Below, one piece after another: positions 1-64,000 of a stretch of DNA of 64,000 nt. Where the stretch lies: the NCBI GenBank assembly GCA_973895155.1, contig OZ316891.1, positions 25,047,899-25,111,898 on the forward strand, written 5' to 3'. Position 1 is the first letter of the stretch, and each line of letters opens with the position of its first letter. The notes under the pieces were generated by a model. That model saw only the letters and a list, made by a program, of their open reading frames with translations. It had not been told where the DNA came from and searched no databases. The position numbers and the translations under genes were made by a program. The DNA comes from Marsupella aquatica. Lineage: Eukaryota > Plantae > Marchantiophyta.

Positions 1-1183
1 ATCTGGCCTCTTGCTCCTTCAGGCGTCTTGCCGTAGACAATGGTGTAACGGCCACCGTGGGTAGTATCACTTCACGGTGAGAGGACTTCTTGACTTTCTT
101 TGACAACTTCTTCTTCTTCCTCCTTCGTCTTTCAGCTTCTGACTCCGTAGTGTCTGACTCTGTAGTACTCTCAGAATCCTCAGATTCATCACTACTATCT
201 GAATCAGATCCACTCGACTCCTCACTGGAGGAACTGTCAACCGGCTTCAGCTTCTTTCTTCGGCAACGCTTGCTTGTGGCATCAGCTGCGGTGTATGACT
301 CCGCTGCTGCAATAGCTTCAGCCAATGTGGTTGGCTTGGCTTGACGTACAAAGAACCCCATCTTGCTTGGTAGGGCAGCCACAAACCAGGCTTGACGCAT
401 AGCATCATCGGTACGGGCTTGGATCCGACGTACCAGCTTTTGGAACCTTTGCAAAAACCTCCGTAATGACTCCTTCTTCTTCATCCTGAGTTGGCCCACC
501 TTTAATAGTGAGGTGGCCTCCACTCCTATGGATCTGAACTCCTTCAAGAAGGCTTGCTTGAACAGAGCCCAATCAGCTTTCACGTTGGCCAACAACGAAA
601 TGAACCATGGACCTGCCTCCCCTCTCATCATTCCAGGAATGATAGTGAGCTTATGTGCAGACTCCCCATTAGCTTCGGCAATCCCTTCAAACTCCTCAAT
701 CCATTCGTCTGGATCATCCTTTGGTCTCCCCTTGAAGGGTACGTACTGAACACGGGTACGTTGTGCAGCTGCCATCGGTGCAGCCGGTGCCTGTATCAAC
801 ACAGGTGGTAATGGCGCTTGTTGGGCCACCGGTAACAGCACCGATGATAGGTGTGAGATGATTTGTGGCAATGCAGTGAGCTCTGGGATCAGATTTTGTA
901 ACTCAGACTGCACCAACACAAAGGGCTCTCCTTCTTCTCGCTCGTGATCTATGTCTGGCTCTTCGTCTGGGCATATGGCCTCATTACGTTGAGCCTCTTC
1001 CTGTTGCACACCAACTTGTTCTTCCAGCACCAGTGGCAACCTCCTCTCTTCTGCAAGCCGTAAGCGTTCTTCGGCAGCAACTCGTCGTCTGGTCCCAATC
1101 CAAGAGGGCCCCCCTTCTAGCTCTGATCTTGGGGTACGTGTGTGTTGGGGACTTCCTCTACCTCCCCTTCTCCCTCTCGGCAT
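1..1183 (-). CDS. gag: Ty3/Gypsy gag, family 1 (partial, runs off the left edge)
   Basis: ATG at 1183; hand translation gives YVPFKGRPKDDPDEWIEEFEGIAEANGES...GEAGPWF, clearly homologous to the gag at 42174-44753 (YKAFHGRGDEDPDEWLDDFEGTAAANGES). Not in the ORF track, presumably because its stop lies outside the window. Confidence 0.85.
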   Translation of the reverse strand, partial: MPRGRRGGRGSPQHTRTPRSELEGGPSWIGTRRRVAAEERLRLAEERRLPLVLEEQVGVQQEEAQRNEAICPDEEPDIDHEREEGEPFVLVQSELQNLIPELTALPQIISHLSSVLLPVAQQAPLPPVLIQAPAAPMAAAQRTRVQYVPFKGRPKDDPDEWIEEFEGIAEANGESAHKLTIIPGMMRGEAGPWFISLLANVKADWALFKQAFLKEFRSIGVEATSLLKVGQLRMKKKESLRRFLQRFQKLVRRIQARTDDAMRQAWFVAALPSKMGFFVRQAKPTTLAEAIAAAESYTAADATSKRCRRKKLKPVDSSSSEESSGSDSDSSDESEDSESTTESDTTESEAERRRRKKKKLSKKVKKSSHREVILPTVAVTPLSTARRLKEQEAR

Positions 1184-1400
1184 CCCATTGAGACCTGCAT
1201 TCCAAACTTACACCAATGTCTAAGAAAGCAATATTTGTAAACATCAACCGTCGCACGATGCGTTGTGGTTGACGTACAATAACAAAGTAACCAACAAACT
1301 TCTCACGTATCAACCGTCGCAAGTTGCGTTGTGGTTGATAGGTTTGAACTCCCAATAGACGTAGCTCCCCTCCTTCGTGTCGTCAAACAAGAAGAAGGAT

Positions 1401-1418
1401 TCCCCGGCAGCGGCGCCA
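1401..1418 (-). promoter_or_regulatory. Primer binding site, tRNA-Asp (Athila-like) type
   Basis: Minus strand TGGCGCCGCTGCCGGGGA, one mismatch from the Athila-type PBS TGGCGCCGTTGCCGGGGA, upstream of gag. Confidence 0.85.
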
Positions 1419-2526
1419 AAAACAAAAGACCACACTTATGTCACTTGCCTCTCCAACGGTTAATACGTGCAAACCGCACTTTTCTTCGCTTAAACCGTTG
1501 GTATCGTATTACGGGGTCGTGGAGGGACGCTATTTGGATTCTTTTCACACCAGGATGAGTATTTTGGTTTCCGCTCCCGGAAATGTAGGTTTTGATCAAG
1601 TCTACCGACTACCCTCACCCCACAGCTTTTGATCAAGTCCTGCCGACTACCCCACTACACCTTCACTCGGAGTCACCCAAAGAGTGCTGTCACCACCCCT
1701 ACTCACAAGGCCGACTCAAACCAAGCAAGTTTCTTCAAATCATAGAACGGGAGAACACAATTCGGAAAGCGAAAAAGGGAGAAGGAACACACAACAAAAG
1801 CCCATCAAGTCAAATGTACAGATCCATATCTCTTGGGAAAAATGATACACATTGCATGAGTAACCCGGCCTCCTGCCGTCTACTCAACTCCTGCCTCTCC
1901 GGACAATGAGTATGGCTCCCCCTCACTACTCTGAACACGCTTTCAAACTCCTCAGGCTCCACTCTATCCCTCCTTGCTAACTTCACACTGAGTCCCCCTA
2001 ACTACTGAAAAATCACACCAAAGCACCCCTCACAGGGTCACAACGGTGGCGGCTACCCTAGCGGCGCCGCTAAAACCTTGCACTAAGAGAAATCCTTAAA
2101 CTGAAGAGGAGCATGCGGCACACACATGCTGCTAAAACCCTAAACCCAAAACAAGGGGGCCGACGGTGCCTTCGACGGCGCCCCAACAGTACACGTGAAC
2201 CCTGAAAGTGAGAGGCACCCCAAAATGGCCGAAACTAGGTGCCCTTCCAAGTGCACACCTGAGCTCACCCCTGGATAGCTCTTCTTTTCCTGCTTCCGAA
2301 TCACTAAGTCGCTCCCTCAACGGACTTCAGACGCCTGAGTTATGGCCGTTTCCGTACCGCAAAAACATAAGTTCTCCAGGCCATAACTTGCTCATCCTGG
2401 CTCCGTTTGAGGAGCGCCGCCTCTTGTTGGAATCAGCTCCGCGAGCTCATCCCAACAAGCCCATGAGTGACCCCCCACTAAAATGTTGGAAATCTGGAGG
2501 CCGTACACCCACGTCCGTACGCCTAT

Positions 2527-4383
2527 CTAATCCTCCTCTTCTTCTTCGCTCTCGGTGCCCGGACTTGTGCCCCGTGAGTGGTCCTCCTCCTCATCACTCA
2601 CGGGAGTGAGTGCCACCGTACTTTTCTTCTTCTTCGACGGAGTACTCTTAGTGCTGCTGCTCCCGCGCTTCCTCAAAGCAGCCAAGGCCTGCCACGCCTT
2701 GATGTACCCCTCACCAATTGTGTCCTTCCAGAGGGTAGCCTCTTCTCCGGACCGCAACTCCAACGGTAGAACTTGCCCCGTGGCCATGGGAGTCCCGGGG
2801 GTGACAGACCTGGGTGGCATCCCCGTACTGACCTGAGCCTCCCGTAACGATTTCCGTACCTCCCGGAGCTTCTTCTCCAAGCTCTTACTCTTCTCCTGAC
2901 TCTTCTTGGCTCCATCCAACAAGGGTCCATACTTCCCACTAACCTCCTTCACCACCATCTCGATAGCTTGGGAGATCACATCCGGGGAAAGTGTGGAGCC
3001 AGGTGTGCCGGGACTCTTCCGTTTCCCTAGACTCAGGGCCTCACTTCTCTTCGCTCGTGTCTCAAAGGCTGCCACCTGACTCCGTAGTGCTCCCACCTGG
3101 TTCCTCCACTCCATCACTTCTCCAGAATTTTGCTTCTCTTTGGCCAATGCTTGCCTCAACGCTCCTACCTCGTCTGCGTCCTTGGCCTTGGTGGACAAAG
3201 CTCCCTTCAAGTTGGTGATCTCTACGTGAGCTGCATTGATGTGCCTGACCTTCTCATGAATGGTCTGCTCCTTGGTCTTGATCACCTCCTTCAGTGACAG
3301 GATGCTCTGCTCTAACGTCTCTACTTTGACTGTGGCGTGCTTGAGAGACTCCCTCAATGCGTGGACTAGCTTGAGTCCCTCGTGGACTCCCTCTCTGAAA
3401 TCCTGTAGCTCTGCCAAGTAAACATCCGGAATGTTGTATTCCAGAGGCTGTTTCGGATCTCCCACGAGTGATTCAAGCCACTCCAATGTGCAATCATCCT
3501 CCTGGTTCTCTTCTTCTCTATTATCCTCCCCACCAGCAGACAATGATTCCTCCGTGAGCTTCCCTAAAACGGTAGTGGCAATACTCCGGATCTCCGTGGT
3601 GAGAGATGATCCCGTGTCTTCATGCCCCGGAGAACCAATCAACCCTTCTGCCCTGGCCAATACAAATGACCCCATCAAATGTACAGCCCCACCTGGTTTC
3701 ACACTCCCGGGCTCAGCGGCCAATAGCTTCTTCAATCCGTAGCACCACCATCCGTACACATGGGCTGGGTAGTTCTTGATGTCCATAGCTACCACGAAAT
3801 GCTCCTCATTCAGCACTCCGGATTGCACGTTGCCAAGAACCCGTTGATGCACCTTGGCCAGGAAGCCCTTATACTCAACATCCTTGACAGCAGAAAGAGG
3901 GATGGCGGTGGTGGAGGTAGGATTGGTCACCCAAGTGGCCACCATTTTCAACGTGAGTTCTCCCCTGATATTCCGAGGTGTGAATGAGAATTTCTGATTC
4001 TCAAGAAACAATAGCTTAGCCAACTCCACATGGGGCACTACACGTTTGAGACATTCAAAGTAGATTCCCTCCGTTCGGAACTCCATCCCGGCCTCAATGT
4101 CCCAGCTCTTCCCTGAAGGGATGGTAATCTCCACCTTCATGAATTCTGTAAGCCCGGTGGCTTGGAAAATGTTCCGACAATCCTCCATCACCTTGGTGGA
4201 GGTCTTGGGATAAATTCGACGAAAAATCTTCCTACCCACCGGTGAGGAACCCGCTGCCAATCCCGTGCTCATCATAACTTCTCTCTCTTCCCTTTCCCGT
4301 GTAATCCGAGTCTCCACGTAGTCACGGTAAGCAGCCTTGTATCTCCGAATGCGTGACGCACTAAACTCTGGTTGATCTAGCAT
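2527..4383 (-). CDS. LTR-encoded 618-aa coiled-coil protein (family 1)
   Basis: Intact ORF; central heptad-rich region; basic KKKK followed by an acidic tail; IFQATGLTEFMKV resembles FMAGSGLEAFVRL in the family-2 LTR ORF. Confidence 0.75.
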   Translation of the reverse strand: MLDQPEFSASRIRRYKAAYRDYVETRITREREEREVMMSTGLAAGSSPVGRKIFRRIYPKTSTKVMEDCRNIFQATGLTEFMKVEITIPSGKSWDIEAGMEFRTEGIYFECLKRVVPHVELAKLLFLENQKFSFTPRNIRGELTLKMVATWVTNPTSTTAIPLSAVKDVEYKGFLAKVHQRVLGNVQSGVLNEEHFVVAMDIKNYPAHVYGWWCYGLKKLLAAEPGSVKPGGAVHLMGSFVLARAEGLIGSPGHEDTGSSLTTEIRSIATTVLGKLTEESLSAGGEDNREEENQEDDCTLEWLESLVGDPKQPLEYNIPDVYLAELQDFREGVHEGLKLVHALRESLKHATVKVETLEQSILSLKEVIKTKEQTIHEKVRHINAAHVEITNLKGALSTKAKDADEVGALRQALAKEKQNSGEVMEWRNQVGALRSQVAAFETRAKRSEALSLGKRKSPGTPGSTLSPDVISQAIEMVVKEVSGKYGPLLDGAKKSQEKSKSLEKKLREVRKSLREAQVSTGMPPRSVTPGTPMATGQVLPLELRSGEEATLWKDTIGEGYIKAWQALAALRKRGSSSTKSTPSKKKKSTVALTPVSDEEEDHSRGTSPGTESEEEEED

Positions 4384-4827
4384 CCATGCATCCCGAAATC
4401 AATTTCTCAATCACCAATCCCGTCACCCGTGGCAATGTCAATTCCCTGGCCCGAAACAGCCCCCGTAGCCCGATCACTTAAATTCTCTCAATTTCCCGTC
4501 ACTACTCCGTGCGGCCGCCACTAATGCCTGGAAGAATGACGCCAGCAAGCCCCACTAATCCACCATGAAAGAGAGAGCTTCAAAAATAATTAGAATCTGG
4601 AGAGAGCTTCCGGCAAGAGAGAGAAGAACCCCGTTTTTGCTTTCGGCAATGAGAGGGTCGTGCAAAAGGAAGAGGGAAAGAAAAAGGAAGGAAAAAAAAA
4701 TAGAACCGAAAAAACTCCTGGCGCCTTCGCCATGCGCCCCGGCCCATTTCTCGGGCCTTACCCTTGCGTCCTCCTGCGCGCGGCCCTATGCAGGGCGCGC
4801 GGCCATTCCTCCCGGCTCGCGGGAGGC

Positions 4828-5033
4828 CCTTCAACTCCCCCCCGCTCGCGTGATCCTCCCAGCTCGCGGGAGGCCCTTTAACTCCCCCCCGCTCGCGTGA
4901 TCCTCCCAGCTCGCGGGACCTCATTAATTGCCCGGGCACGCAGCCCTATGGGCTCGCGAGGCAGCCCCTTCAGCTCGCGGAGCCCCATTAATCGCCCGGG
5001 CACGCAGCCCTATGGGCTCGCGAGGCAGCCCCT
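4828..5033. repeat. Two pairs of GC-rich direct repeats (~40-47 bp) in the LTR, upstream of the ORF
   Basis: CCCCCCGCTCGCGTGATCCTCCCAGCTCGCGGGA x2 and GCCCGGGCACGCAGCCCTATGGGCTCGCGAGGCAGCCCCT x2. Confidence 0.85.
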
Positions 5034-5506
5034 CTTTCTCTCGGACGGCCACTAATGGGACTCGCCCTCCTGAGGAGGGATTTATTTAAAAAAAAACCCC
5101 CCCTCTCCTGACTTTGCAATGGGGGTCTCAACAATAGCTCTTGAAGCAAAACGGTAAGTCCTATGGGGCTGGTCCTGGCTAGTTTCAAGGTCCCAAAATA
5201 TTTGCCCACTTAGGTCGCCGCAAATCTTAGAACTATTATGAGAGAAAGAATATAAAGTCACCTGGGGCATCATCAACCTATAATGACGGAATTAACTAAA
5301 AATTAAAAAATGGCTTATTTACATTGACTATTAACAAGGTATCGGCCTTTGCAACCAGTTATGTGTGACTTCCCGTGACGGGGTACCCGTCACAATTCTT
5401 GGAATATTCCAAAAATTGGATTAAAAAGGCCCTAATGTTCTTATAAGTCTCAAAATTGAATTTAAAAGACCCTATTGTTCTTCTACAAAAATTCTTAAGT
5501 CTTCCC

Positions 5507-5780
5507 TTACAACCAATAAAATGACCCTATCCTTCGTCGCAAGTGATATGCCATTTTTGTGGAAGTGAAACCCCTGAGATAGCCTCTTGATCTCCCCCTA
5601 AACTGCAACAGGGCCAAGTATGCATCGATGATATCTGAATGTAGCCATTGAGCTCCTGGTCTTCCTTCAGACAAGCATCTCATTGACGCCCTGGTCAACT
5701 TGTAATCTACAAAGTTGAATAGTAATTCCTCGCCTGGGAGCTCTGTGGATAGACATGTGGATACTATGTTAGAAAAGTCT
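5507..5780 (-). pseudogene. Ulp1/C48 peptidase-like fragment (DNA transposon cargo relic)
   Basis: QWLHSDIIDAYLALL resembles the Ulp1 WLNDEIINFY motif; short and truncated. Confidence 0.5.
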
Positions 5781-5891
5781 TGAGAGCAAACTACTTCAGC
5801 AAATAACCCAGGTATCTGGGTATTCCCACCACGTGCTGCATAGGATTGAACAGCATGGCATTAGGCATCATTCATCTTCATCTGAGCTATA

Positions 5892-6812
5892 TGTGGTGCG
5901 TCCCATGGTTCCCTAAACCCAAGAAACCCCTTCTGCACAAGCCAATTCCTGCAGGTTTTGCTCTCGGCGAGGCCGGATCCGCGGCTTAGCGGCATGGGAC
6001 GCTGCTAAACTCCTTTACTACTATTACTATTAACATTTTACTCACATATACTAGACAGATGTCATGAGATATGTAGCCGGCCTATTCTAGGCCTTCCCTT
6101 GTCCTCCTCTCTTGGTTTTCCTTTAGGTATGTTTGGATTCCGCCGCCGGAATGATCCCCAACTGGCTTGGGTAAGCCGCTAAGACCTCTCTCAGCTCGAC
6201 ACATCCAACTCTTACTACCTTGCTTAATCCCTTCTTGGTTGATGTGGGCAATCTTCAAACAAGTTAATGCGACACACAAATAGCAAAATGACTCCTTCTG
6301 ACTGAGTTATACCATGCACTTGCCATACAAACAGTACTTCTCATACACAAGATCTGCGAACTAAGCCGTGAGGCCAACTCTATTCATCTCTTAGGCATGA
6401 GGAAACATGAATATACACAAGGATCACAGTATAACTAACCGAGAGCTTCTTTAACTATCTGATCCCAGCCCTGCTGGTGCACTAAAAACTTGCTAAGGAA
6501 GAAGGCCCTCAACTCCCCACTGCCCAGGTACTTATCCTGGTAATGGATCCGCCTAATTTGTTGCAGCATAAGCCTAATCTACCTAACTGTAATCTACCTA
6601 TGTACAGCAAGGCAGGAGCACAAGTGTTGCTCTTACCAGTGGATCCACAATCCCACTAAGCTAAGTGTCAGGGCCGCCTCTTGGTCCTAATCCTAACTCT
6701 AAACTTGGAGATCTGAGCCCGCCCTGCCCACTCACGCCTCCTCCCTCCACGTCCGCCCTCCTTAAAAGGAGCGGCCCTCCACCACCGTCATGGCAGCTGT
6801 GTCTGGTCCTCA
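5892..6812 (-). mobile_element. Diverged family-2-like LTR, left part
   Basis: Starts TGTGGTGCGTCCCATGG and is colinear with, but diverged from, 8827-9772. Confidence 0.9.
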
Positions 6813-6819
6813 CATCTGT

Positions 6820-7050
6820 CAAACTCCACTCTGCTTTATGGGCTTACAGAACCACATAAAAAATTACCACCTTGAGAACACCATTCTACTTAACTTTTGG
6901 TATGGATAGTGTTACCCCCATTGAATTTGAATTACCTACTGAGCGGCTTCTGATCTCAGAAAGATTACTTGAGCCGGATAGCTTCCACATTAGGTTGGAA
7001 ACTCTAGATGAGTTAGAAGAGCATAGGCTTTTATCAGCCTATTCATTAAA
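6820..7050 (+). pseudogene. Gypsy integrase C-terminal fragment
   Basis: KLHSALWAYRTT*KITTLRTPFYLTFGMDSVTPIEFELPT, a typical post-core integrase segment with an in-frame stop. Confidence 0.85.
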
Positions 7051-7083
7051 AGTGTATTTTCTTTTGTTCACAAATTAGTCTTG

Positions 7084-7290
7084 AAATGTACACTTTCATG
7101 TCCCCAAATGTACACTTTAAGAAACCCAAATGTACACTTTTTGGTCCCTAAATGTACACTTTATAGGCCAAATCATATTAGTATTATATTAATAAATAAT
7201 ACATATTATATCATTTATTGATTCACAAAGAATAATAGGATAGAGATCATTATTTATTAATTCACAAAGAATAGTAGGATAGAGATCATA
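7084..7290. repeat. AAATGTACACTTT x4 (~22-bp period) plus a ~30-bp duplication
   Basis: Four copies at 7084-7162; ATTCACAAAGAATARTAGGATAGAGATCAT twice at 7221-7289. Confidence 0.85.
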
Positions 7291-7437
7291 CTTATAAAAA
7301 CATTTCAGCACAAAGAAACCCTTGAATATGTGTGAACAAAATGACATAACTCCAAATAGATTATAAAATAATATACAATTATCTCCAAATTTACAATGTC
7401 TTTCTTCTATCTAAGGGGCTTAACATGAGTCAGATCT

Positions 7438-8571
7438 CTAAACAAAGTGCTCCTTACAATGTGTATTTGAGCACGTGCCCCTGTCTCCTTTACTATCTAC
7501 CCTAGTGTCACGGTTGCAAGTCCCTTTATCTTTAGGGAGCTGAAACTTGGTGGTGTTGTTCCTAATGGCTATAATCTCCCGCAAAAAGTGTCTGGGATTT
7601 TTTCTATGTGGACCTGAATAGTCCCTTCCTACAAATGCTTTAGCAAGTGACGTGACAAGTGCATCATCAAGTTCTGCCTCAGGACGTAAACTACATATAC
7701 GATGCTTCACGTTCCAAGGAATCTCATTGCTATTGAGGTCCAACACACTATGCGTAAACTGTGACTTCCAAATTTTTGTTGCACATCTCTTACTAAGTTG
7801 ATCATAAGTAATTTCATTTTTTACCTTGTCTCTCTTTATGTGCAATAGAGACCACAGTGGAGAGTTAAGAAGAAGATAACATCTAATGTCACTTGCATGG
7901 GATAGTTTCTCAAGACAAGGCCAAAGAATTGTTAGAAGAAAATTATCTCCACCATTGGCATGCGTGTAGGGCACTGGAAATAGTCCGGTCATGCTTGGGT
8001 TGGCAAATGCCTTAAGGGGGGAGTCATCCACAAGGAGGGTGTTGGTTTCATCATAAAGATTTCCAAATCCACTCCATACCACCCGAAAATCCTTCAGTAG
8101 CACATTTGCCTTTCCGTTTGTAATGTCACGCCTTTGAATGTCTGTGTCAAAGGCTTCCACCTGTGTGAATACAAACTTAAGTTTCAACCGCTCCTCAGCA
8201 GTGAACATCAAGTTCAGCATTTTCACTGTTTGATGTACCCCAGCACATGTCCAAATTGCAACGTCAAATCGGTCAAAAACCAACTTTAGAAACTCATGGA
8301 GCCCTGGCCTTTCTGTGTACATGCGACTAATTCCATTTTTTCTATCCCAATGCACTCCACTTGGGGTCACAACATTTCTGGATTTGCCCTTGCTTTGGAA
8401 TTCAACTGAATCCCAAAGTATTTTGTTAAGATCCAAAATCAGCAATTTGCGCTTGATGGAACAAAGTCTTGGTTCTGCAAGTGCAACAAATACCAATCTT
8501 AGAGAAAAAACCACATTTGAAGTTTGGATAGAGATCATCTTTGTCAACCCAACACAAGTGGCCAACCACAA
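7438..8571 (-). CDS. FCP1/NIF (HAD-superfamily, CTD-phosphatase-like) domain protein
   Basis: LLILDLNKIL (motif I variant), RPGLHEFL, FDVAIWT, LKDF, NTLLVDDSP.K...NP. The true 5' end is uncertain. Confidence 0.8.
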   Translation of the reverse strand: MWLATCVGLTKMISIQTSNVVFSLRLVFVALAEPRLCSIKRKLLILDLNKILWDSVEFQSKGKSRNVVTPSGVHWDRKNGISRMYTERPGLHEFLKLVFDRFDVAIWTCAGVHQTVKMLNLMFTAEERLKLKFVFTQVEAFDTDIQRRDITNGKANVLLKDFRVVWSGFGNLYDETNTLLVDDSPLKAFANPSMTGLFPVPYTHANGGDNFLLTILWPCLEKLSHASDIRCYLLLNSPLWSLLHIKRDKVKNEITYDQLSKRCATKIWKSQFTHSVLDLNSNEIPWNVKHRICSLRPEAELDDALVTSLAKAFVGRDYSGPHRKNPRHFLREIIAIRNNTTKFQLPKDKGTCNRDTRVDSKGDRGTCSNTHCKEHFV

Positions 8572-8826
8572 AGAAAATATATCTGCATACTGATCATATT
8601 CATTGAGAAACCGTAAAGAGGAGATGGATACTGATACTGATGCTCTAATTGTTAAACTTGAAGTATAATTATACAGACTATATTATATCAAATTGATAAG
8701 GTCACATCGCTCAATCTAGACCTTGGCTAACAATGCGATCCATATTCATCAATCAAGATATCATCACCGAGTTCTTGTTGGATCTCATAATTGACATCGG
8801 AGGTACTCTCCTCTATCCAATAAGGT

Positions 8827-11800
8827 TGTGGTGCGTCCCATGGCTCCCTAAACCCAAGAAACCCCCCAGCTCAAGCCGATTCCCGCAGGTTTCGTGCTTG
8901 GCGAGGCCGTTTCCGCGGCTTAGCGGCATGGGACGCTGCTAACCTTCTACTACTACTATTAACATTTTACACACATATACTGGACAGATCCTTCATCGGG
9001 TCATGAGATACGTAGCCGGCCTAATATAGGCCTTCCCCTGTCTTCCCCTGTCTTCCCCTCCGTCTTGTTAGGTATGTTTGGATTCCGCCGCCGGAATGAT
9101 CCCCAATAGGCTTGGTTAAGCCGCTAAGACCTCTCTCAGCTCGACACATCCAACTCTCACTCCCCTGCTTACTTTCCTTCCTTCTGTTGATGTGGGCACT
9201 CTTCACACAAGTTAATGCGACACACAAATAGCAAAATGACTCATTCTGACTGAGTCATACCATGCACTTGCCATACAAACAGTACATCTCATACACAAGT
9301 TCTGCGAACTAAGCCGTGAGGCCAACTCTATTCAGCTCTTAGGCATGAGGAAACATGAATATACACAAGGGTCACTGTATGACTAACCGAGAGCTTCTCG
9401 TACTACTTGATCCCAGCCCGGCTGGTGCAAACTAAAAACTTGCTAAAGAAGAGGCCCTGAGCTCCCCGCTGCCCAGGTACTTATCCTGGTAGTGGATCCG
9501 TCATTCTTTGCATCGTAAGCCTAATCTACTTAACAGTAATCTACTTGCCCGAATCTACCTATGTACAGCAAGGCAGGAGCACAAGTGTTGCTCCTACCAG
9601 TGGGACCGCAATCCCACTAAGCTAAGTGTCAAGGCCGCTCCTGGTTCTGATCCTAATCCTAAACGTGGAGATCCGCGCCCGCCCTACCCACTCACGCCTC
9701 CTCCCTCCACGTCCGCCCTCCCTAAAAGGAATGGCGCCCTTGCACCGTCACGACACCGGTGGTGGATCCTCAATGGACGCCCCCAACACTTCCTCCTCAG
9801 CCACTGCCGTTGGCCCGCCTACTGACAGATTACCTGCCCTTGACCGAGTCAACTCTCCCTCGGCCTGACTGGGTCCACCTTCGGCTTCAGCCTCGACACC
9901 GGCCTCGGCAATACCCACGGCTTCGGCCTCAGCCACTCCCACGGCTTCGGCTTCAGCCACTCCCTCGGCTTCGGTCTCAACCACCCCCACGGCTTCGGCC
10001 TCCCCTTCCCCTAGGGTAGTTGGATCCTTAGCCGTGACCCTGTCTGGGGTCGGTGCTGGGTCTACCTCCTTGATCACCACGGCCTGTGAAGTCGTATTAC
10101 TCCTTGACCCTGAAGGTTTCCGCTTCTTCTTTGTTGGTGGCTCGGCAGCTGGTCCCTTCCCCTTCCCACTTACTTCCGGCACTGGTGCAGGTGGCGCGGC
10201 TTGTCCTTCGGCAATTACCACCCCTGGTAACTGGTTTGTCCCAACGGGAGATGGACCTGTTGCAGCTAAGCATTTAAATACTGCGGCTTGTTTCTTTAGC
10301 CACTCTGTTTGGTTGTCGGCCCGCCGCTGTAGGTTCTCCATCTTCCTCGTGATTTCCTCCAACTCCTCTTGGGTTTCATCCAGGTCCTTACGTGCCCCCT
10401 CCAGCTCGTTTTTGGCCTCCTCCTGCTCCTTGTGGGCTTCCTCCAATTCCTTCTTCAAGGTAGCCCTCTCCTCCTGGGTTGCTCTTAGCTCCTTGTCGAG
10501 CTCTGCAATGATGACAGACTCCATCTGGTTTATCTTGGCGTAAGTCTGTTCGAGCATCTCGTCCTTCTCCCTTAGGTCGGCCTTGAAGCTGGCCGTCAGG
10601 GACGCAAGCTCCTGCTGCAGCGCCATAATCCCTTGATAGGATTTCCCTAACTCGACCTCCTTCTGCTCAAGGGCTCCGCGGATTTTCTTGAGCTCCCCTT
10701 TCAACGCCCATTCCTTTCTTTGGGTCTCCGCCATGGCCCGGCTGTTGGCTGTTATGTGGGCCTCCTCTGTATTCTTCAGCTCTTGCTTCCACTTCTCCCT
10801 CTCTTTGATCGTGTCGGCCAATTCTTCCTGCGTCTGAGTCAGTTTATCCTTGATATTCTGATTATCAGCCTGCGCGGTGTCCAACTGCCCCTGCATGATG
10901 TTCAGCTCATGTCGTTTAATCCGCAGTTCATCTTGGGCTTTCTTGGCCGCCCTTAGATCTTCAATCTCGGCTTCCATCCTCCTAAGCCGCCGAATGACCT
11001 CGTCCTTCTTGCTTCTCTCTAAAGCCACCGCTTCTTCTAATTGGTGCTTCTCCAACTGCTCCCTATGGAAAAAGGGTCCTACCTCCAACTCCTCTCCAAA
11101 GATGCCGAGCGCAAGTTCCCCACACATCTCACCATACTCCATGGCTCTATTCTTAGCGTAGGTGGAGTAAGTAGAAGTGATCGGCATCGCCCATCGTGGC
11201 CTCTGCTCCCAAGCCGTCCTGCGGATCTCTTCAATCGTGGCTAGAGGTTTGCTTCCTTTTTCGGCTAGCCGCCTAATGTCCTCCGGCCAATCTCCTCCTG
11301 GTAAATCCTTTTCCTTAGCCAGGGCGGCCTCTTCCTCCTGCTTGATTCGCTCCTGAAATTCCTGCACCGTCTGTTTTATGTCGTCGAAGCTCGGGGGAGC
11401 AACATCTGGTGGGGGAGACTCAGGGCTACTCTGCTGGTTGGGGTCCCCTCGCACTACCCTTGGAAGTGTGGGGACAAACCGGCCACAGGTCCTTACTCCT
11501 GGAACGTGATGGTCCGACCCATAGCCGGAATTATCATGGCTGCAGTCCTCCACTGCCTCCTCTACCTCTTGGACGTCCGGCTTCTCCCTCTCCTCTTCCT
11601 TGGTAGGAGCTTCAGGCAATTCTGCCTCAGATTTGGAGCTTGAGGTTCCCACGTACATTCGAACACCTGGCTTGGATTCCGGCCTGATTCTCTCCTTGTC
11701 TCCAGCAAAGGGGTTTTCTCTTGTGAGCCGGTGTAGGCCTACCTCTGTAGTAGTGTCCTGCATTGTTGCCGTTGCCGTTGTTGTTGCCGATGCCGATTTC

Positions 11801-13510
11801 TTTTCTTTCTCCAGTAGTTTCAGCAGACTCTGCATGCCTGGTTGCTGCATCGGCAAGTCTTCCTTCCTGGGCCTAAACACCTGCTCGATCGTAGGACTAA
11901 CAGGTGGTTGAGGCTTCTCAGCCAACGGCCTCGGCGTTGGAGCTTCCTCGGGTGCCCTTACCTGCAGGGGAAGTACCGGGGCAAAAGTCTGACCTCTGGC
12001 ATACCGGCACAACAGCGGCATGTGATAGCCAAGCCGCGACACGCTCCCCATGCCGATTACCTGCTGCTCCTCCTTTAAGATCTTCTTCAATTGGTTGAGG
12101 AGGTACCCGTTGTAGTCCCGGCTTGGGTCTGGCCTTTCTGCCAGATAGACCTGTGCCTTGCCGATCTCTGCCCTCGGCAAGTTACAATGCATGGTCACCC
12201 GCAAGAAGTCGATCATCTCTCCTATGTGCGGGTTGGTGCAGGTGTTCCGGAAGAAGCCATTCTTCGTTGATGGCCCGGGGAACGACCGGAACTCCTTGTC
12301 AGGCAAGGTCTTCCTGGTATCAACTTTGGTCTTATTGCCTATCGGCAGGCCAAACACTTCGGCAATTACCTTGGGAGTAAGATAGAAATCCTTCCCATAT
12401 ATCCTCGTGCAATTGGTCTCGGGTTCCCATGACCCCACGAATTCTAATAGGTCTGACTGCGGTACCTCCGGCTTCAGCCATGGTAATCTTACAAAGGCCT
12501 CCAAGCCGGATCCGGCCATGAAGCCTTGGTACTTCTTGGTCTGCATGGCCGTAAAGCATGCATCCTCCTCCCGTGCAAAATGTAGTTGCACCTCCACCGG
12601 TAGGGTTGCCGCCCAGCCCTTCCAGGTGTCATCCCTGGTTGGAATGGCCTTGATGGGATCGACCTCCTCCTCTTCGGCTTCTCCCTGCCTCCTGCTCTGC
12701 TGCTCGGCTGGCTTCTTTGGTGCCGCCGACCTCGTTCTTTTTGCCGGGGTGGCTTCATCGTTGACGGCTCCCTTCCTCTTCATCTCTGCTGCCGTGGAGG
12801 TTTCTCCTAGCACCGTTGCCTGGGTCCACCTTTCCGTGCTACCCTTTAATTCCCAGTGTATGTCGTTGCAGTTCTTGATGGCCTCTCGGATGCCGACGAC
12901 GCTGTCTTTGCAAAACAGAAGATCGTCGAGTTGATTGGAAGTAGGCGTCCATAGGAACTCGTCCTTGATGAGTTTGCCTCCTAAGAAAGCCGTCTTCTGC
13001 AGCTCCCACAATCGAGCGAGCTCCTGCCGTTCTCGAGCTGCCCTTTCTGACTCCTCGTCCTCGTAAGTCTTGATGTACTCAGTTGCCCGTTCGAACAGGC
13101 ATCCCCAGAAATGTGCCGCTTGATTGACGTTGCTCATACCCTCCTTAGGTCGATCGTCGGTATCAATTCTCTCCCCGAGTGCTTGCCTAAGCAGCTGACA
13201 GTAGTTGGCCTCCCGTAGTCGTCTGCCTAGTTCGTGCTCGCAAATGAGCCACCATCTCCTGCAAGCGCTCCTTACCCCTCTCCTCTGCCGGTCCTTCTTC
13301 CCGTTGATCCTTCCTAGCCGCCGACGCTTAACGCGCCCTAACCCTAATCGGGTTTTCACCCTCAGCCTTACCTCCGGCCTCGGCCCGGGTTCCATGGTTG
13401 CCCCTAATTGTTTATATTTTCCTTGTTTTGTCACTATACTAAGGTGTTCCTAGGGTGCCTTCCTGCTTTACCCACTTAACCGGCCGAGTGATTCCTGTCT
13501 AGGCATCACA
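8827..13510 (-). repeat. 3' LTR of element A (4684 bp)
   Basis: Direct repeat of 16949-21656; TG...CA termini; adjacent PPT. Confidence 0.95.
9748..13434 (-). CDS. LTR-encoded ~1215-1228-aa protein (central plant-transposon domain plus long coiled coil)
   Basis: Intact ORF wholly inside the LTR; first ATG at 13395 in ACCATGG context; IYGKDFYLTPKVIAEVFGLP segment; ~250-aa heptad region; KKKRK. Confidence 0.9.
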   Translation of the reverse strand: MTKQGKYKQLGATMEPGPRPEVRLRVKTRLGLGRVKRRRLGRINGKKDRQRRGVRSACRRWWLICEHELGRRLREANYCQLLRQALGERIDTDDRPKEGMSNVNQAAHFWGCLFERATEYIKTYEDEESERAARERQELARLWELQKTAFLGGKLIKDEFLWTPTSNQLDDLLFCKDSVVGIREAIKNCNDIHWELKGSTERWTQATVLGETSTAAEMKRKGAVNDEATPAKRTRSAAPKKPAEQQSRRQGEAEEEEVDPIKAIPTRDDTWKGWAATLPVEVQLHFAREEDACFTAMQTKKYQGFMAGSGLEAFVRLPWLKPEVPQSDLLEFVGSWEPETNCTRIYGKDFYLTPKVIAEVFGLPIGNKTKVDTRKTLPDKEFRSFPGPSTKNGFFRNTCTNPHIGEMIDFLRVTMHCNLPRAEIGKAQVYLAERPDPSRDYNGYLLNQLKKILKEEQQVIGMGSVSRLGYHMPLLCRYARGQTFAPVLPLQVRAPEEAPTPRPLAEKPQPPVSPTIEQVFRPRKEDLPMQQPGMQSLLKLLEKEKKSASATTTATATMQDTTTEVGLHRLTRENPFAGDKERIRPESKPGVRMYVGTSSSKSEAELPEAPTKEEEREKPDVQEVEEAVEDCSHDNSGYGSDHHVPGVRTCGRFVPTLPRVVRGDPNQQSSPESPPPDVAPPSFDDIKQTVQEFQERIKQEEEAALAKEKDLPGGDWPEDIRRLAEKGSKPLATIEEIRRTAWEQRPRWAMPITSTYSTYAKNRAMEYGEMCGELALGIFGEELEVGPFFHREQLEKHQLEEAVALERSKKDEVIRRLRRMEAEIEDLRAAKKAQDELRIKRHELNIMQGQLDTAQADNQNIKDKLTQTQEELADTIKEREKWKQELKNTEEAHITANSRAMAETQRKEWALKGELKKIRGALEQKEVELGKSYQGIMALQQELASLTASFKADLREKDEMLEQTYAKINQMESVIIAELDKELRATQEERATLKKELEEAHKEQEEAKNELEGARKDLDETQEELEEITRKMENLQRRADNQTEWLKKQAAVFKCLAATGPSPVGTNQLPGVVIAEGQAAPPAPVPEVSGKGKGPAAEPPTKKKRKPSGSRSNTTSQAVVIKEVDPAPTPDRVTAKDPTTLGEGEAEAVGVVETEAEGVAEAEAVGVAEAEAVGIAEAGVEAEAEGGPSQAEGELTRSRAGNLSVGGPTAVAEEEVLGASIEDPPPVS

Positions 13511-13978
13511 TAGCTCCCCACTTAATTGTGAAGCGTCCTCGCGAACAACTTCATCTTCGTCCATATAGTATTTCTTGAGGCGGTCATAATGGATGCGAAC
13601 TGGATATACCTCTCCCGTAATGTTGGCCAATTGTACGGAGCCATTGGGGAACATCATGGTTACTCTAAAGGGTCCTAACCAGCGAGTGTAAAGCTTTCCT
13701 GGAAACCTACTATACCTACTGTCATAAAGTAGCACAAGATCACCGGTATGAATACTAACTACTTTTAACCTTTTATCATACTGCTGCTTCATGATATTCT
13801 GTCTATATTCTACTCTCTCGGCTTCTAATAGGGCCTCAATTTGTTCTGCCCTCGTAATCGGCTTGTATGCCGATCCCTTGGTATTTAATTCCTTGCCGAT
13901 GATCAATGGCGTTGTGGACCCCGTCGGCTCTGCCACAACGCCTGCAGAAAATCCACTGTCCCTGCTACTGCTCCCCAC
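13499..13978 (-). pseudogene. pol: Internally deleted pol (N-terminus fused in frame to the integrase C-terminus)
   Basis: Essentially identical to both ends of 38587-41853, with 929 codons missing. Confidence 0.95.
13511..13524 (-). promoter_or_regulatory. Polypurine tract, element A
   Basis: TAAGTGGGGAGCTA immediately 5' of the 3' LTR on the minus strand. Confidence 0.8.
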
Positions 13979-16879
13979 TTAGCCGTTTCATCCAATTGGT
14001 CTACATCCTTTACTTCCTCCGGAGTTGCAGCTAAAAAGGTGGATTCTATTGTAAAGCAGTCCTCGACCTCTTCGTCTTCTTCTTCCAAGTCACCTTCCAT
14101 TGGTTCTTGCCATAATCCGCTGGGGGCTACCTCTGGTCCAAAGACACCTTCTTCGGTTAGGTTAGTGAGGCATTCTAACCAACGTACTTCATCGGCTGAC
14201 TCCAGTCCACTGTCGTACCCATCTACTTCCCTTATGCTTTTCCTACGGTCATCCTTAGTGTCCCAGGATACCGTGATAGAGGGGGTCCCGAAAGTGAACT
14301 GCTTTTTACCCCAATCTTCTATTACCTCGGCTAGGTACAGCCATGGCCTACCAATCAATAGCCGGAATGACGTAGGATTTACCGGCTTCATTACTACATA
14401 GTTAATGCTAAAGAAGATACCTCCTATCTCTGTCTTGATGCCGGTTAACACTCCCGTCGGAATGACCTGATATCCATTGGCCATGTTCAACACTCTTCCA
14501 GTCATCTCCGGTGTTAGACCCCACCCTTTTGCTGTTGAATCAATCATAATACATACCCCTGATCCTCCATCGATGGGTACCCGTAGTAATAATTCTCCTT
14601 GAATCATTAATGGTAATGCTGGGGCTCCTTGATCTTCTTCTATCATTAGTACGTCGGATCTGGTTGCTACCTTGGGTAATCTCGGCTTGCCGAGAATAGC
14701 CTTCCTTAATTGCTTTCGGAAGTACGGGCTATTTTTCAATAGTTGACCTACTGTTGCCGAGACTCTAGATTCTAGTACATCTTTAGCCAGGTCATAGGGA
14801 ACAATCGGCTTCTCTTCTGGTGGTGTTTCCGTCTTGGATTCGGCCAGTTTTGCCACGCTAGTCTCCACAGCTGTTGGGTCTTCCGAAGCAAACAATGCTT
14901 TTGCTCGTTTTACATCCTTGGCAATGGCTTCGGTATTCTCCAGGGTTTCTAATTCTCTTAGTTGTTCCTTAACACTAGCCGTAACAGAGGGGTAGAACAA
15001 CTTAGGATGATCTCGATTGAAGTCGCTATCTTGTGAAGGATTGGTTTCACTGGTGGGCTCATGGCTTACCTGTATTGCCGGAGCCCTCCCTTCTCCTTCT
15101 GTTGATGTTGACGAAGAGTCGATCCTTTCCTCCGTAACCTTCCCTTTATTTTTGGCCAGCCCATCCCACCTTTCCTTCCTTCTGGTAGATCGAGTAGAGA
15201 CCCGGTAGCAATCATGATCTAAATCCTCCTCTGAGAAGGTTGATAGGGCTTCGGCCTCATCATCAGATGGTACGAACTCTGCCTCGGCATCCTCTTGCCA
15301 TCCTAGTTCGATGTGGTTGATTTGAACTCCTCCGGGGGTAGTACCTGGCGGTAAGATCTTGATCGGCAAAAGCTTATGATTTGCGGCCAGGCCTGCCAAC
15401 CAAGTAGGACATTGCCCTAGCATATGACCTTCCTGTCGGCATCCCATACATAGCTGAGCTGGTTGTCCATCACCCTGTTTGCGTGCATTCGGGCATTCTC
15501 TAGCAAAATGGCCAGGTTGACCACAATTATAGCACGCCGCAAATCTTTGCACATTCGGCCTAGGAGGTACTGACGGGTTCTGAATAATCCGAGGATACAT
15601 CTCTCCTGGATTGTTCCTTAACCCTGACCACAGAGATGCAGGTCTGTTGGATAGGTCTCGTGCTCCAGTCTCACTGATGCCGAAAACACTATCAGCGGCA
15701 TCTCCCAAAAAGTACTCTACTTCTCCCTGACATGGTCTGATCTCGGCCACATGCCGAACATGATTAGTATTAAGCTTAGGACACGCATCTTTATGGTGTC
15801 CGGTTTTATAACATAAGGCACACCATACAGAGCTATCCTCCTGTACTACCTTCTTCTTTGGTTTTACCTCTGCAATGATAGCCTTAAGTTGCTCGGTAAG
15901 GGCTACGATGTTATCTGGTGGCTTAGCCTCCATCTTGACTTTCGTCTTCCCTCTCCTTCTGCCCTTCCTTTTCCTAGTTTTTTCTTCTTCAGAACTAGAA
16001 GATGACTCACTCTTGCTACTCCCACTATCCGAGCTTGACTTATCACTTCTAGACTTCTTGGAATGTTTCTTCTTCTTATCTTTTTTCTTATGGGGTGATC
16101 CCTCCTCTGATGAGGAACTCTCAGACTTAAGCTGTTTCTTTCCGGCTTGTGATATCTGCATTAATGTATAATTGAATATCCTTAATTGCTTCGGCTAAAG
16201 TCTCCGGGTTCTCCTTCCTAATTGCAAAACTCATCTTCTGTGGCAAAGCATTCACCAACCATTGAAGTTGCATACCTTCAGATGCATTGGTCTTTGTACG
16301 TCTTACCAGTTTCTGAAAGCGTTGCAAGAACTTCCTGAAGGATTTGTTCTCCTTGAACCGAAGTTGTCCCAACTTCAGCACTGCTAGTTCTGAAGTTCCA
16401 ATGGGTCGAAACTCCTTAACAAAGAGTGTTTTGAAGATATCCCAGATGGCTTGATCTTCCACATCTAATGCTCTGTACCAAGGCCTAGCCTCACCCTTGA
16501 ACAGGCCGGGAAGAATCTGCATCTTGATGGCCGATTCTCCATTTGCTGCAGCGGTTCCCTCGAAATCATCCAACCATTCGTCCGGATCCTCATCTCCTCT
16601 CCCATGAAATGCCTTGTAATGTATGCGCGACCGCTGGTTCAATCTGGTCCCTGGCCTCTCGTCTGGCCGTGCCTCTGGTTCCCCCATGTCGGTTGGAGAC
16701 TCACTTCTCCTTACCGACTCTTCCTCTGGTATGTCTTCTTCAACGCCACTTCCAGTTTCGGAGCTACCAGCTCTTTCTGCCCCTCTCAGTCGCTGTGTAT
16801 CATGCCACCCGGCGAGCTGCTGCAGTCAAGCTCTCTCCCGTTGAATCACTCTTTCTTCCCTCGGCGTAAGGTCAGTCAT
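13903..16879 (-). pseudogene. gag: gag-protease of element A (disrupted)
   Basis: CCHC knuckles and PIDGGS protease motif. Relative to element B there is a CGA>TGA stop near 16827 and a 1-nt insertion near 16140. Confidence 0.9.
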
Positions 16880-16926
16880 TACCTACGCTTCCGTTCTAAC
16901 TTCATATCTCACGGCTTAAGAAATGC

Positions 16927-16944
16927 CCCCTCCATCTAGCGCCA
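16927..16944 (-). promoter_or_regulatory. Primer binding site, element A
   Basis: TGGCGCTAGATGGAGGGG, 4 nt after the 5' LTR; cognate tRNA not assigned. Confidence 0.85.
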
Positions 16945-16948
16945 AAAA

Positions 16949-19900
16949 TGTGGTGCGTCCCATGGCTCCCTAAACCCAAGAAACCCCCCAGCTCAAGCCG
17001 ATTCCCGCAGGTTTCGTGCTTGGCGAGGCCGTTTCCGCGGCTTAGCGGCATGGGACGCTGCTAACCTTCTACTACTACTATTAACATTTTACACACATAT
17101 ACTGGACAGATCCTTCATCGGGTCATGAGATACGTAGCCGGCCTAATATAGGCCTTCCCCTGTCTTCCCCTGTCTTCCCCTCCGTCTTGTTAGGTATGTT
17201 TGGATTCCGCCGCCGGAATGATCCCCAATAGGCTTGGTTAAGCCGCTAAGACCTCTCTCAGCTCGACACATCCAACTCTCACTCCCCTGCTTACTTTCCT
17301 TCCTTCTGTTGATGTGGGCACTCTTCACACAAGTTAATGCGACACACAAATAGCAAAATGACTCATTCTGACTGAGTCATACCATGCACTTGCCATACAA
17401 ACAGTACATCTCATACACAAGTTCTGCGAACTAAGCCGTGAGGCCAACTCTATTCAGCTCTTAGGCATGAGGAAACATGAATATACACAAGGGTCACTGT
17501 ATGACTAACCGAGAGCTTCTCGTACTACTTGATCCCAGCCCGGCTGGTGCAAACTAAAAACTTGCTAAAGAAGAGGCCCTGAGCTCCCCGCTGCCCAGGT
17601 ACTTATCCTGGTAGTGGATCCGCCATTCTTTGCATCGTAAGCCTAATCTACCTGACAGTAATCTACTTGCCCGAATCTACCTATGTACAGCAAGGCAGGA
17701 GCACAAGTGTTGCTCCTACCAGTGGAACCGCAATCCCACTAAGCTAAGTGTCAGGGCCGCTCCTGGTTCTGATCCTAATCCTAAACGTGGAGATCCGCGC
17801 CCGCCCTGCCCACTCACGCCTCCTCCCTCCACGTCCGCCCTCCCTAAAAGGAACGGCGCCCTTGCACCGTCACGACACCGGTGGTGGATCCTCAATGGAC
17901 GCCCCCAACACTTCCTCCTCAGCCACTGCCGTTGGCCTGCCTACTGACAGATTACCTGCCCTTGACCGAGTCAACTCTCCATCGGCCTGACTGGGTCCAC
18001 CTTCGGCTTCAGCCTCGACACCGGCCTTGGCAATACCCACGGCTTCGGCCTCAGCCACTCCCACGGCTTTGGCTTCAGCCACCCCCACGGCTTCGGCCTC
18101 AGCCACTCCCACGGCTTCGGCTTCAGCCACCCCCACGGCTTCGGCCTCCCCTTCCCCTAGGGTAGTTGGATCCTTAGCCGTGACCCTGTCTGGGGTCGGT
18201 GCTGGGTCTACCTCCTTGATCACCACGGCCTGTGAAGTCGTATTACTCCTTGACCCTGAAGGTTTCCGCTTCTTCTTCGTTGGTGGCTCGGCAGCTGGTC
18301 CCTTCCCCTTCCCACTTACTTCCGGCACTGGTGCAGGTGGCGCGGCTTGTCCTTCGGCAATTACCACCCCTGGTAACTGGTTTGTCCCAACAGGAGATGG
18401 ACCTGCTGCAGCTAAGCATTTAAATACTGCGGCTTGTTTCTTCAGCCGCTCTGTTTGGTTGTCGGCCCGCCGCTGTAGGTTCTCCATCTTCCTCGTGATT
18501 TCCTCCAACTCCTCTTGGGTTTCATCCAGGTCCTTACGTGCCCCCTCCAGCTCGTTTTTGGCCTCCTCCTGCTCCCTGTGGGCTTCCTCCAATTCCTTCT
18601 TCAAGGTAGCCCTCTCCTCCTGGGTTGCTCTTAGCTCCTTGTCGAGCTCTGCAATGATGACAGACTCCATCTGGTTCATCTTGGCGTAAGTCTGTTCGAG
18701 CATCTCGTCCTTCTCCCTTAGGTCGGCCTTGAAGCTGGCCGTCAGGGACGCAAGCTCCTGCTGCAGCGCCATAATCCCTTGATAGGATTTCCCTAACTCG
18801 ACCTCCTTCTGTTCAAGGGCTCCGCGGATTTTCTCGAGCTCCCCTTTCAACGCCCATTCCTTTCTTTGGGTCTCCGCCATGGCCCGGCTGTTGGCTGTTA
18901 TGTGGGCCTCCTCTGTATTCTTCAGCTCTTGCTTCCACTTTTCCCTCTCTTTGATCGTGTCGGCCAACTCTTCCTGCGTCTGAGTCAGTTTATCCTTGAT
19001 ATTCTGATTATCAGCCTGCGCGGCGTCCAACTGCCCCTGCATGATGTTCAGCTCATGTCGTTTAATCCGCAGTTCATCTTGGGCTTTCTTGGCCGCCCTT
19101 AGATCTTCAATCTCGGCTCCCATCCTCCTAAGCCGCCGAATGACCTCGTCCTTCTTGCTTCTCTCTAAAGCCACCGCTTCTTCTAATTGGTGCTTCTCCA
19201 ACTGCTCCCTATGAAAAAAGGGTCCTACCTCCAACTCCTCTCCAAAGATGCCGAGCGCAAGTTCCCCACACATCTCACCATACTCCATGGCTCTATTCTT
19301 AGCGTAGGTGGAGTAAGTAGAAGTGATCGGCATCGCCCATCGTGGCCTCTGCTTCCAAGCCGTCCTGCGGATCTCTTCAATCGTGGCTAGAGGTTTGCTT
19401 CCTTTTTTGGCTAGCCGCCTGATGTCCTCCGGCCAATCTCCTCCTGGTAAATCCTTTTCCTTAGCCAGGGCGGCCTCTTCCTCCTGCTTGATTCGCTCCT
19501 GAAATTCCTGCATCGTCTGTTTTATGCCGTCGAAGCTCGGGGGAGCAACATCTGGTGGGGGAGACTCAGGGCTACTCTGCTGGTTGGGGTCCCCTCGCAC
19601 TACCCTTGGAAGTGTGGGGACAAACCGGCCACAGGTCCTTACTCCTGGAACGTGATGGTCCGACCCATAGCCGGAATTATCATGGCTGCAGTCCTCCACT
19701 GCCTCCTCTACCTCTTGGACGTCCGGCTTCTCCCTCTCCTCTTCCTCGGTAGGAGCTTCAGGCAATTCTGCCTCAGATTTGGAGCTTGAGGTTCCCACGT
19801 ACATTCGAACACCTGGCTTGGATTCCGGCCTGATTCTCTCCTTGTCTCCAGCAAAGGGGTTTTCTCTTGTGAGCCAGTGTAGGCCTACCTCTGTAGTAGT

Positions 19901-21656
19901 GTCCTGCATTGTTGCCGTTGCCGTTGTTGTTGCCGATGCCGATTTCTTTTCTTTCTCCAGTAGTTTCAGCAGACTCTGCATGCCTGGTTGCTGCATCGGC
20001 AAGTCTTCCTTCCTGGGCCTAAACACCTGCTCGATCGTAGGACTAACAGGTGGTTGAGGCTTCTCAGCCAACGGCCTCGGCGTTGGAGCTTCCTCGGGTG
20101 CCCTTACCTGCAGGGGAAGTACCGGGGCAAAAGTCTGACCTCTGGCATACCGGCACAACAGCGGCATGTGATAGCCAAGCCGCGACACGCTCCCCATGCC
20201 GATTACCTGCTGCTCCTCCTTTAAGATCTTCTTCAATTGGTTGAGGAGGTACCCGTTGTAGTCCCGGCTTGGGTCTGGCCTTTCTGCCAGATAGACCTGT
20301 GCCTTGCCGATCTCTGCCCTCGGCAAGTTACAATGCATGGTCACCCGCAAGAAGTCGATCATCTCTCCTATGTGCGGGTTGGTGCAGGTGTTCCGGAAGA
20401 AGCCATTCTTCGTTGATGGCCCGGGGAACGACCGGAACTCCTTGTCAGGCAAGGTCTTCCTGGTATCAACTTTGGTCTTATTGCCCATCGGCAAGCCAAA
20501 CACTTCGGCAATCACCTTGGGAGTAAGATAGAAATCCTTCCCATATATCCTCGTGCAATTGGTCTCGGGTTCCCATGACCCCACGAATTCTAATAGGTCT
20601 GACTGCGGTACCTCCGGCTTCAGCCATGGTAATCTTACAAAGGCCTCCAAGCCGGATCCGGCCATGAAGCCTTGGTACTTCTTGGTCTGCATGGCCGTAA
20701 AGCATGCATCCTCCTCCCGTGCAAAATGTAGTTGCACCTCCACCGGTAGGGTTGCCGCCCAGCCCTTCCAGGTGTCATCCCTGGTTGGAATGGCCTTGAT
20801 GGGATCGACCTCCTCCTCTTCGGCTTCTCCCTGCCTCCTGCTCTGCTGCTCGGCTGGCTTCTTTGGTGCCGCCGACCTCGTTCTTTTTGCCGGGGTGGCT
20901 TCATCGTTGACGGCTCCCTTCCTCTTCATCTTTGCTGCCGTGGAGGTTTCTCCTAGCACCGTTGCCTGGGTCCACCTTTCCGTGCTACCCTTTAATTCCC
21001 AGTGTATGTCGTTGCAGTTCTTGATGGCCTCTCGGATGCCGACGACGCTGTCTTTGCAAAACAGAAGATCGTCGAGTTGATTGGAAGTAGGCGTCCACAG
21101 GAACTCGTCCTTGATGAGTTCGCCTCCTAAGAAAGCCGTCTTCTGCAGCTCCCACAATCGAGCGAGCTCCTGCCATTCTCGAGCTGCCCTTTCTGACTCC
21201 TCATCCTCGTATGTCTTGATGTACTCAGTTGCCCGTTCAAACAGGCATCCCCAGAAATGTGCCACTTGATTGACGTTGCTCATACCCTCCTTAGGTTGAT
21301 CGTCGGTATCTACTCTCTCCCCGAGTGCTTGCCTAAGCAGCTGACAGTAGTTGGCCTCCCGTAGTCGTCTGCCTAGTTCGTGCTCGCAAATGAGCCACCA
21401 TCTCCTGCAAGCGCTCCTTACCCCTCTCCTCTGCCGGTCCTTCTTCCCGTTGATCCTTCCTAGCCGCCGACGCTTAACGCGCCCTAACCCTAATCGGGTT
21501 TTCACCCTCAACCTTACCTCCGGCCTCTGCCCGGGTTCCATGGTTGCCCCTAATTGTTTATATTTTCCTTGTTTTGTCACTATACTAAGGTGTTCCTAGG
21601 GTGCCTTCCTGCTTTACCCACTTAACCGGCCGAGTGATTCCTGTCTAGGCATCACA
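16949..21656 (-). repeat. 5' LTR of element A (4708 bp)
   Basis: Direct repeat with TG...CA termini, followed on the minus strand by the PBS. Confidence 0.95.
17870..21580 (-). CDS. LTR-encoded 1236-aa protein (second intact copy)
   Basis: Near-identical to 9748-13434, with one extra 8-aa repeat. Confidence 0.9.
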   Translation of the reverse strand: MTKQGKYKQLGATMEPGQRPEVRLRVKTRLGLGRVKRRRLGRINGKKDRQRRGVRSACRRWWLICEHELGRRLREANYCQLLRQALGERVDTDDQPKEGMSNVNQVAHFWGCLFERATEYIKTYEDEESERAAREWQELARLWELQKTAFLGGELIKDEFLWTPTSNQLDDLLFCKDSVVGIREAIKNCNDIHWELKGSTERWTQATVLGETSTAAKMKRKGAVNDEATPAKRTRSAAPKKPAEQQSRRQGEAEEEEVDPIKAIPTRDDTWKGWAATLPVEVQLHFAREEDACFTAMQTKKYQGFMAGSGLEAFVRLPWLKPEVPQSDLLEFVGSWEPETNCTRIYGKDFYLTPKVIAEVFGLPMGNKTKVDTRKTLPDKEFRSFPGPSTKNGFFRNTCTNPHIGEMIDFLRVTMHCNLPRAEIGKAQVYLAERPDPSRDYNGYLLNQLKKILKEEQQVIGMGSVSRLGYHMPLLCRYARGQTFAPVLPLQVRAPEEAPTPRPLAEKPQPPVSPTIEQVFRPRKEDLPMQQPGMQSLLKLLEKEKKSASATTTATATMQDTTTEVGLHWLTRENPFAGDKERIRPESKPGVRMYVGTSSSKSEAELPEAPTEEEEREKPDVQEVEEAVEDCSHDNSGYGSDHHVPGVRTCGRFVPTLPRVVRGDPNQQSSPESPPPDVAPPSFDGIKQTMQEFQERIKQEEEAALAKEKDLPGGDWPEDIRRLAKKGSKPLATIEEIRRTAWKQRPRWAMPITSTYSTYAKNRAMEYGEMCGELALGIFGEELEVGPFFHREQLEKHQLEEAVALERSKKDEVIRRLRRMGAEIEDLRAAKKAQDELRIKRHELNIMQGQLDAAQADNQNIKDKLTQTQEELADTIKEREKWKQELKNTEEAHITANSRAMAETQRKEWALKGELEKIRGALEQKEVELGKSYQGIMALQQELASLTASFKADLREKDEMLEQTYAKMNQMESVIIAELDKELRATQEERATLKKELEEAHREQEEAKNELEGARKDLDETQEELEEITRKMENLQRRADNQTERLKKQAAVFKCLAAAGPSPVGTNQLPGVVIAEGQAAPPAPVPEVSGKGKGPAAEPPTKKKRKPSGSRSNTTSQAVVIKEVDPAPTPDRVTAKDPTTLGEGEAEAVGVAEAEAVGVAEAEAVGVAEAKAVGVAEAEAVGIAKAGVEAEAEGGPSQADGELTRSRAGNLSVGRPTAVAEEEVLGASIEDPPPVS

Positions 21657-24600
21657 TATGGGTACAAGAAAGGTCAGCCCCTAAATCTGGTAGTCATTCC
21701 CCTATGCCGACTTTGGTTTGCAAGCTATCGGGACCCCGTCGTGGCCTCGGCTAAAAATATATTTGAATGACTCTTTTTCTGGGTTTTCACCTTCACCAAG
21801 GTGTGCCTTATCTTCCCCTTACTCAACAAAAAAACATTTGGGCCCCAACGGATACCCCTAGCCAAAGTTATGCCCATTCTCCCAAGGCCTGTTTTTGGTG
21901 TAAAGTGGGTGTAAGCGGCGACCCGATTACACTTACCTTACATGCCCCTTATGGAGATTCCAGGTGTCACCAGGGGAGAGTACTCTCATTATACTCATGT
22001 TTCTTATGAAGAATTTGATAAGGACATCAATTTTTGCAACCATTTTCCTCTCTCTTGAATTCAATCTGAAACGACATCATTCTCTATTGGATTCGAATGG
22101 CAGCAGGTCAATCTACAGCTCAACCAGGTTTGCAGCACCCTTCTCAGTCCACCTCCATAGTCATCCAGCCTTGCAAGTGATTCAAAATTGCAGCAAAATT
22201 TTGCAGCAGCCATAGCCCACCAATTTGCAGCTAGCAGCACAACAGCACATTTGAAGCACAGCAGCAGATTCGAAGCACAGTAGCAGTAGCCATAGCTTGA
22301 TTCCTTCTCAGCAACTAGCTCTATTCCAATCACTCAGCCAAGCAGGTCTCTCTTCTCAATTTTGCAACTGCCCACCTCTACAATTTTGCAGCTAGCAGCA
22401 ATCCTATTTTGCAGCCATAGCTCTTCAATTCGCAGCAGCAGCCCTCTTCCTTGTTGATCCGCTAATCAATTCTTGTGCAGCAGTCCATCTGATCAGCCGC
22501 CAGCCCTTCAATTTCGTAGCCCACCATAGCTCACAGTCAGCCAACTAGCTCTTGATCAGCAGCAGCCTATTTTTCCATAGCAAGCAGCTCTATTCCAATC
22601 AGCAGCATCGAGGCAGCCAGCCAATTCTAATCAGCATCCCATGCCTGAAGCTATAGCAGCTCAATTCAATTTCGTATCTGCCTCTTGATCCCAATTCAAA
22701 GCAAGCATCTCATGTATTGACCCTTATGCTGTTCCTGACCTCGTGCTTGAGTCGCCCCGGCCTCGTGCTTAAGTCGTGGTCGCCGCCGACGCGGTTGACA
22801 CTAAGAAAAAATTTCGAATTTTTGTTGTTGGGAAAATAGTATTTCCAGGCCGTTTTGGACCGCCCCAAAAAATCACACATGAGTCTAAAATGACTTCTGA
22901 GTAGATCTACATATTCTCTGGACATAGGACTATGTCCTGGTTTACTAATATCTAAACAAAACTTTATCACCAATTTTATAAAATTAGGTAAAGTGGGTCA
23001 ATTATTATGTTTTCCAAAATTCTTCTCACCTTTGAGATGCTCCCAAAAAGGAACCAAAGATACCCAGCTTCTACCAAAAGTTTTCAGGGATAGAGTGGAC
23101 CATATTTAACCCACTTCCAAACTTGGAATTCCTAAATTTACTCATCAGCTACTATTCCTGGGACCCGCTATTTTGTTAATTTAAGTCACACCAAAACACA
23201 AGGAAACCCTAGGTTGAGACCTCACTTGACATCTAACTTTTTAGGGGTGCTCTAGGGACCTCCTAGCATCTATGGGAAAAATATGAACCAAAACTAAGAC
23301 TTCAAGTGTTGGGTTGTTTCCCCGGCTCAGAATAGTCGCCTAGTCTAAATAAGGACGGAACGTTGTATGCCCCATCATAAAGACCTTCTTATCCCTTGTC
23401 ACTTGCTTAGAACTCAGTAACCTTCCATTCCACTATCTTTCCTATTCTACCTACTTAAGTTCCTAAAACCTAGTTACTCCGATAACACTTAAAACGTCTT
23501 TCTTACTATTCCTTGTTCAAAAAGCAAAAAAATGACAAGTTTCTTACATAAACCTATATCGAGCCATTCCACATTGCTACACCAACTGATGTTACTCCTC
23601 ATGTGACCACCAGGTCCACTCCTTCGAAGGCAGAGTCGAATCAGCAGCTTATTGATAAGTTGACATCTCTCCTCAGTTGCAGTGATGATGGACTATATGA
23701 TGCTGTTAATAATTTGAGAATGGAGGCTGTTAGTTTGAGATCACCATTTCATGATCAGCTAAGTTCTGTCAGAATGACCTCTCCCCCAAGAGAACCATCA
23801 CCAATGGAGTTCGTGATCTGTACCCCTGCCCCTGTATAGCCCCCTTCCCTAGAAACAAGTGAACCTGTTCCAGTAGCAAGTAGTACCAGCTGTGTGGCCA
23901 TTGTGGATGACTTGCTAGAAATACTTTATGTGAACCTCGACAGATAGCATCCATGGTCAGCAACTTGATCCAACAATGTCCAACTGCTAGTCCCACTCTT
24001 AGCCCAGATTCACGACCTTATAGTCCAGATTCCAACTACGAACCCACAAAAGGACCCACCTACAATCGGTCACAATATGAGCACCCTTATGATAGAGAGG
24101 ATCTACCTGAAGACTCTGATCCACCCTCAGATGGTGAAACTTATAGATCTTATGATAATTCTCTTGAGTCATCCCCAAGGCAGGGATTTGAAGATGTTAA
24201 TACTGCCTTAAGATCCAATCCAAACTTAGTAGCAGTTGTCACCTCATCTACTCAGACACCCCAAAATGCCACCATCGAGAGTAGATACCCGAGACATCCA
24301 GAGTCCCAAGTGCACAAGTATGTGGAGACCTGTAAGATTATGCAGGTCAACAGACCACCGGTTGGAGAGTTTTGGAGATACTACTATCTCAAGAAGACAA
24401 AGGCCAGTTATATCTTTGACCTCAGGTGTTTTGGAACTTCCAGACTGGAGATGGCACAATTTGATGAGTTCTGGACTGACTCTCTCTACTTCCGACCTAT
24501 TCTTGCTGTGATGCTACTTCAAGGAGATGTGGAGGTGGAGGATCCAGATTTGGTTCTGGCATATTTTGGAAATTTGGCAACTTATGCCCTAGATTTTGTG

Positions 24601-26248
24601 GTTTCTTTTCTCATGCAGAGTAAGAAATCTACTTCTCCCCAGAATGCTTACCTTCCTCAAGAACCCAAGGTTACACTTGTTTCAACCAGCTCATCTACTG
24701 AGAAATAGAGGATCTGGAACAATGTCACCTCTCAAACTCTGGCCAGCTTCAATCGATATTTCAGAGATGTCAAATGGAGGCTTCACCCTTTCTATTCCAG
24801 GATGCTGAACTCTGATGACTTCCTATACCGTTATCCCCAAGTATATGTTGCTACTTGTAATAACTATGATGTGATTGGGATATATAGAGAAGCTCTTTGA
24901 ATAGACATATGTTATCTAAGGAAGAGAATGCCCCTGATGTATCCTGAAAGGCAACTGAGATACCTACCCTACTCTCGAGGATCCCCACGCCAGGCTGAAC
25001 TAATGGAAGTTACACAAAATCGAACTATCACAGCAGTGGAGCTACTCGAACCAGAAGACATCCGACAACAAGCTTGAGGAGTAGTCTAAGTGTTTTTAGT
25101 TAGTTTTAAGAATAGTGCATCTTTCCCTATTTTTCAAAATGTGTTCTAGAGCTTTAAAAGCTGTCATACTTCTTTAGTATATAGTCTGTACCTAGGAAAA
25201 TATGTTGGCAAAATCTCAGAGTTTTCTGACTTATAGTTAGGAAGTTAAAAATAGTTGAATTTGATAAGTTTTTAGTTGTACCGCAATTACGAATTTCGGT
25301 TTACGTTTTTATGCTTTTACGAGTTTACGTCTTTATGCTTTTACGCTTTTACGGCTTCTTACTTAATCATTTTCTAGCTTTTCACTTACTGAATTACTAT
25401 TTTGACTTTTTGAGGAGTATGAAGAGGCATGTCTCTTTGACCCTATGACCTCTTACCCTGTAGGTTTTTACTATAAGACCCCTCCACCACTAGTGTAGTT
25501 TATGGTTAAGTTATGCATTTTTGCTTCTTCTTTGTGTTAAACTAGTTGATCATGAATCTATGAGTTCGAGATCAGGTTTAACATTTGGAGAGACTTACCT
25601 CCTTCTTGTGTTTCTATCTCTGATTAATAACACAGGAAGTAAAATTCCTTTTGTGCAAATCTTTTGAGTTGTAATGATAGATTCCTTATTGGTGACTCAT
25701 TGCAATCTCTTGAGTTCTTAAAGTTAACTCATTGAGTTTAAGCCTTATTGAAATTGATGGATTTTCTTTCATGTTGCTTAGTACCATCTAAATGTTAAGT
25801 AGTCACTCTTTTAGATCTTGTCTGAGTACCACTTAGAAAGAAAAGATAAGACGTGTTGACGGCACTTTAAAGGAGTACTCTAGTAAGCATTTTAGACCTG
25901 AAAAGCAATATGGATTTGAATCCTTAAGTCTTTTCATTTTGACTTATGTCTAAGGAGCAACCTTGGTCAATTCCAGACTCCCTTAGCATACTTTAAGATA
26001 TTTTCCCCTGTGTTTTGTTAATCATTTCCTTTTCATTAATTTATGTTTACATGATGCTGAGATATCATTGAAAACTTCTCACCGCTGTGGAGCGATCTTC
26101 AAAATACCTTAGTGAAGTAATCAAATTTGATTACTATGTGTGAAAAACATCTTTAGTTCTTTATTATTGATTAAATCTATCAAACCAACCCCATCTTGTT
26201 GAACGAATACCGAGTTTGAAGACCTTTAAGTGTGTTTTTGGTTCTTCA
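21657..26248 (+). mobile_element. Probable LTR-derived fragment of another family
   Basis: AGCAGC-rich tract, a broken ORF, and a T-rich U5-like tail ending ...GTTCTTCA exactly where the older family-2 LTR resumes. The left terminus is not identified. Confidence 0.4.
23603..25077 (+). pseudogene. Degenerate unknown ORF (fragments of 78 aa, 251 aa and a downstream continuation)
   Basis: Coding-like stretch interrupted by stops; no recognised domain. Confidence 0.45.
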
Positions 26249-27439
26249 TAGCAAACTACACCAACGCTTCTTCCGCAGCCACTGCCGTAGGTTCGTTCTC
26301 TAAAAAATTACCTGCTCCGGACCGAGTCAACTCTCCATCGGCCTGACTGGGTCCACCCTCGGCTTCGTCCTCAGCATCAGCCACGGCCTCCCCAACATGC
26401 TCTAATGGTGGATCCGGTACCCCGACTTCATCACCGAGTATCCTAGCCTCGGCTTTGCCATCCCCGCCTTCTAGGGCACTTGGATCCTCTGCCGTGACCC
26501 TGCTTGAGGTTGGTGCAGGTTTTACCTCCTTGGTCACAATGGCTTGAGGAGCCGTATTACTCCTTGACCCAGAAGGTTTCAACTTCTTCTTCTTCCCTGG
26601 TTCGGCAGTTGGCCCCTTCCCCTTGCCACTTACTTTTGGCACCGGTGCGAGTGGAGCGGCTTGTCCTTCGGCCAGTACTACTCCTGGTAACTTGGTTGCC
26701 CCCATTGGATTTGGGCTTGATGAAGCCAAGGACTTAAATACTGCGGCCTGTTTTTTCAGCCGCTCCATTTGGTTGTCGGCTCGCCGCTGTAAGTTCTCCA
26801 TCTTCCGCGTGCTTTCCTCCAACTCCTCCTCTTTGTCCAGGTCCTTGCGCGCCTCTTCCAGCTCCTTTTGGGCTTCCTCCAATTCTTTGTGGGCTTCCTC
26901 CAACTCCTTTAAGGTAGCCCTCTCCTCCTGGGTTGCTCTTAGCTCCTTGTCGAGCTCCGTTATGACCTCAGACTCCATTTTATTCATCTTGGCATAAATC
27001 TGGTCGAGCTGGTCATCTTTCTCAAGGAGGTTGGCCTTGAAGCTGGCCGTCAGGGATGCAAGCTCCTGTTGCAGCATAATAATTGCCTGATAGGATTTTC
27101 CTAACTTGGCCTCCTTCTGCTCAAGAGCTCCACGGATATCCTCGAGCTCCCCTTTCAACACCCTCTCCCTTCTCTGGGTCTCCGCCATGGCCCGGTTGTT
27201 GGCTGCTATGTGGGCCTCCTCTGCGTCCCTCAGCTCTCGCTTCCACTTCTTCCTCTCCTTGATCGCTTTGGGCAACTCTCCTTGGGTTCAAGTCAGTTTA
27301 TCCTTGATAATCCGATTATCAGACTGTGCGGTATCCAATTGCCCCTGCATGATGTTTAGCTCATGCCGCTTAATCCACAGCTCATCTTGGGATTTCTTGG
27401 CCGCCTTCAGGTCTTCTACCTTGGCTTCCCTTGCCCTAA
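26249..27439 (-). pseudogene. Diverged family-2-like LTR fragment with the C-terminal half of the LTR ORF
   Basis: ORF 26256-27275 aligns with the coiled-coil/C-terminus of the 1228-aa protein (KMENLQRRADNQ, SGKGKGP, GGPSQADGELTRS). Cut by the CACTA terminus at 27440. Confidence 0.9.
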
Positions 27440-27827
27440 CACTAGAAGAAAACATGGCCCTTCATGACCAACCGCCCAATGACGGAAATGCATAAATGAC
27501 CTAAATTCTCAATGACACAAAATGAATGACCGGAGAATGACTGTCCAAATTGACCAATAGACTTGAATGACAAAATGATTGTTTTTGCGTCATTTTGTAA
27601 AATGTCTGTAATGACTAATATGACCAATGACACAATTTTCTTAAAATGGTCAATTTAGACATATGTCCTAAATGACGCAACCAATCACCACAATGATAAA
27701 TCAGTGTTTAGCACCATTGTAGTCACTTTGGACAATGATTAAAATGACCAAAAACCTATTTGGGTCATTTTGGACAACAATAATAAATGACAAAAAACCT
27801 GTTTGTCATTTTAACCGATGGTGCTAA

Positions 27828-28248
27828 ATGACTAAATCTATGGTCAATCAAAATATCAAGATATATCAATGTTTACAACAATACACAGTCATTACAGACT
27901 TGTCTCATAAATGACTAAAGCTAATGTCAATCAAAAACTCTTGATATATCAGTGTTTACAACAACATACAGTCATTATGGACTTGTCTCATATATATGAC
28001 TAAATCTAAGGTCAATCTAAAATTAGGATATATCAGTGTTTATAACAACATAGAGTCATTATGGACTTGTCTTATATATGACTAAATCTAAGGTCAATCT
28101 AAGAATTAGAATATATCAGTGTTTACAACAACATACAATCATTATGGACGTGTTTCATAAATGACTACTGTCTTGTAGAGTCTATCTAAATATCAAGATA
28201 TATTAGTGTTGATGACAATATATTGTCATTACAGACTTGAGTCATAAA
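27828..28248. repeat. ~83-bp tandem repeat, about 5 copies
   Basis: ATGACTAAATCTAAGGTCAATC...GATATATCAGTGTTTACAACAA...GTCATTA.GGACTTGTC units starting near 27828, 27911, 27996, 28078 and 28161. Confidence 0.9.
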
Positions 28249-28450
28249 CCTTGGGCCCTCAATCTTAACTAATACGTGGAGGACGTGCGAACGCTCAAAA
28301 GATAGTTTTTATTCATTTTGAACTAATAGTTATAATTATTACCGGTAATAAGAGAACTTTTAATGGTAAAATGGAAATAACAAGGGGTAAACATGAAAAT
28401 GGCCCGATCGTAGGGGGTCCACTTCTTTTACATGGAGTGAGGGCCCAGGG
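28249..28450. mobile_element. 202-bp MITE with 13-bp TIR and 8-bp TSD
   Basis: CCTTGGGCCCTCA...TGAGGGCCCAGGG, flanked by GTCATAAA on both sides. Confidence 0.85.
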
Positions 28451-28539
28451 GTCATAAATGACTACTTATAGATACATTAAGCTATGTTGGATATATCAAT
28501 GATTAAAATATTGTATAGTCATTGCAGACATAGGTCATA

Positions 28540-31187
28540 ATTGTAGAGTCATTTAAGAATGCCAATGACTACATTAAGGGCAATATTGGCTGTCATATTA
28601 GATGTCATTTTGACCAAATGACTGCATATGTCATCATTCAAGACATCCCTCATGGTGTCATTATGGAAAAGCAAAAATGACCATTTTTGGTCTACGAGCT
28701 TAAGGTGGGCCCGAGTGTGCCATGGGCCCTACATAGAAGTGAAAAACTCTCCACTAGGTGCGGGACACTACACACATCATTGTCCAACCACTAGTTGCAG
28801 CATAAACACTTTGGACACATGTTTTTGTGTTTACTTAAGGCATGATGCACCTTTGGGGAAATCACTCCCAAGTCATACGACTTTGGAGTGATTTGCCAAA
28901 AGTGTCACCATAGATGCATACCATCACATCCAAACGCAAACAAAAGTGGTATTTTTGTTCTCCAAAAGAGAGTGCAACACCAATAGAATGGGTGTGGTTG
29001 TTGTGCTTCCCTATATGGTGTGTGTGCGGGTTTAGGGTAGAGGAATATTCTAACCTTGCAAGGAATCTAAAGCAGGCTCTTTGTGGAGGTACTAGGGCCT
29101 TTATTGGGTCATTTGTGAACAATGGTCTGTCATAAATGCGAATGACTAAAAGTAGGGTCATTAAAATTGTCATATGGGAAGTCATATAAGTCAAGTGACT
29201 GGACTTGTGGTCATTTGTGTGGTCCCTCATGCAATCATTAAACAGAAGCACAAATGACCAGTGTGAGGCTAGGGGCTGAAGGTGGGGCCGAGTGTGCCAT
29301 GGGCCTTACATAGAGGTGAAAAACTCTCCACTAGGTGCGGGACACTACACTCATCATTGTCCAACCACTAGTTGCGGCATAAACACTTTGGACACATGTT
29401 TTTGCGTTTACTTAAGGCATGATGCACCTTTGGGGAAATCACTCCCAAGTCATACGACTTTGGAGTGATTTGCCAAAAGTGTCACCATGGATGCATACCA
29501 TCACATCCAAACGCAAACAAAAGTGGTATTTTTGTTCTCCAAAAGAGAGTGCAACACCAATAGAATGGGTGTGGTTGTTGTGCTTCCCTATATGGTGTGT
29601 GTGCGGGTTTAGGGTAGAGGAATATTCTAACCTTGCAAGGGATCTAAAGCGGGCTCTTTGTGAAGGTACTAGGGCCTTTATTGGGTCATTTGTGAACAAT
29701 GTCCCGTCATAAATGCCAATGACTAAAAGTAGGGTCATTAAAACTGTCATATGGGAAGTCATATAAGTCAAGTGACTGGACTTGTGGTCATTTGTGTGGT
29801 TCCTCATGCAGTCATTAAAGAGAAGCACAAATGACCAGTTTGGGGCTAGGGACTTAAGGTGGGCCCGAGTGTGCCATGGGCCCTACACAGAGGTCAGAAA
29901 CTCTCCACTAGGTGCGGGACACTACACTCATCATTGTCCAACCACTAGTGGCGGCATAAACACTTTGGACACATGTTTTTGCGTTTACTTAAGGCATGAT
30001 GCACCTTTGGGGAAATCACTCCCAAGTCTCCATGGATGCATGCAACCCATTGGTTCCAAAGGTAAATGAAGCCATTTTTTTTGTCTCTCCAAGAAGTCGC
30101 GCAACACCAATGGAAGGTTGTCATATGTTTTAGGAACGTGTCATGTTTGTGCAGGTGTTTGGATGGGGAATACTCCATTTTGCATACGAATAGTGTTGGG
30201 GTATTGTGAGTAGGTGTTGTAATCTTCATTGGGTCATTTTGGAGGAATAGAGTGTCATTAATGCCAAAGACTACAATAAGGGTCATTTTGGCAGTTATTT
30301 TTGAGGTCATTTGAATGTGCCAAATGACGGCATATGGGGTCATTATAGAGGTCCCTCATGGTGTCATTATGGACCAACAGAAATGACCATTTTAGGTCTA
30401 GGAGCTTAAGGTGGGCCCGGGTGTGCCATAGGCCCTACATAGAGGTGACAACCCCTCCACTAGGTGCGGGACACTATACTCATCATTGTCCATCCACTAG
30501 TTGCGCCATAAACACTCTAGACACATGTTTTTGTGTTTACTTAAGGTATGATGCACCTTAGGGGAAATCACTCTCAAGTCATACGACGTTGGAGTGATTT
30601 GACAAAAATATGACCATGGATGCATACCATCGTATCTAGCAAATGGAGCCATTTTTTGTCTCTCCAATAAGTAGCGGGACTTTGATTTAATTGTGTCATG
30701 TTTGTGTTGGTGTTTGGATGGGGAATATTCTATTTTGCAAATGAAGAGTAACGGGGCTGGTTAAAGGTAGTAGTGTAATCTTTATTGGGTCATTTCTGAA
30801 AAATTTGTGTCATAGGTTAATGCCAATGACTACAAGTAGGGTCATTAAAATAGTCATATGGTAAGTCATATAAGTCAAATGACTGGACTTCTTGTCATTT
30901 GAGGGGTCCTTCTTGCAGTCATGAAGTAGAAGCACAAATGACCAGTTTGGGGCTAGGGGCTGGAGGTGGGCCCTAGAGTGCCATGTGGCCCCACATAGAG
31001 CTGACAACCCCTCCACTACGTGCGGGATGCTATACTCATCATTGTCCAACCACTAGTTGTGCCATGAACATTTTGAAGTTATCTTTTTGCGTTTACTTAA
31101 GGCATGATGCACCTTTGGGGAAATCACTCCCAAGTCATACGACTTTGGAGTGATTTGCCAAAAGTGTCACCATGGATGCATACCACC
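28540..31187. repeat. ~577-bp satellite array, left part
   Basis: Period of 577 between copies (spurious ORFs at 28862 and 29439); about 4.5 units. Confidence 0.95.
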
Positions 31188-33296
31188 GGGGGTATTTACA
31201 AACGACAGGAACCAGGATACAGTAACAGCAAACAGTTACTGTTACCAGGAGAAATGGAAAAAATAACATGGGATTGAGCTCCATTATTTGGTCAAGAAGT
31301 TAAAAAAACACCATCAATAAACCCCATTTTCAGTCGTTTTCAATACCACCATCCAATTGTCAAGGAAAGTAGGGGCCATTAGAATAAAGGTGTTGCCAAA
31401 AACCGGTGATGGCCAGCGCACAACGCTAGTATGTCGGCAGGGAAGGGCAAAAATTTAGGTATTCATAAAATAACAAAAAAGATGGAGATTCTACGTAACG
31501 TCCATCAAGAAGAGAACAGTAAACTTAACGACCACTAGAAAAAGGCGTTGCAAAAACATGCGGATATTAGCAGCGCCCAACGCTAGTATGCTGGAAGAGA
31601 TTGTCCGTGACATCAATCGAGAAGTGAACACAGGAAACGCAATTTGAAGCATTTCCAACAAAGAGAGGCAATGGCAGACGTTGAATATTTTCAGCGATGG
31701 GCGCTACATTAAATGTCAGACCTCAAGAAATCAACGTCTAAACACGGAATACAATGACCAAAGGCAGCGCTCGGCGCTAGCTCAAATCTAGGAATCAATG
31801 AATGACCATGAAAGAACAAGAGAGCCGATCCAAAAGTGCATTCCTTAATTCCAAAATTGGTCAAAACATATAACCGGTATTACACCATCCGCAGATCATC
31901 TTCAAATCAACCCACGGCATAACATGAACATAAGCAGCGCTCGGCGCTAGCTAAAATCTAGCTATCTTAAATGTAGCCCGCCCTGGCCCGTATGTGCTTT
32001 AGCTCGACCTGAGCCGCACATAACAGGGCCGCTGATCCAAAATGGGCCAAAGATGGAGCAGGAAATACATGAACTTAGAATCACCCATAGAATAAATCCC
32101 ACGGTCCAAGAAGAACAAAAGTAGCGCTTGGCGCTAGCTTAAATGGAAAGCCTATGGCCACTGAAGCTTGTGTCACTGAAACCATCTCCGTCGTGATTAA
32201 CTTTAGCTCTGCGATTGGCAGTCGTCGTCGATGCCCGCCCTGGCACGTCTATGGTTTTGCTTGAAACCTAGACCCCTGAGACGGACATAAGAAGATGAGG
32301 GGCGCTGAAACTCCGAACTCTGATTCCCGAGGTCTGGAACATTTGTATCTAGGAAGTCAACACGTCCCAGTCGCTCTTGTACTCGTAGCTCAATAGGCTG
32401 AATACCATCAGTAGGAACGAGAGAATGAAACAAAAAATGATCAACAACTACGAGCGGAGTGTCCCGGTCATTAATCCAAGGTAAGTTCCTCTCCTCGGGA
32501 CTAATCGCCTCATCATAAGGAAGAGAAAAACGATTCCAGAAGGTCGAGGTCTCGCTGGATGTGTCACCATGAATGGACTCGAAGGAGCTAAAGTGACTCT
32601 CGTCCGGTCAAACTCTGGAAGGAGAAAAGAAGGCAAGCATCTCCTCCAAAGACATGATCTCCTTCTTCTCCATCTAGTGGGCAATGATAAACGCAATCGA
32701 GGCTAATGACAAGACCGGTGGTGTTGAAATGACTCGACTTCGAGAGAGGTTGTGTTTGAAATGACTTGCAAGAGTGACCCAATGGAGAGTTTAGGTTCGG
32801 AGATCAGAAAAAACGTATCACAAAAAGGTTCAACGCAAAAAGGACCATTGAGAAAGAGACGACTGTTCCGGTAGCGACAAAATATGCGGGGCCAAGGAAC
32901 GGACGGAGGATTTAAAATTCGCAATTAGAAAAATAGACGTTTGGGGAGCGCCCGGCGCTAGTAAGGGAAATGAGGAACTTAATCCATTTTATTATCAATG
33001 TAATGTTCCCATTTCAAGAATCCTTTAATTTTATTCCAACAATTTTAAATTCCCAACAAAGAGTCCTCTGATTGTCTTCCATTCTTGCAGCATTCTCAGC
33101 GTAAGAGGGTAACACAAATGGTTTCTCCGGAGTGACAATTTCAAAACGAGCTACCTTTCTTCTGAGTTTGAAGCGTCTTCTCGTATTCCATTCAGACCTG
33201 GGTGAGAACAGAAGTTCGTCAACCGATTGTATGAATGGATATCACAAAGGCATGAAGGAACTGGAAAGGAGAAAGAAGCTTACGAGTTTCAGAACA

Positions 33297-33863
33297 TTAC
33301 TCGGAAGAGTCATCGCTGTCACTCTGGCCAGCGGATTGTTCCTGACCCTTCCCCTCAGGTGTGCCATCCTCATCTTTGTCTGCTGTACCACCACTTGACT
33401 CATCGTCAGAGTCAAAATTGAGTACAGAACGAAGCTTGTCCCTCTTTTTCTTTTCGGGTGGCTGAATTGGGGGTGGCAAAGTTTCGACTTCCTTTGGAGA
33501 AAGTAGATCTAAGAACACCTTGGAACCAGTCTCAACAAAATCTTTCCTATTCTCCACTCCAATTACAAACCTCTTAGAATAGTCTCCAGCTACAAAAGAG
33601 CTGCCCGACCCCATTGTCCAATCCATGAAAATATCCCTAGGACGAGTGATGAGCTCAATCACAGATTGCATGAATCCAACAGACAATCGGGCATTTCCAG
33701 CAAATTCCATCTCAGGTGTTGGATCGACTTTGAGAGAGGGAAGTCCAATTAGATTTGTTATTGAGGGATCTTCGGTGGCAGACAGAGGTCTAAACCTCGA
33801 GTCTTTTGGCACCTTCCCTTTTTCAGACACTCGAGAGAAGACGTCCAGCCTCAGCGTGAAGAT
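33297..33863 (-). CDS. MULE accessory gene, 3' exon: N4/N6 DNA methyltransferase-like SAM-binding half
   Basis: LSVGFMQSVIELITRPRDIFMDWTMGSGSSFVAGDYSKRFVIGVE matches the beta-class MTase pattern P..L...lI...t..gd.vlDpF.GSGtt..aa....R..iG.E. Acceptor TTACAG at 33864 is in frame with the exon ending at 49478. Confidence 0.75.
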   Translation of the reverse strand: MFTLRLDVFSRVSEKGKVPKDSRFRPLSATEDPSITNLIGLPSLKVDPTPEMEFAGNARLSVGFMQSVIELITRPRDIFMDWTMGSGSSFVAGDYSKRFVIGVENRKDFVETGSKVFLDLLSPKEVETLPPPIQPPEKKKRDKLRSVLNFDSDDESSGGTADKDEDGTPEGKGQEQSAGQSDSDDSSE

Positions 33864-33938
33864 CTGTAATATAACCCAAGCAAGGTATGTCAATGGATGC
33901 ATTTGTAGACAATTTTTTAACGGCAAACCAGATGTCAC

Positions 33939-36900
33939 TGTGGTGCGTCCCATGGCTCCCTAAACCCAAGAAACCCCCCAGCTCAAGCCGATTCCCGCAG
34001 GTTTCGTGCTTGGCGAGGCCGTTTCCGCGGCTTAGCGGCATGGGACGCTGCTAACCTTCTACTACTACTATTAACATTTTACACACATATACTGGACAGA
34101 TCCTTCATCGGGTCATGAGATACGTAGCCGGCCTAATATAGGCCTTCCCATGTCTTCCCCTGTCTTCCCCTCCGTCTTGTTAGGTATGTTTGGATTCCGC
34201 CGCCGGAATGATCCCCAATAGGCTTGGTTAAGCCGCTAAGACCTCTCTCAGCTCGACACATCCAACTCTCACTCCCCTGCTTACTTTCCTTCCTTCTGTT
34301 GATGTGGGCACTCTTCACACAAGTTAATGCGACACACAAATAGCAAAATGACTCATTCTGACTGAGTCATACCATGCACTTGCCATACAAACAGTACATC
34401 TCATACACAAGTTCTGCGAACTAAGCCGTGAGGCCAACTCTATTCAGCTCTTAGGCATGAGGAAACATGAATATACACAAGGGTCACTGTATGACTAACC
34501 GAGAGCTTCTCGTACTACTTGATCCCAGCCCGGCTGGTGCAAACTAAAAACTTGCTAAAGAAGAGGCCCTGAGCTCCCCGCTGCCCAGGTACTTATCCTG
34601 GTAGTGGATCCGCCATTCTTTGCATCGTAAGCCTAATCTACTTAACAGTAATCTACTTGCCCGAATCTACCTATGTACAGCAAGGCAGGAGCACAAGTGT
34701 TGCTCCTACCAGTGGGACCGCAATCCCACTAAGCTAAGTGTCAGGGCCGCTCCTGGTTCTGATCCTAATCCTAAACGTGGAGATCCGCGCCCGCCCTGCC
34801 CACTCACGCCTCCTCCCTCCACGTCCGCCCTCCCTAAAAGGAACGGCGCCCTTGCACCGTCACGACACCGGTGGTGGATCCTCAATGGACGCCCCCAACA
34901 CTTCCTCCTCAGCCACTGCCGTTGGCCCGCCTACTGACAGATTACCTGCCCTTGACCGAGTCAACTCTCCATCGGCCTGACTGGGTCCACCTTCGGCTTC
35001 AGCCTCGACACCGGCCTCGGCAATACCCACGGCTTCGGCCTCAGCCACTCCCACGGCTTCGGCTTCAGCCACTCCCTCGGCTTCGGCCTCCCCTTCCCCT
35101 AGGGTAGTTGGATCCTTAGCCGTGACCCTGTCTGGGGTCGGTGCTGGGTCTACCTCCTTGATCACTACGGCCTGTGAAGTCGTATTACTCCTTGACCCTG
35201 AAGGTTTCCGCTTCTTCTTCGTTGGTGGCTCGGCAGCTGGTCCCTTCCCCTTCCCACTTACTTCCGGCACTGGTGCAGTTGGCGCGGCTTGTCCTTCGGC
35301 AATTACCACCCCTGGTAACTGGTTTGTCCCAACGGGAGATGGACCTGCTGCAGCTAAGCATTTAAATACTGCGGCTTGTTTCTTCAGCCGCTCTGTTTGG
35401 TTGTCGGCCCGCCGCTGTAGGTTCTCCATCTTCCTCGTGATTTCCTCCAACTCCTCTTGGGTTTCATCCAGGTCCTTACGTGCCCCCTCCAGCTCGTTTT
35501 TGGCCTCCTCCTGCTCCCTGTGGGCTTCCTCCAATTCCTTCTTCAAGGTAGCCCTCTCCTCCTGGGTTGCTCTTAGCTCCTTGTCGAGCTCTGCAATGAT
35601 GACAGACTTCATCTGGTTCATCTTGGCGTAAGTCTGTTCGAGCATCTCGTCCTTCTCCCTTAGGTCGGCCTTGAAGCTGGCCGTCAGGGACGCAAGCTCC
35701 TGCTGCAGCGCCATAATCCCTTGATAGGATTTCCCTAACTCGACCTCCTTCTGCTCAAGGGCTCCGCGGATTTTCTCGAGCTCCCCTTTCAACGCCCATT
35801 CCTTTCTTTGGGTCTCCGCCATGGCCCGGCTGTTGGCTGTTATGTGGGCCTCCTCTGTATTCTTCAGCTCTTGCTTCCACTTCTCCCTCTCTTTGATCGT
35901 GTCGGCCAACTCTTCCTGCGTCTGAGTCAGTTTATCCTTGATATTCTGATTATCAGCCTGCGCGGTGTCCAACTGCCCCTGCATGATGTTCAGCTCATGT
36001 CGTTTAATCCGCAATTCATCTTGGGCTTTCTTGGCCGCCCTTAGATCTTCAATCTCGGCTTCCATCCTCCTAAGCCGCCGAATGACCTCGTCCTTCTTGC
36101 TTCTCTCTAAAGCCACCGCTTCTTCTAATTGGTGCTTCTCCAACTGCTCCCTATGGAAAAAGGGTCCTACCTCCAACTCCTCTCCAAAGATGCCGAGCGC
36201 AAGTTCCCCACACATCTCACCATACTCCATGGCTCTATTCTTAGCGTAGGTGGAGTAAGTAGAAGTGATCGGCATCGCCCATCGTGGCCTCTGCTCCCAA
36301 GCCGTCCTGCGGATCTCTTCAATCGTGGCTAGAGGTTTGCTTCCTTTTTCGGCTAGCCGCCTGATGTCCTCCGGCCAATCTCCTCCTGGTAAATCCTTTT
36401 CCTTAGCCAGGGCGGCCTCTTCCTCCTGCTTGATTCGCTCCTGAAATTCTTGCACCATCTGTTTTATGCCGTTGAAGCTCGGGGGAGCAACATCTGGTGG
36501 GGGAGACTCAGGGCTACTCTGCTGGTTGGGGTCCCCTCGCACTACCCTTGGAAGTGTGGGGACAAACCGGCCACAGGTCCTTACTCCTGGAACGTGATGG
36601 TCCGACCCATAGCCGGAATTATCATGGCTGCAGTCCTCCACTGCCTCCTCTACCTCTTGGACGTCCGGCTTCTCCCTCTCCTCTTCGTCGATAGGAGCTT
36701 CAGGCAATTCTGCCTCAGATTCGGAGCTTGAGGTTCCCACGTACATTCGAACACCTGGCTTGGATTCCGGCCTGATTCTCTCCTTGTCTCCAGCAAAGGG
36801 GTTTTCTCTTGTGAGCCGGTGTAGGCCTACCTCTGTAGTAGTGTCCTGCATTGTTGCCGTTGCCGTTGTTGTTGCCGATGCCGATTTCTTTTCTTTCTCC

Positions 36901-38598
36901 AGTAGTTTCAGCAGACTCTGCATGCCTGGTTGCTGCATCGGCAAGTCTTCCTTCCTGGGCCTAAACACCTGCTCGATCGTAGGACTAACAGGTGGTTGAG
37001 GCTTCTCAGCCAACGGCCTCGGCGTTGGAGCTTCCTCGGGTGCCCTTACCTACAGGGGAAGTACCGGGGCAAAAGTCTGACTTCTGGCATACCGGCACAA
37101 CAGCGGCATGTGATAGCCAAGCCGCAACACGCTCCCCATGCCGATTACCTGCTGCTCCTCCTTTAAGATCTTCTTCAATTGGTTGAGGAGGTACCCGTTG
37201 TAGTCCCGGCTTGGGTCTGGCCTTTCTGCCAGATAGACCTGTGCCTTGCCGATCTCTGCCCTCGGCAAGTTACAATGCATGGTCACCCGCAAGAAGTCGA
37301 TCATCTCTCCTATGTGCGGGTTGGTGCAGGTGTTCCGGAAGAAGCCATTCTTCGTTGATGGCCCGGGGAACGACCGGAACTCCTTGTCAGGCAAGGTCTT
37401 CCTGGTATCAACTTTGGTCTTATTGCCTATCGGCAGGCCAAACACTTCGGCAATTACCTTGGGAGTAAGATAGAAATCCTTCCCATATATCCTCGTGCAA
37501 TTGGTCTCGGGTTCCCATGACCCCACGAATTCTAATAGGTCTGACTCCGGTACCTCCGGCTTCAGCCATGGTAATCTTACAAAGGCCTCCAAGCCGGATC
37601 CGGCCATGAAGCCTTGGTACTTCTTGGTCTGCATGGCCGTAAAGCATGCATCCTCCTCCCGTGCAAAATGTAGTTGCACCTCCACCGGTAGGGTTGCCGC
37701 CCAGCCCTTCCAGGTGTCATCCCTGGTTGGAATGGCCTTGATGGGATCGACCTCCTCCTCTTCGGCTTCTCCCTGCCTCCTGCTCTGCTGCTCGGCTGGC
37801 TTCTTTGGTGCCGCCGACCTCGTTCTTTTTGCCGGGGTGGCTTCATCGTTGACGGCTCCCTTCCTCTTCATCTCTGCTGCCGTGGAGGTTTCTCCTAGCA
37901 CCGTTGCCCGGGTCCACCTTTCCGTGCTACCCTTTAATTCCCAGTGTATGTCGTTGCAGTTCTTGATGGCCTCTCGGATGCCGACGACGCTGTCTTTGCA
38001 AAACAGAAGATCGTCGAGTTGATTGGAAGTAGGCGTCCACAGGAACTCGTCCTTGATGAGTTTGCCTCCTAAGAAAGCCGTCTTCTGCAGCTCCCACAAT
38101 CGAGCGAGCTCCTGCCGTTCTCGAGCTGCCCTTTCTGATTCCTCGTCCTCGTAAGTCTTGATGTACTCAGTTGCCCGTTCGAACAAGCATCCCCAGAAAT
38201 GTGCCGCTTGATTGACGTTGCTCATACCCTCCTTAGGTTGATCGTCGGTATCTACTCTCTCCCCGAGTGCTTGCCTAAGCAGCTGACAGTAGTTGGCCTC
38301 CCGTAGTCGTCTGCCTAGTTCGTGCTCGCAAATGAGCCACCATCTCCTGCAAGCGCTCCTTACCCCTCTCCTCTGCCGGTCCTTCTTCCCGTTGATCCTT
38401 CCTAGCCGCCGACGCTTAACGCGCCCTAACCCTAATCGGGTTTTCACCCTCAGCCTTACCTCCGGCCTCTGCCCGGGTTCCATGGTTGCCCCTAATTGTT
38501 TATATTTTCCTTGTTTTGTCACTATACTAAGGTGTTCCTAGGGTGCCTTCCTGCTTTACCCACTTAACCGGCTGAGTGATTCCTGTCTAGGCATCACA
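33939..38598 (-). repeat. 3' LTR of element B (4660 bp)
   Basis: TGTGGTGC...GCATCACA; direct repeat of 44823-49458. Confidence 0.97.
34860..38522 (-). pseudogene. LTR ORF split by a CAG>TAG stop at 37050-37052
   Basis: 490-aa and 717-aa ORFs in the same frame, colinear with the 1228-aa protein. Confidence 0.9.
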
Positions 38599-41500
38599 TA
38601 GCTCCCCACTTAATTGTGAAGCGTCCTCGCGAACAACTTCATCTTCGTCCATATAGTATTTCTTGAGGCGGTCATAATGGATGCGAACTGGATATACCTC
38701 TCCCGTAATGTTGGCCAATTGTACGGAGCCATTGGGGAACATCATGGTTACTCTAAAGGGTCCTAACCAGCGAGTGTAAAGCTTTCCTGGAAACCTACTA
38801 TACCTACTGTCATAAAGTAGCACAAGATCACCGGTATGAATACTAACTACTTTTAACCTTTTATCATACTGCTGCTTCATGATATTCTGTCTATATTCTA
38901 CTCTCTCGGCTGAAATCATTCTCGCTTCCTCTAAAGCTTCTAACCTATATTCTCGCTCCTTTAGGCTCTCCTCCGCTGAGGCTCTTTCCTCAATTGTAAC
39001 TTGAAATGTCGGTATCTCAAGTTGCATGGGTACCAGGGCTTCTTGTCCAAAGGTTAAGAAGAAGGGTGTATGACCGGTAGTGGATTTATAGGCAAGATTG
39101 TAAGCAAAAACAGCAGCAAACAATTTATCATCCCAATCGAGTTTGTTCTGAGCTACTGTCTTGTTCAATATCTTTCCTATGATTCTGTTTGCTCGTTCTG
39201 TCAACCCGTTTGCCTTTGGATGGTAGGGAGTAGTAGGCCTATGTTTAACTAAATACTGCTCATTTAAACGACTAATTATATCATTCAAAAAATGGGTTCC
39301 TCTATCACTAACTAATTCTAGGGGTGCTCCATACCTGGTGAAGATCTGCTCATACATGAATCTAGCCGTAGTAATTGCATCATCCTTCGTTGTTGGTCTG
39401 GCCTCTACCCATTTAGTTGCATAATCCGTAGCCAGGATTATGTACTTGTTCCGTCGAGGGTGGGTCAGTGGTTTCAGAGGTCCAATGTAATCAATACCCC
39501 ACTTCTCGAATGGTGCCAGAGGTAGAATAGGGTGCAGTGGATGCCTGGTGGACGCCCTTGGTCCTCCCGCTCGTTGACAAGGATCGCATTGTTTGATAAA
39601 CTGATAGACATCTTTGTGCAAGGTGGGCCACCAGTAACCGGCATTTAATATCTTCTTAGACGTGGTTACTGGGGCAAAATGTCCTCCGGCCTCCTCTCCA
39701 TGCATGGCCCGTAGGACTCGTTTTACCTCTCTCTTTTCCAAACATCTTTGAATCGTGCCGTTGATTCCATGCTTGTGCAGTATGCCTTTAATGCACTGAT
39801 ACTGTCTGACCTTCCGCACAAAGACTGCGGCTTGCTCTCGGCTTAATCCTGGCTGTAATCTGGAAGTGCTGAGAAATTGTAAAATCTCAGGGTACCATGT
39901 ACCAGCTATTTCCACAACGAATAGCTCCTCGTCGGGGAATCGATCATCGATGCAATCCGTGGCAGGTTTACCTGTGATCCTTGAAAAGAAGTCGGCATTG
40001 GCATGTAACTTTCCCGGCTTGATCCTCAGCTCATAGTCAAACTCCTGTAATAGCAAAATCCATCTTGCTACTCTGCCTGTAAGGTCCGGCTTATTGACTA
40101 GGTACTTCAAACTTTCATGATCAGTATGAAAGATTACCTTGTACCCTAGTAAATAATGCCTAAACTTTTTACAAGAATAAATGACTCCTAATGCTTCTCT
40201 TTCCGTGGTAGAGTAGTTCCGTTCGGCATCGGCAAGCTGACGGCTTGCGAAGTATATGGGATGGTCCCTTCCTTTCTCATCCAACTGACTTAGTACTGAG
40301 CCAATACAGAAGCCCGAGACATCTACAAAAACATGAAAATCTTTGTTCCAGTCCGGTGCTATCATGACTGGGGCCTCTACTAACATCTGCTTCAATTCTA
40401 CCACCGCTGTGACTCGTTCGGGTGTGGGTTCGAAGTCTGCTCCTGCCTTGAGCATATTGGTTAATGGTAAAGCCAGCTTGGCAAAATCCTTGATGAACCG
40501 GCGATAGTAACCAATGCATCCCAAGAAGGATCTTACATCCTTTATGTTCTTAGGTTGCATGATATCTAGCCATACTGCTAGCTTACCTTTGTCAATCTCA
40601 ATGCCCTTCCTTGATACCTTGTGACCTAGTAGCACCCCCTCGGTTACTGCAAAAAAACATTTATCTGGGTGTAACTTGAGACCCACCTCTCTACATCTCA
40701 TGAAGGTTTTCCTGAGGTATTTAGCATGTTTCGATGCCTTCCCGAATACTGCAAAGTCATCAATGAAGATTTCCATGAACTTTCTCAAGTAATCATGAAA
40801 AATGTTCACCATTAATCGTTGGAACATAGCTGGTGCGTTGCAGAGTCCAAACGGCATACGATTGAAGACATAGATCCCCCATTCCGTGATGAAGGCCGTC
40901 TTGATTTGGTCTTCCTGCCGAATCCTGATTTGGTTATAACCAGAGTATCCATCCATGAATGAATATAGTTCATGACTGGCTACCATGTCTAGTACCATAT
41001 CAGTAAACGGTAAAGGAAAATGGTCTTTTAATGTTGCTTCATTCAGCTTCCTGTAATCCTGACAAACCCGGATCTTGGGTTTACCATCGGGTCCAGCTTT
41101 CTTGGGAACTATCACAATTGGAGACACCCAGTCTGAATGCAGGACTGGAGTGATGAATCCAGCTTCCACTAGTTTGTCGATTTCTGTTTTGACCAGCAGG
41201 GAATACTTCGGGTTCATCCTTCGAATTGGTTGTCGAAATGATTTGGCTCCTAACATGAGATCAATTTGATGTTCCCCTAGTGTTGGATCTACTCCCTTTA
41301 GATCTTGGTGACTCCATGCAAACACATCCTGAAATTCAATCAATAAGTCACTGATCTCTTTCTCGAGCTCAGGTGCTAGGTTTCTCCCTAAGTTCAGTTC
41401 TCTTCCCTCTCCTAAGTCGAGCTTCCGATATTGCCGTGCTTGGATCATATTAATCTGCTTCTTCAAATTCGGGTCCAGTTCGGCTTCCAGTCTCTCTAAT

Positions 41501-41853
41501 CTCATACCTCCATAAACTGGGATCTCGGCTGGACTAGCCGAGTTGGTCCCTTCCTTGGTGTCCATAGATTGTCCCCCTACCGGTCTATTCGGTTTTGAAT
41601 TAGTGGTCGGCTCCCCTTCCTGCCTTGGCTCTAGATCGTGTCTGTCCATCTCATCCACCTCTTGCTCCTGAGAGTTAGGCCGCTGTGCTCTCTCGGCTTC
41701 TAATAGGGCCTCAATTTGTTCTGCCCTCGTAATCGGCTTGTATGCCGATCCCTTGGTATTTAATTCCTTGCCGATGATCGATGGCGTTGTGGACCCCGTC
41801 GGCTCTGCCACAACGCCTGCAGAAAATCCACTGTCCCTGCTACTGCTCCCCAC
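38587..41853 (-). CDS. pol: pol: reverse transcriptase, RNase H, integrase
   Basis: WVSPIVIVPKK, DYRKLN, MPFGLCNAP, FIDD, RNase H DVS...EREAL...TDH, HHCC zinc finger, DDE core, GPF motif. No in-frame ATG at the 5' end. Confidence 0.97.
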   Translation of the reverse strand: MGSSSRDSGFSAGVVAEPTGSTTPSIIGKELNTKGSAYKPITRAEQIEALLEAERAQRPNSQEQEVDEMDRHDLEPRQEGEPTTNSKPNRPVGGQSMDTKEGTNSASPAEIPVYGGMRLERLEAELDPNLKKQINMIQARQYRKLDLGEGRELNLGRNLAPELEKEISDLLIEFQDVFAWSHQDLKGVDPTLGEHQIDLMLGAKSFRQPIRRMNPKYSLLVKTEIDKLVEAGFITPVLHSDWVSPIVIVPKKAGPDGKPKIRVCQDYRKLNEATLKDHFPLPFTDMVLDMVASHELYSFMDGYSGYNQIRIRQEDQIKTAFITEWGIYVFNRMPFGLCNAPAMFQRLMVNIFHDYLRKFMEIFIDDFAVFGKASKHAKYLRKTFMRCREVGLKLHPDKCFFAVTEGVLLGHKVSRKGIEIDKGKLAVWLDIMQPKNIKDVRSFLGCIGYYRRFIKDFAKLALPLTNMLKAGADFEPTPERVTAVVELKQMLVEAPVMIAPDWNKDFHVFVDVSGFCIGSVLSQLDEKGRDHPIYFASRQLADAERNYSTTEREALGVIYSCKKFRHYLLGYKVIFHTDHESLKYLVNKPDLTGRVARWILLLQEFDYELRIKPGKLHANADFFSRITGKPATDCIDDRFPDEELFVVEIAGTWYPEILQFLSTSRLQPGLSREQAAVFVRKVRQYQCIKGILHKHGINGTIQRCLEKREVKRVLRAMHGEEAGGHFAPVTTSKKILNAGYWWPTLHKDVYQFIKQCDPCQRAGGPRASTRHPLHPILPLAPFEKWGIDYIGPLKPLTHPRRNKYIILATDYATKWVEARPTTKDDAITTARFMYEQIFTRYGAPLELVSDRGTHFLNDIISRLNEQYLVKHRPTTPYHPKANGLTERANRIIGKILNKTVAQNKLDWDDKLFAAVFAYNLAYKSTTGHTPFFLTFGQEALVPMQLEIPTFQVTIEERASAEESLKEREYRLEALEEARMISAERVEYRQNIMKQQYDKRLKVVSIHTGDLVLLYDSRYSRFPGKLYTRWLGPFRVTMMFPNGSVQLANITGEVYPVRIHYDRLKKYYMDEDEVVREDASQLSGELCDA
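38599..38612 (-). promoter_or_regulatory. Polypurine tract, element B
   Basis: TAAGTGGGGAGCTA abutting the 3' LTR. Confidence 0.8.
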
Positions 41854-44753
41854 TTAGCCGTTTCATCCAATTGGTATACATCCTTTACTTCCTCCGGAAT
41901 TGCAGCTAAAAAGGTGGATTCTATTGTAAAGCAGTCCTCGACCTCTTCGTCTTCTTCTTCCAAGTCACCTTCCATTGGTTCTTGCCATAATCCGCTGGGG
42001 GGTACCTCTGGTCCAAAGACACCTTCTTCGGTTAGGTTAGTGAGGCATTCTAACCAACGTACTTCATCGGCTGACTCCAGTCCACTATCGTACCCATCTA
42101 CTTCCCTTATGCTTTTCCTACGGTCATCCTTAGTGTCCCAGGATACCGTGATAGAGGGGGTCCCGAAAGTGAACTACTTTTTACCCCAATCTTCTATTAC
42201 CTCGGCTAGGTACAGCCATGGCCTACCAATCAATAGCCGGAATGACGTAGGATTTACCGGCTTCATTACTACATAGTTAATGCTAAAGAAGATACCTCCT
42301 ATCTCTGTCTTGATGCCGGTTAACACTCCCGTCGGAATGACCTGATATCCATTGGCCATGTTCAACACTCTTCCAGTCATCTCCGGTGTTAGACCCCACC
42401 CTTTTGCTGTTGAATCAATCATAATACATACCCCTGATCCTCCATCGATGGGTACCCGTAGTAATAATTCTCCTTGAATCATTAATGGTAATGCTGGGGC
42501 TCCTTGATCTTCTTCTATCATTAGTACGTCGGATCTGGTTGCTACCTTGGGTAATCTCGGCTTGCCGAGAATAGCCTTCCTTAATTGCTTCCGGAAGTAC
42601 GGGCTATTTTTCAATAGTTGACCTACTATTGCCGAGACTCTAGATTCTAGTACATCTTTAGCCAGGTCATAGGGAACAATCGGCTTCTCTTCTGGTGGTG
42701 TTTCCGTCTTGGATTCGGCCAGTTTTGCCACGCTAGTCTCCACAACTGTTGGGTCTTCCGAAGCAAACAATGCTTTTGCTCGTTTTACATCCTTGGCAAT
42801 GGCTTCGGTATTCTCTAGGGTTTCTAATTCTCTTAGTTGTTCCTTAACACTAGCCGTAACAGAGGGGTAGAACAACTTAGGATGATCTCGATTGAAGTCG
42901 CTATCTTGTGAAGGATTGGTTTCACTGGTGGGCTCATGGCTTACCTGTATTGCCGGAGCCCTCCCTTCTCCTTCTGTTGATGTTGACGAAGAGTCGATCC
43001 TTTCCTCCGTAACCTTCCCTTTATTTTTGGCCAGCCCATCCCACCTTTCCTTCCTTCTGGTAGATCGAGTAGAGACCCGGTAGCAATCATGATCTAAATC
43101 CTCCTCTGAGAAGGTTGATAGGGCTTCGGCCTCATCATCAGATGGTATGAACTCTGCCTCGGCATCCTCTTGCCATCCTAGTTCGATGTGGTTGATTTGA
43201 ACTCCTCCGGGGGTAGTACCTGGCGGTAAGATCTTGATCGGCAAAAGCTTATGATTTGCGGCCAGGCCTGCCAACCAAGTAGGACATTGACCTAGCATAT
43301 GACCTTCCTGTCGGCATCCCATACATAGCTGAGCTGGTTGTCCATCACCCTGTTTGCGTGCATTCGGGCATTCTCTAGCAAAATGGCCAGGTTGACCATA
43401 ATTATAGCACGCCGCAAATCTTTGCACATTCGGCCTAGGAGGTACTGACGGGTTCTGAATAATCCGAGGATACATCTCTCCTGGATTGTTCCTTAACCCT
43501 GACCACAGAGATGCAGGTCTGTTGGATAGGTCTCGTGCTCCAGTCTCACTGATGCCGAAAACACTATCAGCGGCATCTCCCAAAAAGTACTCTACTTCTC
43601 CCTGACATGGTCTGATCTCGGCCACATGCCGAACATGATTAGTATTAAGCTTAGGACACGCATCTTTATGGTGTCCGGTTTTATAACATAAGGCACACCA
43701 TACAGAGCTATCCTCCTGTACTACCTTCTTCTTTGGTTTTACCTCTGCAATGATAGCCTTAAGTTGCTCGGTAAGGGCTACGATGTTATCTGGTGGCTTA
43801 GCCTCCATCTTGACTTTCGTCTTCCCTCTCCTTCTGCCTTTCCTTTTCCTAGTTTTTTCTTCTTCAGAACTAGAAGATGACTCACTCTTGCTACTCCCAC
43901 TATCCGAGCTTGACTTATCACTTCTAGACTTCTTGGAATGTTTCTTCTTCTTATCTTTTTTCTTATGGGGTGATCCCTCCTCTGATGAGGAACTCTCAGA
44001 CTTAAGCTGTTTCTTCCGGCTTGTGATATCTGCATTAATGTATAATTGAATATCCTTAATTGCTTCGGCTAAAGTCTCCGGGTTCTCCTTCCTAATTGCA
44101 AAACTCATCTTCTGTGGCAAAGCATTCACCAACCATTGAAGTTGCATACCTTCAGATGCATTGGTCTTTGTACGTCTTACCAGTTTCTGAAAGCGTTGCA
44201 AGAACTTCCTGAAGGATTTGTTCTCCTTGAACCGAAGTTGTCCCAACTTCAGCACTGCTAGTTCTGAAGTTCCAATGGGTCGAAACTCCTTAACAAAGAG
44301 TGTTTTGAAGATATCCCAGATGGCTTGATCTTCCACATCTAATGCTCTGTACCAAGGCCTAGCCTCACCCTTGAACAGGCCGGGAAGAATCTGCATCTTG
44401 ATGGCCGATTCTCCATTTGCTGCAGCGGTTCCCTCGAAATCATCCAACCATTCGTCCGGATCCTCATCTCCTCTCCCATGAAATGCCTTGTAATGTATGC
44501 GCGACCGCTGGCTCAATCTGGTCCCTGGCCTCTCGTCTGGCCGTGCCTCTGGTTCCCCCATGTCGGTTGGAGACTCACTTCTCCTTACCGACTCTTCTTC
44601 TGGTATGTCTTCTTCGACGCCACTTCCAGTTTCGGAGCTACCAACTCTTTCTGCCCCTCTCAGTCGCTGTGTATCATGCCACCCGGCGAGCTGCTGCAGT
44701 CGAGCTCTCTCCCATTGAATCACTCTTTCTTCCCTCGGCGTAAGGTCAGTCAT
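41760..44753 (-). CDS. gag: gag-protease of element B, with a premature TAG at 42174-42176
   Basis: 859-aa ORF plus an in-frame continuation to 41760; element A has CAG at the stop position. Zinc knuckles and PIDGGS. Confidence 0.92.
41770..41829 (-). promoter_or_regulatory. Putative -1 programmed ribosomal frameshift signal (copy in A at 13895-13954)
   Basis: G GAU UUU in correct phase, 5-nt spacer, perfect 10-bp stem GGCGUUGUGG/CCACAACGCC, and loop GCCGA complementary to a downstream UCGGC. Confidence 0.8.
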
Positions 44754-44800
44754 TACCTACGCTTCCGTTCTAACTTCATATCTCACGGCTTAAGAAATGC

Positions 44801-44818
44801 CCCCTCCATCTAGCGCCA
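44801..44818 (-). promoter_or_regulatory. Primer binding site, element B
   Basis: TGGCGCTAGATGGAGGGG, 4 nt from the 5' LTR. Confidence 0.85.
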
Positions 44819-44822
44819 AAAA

Positions 44823-47800
44823 TGTGGTGCGTCCCATGGCTCCCTAAACCCAAGAAACCCCCCAGCTCAAGCCGATTCCCGCAGGTTTCATGCTTGGCGA
44901 GGCCGTTTCCGCGGCTTAGCGGCATGGAACGCTGCTAACCTTCTACTACTACTATTAACATTTTACACACATATACTGGACAGATCCTTCATCGGGTCAT
45001 GAGATATGTAGCCGGCCTAATATAGGCCTTCCCCTGTCTTCCCCTGTCTTCTTGTTAGGTATGTTTGGATTCCGCCGCCGGAATGATCCCCAATAGGCTT
45101 GGTTAAGCCGCTACGACCTCTCTCAGCTCGACACATCCAACTCTCACTCCCCTGCTTACTTTCCTTCCTTCTGTTGATGTGGGCACTCTTCACACAAGTT
45201 AATGCGACACACAAATAGCAAAATGACTCATTCTGACTGAGTCATACCATGCACTTGCCATACAAACAGTACATCTCATACACAAGTTCTGCGAACTAAG
45301 CCGTGAGGCCAACTCTATTCAGCTCTTAGGCATGAGGAAACATGAATATACACAAGGGTCACTGTATGACTAACCGAGAGCTTCTCGTACTACTTGATCC
45401 CAGCCCGGCTGGTGCAAACTAAAAACTTGCTAAAGAAGAGGCCCTGAGCTCCCCGCTGCCCAGGTACTTATCCTGGTAGTGGATCCGCCATTCTTTGCAT
45501 CGTAAGCCTAATCTACTTGCCCGAATCTACCTATGTACAGCAAGGCAGGAGCACAAGTGTTGCTCCTACCAGTGGGACCGCAATCCCACTAAGCTAAGTG
45601 TCAGGGCCGCTCCTGGTTCTGATCCTAATCCTAAACGTGGAGATCCGCGCCCGCCCTGCCCACTCACGCCTCCTCCCTCCACGTCCGCCCTCCCTAAAAG
45701 GAACGGCGCCCTTGCACCGTCACGACACCGGTGGTGGATCCTCAATGGACGCCCCCAACACTTCCTCCTCAGCCACTGCCGTTGGCCCGCCTACTGACAG
45801 ATTACCTGCCCTTGACCGAGTCAACTCTCCATCGGCCTGACTGGGTCCACCTTCGGCTTCAGCCTCGACACCGGCCTCGGCAATACCCACGGCTTCGGCC
45901 TCAGCCACTCCCACGGCTTCGGCTTCAGCCACTCCCTCGGCTTCGGCCTCCCCTTCCCCTAGGGTAGTTGGATCCTTAGCCGTGACCCTGTCTGGGGTCG
46001 GTGCTGGGTCTACCTCCTTGATCACCACGGCCTGTGAAGTCGTATTACTCCTTGACCCTGAAGGTTTCCGCTTCTTCTTTGTTGGTGGCTCGGCAGCTGG
46101 TCCCTTCCCCTTCCCACTTACTTCCGGCACTGGTGCAGTTGGCGCGGCTTGTCCTTCGGCAATTACCACCCCTGGTAACTGGTTTGTCCCAACGGGAGAT
46201 GGACCTGCTGCAGCTAAGCATTTAAATACTGCGGCTTGTTTCTTCAGCCGCTCTGTTTGGTTGTCGGCCCGCCGCTGTAGGTTCTCCATCTTCCTCGTGA
46301 TTTCCTCCAACTCCTCTTGGGTTTCATCCAGGTCCTTACGTGCCCCCTCCAGCTCGTTTTTGGCCTCCTCCTGCTCCCTGTGGGCTTCCTCCAATTCCTT
46401 CTTCAAGGTAGCCCTCTCCTCCTGGGTTGCTCTTAGCTCCTTGTCGAGCTCTGCAATGATGACAGACTTCATCTGGTTCATCTTGGCGTAAGTCTGTTCG
46501 AGCATCTCGTCCTTCTCCCTTAGGTCGGCCTTGAAGCTGGCCGTCAGGGACGCAAGCTCCTGCTGCAGCGCCATAATCCCTTGATAGGATTTCCCTAACT
46601 CGACCTCCTTCTGCTCAAGGGCTCCGCGGATTTTCTCGAGCTCCCCTTTCAACGCCCATTCCTTTCTTTGGGTCTCCGCCATGGCCCGGCTGTTGGCTGT
46701 TATGTGGGCCTCCTCTGTATTCTTCAGCTCTTGCTTCCACTTCTCCCTCTCTTTGATCGTGTCGGCCAACTCTTCCTGCGTCTGAGTCAGTTTATCCTTG
46801 ATATTCTGATTATCAGCCTGCGCGGTGTCCAACTGCCCCTGCATGATGTTCAGCTCATGTCGTTTAATCCGCAATTCATCTTGGGCTTTCTTGGCCGCCC
46901 TTAGATCTTCAATCTCGGCTTCCATCCTCCTAAGCCGCCGAATGACCTCGTCCTTCTTGCTTCTCTCTAAAGCCACCGCTTCTTCTAATTGGTGCTTCTC
47001 CAACTGCTCCCTATGGAAAAAGGGTCCTACCTCCAACTCCTCTCCAAAGATGCCGAGCGCAAGTTCCCCACACATCTCACCATACTCCATGGCTCTATTC
47101 TTAGCGTAGGTGGAGTAAGTAGAAGTGATCGGCATCGCCCATCGTGGCCTCTGCTCCCAAGCCGTCCTGCGGATCTCTTCAATCGTGGCTAGAGGTTTGC
47201 TTCCTTTTTCGGCTAGCCGCCTGATGTCCTCCGGCCAATCTCCTCCTGGTAAATCCTTTTCCTTAGCCAGGGCGGCCTCTTCCTCCTGCTTGATTCGCTC
47301 CTGAAATTCCTGCACCGTCTGTTTTATGCCGTCAAAGCTCGGGGGAGCAACATCTGGTGGGGGAGACTCAGGGCTACTCTGCTGGTTGGGGTCCCCTCGC
47401 ACTACCCTTGGAAGTGTGGGGACAAACCGGCCACAGGTCCTTACTCCTGGAACGTGATGGTCCGACCCATAGCCGGAATTATCATGGCTGCAGTCCTCCA
47501 CTGCCTCCTCTACCTCTTGGACGTCCGGCTTCTCCCTCTCCTCTTCGTCGATAGGAGCTTCAGGCAATTCTGCCTCAGATTCGGAGCTTGAGGTTCCCAC
47601 GTACATTCGAACACCTGGCTTGGATTCCGGCCTGATTCTCTCCTTGTCTCCAGCAAAGGGGTTTTCTCTTGTGAGCCGGTGTAGGCCTACCTCTGTAGTA
47701 GTGTCCTGCATTGTTGCCGTTGCCGTTGTTGTTGCCGATGCCGATTTCTTTTCTTTCTCCAGTAGTTTCAGCAGACTCTGCATGCCTGGTTGCTGCATCG

Positions 47801-49458
47801 GCAAGTCTTCCTTCCTGGGCCTAAACACCTGCTCGATCGTAGGACTAACAGGTGGTTGAGGCTTCTCAGCCAACGGCCTCGGCGTTGGAGCTTCCTTGGG
47901 TGCCCTTACCTATAGGGGAAGTACCGGGGCAAAAGTCTGACTTCTGGCATACCGGCACAACAGCGGCATGTGATAGCCAAGCCGCGACACGCTCCCCATG
48001 CCGATTACCTGTTGCTCCTCCTTTAAGATCTTCTTCAATTGGTTGAGGAGGTACCCGTTGTAGTCCCGGCTTGGGTCTGGCCTTTCTGCCAGATAGACCT
48101 GTGCCTTGCCGATCTCTGCCCTCGGCAAGTTACAATGCATGGTCACCCGCAAGAAGTCGATCATCTCTCCTATGTGCGGGTTGGTGCAGGTGTTCCGGAA
48201 GAAGCCATTCTTCGTTGATGGCCCGGGGAACGACCGGAACTCCTTGTCAGGCAAGGTCTTCCTGGTATCAACTTTGGTCTTATTGCCTATCGGCAGGCCA
48301 AACACTTCGGCAATTACCTTGGGAGTAAGATAGAAATCCTTCCCATATATCCTCGTGCAATTGGTCTCGGGTTCCCATGACCCCACGAATTCTAATAGGT
48401 CTGACTCCGGTACCTCCGGCTTCAGCCATGGTAATCTTACAAAGGCCTCCAAGCCGGATCCGGCCATGAAGCCTTGGTACTTCTTGGTCTGCATGGCCGT
48501 AAAGCATGCATCCTCCTCCCGTGCAAAATGTAGTTGCACCTCCACCGGTAGGGTTGCCGCCCAGCCCTTCCAGGTGTCATCCCTGGTTGGAATGGCCTTG
48601 ATGGGATCGACCTCCTCCTCTTCGGCTTCTCCCTGCCTCCTGCTCTGCTGCTCGGCTGGCTTCTTTGGTGCCGCCGACCTCGTTCTTTTTGCCGGGGTGG
48701 CTTCATCGTTGACGGCTCCCTTCCTCTTCATCTCTGCTGCCGTGGAGGTTTCTCCTAGCACCGTTGCCCGGGTCCACCTTTCCGTGCTACCCTTTAATTC
48801 CCAGTGTATGTCGTTGCAGTTCTTGATGGCCTCTCGGATGCCGACGACGCTGTCTTTGCAAAACAGAAGATCGTCGAGTTGATTGGAAGTAGGCGTCCAC
48901 AGGAACTCGTCCTTGATGAGTTCGCCTCCTAAGAAAGCCGTCTTCTGCAGCTCCCACAATCGAGCGAGCTCCTGCCGTTCTCGAGCTGCCCTTTCTGATT
49001 CCTCGTCCTCGTAAGTCTTGATGTACTCAGTTGCCCGTTCGAACAGGCATCCCCAGAAATGTGCCGCTTGATTGACGTTGCTCATACCCTCCTTAGGTTG
49101 ATCGTCGGTATCTACTCTCTCCCCGAGTGCTTGCCTAAGCAGCTGACAGTAGTTGGCCTCCCGTAGTCGTCTGCCTAGTTCGTGCTCGCAAATGAGCCAC
49201 CATCTCCTGCAAGCGCTCCTTACCCCTCTCCTCTGCCGGTCCTTCTTCCCGTTGATCCTTCCTAGCCGCCGACGCTTAACGCGCCCTAACCCTAATCGGG
49301 TTTTCACCCTCAGCCTTACCTCCGGCCTCTGCCCGGGTTCCATGGTTGCCCCTAATTGTTTATATTTTCCTTGTTTTGTCACTATACTAAGGTGTTCCTA
49401 GGGTGCCTTCTTGCTTTACCCACTTAACCGGCCGAGTGATTCCTGTCTAGGCATCACA
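44823..49458 (-). repeat. 5' LTR of element B (4636 bp)
   Basis: Differs from the 3' LTR by 9-bp and 15-bp deletions and scattered SNPs. Confidence 0.97.
45720..49382 (-). pseudogene. LTR ORF split by the same TAG stop (47910-47912)
   Basis: 490-aa and 717-aa ORFs, as in the 3' LTR. Confidence 0.9.
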
Positions 49459-49477
49459 GTCACGATGAGAAATTTAC

Positions 49478-50181
49478 CTGTCGATCAGTCTTCGGCGCGT
49501 ACATTGGAACTGACATGACAACATTGTGTGACGAGATGCAATGAAACTTCTTTGAATCTTGACAAGCCGATATAACCTGAGACATCGGATCGTATTCCCC
49601 GTTATGTAAAATGGCCAGCATTCCGTCATCAGATAAAAATGGGTCCATTCCATGAAAGAAAGATGTGGCCAAAGTGTGGTCAGGGACATTCCATTTAGGA
49701 ACTTTTCTATCTAGCAGAGATGGTTTAAGTCCTGTTGGAAGGTAAATGAAACCCGTGTGGACCCCAAACGATCTCTCCTTTCCACCACGCACAATGCCCT
49801 TCTCTCGAAAGCTAGACTTCATGAGATCCTTTCCCCACTTCTCTACACCATTCACCCAGTCAGGCTTCTCCCCTTTGTTAAACATTGAGTCGTAGAATTC
49901 TGAGATGCTAGATTCAACAAGGCAATGCCTTGAAAGTCTACTCTTGAAGTCCCCGACTTCGCGTTGAAGACCTACAGCAGCAGCACTTTCTCGAGAAGAA
50001 GATCCACTTTCAATGGTCCTTTTTCTCTTCTTCCTTATACTGGTAGCATCCACCGGCGCGATCGCCTTCCCTTTGTCGGTGGGAGTAATTGGATCGGATG
50101 GTGCTCCGGTATTGGCTTCTGAAGCCTCTGGGGTGGCATCTATCTTTGTATCTCCGCTCCCCACGGCGTCCGACTTTCTTC
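49478..50181 (-). CDS. MULE accessory gene, exon 3: MTase-like N-terminal half
   Basis: In-frame AG (50182) and GT (49477) boundaries. FIYLPTG...VPKWN...FLSDDGMLAILH occupies the positions of DPPY...WD...LkpgGsi.i in beta-class MTases. Confidence 0.6.
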
Positions 50182-50332
50182 CTGTTCAAGTGGATATCGA
50201 CGTGATACCCGTCAATAAAGAGACAACGACAATGCTAACGCCCAGTGCTGGCCAAACTATCATAAGACTTGGCCTTAAATATACATCTTTCCAAGTAATA
50301 AATACCAATTCAGTTTCTAAAACGTTGACTCT

Positions 50333-50483
50333 CATAACAGCGCCGGGCGCTAACAATGTAACAGATTTGGACTCCCATAGCAGCGCCGGGCACTAACAAT
50401 CTAACAGATTTGGACTCCCATAGCAGCGCCGGGCGCTAACAATGTGACAGATATTGACTGCCATAGCAGCGCCGGGCGCTAAC
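50333..50483. repeat. 43-bp tandem repeat x3.5 in an intron, each unit carrying the AGCGCCNGGCGCT motif
   Basis: CATAGCAGCGCCGGGCGCTAACAATGTAACAGATTTGGACTCC units. Confidence 0.92.
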
Positions 50484-51737
50484 CAAAGGAAACAAATTAT
50501 ACTTACGTTTTTTCCCAGATCTTGTTGATTCACTTGGGGCCGTAGTATCTGCTTTTGCTTTGGCGCGAGGCTTCCTGCTTCGGTCAACATGAACTATTGT
50601 TGTCTCGCATATTGTTTGCAATTCTGTTGTGGATTGATCCACATCATCCGGAATCCCCTGCTTCATGTCAGAAACAACGTTGACTGGGATCTGGGACTTA
50701 GACAGCTTATGGAAAGCATCCTTTTCTCTGTGATCAAAGGGCGAGTCCCATCTATCTGTATCCAGGTACCATGGACAATGGGTTCTCTCCCATTCACTCA
50801 GAGGTCTTGCTGGAAAAATTCCCTCGATAGGATACATAGAATACAATTCAACTAAAGAATTACTCTCCGGTATGACAGTCCACTTGAGGAAGGCGGCGGG
50901 ATACGCCCAGAAGTAATCAGGATTGGTAGCCTCCATGTGATGTAAAAACGGTAGAGATACCGTTTTGCTCGCTTCTGGTTCTTCAAAGAGTAATCCTCTT
51001 TGTCAGGATACTTCGAGGGCCACATTGTATTAAAAAACTTACCCTTGACAGAGTCACCGTATTTCCTAAAATCATTCGTAACTATTTCAATGAGAGATTC
51101 GAATGATTCACATGCCCAATCTTGTAAGCGATTCACGGGAATGGTTTGTTGGACGTCTCGTAGAGCACATTGCAACATCCCCACCGCAATCCCTTCTACA
51201 TTATTCCATGTAATCCAAGTGTGACACCACTGTTTCACTGGATCATCATTGACGCTATTCGGATGGAAGAATTGTCTCTGGAGCTCCGGATTGCAATGTG
51301 CTACAAGCAAAGTACTTCGTAGCTTGGCGTCAAGAGCCAAAACAGCTGTAAAAAGCCTGGCCCGGTCCATGGTACACAACACGGTATCTGGCTTCTTCTC
51401 TTGCTTATTCCTCTCCGTGACAGCATACATCTCTGCGCACGTAGATAGAAAGTCCTCAAACTCTGGACTCAGCAAAGGAGTGATTTTCGAGGTCTTAACT
51501 GCCCATTCCTTGGTTGCTTCATCATAACGGCATGCCTTCTGGAAACCTCCTCGACCGACCAAGGGGTACTGAGGGCCGCAGCGGACTCCATGTCAATCTT
51601 GAACTGGTTCGAATACGACTTAATCTTATCCTGACATAGAATGTACAAAAGAGCCTCCTGAGGCATCTTCTTTGTGTACCAGGATCCTTTTCGCGTCTTC
51701 ACCCTGATCTGCTCAAACTTCTTGTAATTTGCAGGGT

Positions 51738-54700
51738 TGTCATGCCGCTAACCTGGGCCTTAAATCCAGTTTAGTGTCATGGTGCGACCTCGACCACCAG
51801 TAGGGGTGAGGGTTCGGGCAAGGAGGTGTGCAGTGACCTCTATTAGCCCTAAGTCGGGCTAAGTCGATAGACTTACTGGTATAACACCTGCGTAATTCGT
51901 ACTAGTCATAGGTATATTTGTTTTCCATCGCTGGAATATTCCCTCAGTTAGTGACTCGGACTAACTCCCGGCTTGGGGCCTTTCAAGCCATCGACACGAC
52001 AGGATCTTGTGACATACAATGAGTGGCAATCCCTACCATTAGTTCGCACCCGGTACGTCCCTTAAAATGGCGCCTTTACCCAGACAAAGCATACACACAA
52101 CACCAGTTACTTGCGGAAACATTAGGGGGAAAAGACTACATTTATCAGCGAAGCATCAGTTTACATGGTTGACTCGACTTCAAAGGGGGTCAGCAGGCCC
52201 AACGGCAGTCGATGCCCAGTCTCTACGAGGCCCTGCCTCGCACTTGCCCAGCAAGCTCGACTCTGGCTCTCACTCCTTGGTGTGCTCTGACCCTGCTCAG
52301 GCCGGGACTCCCCGTGCCTCACCTTTCTTCTGTTGAGATAACTAAGCCTTCTCCCCGGACCATAGCGGAAGGGGAAGCCTAAATACTACAATCGTGGAGG
52401 AGAGCCGGAGGATACTGCCTTCTGGGATACTACCTACTGACTAAATTACCTACTGACTACTGGCCGCGCCGCACTGACTGGTTGACCGTCAACAACAAGG
52501 TGCCGACCGGGATGGCAGCGGCCAAGCCTACTGACAAATTCTAGTCCATTGATGGACTCCATCCTACGTTGGCTGATCCTAACTGATCCGGCCCTAATTC
52601 TTCTTACTGCCGCTAATCGGCGCCTAATGACAGTCATGCTGCCGTTACGCCTAACCAAAAGATGCCGCTGACTTAACTGCCTCACGCGGCGCCTGCTTCC
52701 ACCCTTTGCTAACCACCCCTTACGTGTGTGCAGTGGTTGGACCAGGGCTGGTCCCCTTGTCGGGACGAGACCTCGAGCCGCCTTGATCAGAGGTGGGCCT
52801 AGGTTTTCTCCGCTGGAGGATGAGCAGGGTAATGCGGTCCTGCAAGGCCTTGTTGTCCCGTACCGCCTCCTCCGCCTCATTTGCAGCTTCATCGGCTTCG
52901 ATCTGGAGCCGCGCTACCTCCAGATTGAGTTGGTCGATGGAGTTGCGATGGATCTGGTCCTGCGCCAACAATTTATCTCGTTCGGCGGAGAGACTAGCCA
53001 CCTGTTGTGCTGCCTGCAAGAATTGTTTGTTGAGGTCGGTCAAGCTGGTAACCCGAGCCGAAGATTCTAAGCGTAATTGAAGCACGGTGTCATCCAGCTT
53101 CTTGAGTTCGGCCTGCGCTCCGCTTAACTCTTGGGTTAGTCCGTCCCTCTGTTCGACGGTGCAGACTAACTCCTCGCGGCGGGTTGTTGCCTCCTCCTCG
53201 AGGTGCTCTACCAGCATATGGAGGCGCCCGATCTCATTCCCCTTCGCCATGAGTTCTTCTTCCAAGCGACTTACGATCCGTGGTTGGTGCTCTAACATGA
53301 AGAAGGCTGGTTGAAATTACGCCGAGACTTGTTGTCCGATGTATGTTGCCAGCTCCCCAGACATAGTCTGGCTAAACTTTTGGACTAGGTCGTAGGCCAT
53401 GGTCCCCGGGGCTACTTGGTAGTCCTCCATCCTCTCGGGTATCGGTGGGTCCTCGGGTGGAGCAACGATCTCCTCTGTAGTCAGCGCTGGGGAGGGGAAG
53501 ATATCTTCAGGTGGTGGAGGGATTGGGGGTGGTTGTACTGCGGGTAGTGGAGGCTCAACAGAAGGGGGCGGCGGAATTTCCACAGGAGGAGGTGGCGGAG
53601 TATTAGTCGGGGCTTCCGGCTTGGGGTTTGCCCGAGGGACGGTAGTCCGCGTGCTCGGGGTTGCCTCCTCCGGGGCGAGGGTGACTTTAGCCGAGGCTGA
53701 GGTGGCCATATTCTTTCCTCAAGCCTCTCGCCGTGCCTTGTACCAGGCGAGGATAATGGCGATATGACTTCCTAAGTAAGTCTTCCCCCCAATAGCCATA
53801 CCACCCTGAGCCCGCTTCAGCTCCCCCAAGAATCTTTGGTAGAAGAATTGGGCCCAGTTTCATCGTTTGTACTGTTCCACCTGCACGATCGTGCAGAGGG
53901 AAATCTCGGATCGTGGCTCAATCATGTGTAGGGTAGTCCGTATGAAGTTAAGCCGCTCCATACAGGTTAAGTTGGTGCATGCCCCTTGCTTGTATCCGTT
54001 GTCCATCTTACCCTCGGGTTTGAAGTGCCGCGGCGTATACTCCTTATCCCGAATTTGGATTTCCACCGGCACTGGCCCGGTTGGTAGGCAGAAGATTTGC
54101 GTTAACCGATGCTCCGTGAGTGATAAGGCCTACCCCGAAACCTTGGTGGTCGACGCGTCAGTGTTGAAATTGGAGATAAACTCACAAATCTTCTTCGGCC
54201 CGGTGGCGCACGGCCTCCAAAGCAAGTGAGCGAACTGCTCCAACTGATGCTCCTTTAGATAGTCCGCATGTTCGAGTTTCTTGATTGCAATCCAGACTAC
54301 TTCGGGGACGCGGATTACCTGTAATAAGTTGGACTTCGGGTTATCCGGGGGCCGTCGGGTCTGGTTGGTCGGGGGGTTTACCGGGGCAGGTGCAGGCGCG
54401 GCGTTGGTCCGCGTTGTTGATTTGGGGGCCGTCGTAGTCCTTGGCCGCTTACGAGGACGCTGTTTGAGTTGCGGACTAGCTTCCTCGGAACCCGAAGAAC
54501 ACTTTGTGTTGATTACTGGACGGACTTGGCACTGGTGGTATCGGGGTAGCCATATCCCAGTTGAAGGTGTTGGAGCTTTCCCCGAGGAACGTAAGATTAC
54601 GCGCCGCTTCCCGTTGTTTGCTGATGTCTTCTTGGCGCTTTTCGGCTGCGATCTGCTGGTCTAGGTACCCTGGAATCTTGTCGAACTCCGCTTGAGTAAG

Positions 54701-55548
54701 CCGCTGGCTGCCCTTTAGCTTAAAGAACTTCGCTGGAACCTCAAGAATCGCCTCAGCTACTGATCTAAGCCCTTCCTCGCTGAGATATAGTTTGGTGATG
54801 TAGTCTCGCAGCTCGTTGTAGCTGGAATCCTTGGTGATGGCTGTCCTTTCGCAATTAACCAGTGCTACCTTGGTCACTAGCTTCGCGTATCTTCGTTCGT
54901 AAGCGGCTTTCTCGGGACAAGAGTACCAGTAAGTTTCGGAGAACTTAGCACCTACCTCGCCAAACAAGGTCCAAAATCCCAAGGCTGTGAGGGTCATACT
55001 AACCTCATAGTCCGGTTTGAGTCCGCGTTCCCACCCGGCTGGTCCTCTTTCTCGTGGAGGCCTCGCTCGTCCTGACTAAATCTCGCCACATTCCGCTCTT
55101 CTCCCTCGATAATCTCCTTGTAAAGGTCGACTCGATTCGATCAGCAGGGCAAGTGGGTGGCAACGTCCGCGAATTCAAAAAAGGGTAGACATGAGCAAAT
55201 GGCCCGCAGCACCATCGGCTCCTCTCTTATGGAGGTGTCAGGATGAGCCCGAGCGTGAGAAGGCCAGGCCGTTTTAGTCATTGATAACAAGCTGAAGTCG
55301 GCACCTCGGTCCAAGCGTGATTCTTCTAACTGATTTTTACTCCGCTGCCGCCACCGTACCTCGGTCGTGCGTAATAATCCTCTTCCTGAACTCATAATTA
55401 TTCGGTCATTTTAACCTACTCCTAATCTATTCATAATGGCAACAGACGGCTACATGTGCTATTCTACGCTATGGCTACGGTCCTAATGCCCGTATAAGGC
55501 CTAATCTACGACCTGGGTTCCGTTAAGTGACACGTTACCCGTGTCACA
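51738..55548 (-). mobile_element. Solo LTR (3811 bp), family 3
   Basis: TGT...ACA termini with an AGGGT TSD on both sides; no gag or pol. Confidence 0.92.
52720..54997 (-). pseudogene. Decayed LTR-encoded ORF, family 3
   Basis: NGYKQGACTNLTCMERLNFIRTTLHMIEPRSEI aligns with family-2 NGFFRNTCTNPHIGEMIDFLRVTMHCNLPRAEI; Pro-rich linker; coiled coil at 52720-53298. Confidence 0.85.
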
Positions 55549-55783
55549 AGGGTCGATAGCTTACTATAGTACTCCAGGTTGTGCATCAAGATCCGCTTAA
55601 TTCGATTGGCATCTAGGATCCAGGAGGGTTCCACAACTGCTTGTCCTAGCCTGAAATAAAAGAATGAAATGAGAACATATAAGCAGTGCCAGGCGCTCGC
55701 AAAACATGGCCTCGGAAAGTTATGCTAGAAAGAATGAACAATTCATAATGACTCACAAAGTTCTGCACAAAAGGGTATCTTAC

Positions 55784-56520
55784 TGGTTAACGGTGTGCAT
55801 AGCCGCTTCAATTTCTATCAGCGAACCCTTGTCGCCATTGAAAACAGTACAAAGCACATGCGGGTGGTACTTTGGGTTTTCGGGACTCTCTTGAGTGACA
55901 AGAGTCCACGAGTAAAGCCTACGGTTCCCATCAAAAACTGAGAACATTCTGTCCTTCAAAACTAGAAAATCTGGGTCGGCAACACATTCTTCCTCGAATT
56001 TCTCGTTCTCAGATGTCCATATTGGATCCCAACTCTCACGAATTTCTTGAGTACAGGTGAGAAGCGCTCCCTCAGCATCGGTAGGCTGAACGTAAAACCT
56101 CATTCCAATCAAAGAATTGTATCCCATGCTACGGAAAGAGTCTTTTAGCTTGTCAATGGAAGAACTGTCTTTCTGTAGAGTTCGGACAACCTCCATACGC
56201 AACAATCGACATAGTGGAATTCGTGGAGGCTCTTTGTCAAACCCTCTGAAATCCTTCCCAAACAACATGACATGTTTCGAAATAAGATCCGTCTTGGAAA
56301 ACAAAACATCTTGAATCGCAAATGTGTCAAGATTCTTCATCTTCTTTCTCGCTGGTTTGGCAAACAAAATACTTGAGATTGGAACAAGCGATGCGGTGGA
56401 CCTTGTTACTCGACGCGTATACACTGAACCAGAGAATGAAGACTCAGAAGACTCACAATACCCACGATCCTGAGCCCCAACCACACTATACCCCCTCGAC
56501 GAGGAGGGGATTGCATCCAT
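55784..56520 (-). CDS. MULE accessory gene, exon 1: ParB/sulfiredoxin-like domain
   Basis: IPLCRL...VVRTLQ...IDKLKDSFRSMGY and FSVFDGNRRLYSW match the ParB-N layout (R......i..L..Si...G; (I/V)DGxxR). Donor GTAAG at 55783. Confidence 0.7.
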
Positions 56521-57444
56521 CGTCTTTACGATGAAAGGTGTACGAACGGAATCCTCACGACTAATTACCAGTTCTCCGTACCATATTAACAGTTGCGTCC
56601 ATATTATATCCGATCAATGAGCGCTATTCCCCTCTTTGTAATCGGTTGGAGAGACGTTACTCATTGCGAACGACAAGATTCAATTTAATTTATCAGTGAC
56701 GGAAAGCGACAACTTAGAAATTGCGATAAGTATTAATGTGAACTACGGTAAAATGTTTGCGTGATAATCACGTTGAACATTAGTTACCGTTAAAAGTTAC
56801 CGTTGTCTCAGCACCTTGCAGACAAACATGCAATGCCAGCGCCGGGTGCTAACGAATAAGAGACTACCAAATTGAAGAACTTATTGGTGAACAAATGCTA
56901 GCGCCCAACGCTAGCCATTTGAATAATTTCATTAACGTTCTTTTAAGCAACATATATTGTCAACAAATTCCTAAATGTACCTGTTTCACCTGTAGTAACC
57001 AAACTTTACTTAATATTATGAGATTAAGTTTATTGTATCAATACCAGCGCCTGGCGCTAGCAAAAAATTACTGTATTTGCATCAATATTTTGTGTGTAAT
57101 TATGCTAGCGCCAGGCGCTAGTCAGAATACTTTTCAAATTATATCATTGTTATTCCAATGGCTTTTAGGTAGCGCCCGACGCTAATGAAATGGACGCACT
57201 TGTATAGACTACTATCTAGTCGTATTCATGTAATAAATATTCCTGACACCCGCACTTGACGGGCAAAAATGACAAATGTATCATTTATGATTTCAACGGA
57301 CACAAAGTTGTGCGTGTTCTATGTCGTATTGAAACATCTCTTTCAACGGCCGATGGTCCTTGAAGGGTGTTATAAGCACAAGAAATACGGTTGGGATTGG
57401 TCTATTGCATGAATTACTGCTGGCCTAAACTTCTTTCGTCTACA

Positions 57445-60400
57445 ATGTCGCGCTCAATTGTTATTACACGTGCTTGTACCCGGGAAGTCGTCAAAGTTCC
57501 CATGCAGGAATCTGATACTTACAGGCAAGTAAGCGAGAACTATCTGTGCGGAAGATTCGATTTGAGAATCAATGACATTCTGTCGATTGTTCCTGAGGTG
57601 TCATCGAGTGGAGGACATGACCCAGATGCGGCATTTGATGTGGATGACGGAATATGTTTCTGGCACATGAATGTAGGACTTCGTTACATGCTTCATGTCA
57701 GACCTACTCCTCTTCAATCGGTTGTTCAGGACATTCCGCCCCAGGTTGTTGAAATATCTGAGAGTGAAGATGAGGAAGTTGCGCCCAATCCTCCTGAGAA
57801 GCACAAAGCTCCAAGCTCTAGTTGCCTTAAGAGTGAACCGGTGGCCACTTTCGGAGATGTCCAGAAGGTTTACCGGCGGAGTGCAATGGACGCCTTACTC
57901 AAGGCCACAGGCCATAGTGAATTGTCAATATTTATCTCGGCAGGGGACTTTCGACACGATCAAGTTCCTTGTTTGCCAAACAAGTACAATGGAAATATTG
58001 TATTTGAATTGCCTCCCATTGTGGGAATGCAGTCCAAAGGATCTAGACTTCGTGACATGGACCGTGCCAAAGATTGTTACATTTGGACCAGGATTTTTCC
58101 GACGACCGCAAACGTGCAACCAAAAAAACTTTGGGAGTTTGGTAAAGTCAGTTGTACTGGGTTCGTCGAGTGCAGGAACAAGTCCTGTGAATATTTTTTG
58201 CGAAAGAAGAGATGCAATTCTAAAGCGTGGGCTGGTACCCCTAAGCTTAGTGGCCAGCATGTGGTGGGTTCGCTCATTGAAGAGGGTGGTATAGTATGTC
58301 ACTACTGTGAAAAGATTCCTTTTTGTGTGGACTCTTGCCCTGCTTGCTTGTTCTATATGTATCCACAAGTCCTACTTGATACAGAAACCTAGTCACATGT
58401 CTCGGCTCGCGGTACATATAGGTGAACATAATCATCCGAGTAGAAAAGTTTTCTCGAGGAGTGCTGAAAAGATGGCCGAGGACTTAATAAAAAGAAATCA
58501 CAAAGCCAATCCTCTTGCAAAACCGACTGGGATTTTGAATTCGGCGACTGGTTTGCTTGTGAAAGCTCTTTGCGAGAACGTTGACGACATCGTAGATATT
58601 GAAGAAACCGAAATTTGGAAGTCTCTCATGGTTCTATCTACTCCTCAGAAATTTGCGTCCCTTTGTCGCAGCGTTCGAATGGACCAGGCTGGTCGTGGTG
58701 AGTTAGATTTCCTAGCTCGAATGCAAAGGTCAAATAATTTCTTTTCTCCAAAGGTATCTTCTTCCGGGTCAGGGTTGTTTAGCAGATCGTCCACACATAT
58801 TCAAAATGTCAGTCAAGGGTCATGGATCTGGTGTCAATCTTTTACGTCAGATGCAACCTGGCGGAAGACTGGAAGGGGCTTGGGTGAGTTTTGATGTCAT
58901 GAAGCGAGTGATAACCGACTGGTTTACTTTTAGCGCACACGTTTACGATCACAACTTTCGAGCTCTTTGTACAATATTCACATGCGAACTAAAAGCTGAA
59001 GACACAGAGTCCTTTGAGAAGGCATGGAGAATTATGATAGAGGTTTCTAAGGAAAATGGGTTACATGAGGTTACCATTCAAGGTTTTATGGCCGACAATG
59101 CTCAGGCTGGATGGATTGCCGTTTGCAATGTCTTTTTTGGGGGTCACCCAGACCCTGAACGTGAATGCTTCGATGCATTCCACTTTTACCAGTCTTTCCA
59201 TCGACATTCCACAGAGGGAGTACTCGAGGGTAGGCAACCTGAACATCTAAGACTGTGGGAGAAATTGCGAAATGCTCCATCATTCGTTGCTGCGTACCGA
59301 GTTTCTAGGGAGATTGTGTTATGGTGGCAAGCAGGCAACTGTGTTCCAGGAAAACTGATGATGTTGCAGAGTTGGATATCATGGTGGGTCGTTCGATGGC
59401 GTCAGTGGGGGAATTTCATTTGCGTGGTAAGTTTTATCAATGTTTACAATAGTCACTTCGCCAGGTTTTTTACTAGCGCCAGGCGCTGCTTTTAACTGTA
59501 CAGATGCCAACATTATATTAGTACATCATACACAATGCTAGCGCCTGGCGCTGCTTTAAACTGTACAGAGAACTTTGCCACATTCATGACTTATGAACAC
59601 TTGATAATACCAACATTACATTAATGTATATTATATACATTGCTAGCGCCTGGCGCTGCTTAAACAAATTGACTAAAGTTGGTCTAGATCCACTTCATTG
59701 TAGAGCAAAAGTGCAGAAGAAGGTGCCCTCATTCCAAACTGTACAGGTTCTGAGTCAAGGCACGCTTCAATGAAAGCATGGGCAACCAAAAAATTGGTGG
59801 GCCTCTTCGAAGCATGCGAAGTTGATCAAAATCGGGCTATATCTCAAGTTGCAGGTTACAGTGCATATCGAAAAGGACTCGATAGAGGGAAGGGGCCAAC
59901 TATCTGGGAATTGGCATTCCGTTCGGCAGACCAAGCAGGTTCACCCAAGTTATTCGAAGAGGCCACTAACATGATTCTTTCCAACTCTGCCAATTTTGAT
60001 CTGGGTAGGAATTCTCCTCTGAATGGAGATATTGTCACCAAATCGGTTAAGAGGAAGGGACTTGCAACTGGGATTGTCTCGCCACAAGACTCCCATCGGC
60101 ATGACACCATTCTCATCACTACCCCAAATACTCGAGGATTCAAACGGAAGAATCTCAACAAGACTGAGTTCACTTCCATTCCCGCCAATGTAGTAGATCT
60201 TGTAGTAGACCTCTGCGGGAGTGACACTTCAACAAGTGAAAGCTATTCCCTGGCAAACACCCTTGAAGCCACGAGGGAAACAACATCATCTCAACAACCA
60301 CGCAGTGCCCCCGCTGTGGTTCAACGTTTGCCGACAGAATCAGCTCCATTGGAAATGGATGTTCCAAGAGGAAGCTGGCATTTGAGACGGATGGCCAAAT

Positions 60401-61229
60401 ATGGGGCTGGGCCACAGTGTAATGGGACCTTGCATGGAAATTCTGACAGAGATGAGTGTCAAAATCGTGTCAAGAAAATAGGGTTCCATTCTGTTGCCGG
60501 TGTTGTCGGCATTGTTGTCAACGGACATCGCATTTTTAGAGGAACTCCCATTGCCGAAATGATATGGTTCTGCCCAAACAGCACATGCTACAAGAGCCGC
60601 CCGCGTCGTGGTGTTGAACGCCTTCCTCCTGTGCCGGACATCTTGCCAGTTGTGAAAGGAACAAACCTCTTGCCTAGCGAGATAGAGTACCTTCAAGCGC
60701 AGGGAGTCTCTATGGTCCAAACAGCTGCGCCCTCTCGAACTTGAACTGCACCATTTGCATTCGACTTGAGAATCAATGTTAACACATTTCCAGAGAAAAT
60801 CAATTTTGCGGAGCCCAACGTGCGCCTTCGTAGCAGGAATGGGAGGAACTCCAGACCTCGCTCTAATCTAACTGTGGCTCATAGTAAACGAATGGAGTCG
60901 GCTCAAAAAGAAGCTATGACTCTGGATGGAGAGTGGGATGTGATTAGTGGAATTGCTTATGGGAAACAATTCAGAATACGGACTCACGAGACCTTCGATC
61001 GCCAAACACTTACTGTGTCCAAATGTGCATCTTCCCTACTTGTTCCTGTGAGGATTTCTTCCGTCGTCATTCCCGCGGCAAGCCATATATGCCCTGTAAA
61101 CATTTGTACTGGGTGTTCATAAATGTCTTCAAGTTTCATGTAGAGGAGTCTACCCTGTGTAGCCAGTCGATTTTGACAGTTGGAGAAGTCAGACTTGTGT
61201 TGGAGAGGCACAACGCAAATGGTTTATAG
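57445..61229 (+). pseudogene. MULE/Mutator DDE transposase with GCM/WRKY-like zinc domain and C-terminal SWIM finger (disrupted)
   Basis: C..C....C / GEHNHP; VSFD...FMADNAQA...CFDAFH; in-frame phase-0 intron 59427-59703 joining to NCTGSESRH; CSCEDF...PCKH. Three frameshifts and one in-frame stop. Confidence 0.88.
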
Positions 61230-61949
61230 AGGGACTCGATTTATCCTTAACTGTCGTATTCCATAACGGATACTATGTTGTTTTGTCTTTAGTCAACGGA
61301 TATTACTTTAGTTTTTTATGTGGTTTTGGTTAGCGTCGGGCGCTGGTCAATAACTTATTTATGAAATTTTGTTTTTTGTGGTTAGTGCCATTGGATGGTT
61401 CCATAAGCTTTTATTATCGTCCCATTATTCTGCGTACTTAATCCTTTGTTAGCGCCTGGCGCTAGTTTCACACTCTGCCTGACATATCCCTATGTTTCCG
61501 ATAACATAATTCAGTCCACAACTGGCTTTGTGGTGGGTCCCGCCTGAGCATACTCCATTCCTCCATGGGTATTATGGTTACGATTTTTTTAACCACACTA
61601 ATGAAGTATATGAACTAAATGAAGCATTTAAAAGTGGACTGTTTAGAAATGTTGTTGTATATAAACAGCAGTGAATTGAATGACAACCCTTTTTTATCTA
61701 TAATCTGAGCAAGTGACAAGGGATTGGAACCTCTCCGAGCAACTGTGAGCACACTTTTCCCTTATATCTGACGTCGTGTCTTATGCCAGTAGGAATATTT
61801 TTAGCTTAAATATGTGGTTGTTCCTTACGTGAATTTTTGAAAAACTTTGCCAAATAGTACACCTTTACAATAACAATTTCCTGTTACCAGGAGAAATTAC
61901 CTGGTAACAGGAAAACTGTTTCCTATTTCCTGTCTCCACTGCTATACCC

Positions 61950-63720
61950 TACCACCGTATCCAAAGGCAAATGGAGCCTTTTTTTGTCTCTCCAAGAAGT
62001 AGCACAACACCAATGGAAGGCTGAACATCATCCTTTGATCTAATTGTACATGTCATGCTTGTGCTGGTGTTTCAATGGGGAATATTCTATTTTGCAAATG
62101 AATAGTGGCGGGATACTCCAGGAGGTAGTGTAATCTTTATTGGGTCATTTATGAGAAAAATTGTGTCATAAATGCCAACAACTACAACTAGGGTCATTAA
62201 AATGGTCATATGGGATGTCATATAAGTCAAATGACTAGACTTGTGGTCATTTGAGGCGTCCCTAATGCTGTCATTTAGGAAAAACAAAAATGACCAGTTT
62301 GGGGCTAGTGGCTAGAGGGACGCCCTAGAGTGCCATATGGCCCCACATAGGGCTTGCAACCCGTCCACTAGGTGCTGGACACTCTACTTACTATTCCCCA
62401 ACCACTACTTGCACCATAATTAATGTTGAGCCATGTTTTTGCGTTTAGCTAAGGCATGGAAAAATGACTCCCAAGTCATACAACTTTGGAGTGATTTGCC
62501 AAAAGCGTCATCATGGATGAATATCTTATATTCCAAAGGAAAATGGAGCCATTTGTTTTGTTTGTCCAAGAGGTAATGCAACACCAATGGAATGGGCATG
62601 GTTGTGGTGCTTCCCTCTATGGTGCATGTGCGTGCAGGTTCAAGGTAGAAGAATATTCTAATTTTGCAAGGAATCTAGGGCGGGCTCTTTTTGGAGGTAC
62701 TAGGGCACAAGTTGGTCATTTATAAAAAAATGGTGTCATAATTGCCAATGACTACAAGTAAGGTCATTAAAACAGTCATCTAGGATGTCATATAAGTCAA
62801 ATGATTGGACTTGTGGTCATTTGAGGCATCCTTTGTGCAGTCATTATCAAGAAGCACAAATGACCAGTTTGGGGCTAGGGGCTGGAGGTTGGCCCTTGAG
62901 TGCCATGTGGCCCCACATAGAGCTGACAACCCCTCCACTAGGTGTGGGACACTATACTCATTATTGTCCAACTACTAGTTGCGTATTGAACACCTTGGAA
63001 CCATGTTTAAATGCGTTTACTTAAGGGATGATGGAACTTTGGAGAAATCACTCCCAAGTCATACAACTTTGGAGTGATTTGCCAAAAGTTGTACCATGGA
63101 AGCATACCATACTATCCAAAGGCAAACAAAACATATTTTGTCTCTCCAAGAGGAAGTGCAACACCGATGGAATGGGCGTGGTCATGGTGCTTCCCTCTAT
63201 GGTGTGTGTGGATTCAAGGTAGAGGAATATTCCACTTTTTCAAGGAATCTAGAGAGAGCTCTCTTTGGAGGTACTAGGGCCTTCATTGGATCATTTGTGA
63301 ACAATGGCGTGTCATAAATGCCTATGATTACAAATAGGATCATTGAAATGGTCATATGAGATGTCATATAAGTCAAATGACTAGAATTGTTGTCATTTGA
63401 GGGGGTCCCTTGTGTAGTCATTTAGGAGAAGCACAAATGACCAGTTTGGGGCTATGGGCTGGAGGTCGGCCCTACATAGAGCTGGCAACCTGTCCACCGG
63501 GTGCATGACACTCTACATACTATTCTCCATGCACTACTTGCAACATAAACACCTTGGAATATGGGGGTTCTCTTTTGGAGGTACTTGTGCTTCATTGGGC
63601 CATTGATGAACAATGCTAGGTCATAAATGCCAATGACCTTATATACTTAGTGTCATTGTGGCTATGAGGAGAGAGGTTAAAATGACCAAATTGGGCCAGG
63701 GCTAGAGGTCCTATACTTGA
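61950..63720. repeat. ~577-bp satellite array, right part
   Basis: Resumes in register with the unit broken at 31187; copies become more diverged toward 63700. Confidence 0.92.
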
Positions 63721-64000
63721 CAGTCGCCCAAACTATTATTTTACCCAACAAATAGTCTCCCTTATGAGGGTTTGCGTCCTCCATTCTACAAAATCTCCCT
63801 TATGAGGGGTTGCGTCTTCCATTCTACACTGTGATTTGTGGCCGTGAACAATTTTCTAAAAATAATGCAACATTGGTGGGATACCATGTTTTAGACTTTG
63901 TCATGTAGATCATTTAATTAATGAGCAGGGTAATAATAAATCCTTTGTGAGGGAAAATCGTAGGTCTTCTAGCAATTTGGAAGTGTTTACATTGACTGTG

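Follow-up and report, generated by a model that had tools for sequence, protein, structure and literature searches.

The window, by which we mean the whole 64,000-nt stretch of DNA analysed here, contains LTR retrotransposons of three families. All located features lie on the minus strand, apart from a block of tandem units at 4807..5034 that has no strand assigned. An earlier note on this DNA had proposed that each of three Gypsy families carries a large gene inside its LTR. For families 2 and 3 this was confirmed, the ORF lying wholly within the LTR; for family 1, which is represented by a single LTR, it is likely. The reported LTR sizes were reproduced (3,956 nt in family 1, 4,636-4,708 nt in the four LTRs of family 2, and 3,811 nt in family 3), as were the distances between the stop of the ORF and the LTR 3' end (1,088, 921, and 981 nt in families 1, 2, and 3, respectively). 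The longest LTR ORFs comprise 1,241 and 623 codons, compared to maxima of 363 and 317 codons in 200 shuffles each. We found no published description of a whole accessory gene inside plant LTRs.

Family 2 is represented by two elements:

33939..49458, minus strand: element A, full-length Ty3/gypsy element of 15.5 kb, TSD GTGAC
44823..49458, minus strand: element A 5' LTR, 4,636 nt; gene with ATG at 49343, premature stop at 47910-47912, final stop at 45720-45722
44801..44818, minus strand: element A primer-binding-site-like motif, TGG type, 4 nt past the 5' LTR
42174..44756, minus strand: element A gag-zinc knuckle-protease ORF
38587..41853, minus strand: element A RT-RNase H-integrase ORF
38599..38611, minus strand: element A polypurine tract, within the last integrase codons and upstream of the extra gene
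33939..38598, minus strand: element A 3' LTR, 4,660 nt; gene with ATG at 38483, premature stop at 37050-37052, final stop at 34860-34862
8827..21656, minus strand: element B
16949-21656, minus strand: element B 5' LTR, 4,708 nt
17870..21541, minus strand: intact LTR gene of the element B 5' LTR, 1,223 aa
8827-13510, minus strand: element B 3' LTR, 4,684 nt
9748..13395, minus strand: intact LTR gene of the element B 3' LTR, 1,215 aa

The four LTRs differ by 0.4-1.1%, all four have the ends TGTGATG..CACCACA, and the gene starts at LTR nt 116. Element A displays the full set of paired TG..CA LTRs, primer site, polypurine tract, and TSD, with the purine tract directly adjoining the 3' LTR. Pfam matches to gag, RT, RNase H, and integrase occur in Ty3/gypsy order, while the protease, which has no Pfam match, was read from the sequence. 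The pol ORF gave no Pfam match to a chromodomain or to an additional RNase H. It extends into the LTR, where its stop occupies LTR nt 10-12, 103 nt ahead of the ATG of the LTR gene. The gag-protease ORF of element A is closed by a premature stop that is absent from element B; the latter has a 2.78-kb deletion in pol and a frameshift in gag, and no TSD was found at its ends. As previously noted, each of the four LTRs has a sense ORF, but it is intact in only two, both in element B (1,215 and 1,223 aa, counted from the first ATG). Both LTR genes of element A share a premature stop at codon 478, which fits copying of the gene into both LTRs. Since element A was copied with its gene cut at this codon, the full protein is not needed in cis.

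In the 1,215-aa copy, the protein comprises a core domain at about residues 255-475, a long coiled coil at about 777-1039, as noted before, and a lysine run at 1089-1092. The proposed terminal position of the lysine run applies to family 1 but not to family 2, where about 125 residues follow it. Hydropathy analysis revealed no membrane-spanning segment, the highest 19-residue Kyte-Doolittle means being 0.98 and 1.09. The core domain matched no Pfam family, and neither the window ORFs nor any of the 20 members of the core-domain alignment matched PMD (PF10536), DUF1985, Transposase_32 (PF20167), or ATHILA (PF03078) in Pfam. This alignment was derived from 21 matches, from which two repeat-driven ones (P0007 and P0021) and a short one (P0020) were dropped and to which P0029 was added. 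Named homologues of the core domain are from the liverwort Calypogeia. Two of these on one contig were considered as an LTR pair; the pair was set aside because its accession order is mirrored. Word-based searches returned no relative of the family-2 core among proteins of 668-2,127 aa, and a profile found none among proteins of 1,379-3,935 aa. No locus was found in two metagenome scans or in a scan of viral contigs with RT, the latter identifying no relative.

Family 3 consists of a solo LTR with a broken gene:

51738..55548, minus strand: family-3 solo LTR, 3,811 nt, with TG..CA ends and the TSD ACCCT on both sides
52720..55075, minus strand: broken family-3 LTR gene, core domain at 54315-53734, coiled coil near the gene end

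Four stops interrupt the gene, and its frame changes at least once. At the DNA level families 2 and 3 show no match below E 0.05, and yet their proteins align (tblastn E 2e-14), as the earlier note had observed by eye. A profile built without family 3 also matched the family-3 gene (E 1.4e-40). Judged by these alignments, the broken gene is a homologue of the family-2 gene.

A fifth, older family-2-like LTR is present in the window, split in two pieces:

26256..27440, minus strand: older family-2-like LTR, piece 1, holding the C-terminal gene part (70% amino-acid identity)
5892..6814, minus strand: older family-2-like LTR, piece 2, with the end of the gene and the 3' core (85-87% DNA identity)

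The earlier note had named a dN/dS near 1 as one of the results that would speak against its proposal. For the older copy, within the stretch that the test spans (the coil and the C-terminal portion), NG86 dN/dS was 0.32 (342 codons, p 2.5e-13) and the 0-fold/4-fold ratio was 0.48 (p 0.0006), which shows that this LTR gene copy was under purifying selection. Its 3' core is the best-conserved part, with a divergence of 10.8% that lies below that of its 0-fold coding sites. Selection did not hold up among the young family-2 copies: with transition bias handled, the six pairs gave ratios of 0.39-1.35 (all p>0.1), and NG86 dN/dS values of 0.21-0.61 among them were dropped as evidence after this test. 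The notion of a selected gene inside the LTR, present twice per element and persisting in a solo LTR, is supported.

Family 1 lies at the edge of the window:

1439..5394, minus strand: family-1 5' LTR, 3,956 nt, single copy in the window
2527..4383, minus strand: family-1 LTR gene, 618 aa, with coiled-coil segments and a terminal lysine run
4807..5034, no strand: tandem GC-rich units of 47 nt and 64 nt, upstream of the family-1 gene
1401..1418, minus strand: family-1 primer-site-like motif
2..1207, minus strand: family-1 gag, which leaves the window

As only one LTR of this family occurs in the window, with no second copy or TSD, its ends are provisional; the 5' end was placed at the TGTGAC-hairpin start that it has in common with family 3. 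The primer-site-like motif, which we take to be of tRNA-Asp type, lies 20 nt past the proposed LTR 3' end, further than usual. Over 174 aa, family-1 gag shares 51% identity with family-2 gag. The LTR gene is preceded by a 1-kb GC-rich, repeat-bearing leader. By sequence comparison the 618-aa ORF is not provably homologous to the genes of families 2 and 3: the HMM score was about 0, and hhalign gave a probability of 2.8%, on a 24-column N-terminal motif only. A profile alignment scored above all 150 shuffles (z 3.25), but one of 38 unrelated control windows scored higher. A model guided by family-2 rows reached a pLDDT of 44, too poor to judge, and VANC21 was not among the 50 matches listed for it. 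A word-based search with the family-1 core (proteins of 113-361 aa) identified no relative. As a lead only, a 72-member atlas cluster of 279 aa ranked first for family 2 (0.91) and third for family 1 (0.84) in language-model comparison. The contig depth of the family-1 gene relative to gag came to 2.09, 1.39, and 1.07 in three runs; these values do not represent a copy number and were left unused.

The core domain has no relative in PDB by sequence. Its structural model (pLDDT 68, built from 20 sequences) was compared with 48,161 PDB representatives, and the best match was VANC21 bound to DNA (9LNK; Z 5.2, rmsd 4.7, 168 residues aligned, model residues 12-235, 7% identity), a score below the 7-8 that is the tool's typical best for models without a clear match. 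The second-best match had a Z of 3.0 with 79 residues aligned. Foldseek yielded nothing at E≤0.001 in PDB or BFVD, and re-examination of its 147 chains yielded nothing either. Language-model neighbours include Transposase_32 (0.88) and ATHILA (0.87) clusters, again as leads only. According to PMC13547354 and bioRxiv 2024.09.27.615353, the structure of VANC resembles that of the PMD protein MAIN, and PMC5735166 describes binding of motifs by VANC and demethylation of its elements. These comparisons give moderate support to a predicted fold like that of a plant transposon anti-silencing protein. With regard to the families that the earlier note suggested for the central domain (PMD, Transposase_32, Athila), Pfam offered no match, while structure pointed to VANC21; its guess of a nuclear anti-silencing factor thereby gained independent, though middling, support. 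Tandem motif arrays in non-coding parts of the LTR, as found in VANC targets, are absent in families 2 and 3 and present in one of the three families, family 1.

Our best reading is that the LTR gene encodes a predicted PMD/VANC-like domain plus a coiled coil and is located inside U3. The U3 placement is inferred: because plus-strand synthesis would start at the polypurine tract upstream of the gene, the gene would fall in U3 and be copied to both LTRs in each round. Genomic RNA would begin downstream of the gene, within the core of 0.9-1.1 kb; the LTR cores show no clear TATA box at which a start could be placed. The gene itself may be expressed from an RNA of its own or from a subgenomic one, in which case a solo LTR could supply the protein in trans. 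By analogy, the core domain would bind LTR DNA and the coiled coil would oligomerise it. We consider it somewhat better than an even bet that these are LTRs of Ty3/gypsy retrotransposons, probably of a liverwort, with a complete extra gene whose predicted product is a nuclear DNA-binding VANC/PMD-fold protein countering host silencing. More speculatively, the oldest land-plant Tat/Athila-type elements might carry such a gene in U3, so that every LTR, solo ones included, would be a self-contained unit able to reactivate the family in trans. The fold would then date to early land-plant retrotransposons, and the extra ORFs missing from early Tat lineages would partly be hidden in LTRs.

The LTR gene could also be a real, selected accessory gene with another job, such as exporting RNA, assembling particles, or steering integration, the VANC match reflecting a common helical arrangement or a reused fold. 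We give this a minor but real chance: Z is middling, identity to VANC21 is 7%, there is no Pfam link, a long coiled coil suits scaffolding, and PMC13547354 reports that Athila-domain and VANC proteins are both predicted as oligomers. However, of the 48,161 chains compared only one exceeded Z 3, and this chain, aligned over nearly the whole domain, is an accessory protein of a plant transposon; a separate method, the language model, likewise points to plant transposon accessory families. That the gene might instead lie in R/U5, with transcription starting near the LTR 5' end and the gene coming first on the genomic RNA, as the 5' extra ORF does in Ogre, appears improbable. While a TATAAA about 20 nt ahead of the family-2 ATG and the long leader of the family-1 gene would fit, such an arrangement in a standard cycle would have to confine U3 to 115 nt in family 2 and require a first cDNA of ~4.5 kb before strand transfer; moreover, the 3' core is most conserved in the older copy, as expected of a promoter, R, and U5. 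Least probable is a passenger that does the retrotransposon no service, e.g. a fragment of a Mutator-like DNA transposon inserted into an LTR and copied along with it. In favour of a passenger, VANC and some PMD genes belong to DNA transposons according to PMC5418596; furthermore, the young copies evolve neutrally, and element A moved despite its cut gene. Against it, terminal inverted repeats flank the gene in none of the three LTRs, its position is the same in families 2 and 3 although their DNA no longer aligns, and the older copy was under purifying selection.

Among known systems, Tat/Ogre elements, as described in PMC4408406, PMC6317226, and PMC5418596, are alike in being gypsy elements of non-chromovirus type with gag fused to protease and an extra gene for a globular domain plus coiled coil (PMD plus coiled coil in Tat, PMC4408406); very long LTRs occur in the group. 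There, however, the sources describe the extra ORF as sitting at the element's 5' or 3' end and not as a part of the LTR, whereas here it lies in both LTRs and in a solo LTR, and the window proteins lack a PF10536 match. PMC4408406 reports no extra ORF in early Tat lineages and moss Tat-like elements, and liverwort Tat Z2 is without aRH (PMC10508981; PMC13468544). As in Athila and env-like elements (PMC7264820), a sense gene directly follows pol on the genomic RNA, and the language-model neighbours include ATHILA and Transposase_32 clusters. In Athila the ORF is placed between pol and the 3' LTR, while here the polypurine tract precedes the gene, which is therefore duplicated; here, too, there is no membrane-spanning stretch and no PF03078 or PF20167 match. 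VANC21 of VANDAL21 (9LNK; PMC5735166), the best structural match, is likewise a transposon accessory protein with a coiled coil, but it stems from Mutator-like DNA transposons of dicots, shares 7% identity, and has motif arrays, seen here in family 1 only. MMTV sag and lentiviral nef (PMC2664473) are also protein genes in the 5' part of an LTR; however, these belong to vertebrate retroviruses, the proteins are unrelated, and the MMTV LTR has 1.3 kb compared to 3.8-4.7 kb here. Retrosat2/RIRE3 of rice (PMC3485330) has LTRs of >3 kb and a fast-evolving extra ORF, but this ORF0 is located upstream of gag-pol, and the source treats LTR and ORF0 as separate parts. If the fold match holds, the LTR gene would provide a testable function for the unexplained Tat/Athila extra ORFs and a retrotransposon counterpart to VANC. 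It would also bear on whether PMD originated in retrotransposons or host genes, a question described as open in PMC5418596. The LTRs described here, 3.8-4.7 kb in length, contain a gene whose size reaches 1,223 codons; removal of an element by LTR-LTR recombination would therefore leave the accessory gene behind.

Plant LTRs are usually taken to carry no coding sequence, and solo LTRs to be dead ends. Since liverworts can be transformed easily, the anti-silencing idea would be directly testable.

All features of the three Ty3/gypsy LTR families are oriented on the minus strand, and the structural statements on them are based on the 64-kb window. Family 2 comprises four repeats of 4,636-4,708 nt (mutual divergence 0.41-1.11%) that start with TGTGATG, end with CACCACA and belong to two elements, A and B. 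The features are as follows.

33939-49458, minus: element A, full-length family-2 copy, flanked by GTGAC at each side
8827-21656, minus: element B, family-2 copy with a 2.78-kb pol deletion and a gag frameshift
26256-27440 and 5892-6814, minus: older, diverged family-2-like LTR, split into two pieces
5394-1439, minus: family-1 LTR, single copy, 5' end inferred, followed by a primer-like motif and gag
55548-51738, minus: family-3 solo LTR, 3,811 nt, starting TGTGAC and ending TGACA, with ACCCT at each side

In element A, a TGG primer-site-like motif is located 4 nt past the 5' LTR, and a purine tract within the final integrase codons immediately precedes the 3' LTR. The interior encodes gag, zinc knuckles and a protease-like stretch, followed by RT, RNase H and integrase; no Pfam match to a chromodomain or a second RNase H was obtained there. 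The pol stop occurs at LTR nt 10-12, and the ATG of the extra gene follows 103 nt downstream at LTR nt 116. The target site duplication (TSD) and the other boundary features, together with a start codon inside the repeat, show that this is a genuine LTR and that the gene lies wholly within it, as had been claimed in the earlier note. No TSD was found for element B. Gag-protease and RT-RNase H-integrase occupy separate, overlapping frames. The overlap at 41770-41853 (minus) contains the heptamer GGATTTT and, after a 5-nt gap, a 10-bp stem (z -2.7), which we take to resemble a -1 ribosomal frameshift signal; the site can also be read as a splice acceptor.

Element A resides in a coding-like region (33297-33959 and 49460-50185, minus), the downstream piece of which displays a weak, below-cut-off match to N6_N4 DNA methylase (E 9.5e-5). 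Element B adjoins, among transposon remains, a 414-codon ORF (7438-8682, minus) encoding an NLI-interacting-factor phosphatase domain (E 2.5e-15), and the split old LTR is bordered by an integrase-like remnant of another, oppositely oriented gypsy element (6821-7039, plus). A satellite with units of about 570 nt occurs in two blocks (28558-31188 and 61950-63640), and an 83-nt unit is tandemly arrayed at 27825-28248. The region 55780-60744 holds, on both strands, several ORFs of 200-350 codons that are likely DNA-transposon remains; none of the five that were scanned passed the Pfam cut-off.

The family-1 LTR harbors an ORF of 618 aa, only a possible homologue of the family-2 and family-3 genes, and the family-1 gag is 51% identical to that of family 2 across 174 aa. 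Its 5' end was placed by the TGTGAC start and the immediate 8-bp hairpin, as at the TSD-proven family-3 end. Equally stable hairpins occurred in 0 and 5 of 200 shuffles for families 1 and 3 and in 18 of 200 for the weaker family-2 hairpin. Within the first 25 nt of the LTRs (from 5394, 21656 and 55548, minus), all three families start with TGTGA and the hairpin folds from the second base; in families 1 and 3 its 8-bp stem is perfect. The primer motif is 20 nt away from the proposed 3' end, compared to a search distance of 0-5 bp from the LTR in the accessible text of PMC6317226, and this end may therefore be slightly misplaced. Contigs from two public runs, one possibly the window's own source, join the gene stop to the LTR core, and one contig joins the gene start to the leader, all with zero differences.

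At the DNA level, the comparison of families 2 and 3 gave nothing better than E 0.05. A profile of family 2 and 19 outside proteins, built excluding family 3, matched 54315-53734 with E 1.4e-40, confirming that the two families are alike as proteins but not as DNA. Four internal stops interrupt the family-3 frame, and a coiled coil (by a crude score) lies at its end.

The large ORF previously noted in all four family-2 LTRs is intact in both LTRs of element B (1,215 and 1,223 aa, counted from the first ATG), but interrupted in both LTRs of element A by an identical stop at codon 478, directly past the core domain, which the earlier note had overlooked. This stop shows that a change in the region reached both LTRs and that copying of element A did not need the full protein in cis. 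Across 342 codons of the coil and C-terminus, comparison with the older copy pointed to purifying selection: NG86 dN/dS was 0.32, and the 0-fold/4-fold ratio from a transition-aware test was 0.48 (p 0.0006). The young copies showed no such signal. Their six pairs gave NG86 values of 0.21-0.61 with mostly transitions; these were dropped as evidence for selection, since the transition-aware ratios (0.39-1.35) never reached p < 0.1. Within the older copy, conservation is highest in the 0.9-1.1 kb LTR core.

A search of 1.84 billion representatives with the globular core domain (residues about 255-475) gave 21 hits at E <= 0.001. Four of the 19 looked up have a named source, in each case the leafy liverwort Calypogeia fissa, which makes a liverwort the likely host. 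In C. fissa, one homologue is represented by six or more nearly identical gene models (P0023, P0032-P0036), with two sets in mirrored order on one contig. No Pfam family matched the core domain. Among 48,161 PDB representatives, the AlphaFold model (pLDDT 68, alignment of 20 sequences) had a single match of Z >= 5, VANC21, the VANDAL21 anti-silencing protein, on target DNA (Z 5.2, a range below 8 that may reflect a common structural arrangement; rmsd 4.7, with 168 residues aligned across model residues 12-235). The runner-up reached Z 3.0 (79 aligned), and Foldseek did not recover VANC21. As the match covers the domain, is well above the next and is to a plant transposon accessory protein, we consider the predicted likeness moderately supported. 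Transposase_32 (0.88) and ATHILA (0.87) clusters are listed by the language-model atlas and serve as leads only. Downstream of the core follow the long coiled coil noted earlier, which spans about 260 residues, and a lysine run; no membrane-spanning stretch is apparent.

In family 2, both LTRs contain the gene, and the polypurine tract lies upstream of it. By the standard replication cycle, the gene would occupy U3 and follow pol on genomic RNA, where Athila sense extra ORFs also sit (PMC7264820, accessible text); a polypurine tract before instead of after the gene would suffice for its duplication. Genomic RNA would start within the 0.9-1.1 kb core, and the gene would have its own or a subgenomic RNA. 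Placement in R/U5 instead seems unlikely. By analogy with VANC (PMC5735166, accessible text), the core domain would bind LTR DNA, the coil would oligomerise, and family silencing would be relieved, in trans as well. We lean slightly towards this full proposal of a U3 gene easing silencing, close to the nuclear factor suggested in the earlier note. Counting against it, and differing from the VANC model, the non-coding LTRs of families 2 and 3 lack tandem arrays, which occur in family 1 only; another job for the gene is a less probable, though serious, alternative. The case for selection counts only the comparison with the old copy and the conservation that families 2 and 3 show as proteins. A passenger gene appears quite improbable.

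According to the accessible parts of the sources, VANC is structurally similar to the PMD protein MAIN (PMC13547354; bioRxiv 2024.09.27.615353), angiosperm PMD-A clades are encoded by gypsy elements (PMC5418596), and PMD plus coiled-coil ORFs occur in Tat lineages IV and V, with none seen in Tat I, II and moss Tat-like elements (PMC4408406). Gag-protease fusion was reported only for Tat lineages of flowering plants (PMC4408406). Liverworts possess Tat Z1/Z2 without aRH (PMC10508981; PMC13468544), non-chromovirus LTRs reach about 5 kb, and the Phygy/Selgy interior is almost entirely polyprotein (PMC6317226). The ORFs of Retand are both internal and antisense (PMC11963269). LTR-internal genes are known in MMTV and lentiviruses (PMC2664473); the accessible text of PMC3485330, PMC12885004 and PMC9289625 holds no such precedent. 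No earlier description of a complete accessory gene within plant LTRs was found in the open-access main texts searched. Its position inside the LTR appears to be undescribed for plants. The protein class is probably already known, and we concluded that the LTR-borne gene is a real feature.

Follow-up and report, generated by a model that had tools for sequence, protein, structure and literature searches.

A 13-letter palindrome repeated in the window (the whole 64,000-nt stretch of Marsupella aquatica DNA analysed) appears, on sequence evidence, to be under selection as a cis-acting site of a Mutator-like transposon with two genes. The best candidate for its binder is the protein of gene B, the element's second gene, which joins a ParB-fold domain to a methyltransferase-like one and which the initial annotation of the motif did not name. 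We lean slightly towards the reading that the palindromes are docking sites for the gene B protein, resembling parS or the KorB operator and positioned as VANC sites are in VANDAL transposons, which probably shield or switch the element.

Architecture and identity of the element

The transposon, delimited from the sequence, spans 31189..61949 and comprises ~11.4 kb of native DNA plus two nested insertions, between ends that read GGGGTAT...ATACCC and form a short degenerate inverted repeat. It is flanked on the + strand by the target-site duplication TACCACCG at 31181..31188 (8 bp, or 9 bp with one mismatch) and 61950..61957. The left copy sits in a satellite of ~577 bp, and in contigs that do not carry the element, satellite sequence is joined at 61950, with loose ends. 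Hallmarks of Mutator-like elements (MULEs) are target-site duplications of ~9 bp (8-11) together with G-rich ends, whether or not long terminal inverted repeats are present; the 8-bp TACCACCG duplication and the GGGGTAT/ATACCC ends agree with these.

The Mutator-like identity proposed in the initial annotation was borne out by the transposase. For P0035, a relative 66% identical to it, the first Atlas match is a MULE cluster (0.95, 172 shared features), with which 10 of the 10 best Atlas family matches agree, and DDE, DxxH and SWIM-like motifs are present in the transposase sequence. A Pfam search of the transposase returned no MULE family match, and Pfam SWIM scored E 0.015 and 15.3 bits, below its 19.6 cut-off. 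This gene (gene A, + strand) has a frameshifted exon 1 at 57269..59426 with the D..D..DxxH motif, an intron at 59427..59703 with three palindromes (59475, 59540 and 59645), and an exon 2 at 59704..61226 with a candidate catalytic E and a SWIM-like zinc finger, broken by stops and frameshifts.

The second gene, gene B, is encoded divergently on the - strand. Its predicted exon 1 (55784..56664) encodes a ParB/sulfiredoxin-fold domain with a DGNRR motif and has a premature stop close to the 5' end; predicted intron 1 (55651..55783) holds one palindrome, at 55685. Predicted exon 2 consists of a first part at 55549..55650 and a second at 50507..51737, a frameshifted helical middle region placed by tblastn to family proteins. 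Within this exon lies the second nested insertion (51738..55548; TG...CA, target-site duplication AGGGT), which we infer to be solo-LTR-like. Predicted intron 2 (50182..50506) carries five palindromes, of which a 43-bp tandem repeat holds four. Predicted exon 3 (49478..50181) begins an amino-methyltransferase-like domain of the bacterial beta class, the C-terminal half of which is encoded by predicted exon 4 (33297..33863), and a nested Ty3-type LTR retrotransposon (33939..49458, - strand, 4.66-kb LTRs, target-site duplication GTCAC) occupies intron 3. The remaining palindromes lie in the divergent spacer between the genes (56665..57268; 56838, 56900, 57046, 57107 and 57171), the left arm (31415..32959; 31415, 31572, 31693, 31766, 31936, 32123 and 32947) and the right arm (61332..61463; 61332 and 61451, the last ~490 bp from the end). 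The present copy of the element is dead and has decayed via CG deamination. An RNA search listed no holder of the element, a result that carries no weight regarding its expression.

Near-exact palindromes are confined to predicted non-coding DNA of the element

We found 10 exact copies of the palindrome in the window (100 shuffles: mean 0, maximum 0) and 21 copies with ≤2 mismatches (shuffles: mean 1.68, maximum 5). All 21 near-exact copies lie in the native parts of the element (31189-61949) and all are in predicted non-coding DNA, which makes up ~4.25 of its 11.4 kb. At ≤2 mismatches the palindrome is absent from the satellite, both nested insertions and the 28.5-kb left flank.

At three mismatches, there are 14 matches outside the element's own DNA (nine in the left flank and five in the nested Ty3 element) and one within the transposase exon, at 57807. 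Hence, judged by number only, the listed three-mismatch sites 31415 and 50237 do not rise above background. The motif is present at all 23 positions listed in the initial annotation, and its statement that none occurs in exons or LTR elements holds at ≤2 mismatches but not at three. Its placement of the motif in introns and spacers fits every near-exact site, except that predicted intron 3 of gene B (~92 bp native) has no copy. In contrast to its claim that the palindrome often extends to TAGCGCC.GGCGCTA, the full form is exact at only 2 of the 23 sites (57107 and 61451), and the flanking T is found on one side only at most sites. On the sense strand the flanking letters read T...G, with a polarity that follows transcription. 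Deviations from the consensus are C>T or G>A in 18 of 20 cases. Exact 14/15-mers also occur in viral contigs, at one site per locus in the best 80 of 121 loci; these single sites carry no meaning.

Cores are kept while flanks decay

Amplification by local duplication, as initially proposed, accounts for only part of the sites. It is evident in gene B intron 2, where the 43-bp tandem unit is present in 3.7 copies (91%), and in the transposase intron and left arm, where the far flanks of neighbouring sites are 53-57% and 47-73% alike, respectively (random 99th percentile 47%); the left arm has two duplicated site groups with a spacing of 157-187 bp. Duplicated flanks are not visible for the five promoter sites (10-40% alike) or the two right-arm sites (23%) against the same percentile. 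Family contigs contain joints which suggest that motif-bearing units are gained and lost.

In the duplicated groups, cores are 92-100% alike vs 20-87% for far flanks. Among family copies of the divergent promoter, counted in the best 40 of 61 family rows, only 1 of 37 variable places falls in the 65 core bases (5.3 expected, P 0.019), and this single variable core place restores the consensus. None of the 49 G/C places in the cores varies among these copies, whereas 18 of 120 in the flanks do (P 0.002). Similarly, at site 55685 in intron 1, relatives carry the consensus base where the present copy deviates. The element has a CpG observed/expected ratio of 0.78-0.81 and the second nested insertion one of 0.85; since these ratios do not separate the two, they give no sign of element-wide protection.

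The half-site persists in a distant relative

L002, a distant relative of 2078 bp that shows the transposase only, encodes a transposase 58% identical to that of the window, and its same intron keeps three TAGCGCC half-site copies as palindromes with no spacer base. The half-site spacer is thus 0 at all L002 sites and 1 bp in the window element. The only alignable segment of the two introns is the 19-nt motif, and their global identity is 49% (shuffled mean 46%, maximum 50%). Hence, the earlier claim that the core persists while its flanks decay is upheld in the duplications, the family copies and L002, and the near-invariance of the cores in the family together with the half-site kept in L002 indicates a site under selection. 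Because L002 shows the transposase alone, co-occurrence of the motif with gene B is known from one family only.

L002 ties the motif to the transposase gene only, and this is one of the points in favour of the transposase itself as the binder. It would bind with its N-terminal region, rich in Cys and His, either in autoregulation or to assemble the transposition complex in an element with degenerate terminal inverted repeats. Transposases commonly bind subterminal repeats, and the inverted repeat at the ends of this element is short and degenerate. However, that terminal repeat lacks the motif, the sites closest to the two ends lie 227 and ~490 bp away from them, and introns or the central spacer hold 14 of the 23 sites, and we consider a transposase binder unlikely.

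It is quite improbable that the palindromes are RNA or single-stranded DNA hairpins (splicing, small-RNA or cruciform signals) or by-products of template switching that no protein reads. One L002 copy does lie in a perfect inverted repeat with 29-bp arms (RNA fold z -12), a second forms a palindrome of 26 bp (z -4.0), and the sense-strand T...G flanks would form a U-G closing pair. In the window, however, three of four folds (three sites, one of them folded for each strand) are not more stable than shuffles (z -0.7 to -1.1), and there is no compensatory change among deviations that are C>T or G>A in 18 of 20 cases. By hand count, the sense-strand deviations are about even, 10 keeping and 8 breaking a pair, and what family copies keep is the exact letters rather than just pairing.

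A host transcription or chromatin factor whose sites the element gathered for expression or protection is about as improbable: the deep conservation of the half-site would fit a slowly evolving host protein and the divergent promoter contains five sites, but one factor is hard to reconcile with a spacing that changed from 1 bp to 0 bp at every L002 site, and the other repeats in the window have no site.

Gene B combines a ParB fold with a methyltransferase-like domain

The gene B protein, our preferred binder, was examined by domain. The structure model of exon 1 (pLDDT 88.8) has ParB, Noc and KorB as its top Foldseek rows (E 0.009-0.08, prob 0.91-1.0), and its best VIA match is KorB (Z 7.3, rmsd 2.8, 92 aligned). 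Six of 13 VIA rows are titled ParB, KorB, Spo0J or sulfiredoxin, and the other seven have what we take to be the same fold as ParB/sulfiredoxin. These fold scores are middling, with no Foldseek E ≤0.001 and every VIA Z <8. Among 90 gene B family proteins, 80 retain G..R from the nucleotide motif. A Pfam search of exon 1 gave no ParB family match, and PDB sequence searches with exon 1 and profiles A2, A3 and A5 gave nothing useful. No helix-turn-helix appeared among the fold matches, the full-length model being poor (pLDDT 39.8), and an HHalign comparison of gene B with KorB missed even the ParB domain and hence was without power. A viral-contig match of exon 1 (L001) was dismissed as chance; the contig is inovirus-like.

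A long helical insert separates the ParB domain from the methyltransferase-like domain. Exon 4 matches Pfam N6_N4_Mtase (PF01555) with E 9.5e-5, just under the curated cut-off, and M1.HpyAVI with E 3.5e-5; gene B also matches PHROG methyltransferases (phrog_67, E 8e-9). P0143 matches most of the PF01555 profile (E 3e-5, again just under the curated cut-off), and a Riccia member covers positions 2-212 of the 221 in N6_N4_Mtase. The SAM-binding motif I, DWTMGSG, follows motif IV, in exon 4, and aligns with DPFMGSG of M1.HpyAVI.

Motif IV is altered. At its position in exon 3 the present copy reads YLPTG, without the D, and the family mostly DxP[TS]G; in 40 aligned members, D is first in 33, P third in 36 and T/S fourth in 37, and none has an aromatic residue fourth. 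The family thus departs from the (D/N/S)PP(Y/F/W) of active beta-class amino-methyltransferases. One fern protein outside this set of 40 reads DVPF. Kinship with Marchantia DN4MT1 was rejected, since that enzyme, in the part of its description considered, has TSPPY and no extra domains. A CCNGG in the motif centre was likewise rejected as a 4mC target because variant sites common to the family and L002 lack it.

How gene B might act at the palindromes

A gene B dimer would read the two AGCGYY half-sites, as ParB reads parS and KorB reads OB, and would be gated by nucleotide at the GNxR motif and act over neighbouring DNA. Such action would explain why the element needs its sites in introns, arms and promoter and not at its termini. 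The outcome, which has less support, may be that the element is shielded from silencing by host 5mC, much as VANDAL elements are by their VANC proteins, either through an amino-methyl mark on the DNA or through binding of a weakened or dead methyltransferase; the latter route is suggested by a motif IV without the usual aromatic residue. Local duplication would multiply the sites, and subfamilies would become specific when the spacer changes, as it does between this element (1 bp) and L002 (0). Two observations sit poorly with docking by the gene B protein: the polarity of the sites with transcription is unexpected under a symmetric dimer site, and the deep conservation of the half-site, vs the fast divergence of VANC-type sites between families, counts against it.

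More speculatively, and rather doubtfully, the ParB-methyltransferase-like dimer could be a bacterial-style, nucleotide-gated sliding clamp in Mutator transposons of seedless land plants that loads at parS-like palindromes in introns and promoter, spreads along the element, and marks it or shields it from silencing, with spacer change giving subfamily specificity, and that is possibly kin to the DUF3723 cargo of fungal Starships. If true, eukaryotes would have a parS/ParB system of their own, and plants, besides VANC, an independent second anti-silencing design.

Relation to known systems

The comparisons below draw on parts of the sources cited. In Ectocarpus, Sola1-1_Ec32 carries, on the opposite strand to its transposase, an accessory gene of ~1100 aa whose protein has ParB-like and N4C/N6A methyltransferase domains and has been suggested to bind the transposon that encodes it and to modify that DNA (PMC12477816, which cites Iyer et al. 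2011 for similar proteins). Gene B likewise has ParB-like and amino-methyltransferase-like domains and lies opposite the transposase, but that transposase is Mutator-like, the relatives are in liverworts and ferns, and motif IV is altered. The parts of that paper considered name no binding site, and 'palindrom' has 0 matches in its main text.

In Bostrychia, the Plavaka protein PAG3 is ParB-like (best match 7BNR) and fused to a 2OG oxygenase, the methylase being a separate gene; inverted repeats in tandem arrays beside the gene are proposed as PAG3 sites, and homologs are reported in Mutator elements of Chondrus (bioRxiv 10.1101/2025.02.11.637652). The top Foldseek row of our exon-1 model is also 7BNR, whereas gene B encodes one fusion protein and the palindromes here stand singly, scattered through introns, arms and promoter.

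The Arabidopsis VANDAL elements are Mutator-like with degenerate ends and an accessory anti-silencing gene, and their VANC motifs lie in introns, intergenic and terminal regions, with tandem duplication and gain or loss between copies; these motifs are 8-9 bp, non-palindromic and fast-changing between families (PMC5735166, PMC10398659). The window element similarly has a short motif multiplied by tandem repeats in non-coding parts, but its site is palindromic and the recognised domains of gene B are ParB and methyltransferase-like; a Pfam search of gene B pieces and relatives gave no VANC-type family match.

KorB acts at a distance from a palindromic operator and has the ParB/Srx fold with a G-x-x-R nucleotide motif, and phage proteins frequently join ParB to an N6_N4 methyltransferase (PMC11790492, PMC12704722); some ParB-fold proteins that lack a helix-turn-helix are not DNA clamps (PMC12704722). 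Gene B shares the fold, the G-x-x-R motif and a methyltransferase-like domain, but unlike ParB/parS and KorB it is eukaryotic and intron-containing, and has a long helical insert between its domains, no ParA and no helix-turn-helix that we found.

In the literature listings searched and in the part of Iyer et al. 2016 (PMC4738411) considered, we found no land-plant ParB-methylase transposon; Table S6 and Fig. S13 of the Bostrychia study may show similar layouts. Accessory genes with ParB fusions have already been described for algal transposons, once with inverted-repeat arrays, which makes the window element a new land-plant variant. It offers a defined, testable site that is conserved over a long distance and has a natural spacer variant, and it may reveal how anti-silencing spreads from few non-coding sites across a whole element.

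The gene B protein family is large in liverworts and ferns, where its relatives were found (no algal names among 20 matches looked up), so that binding and the anti-silencing idea are testable in a land-plant model. In Riccia, gene model P0077 fuses a transposase piece to a gene B piece (E 3.6e-20), as does P0061, which suggests that the transposase and gene B are linked there as well.

A palindrome conserved within one decayed transposon

The palindromic 13-mer AGCGCCNGGCGCT occurs in 10 exact copies in the window (none in shuffles) and in 21 copies when up to 2 mismatches are allowed (shuffles: mean 1.68, maximum 5). All 21 lie inside one decayed Mutator-like (MULE) element, and the window's remaining 52.6 kb holds none. 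The initial annotation had confined the motif to MULE introns and spacers, which is right for these 21 sites but fails at 3 mismatches, where 14 matches fall in DNA foreign to the element and 1 in an exon; hence, the two 3-mismatch sites (31415 and 50237) among the 23 annotated are individually not significant. We found that 15 of 20 deviations affect the inner two bases of each half and 5 the outer four, which are nearly fixed, and that C>T or G>A changes account for 18 of 20. AGCGYY-N-RRCGCT is the most fitting notation for the motif, whose 30-bp flanks have 36% G+C.

When each site is read along the sense strand of its nearer gene, T precedes and G follows the core in 14 of 23 sites; this order is reversed (C before, A after) in 2, one of them symmetric in relatives, with 5 symmetric and 2 patternless, and since duplicated sites are non-independent, the count reduces to about 8 groups with 1 left against them. 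The asymmetric form places its outer GC pairs 14 bp apart, as in L002, a 2078-bp metagenome relative covering only the transposase. The KorB operator core TTTAGCGGCTAAA, given in PMC11790492, has the same TAGC start and one-base centre, a resemblance that is probably coincidence.

Selection on the site

The proposal that copies spread by local duplication is borne out for the duplicated groups, whose cores agree at 92-100% and far flanks at 20-87%, and not for the promoter and right-arm sites, where flank likeness is at chance level. This is a multi-copy family, and its contigs show 80-99% likeness in each of the 4 runs compared. For the divergent promoter (56665..57268) we compared 40 of 61 difference rows (37 places), and contig ends, frequent near motifs, can mask differences there. 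In these rows 1 of 65 core bases varied against 5.3 expected (P 0.019), that one being a return to consensus, and G/C bases varied at 0/49 core versus 18/120 flank places (P 0.002). The variant sites 56900 and 57171 showed no difference in the same rows, so AGCGYY appears to be tolerated family-wide.

Of 78 candidate stretches, only L002 (58% identical) proved to be a metagenome relative. Its corresponding intron carries three copies of TATTGCTAGCGCC|GGCGCTAGCAATA, the identical half-site with zero spacer, and the motif is the sole alignable part of the two introns. The spacer is 1 in 17/17 strict window sites and 0 in 2/2 strict L002 sites. Asked whether the motif is frequent elsewhere or decays like its flanks, the core-flank contrast, the promoter variation and L002 all favour selection, as first suspected; the motif is real. 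Joints in contigs covering the transposase intron and the promoter suggest that motif-bearing units have been gained and lost. One L002 copy, in the transposase intron, is centred in a perfect 60-bp inverted repeat (L002:1172-1231), which suggests that template switching lengthened the palindrome.

The element and its two genes

The element (31189-61949) lies in a ~577-bp satellite, is flanked by an 8-bp duplication and has an inverted repeat that is short and degenerate; element-free contigs have satellite sequence joined at 61950. Nested within the element are two insertions, each with TG...CA ends and a 5-bp duplication: a Ty3 element at 33939-49458 and, in an exon, a 3.8-kb insertion (51738-55548). 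The latter contains several frames on the minus strand, has a CpG observed/expected ratio of 0.85 and is likely a solo LTR from a different family, with a gene located within the LTR. Both genes are broken in the window copy. For decay we took the 40 best-supported of 1526 differences, keeping 36 near-fixed in relatives and dropping 4 partial ones; 19 of the 36 are C-to-T type changes in the window copy. CG contexts contain 17% of cytosines and 12 of these 19 changes, so the copy was likely methylated and is now decaying. Immediately downstream of site 32947, a ~155-codon frame with one internal stop (32203-32672, minus strand) is possibly a third small gene; Pfam gave no match for its longer part.

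Gene A, the transposase (plus strand), has a catalytic part 58-67% identical to five full-length relatives. A Pfam search returned no MULE match for it, and one of the five has MULE clusters as its best Atlas matches. The gene A intron (59427-59703) is backed by L002 and by a GT..AG skip, seen by its ends only, in contigs of two runs.

Gene B has four predicted exons (56664 to 33297, minus strand), with splice sites placed by GT..AG and homology. Its relatives comprise 378 cluster representatives at E <= 0.001 and 32 Riccia sorocarpa proteins; 20 looked up were 4 Riccia, 2 Calypogeia fissa, 5 Adiantum and 9 without organism name, which makes a seedless land plant the likely host. The exon-1 domain model (pLDDT 88.8) had ParB, Noc, KorB and sulfiredoxin as top Foldseek rows, none reaching E 0.001, and VIA matched it to KorB (Z 7.3, rmsd 2.8, 92 residues). 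The nucleotide motif [DE]GNHR is present in 76/90 family members and reads DGNRR in the window copy. The C-terminal part matches N6_N4 methyltransferases, beta order included, with motif I retained; motif IV is DxP[TS], lacking the aromatic residue, in 40 aligned members (YLPTG in the window copy). No helix-turn-helix was found in the gene B models, of which the full-length one is poor. Two Riccia gene models join a transposase piece to a gene-B piece, which suggests that the pair is linked there. In Atlas language-model features, residues 140-560 of the Riccia relative P0016 adjoin fungal DUF3723 clusters (0.95-0.97), a conserved Starship cargo family; we take this proximity as a lead only, and DUF3723 proteins may also be ParB-like accessory proteins.

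A putative ParB-type site

Both ParB and KorB are loaded at palindromic sites, from which they exert effects at a distance (PMC11790492). In phages, fusions of ParB to an N6_N4 methyltransferase are common, and the DNA-reading head is missing from some ParB-fold proteins (PMC12704722). In Ectocarpus Sola1-1_Ec32, the gene opposite the transposase encodes ParB plus an N4C/N6A methyltransferase (PMC12477816), and Bostrychia Plavaka elements combine ParB accessory genes with inverted-repeat arrays. A non-exhaustive search of the literature found no land-plant case. The element is a new form of this recently proposed transposon design.

We lean towards the simplest reading, that the palindrome is the putative site of the element's own ParB-fold protein, because it is kept letter for letter, is non-coding, lies away from the ends and accompanies a gene for such a protein. 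The protein would recognise palindromes spread over the element's non-coding parts. Anti-silencing would be the preferred outcome, since the placement copies that of sites for VANC, the VANDAL anti-silencing proteins (PMC5735166); the CpG ratios give it no support, and KorB-like repression is a possible alternative. The motif would be an analogue of parS or a KorB operator, placed like VANC sites, rather than an established member of either system.

It is unlikely that the transposase reads the sites. Short subterminal repeats at both ends (31210-31250 and 61875-61935), built on CCTGGTAACAG / CTGTTACCAGG, are better candidates for it than the 13-mer. A hairpin or template-switch by-product is less probable still; the perfect 29-bp-arm repeat in L002 speaks for it, but folding is weak and covariation absent in the window. 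Recognition by a host factor is about as improbable, marginally more so.

Other sequences in the window

The two Ty3-type elements at 8827-21658 and 33939-49458 are ~98% alike. Each of their 4.66-kb LTRs contains an open frame on the minus strand, at most ~1240 codons long, with only a weak coiled-coil match; diverged fragments lie at 5891-6812 and 26261-27429. The ~577-bp satellite (28558-31188 and 61950-64000) is strongly CpG-depleted (0.23-0.31) and very deeply covered in the runs compared, and an 83-bp tandem array adjoins it at 27825-28248. Among retroelement sequence, a 414-codon minus-strand frame (7438-8682) matches NIF/FCP1-like phosphatases (Pfam E 2.5e-15).
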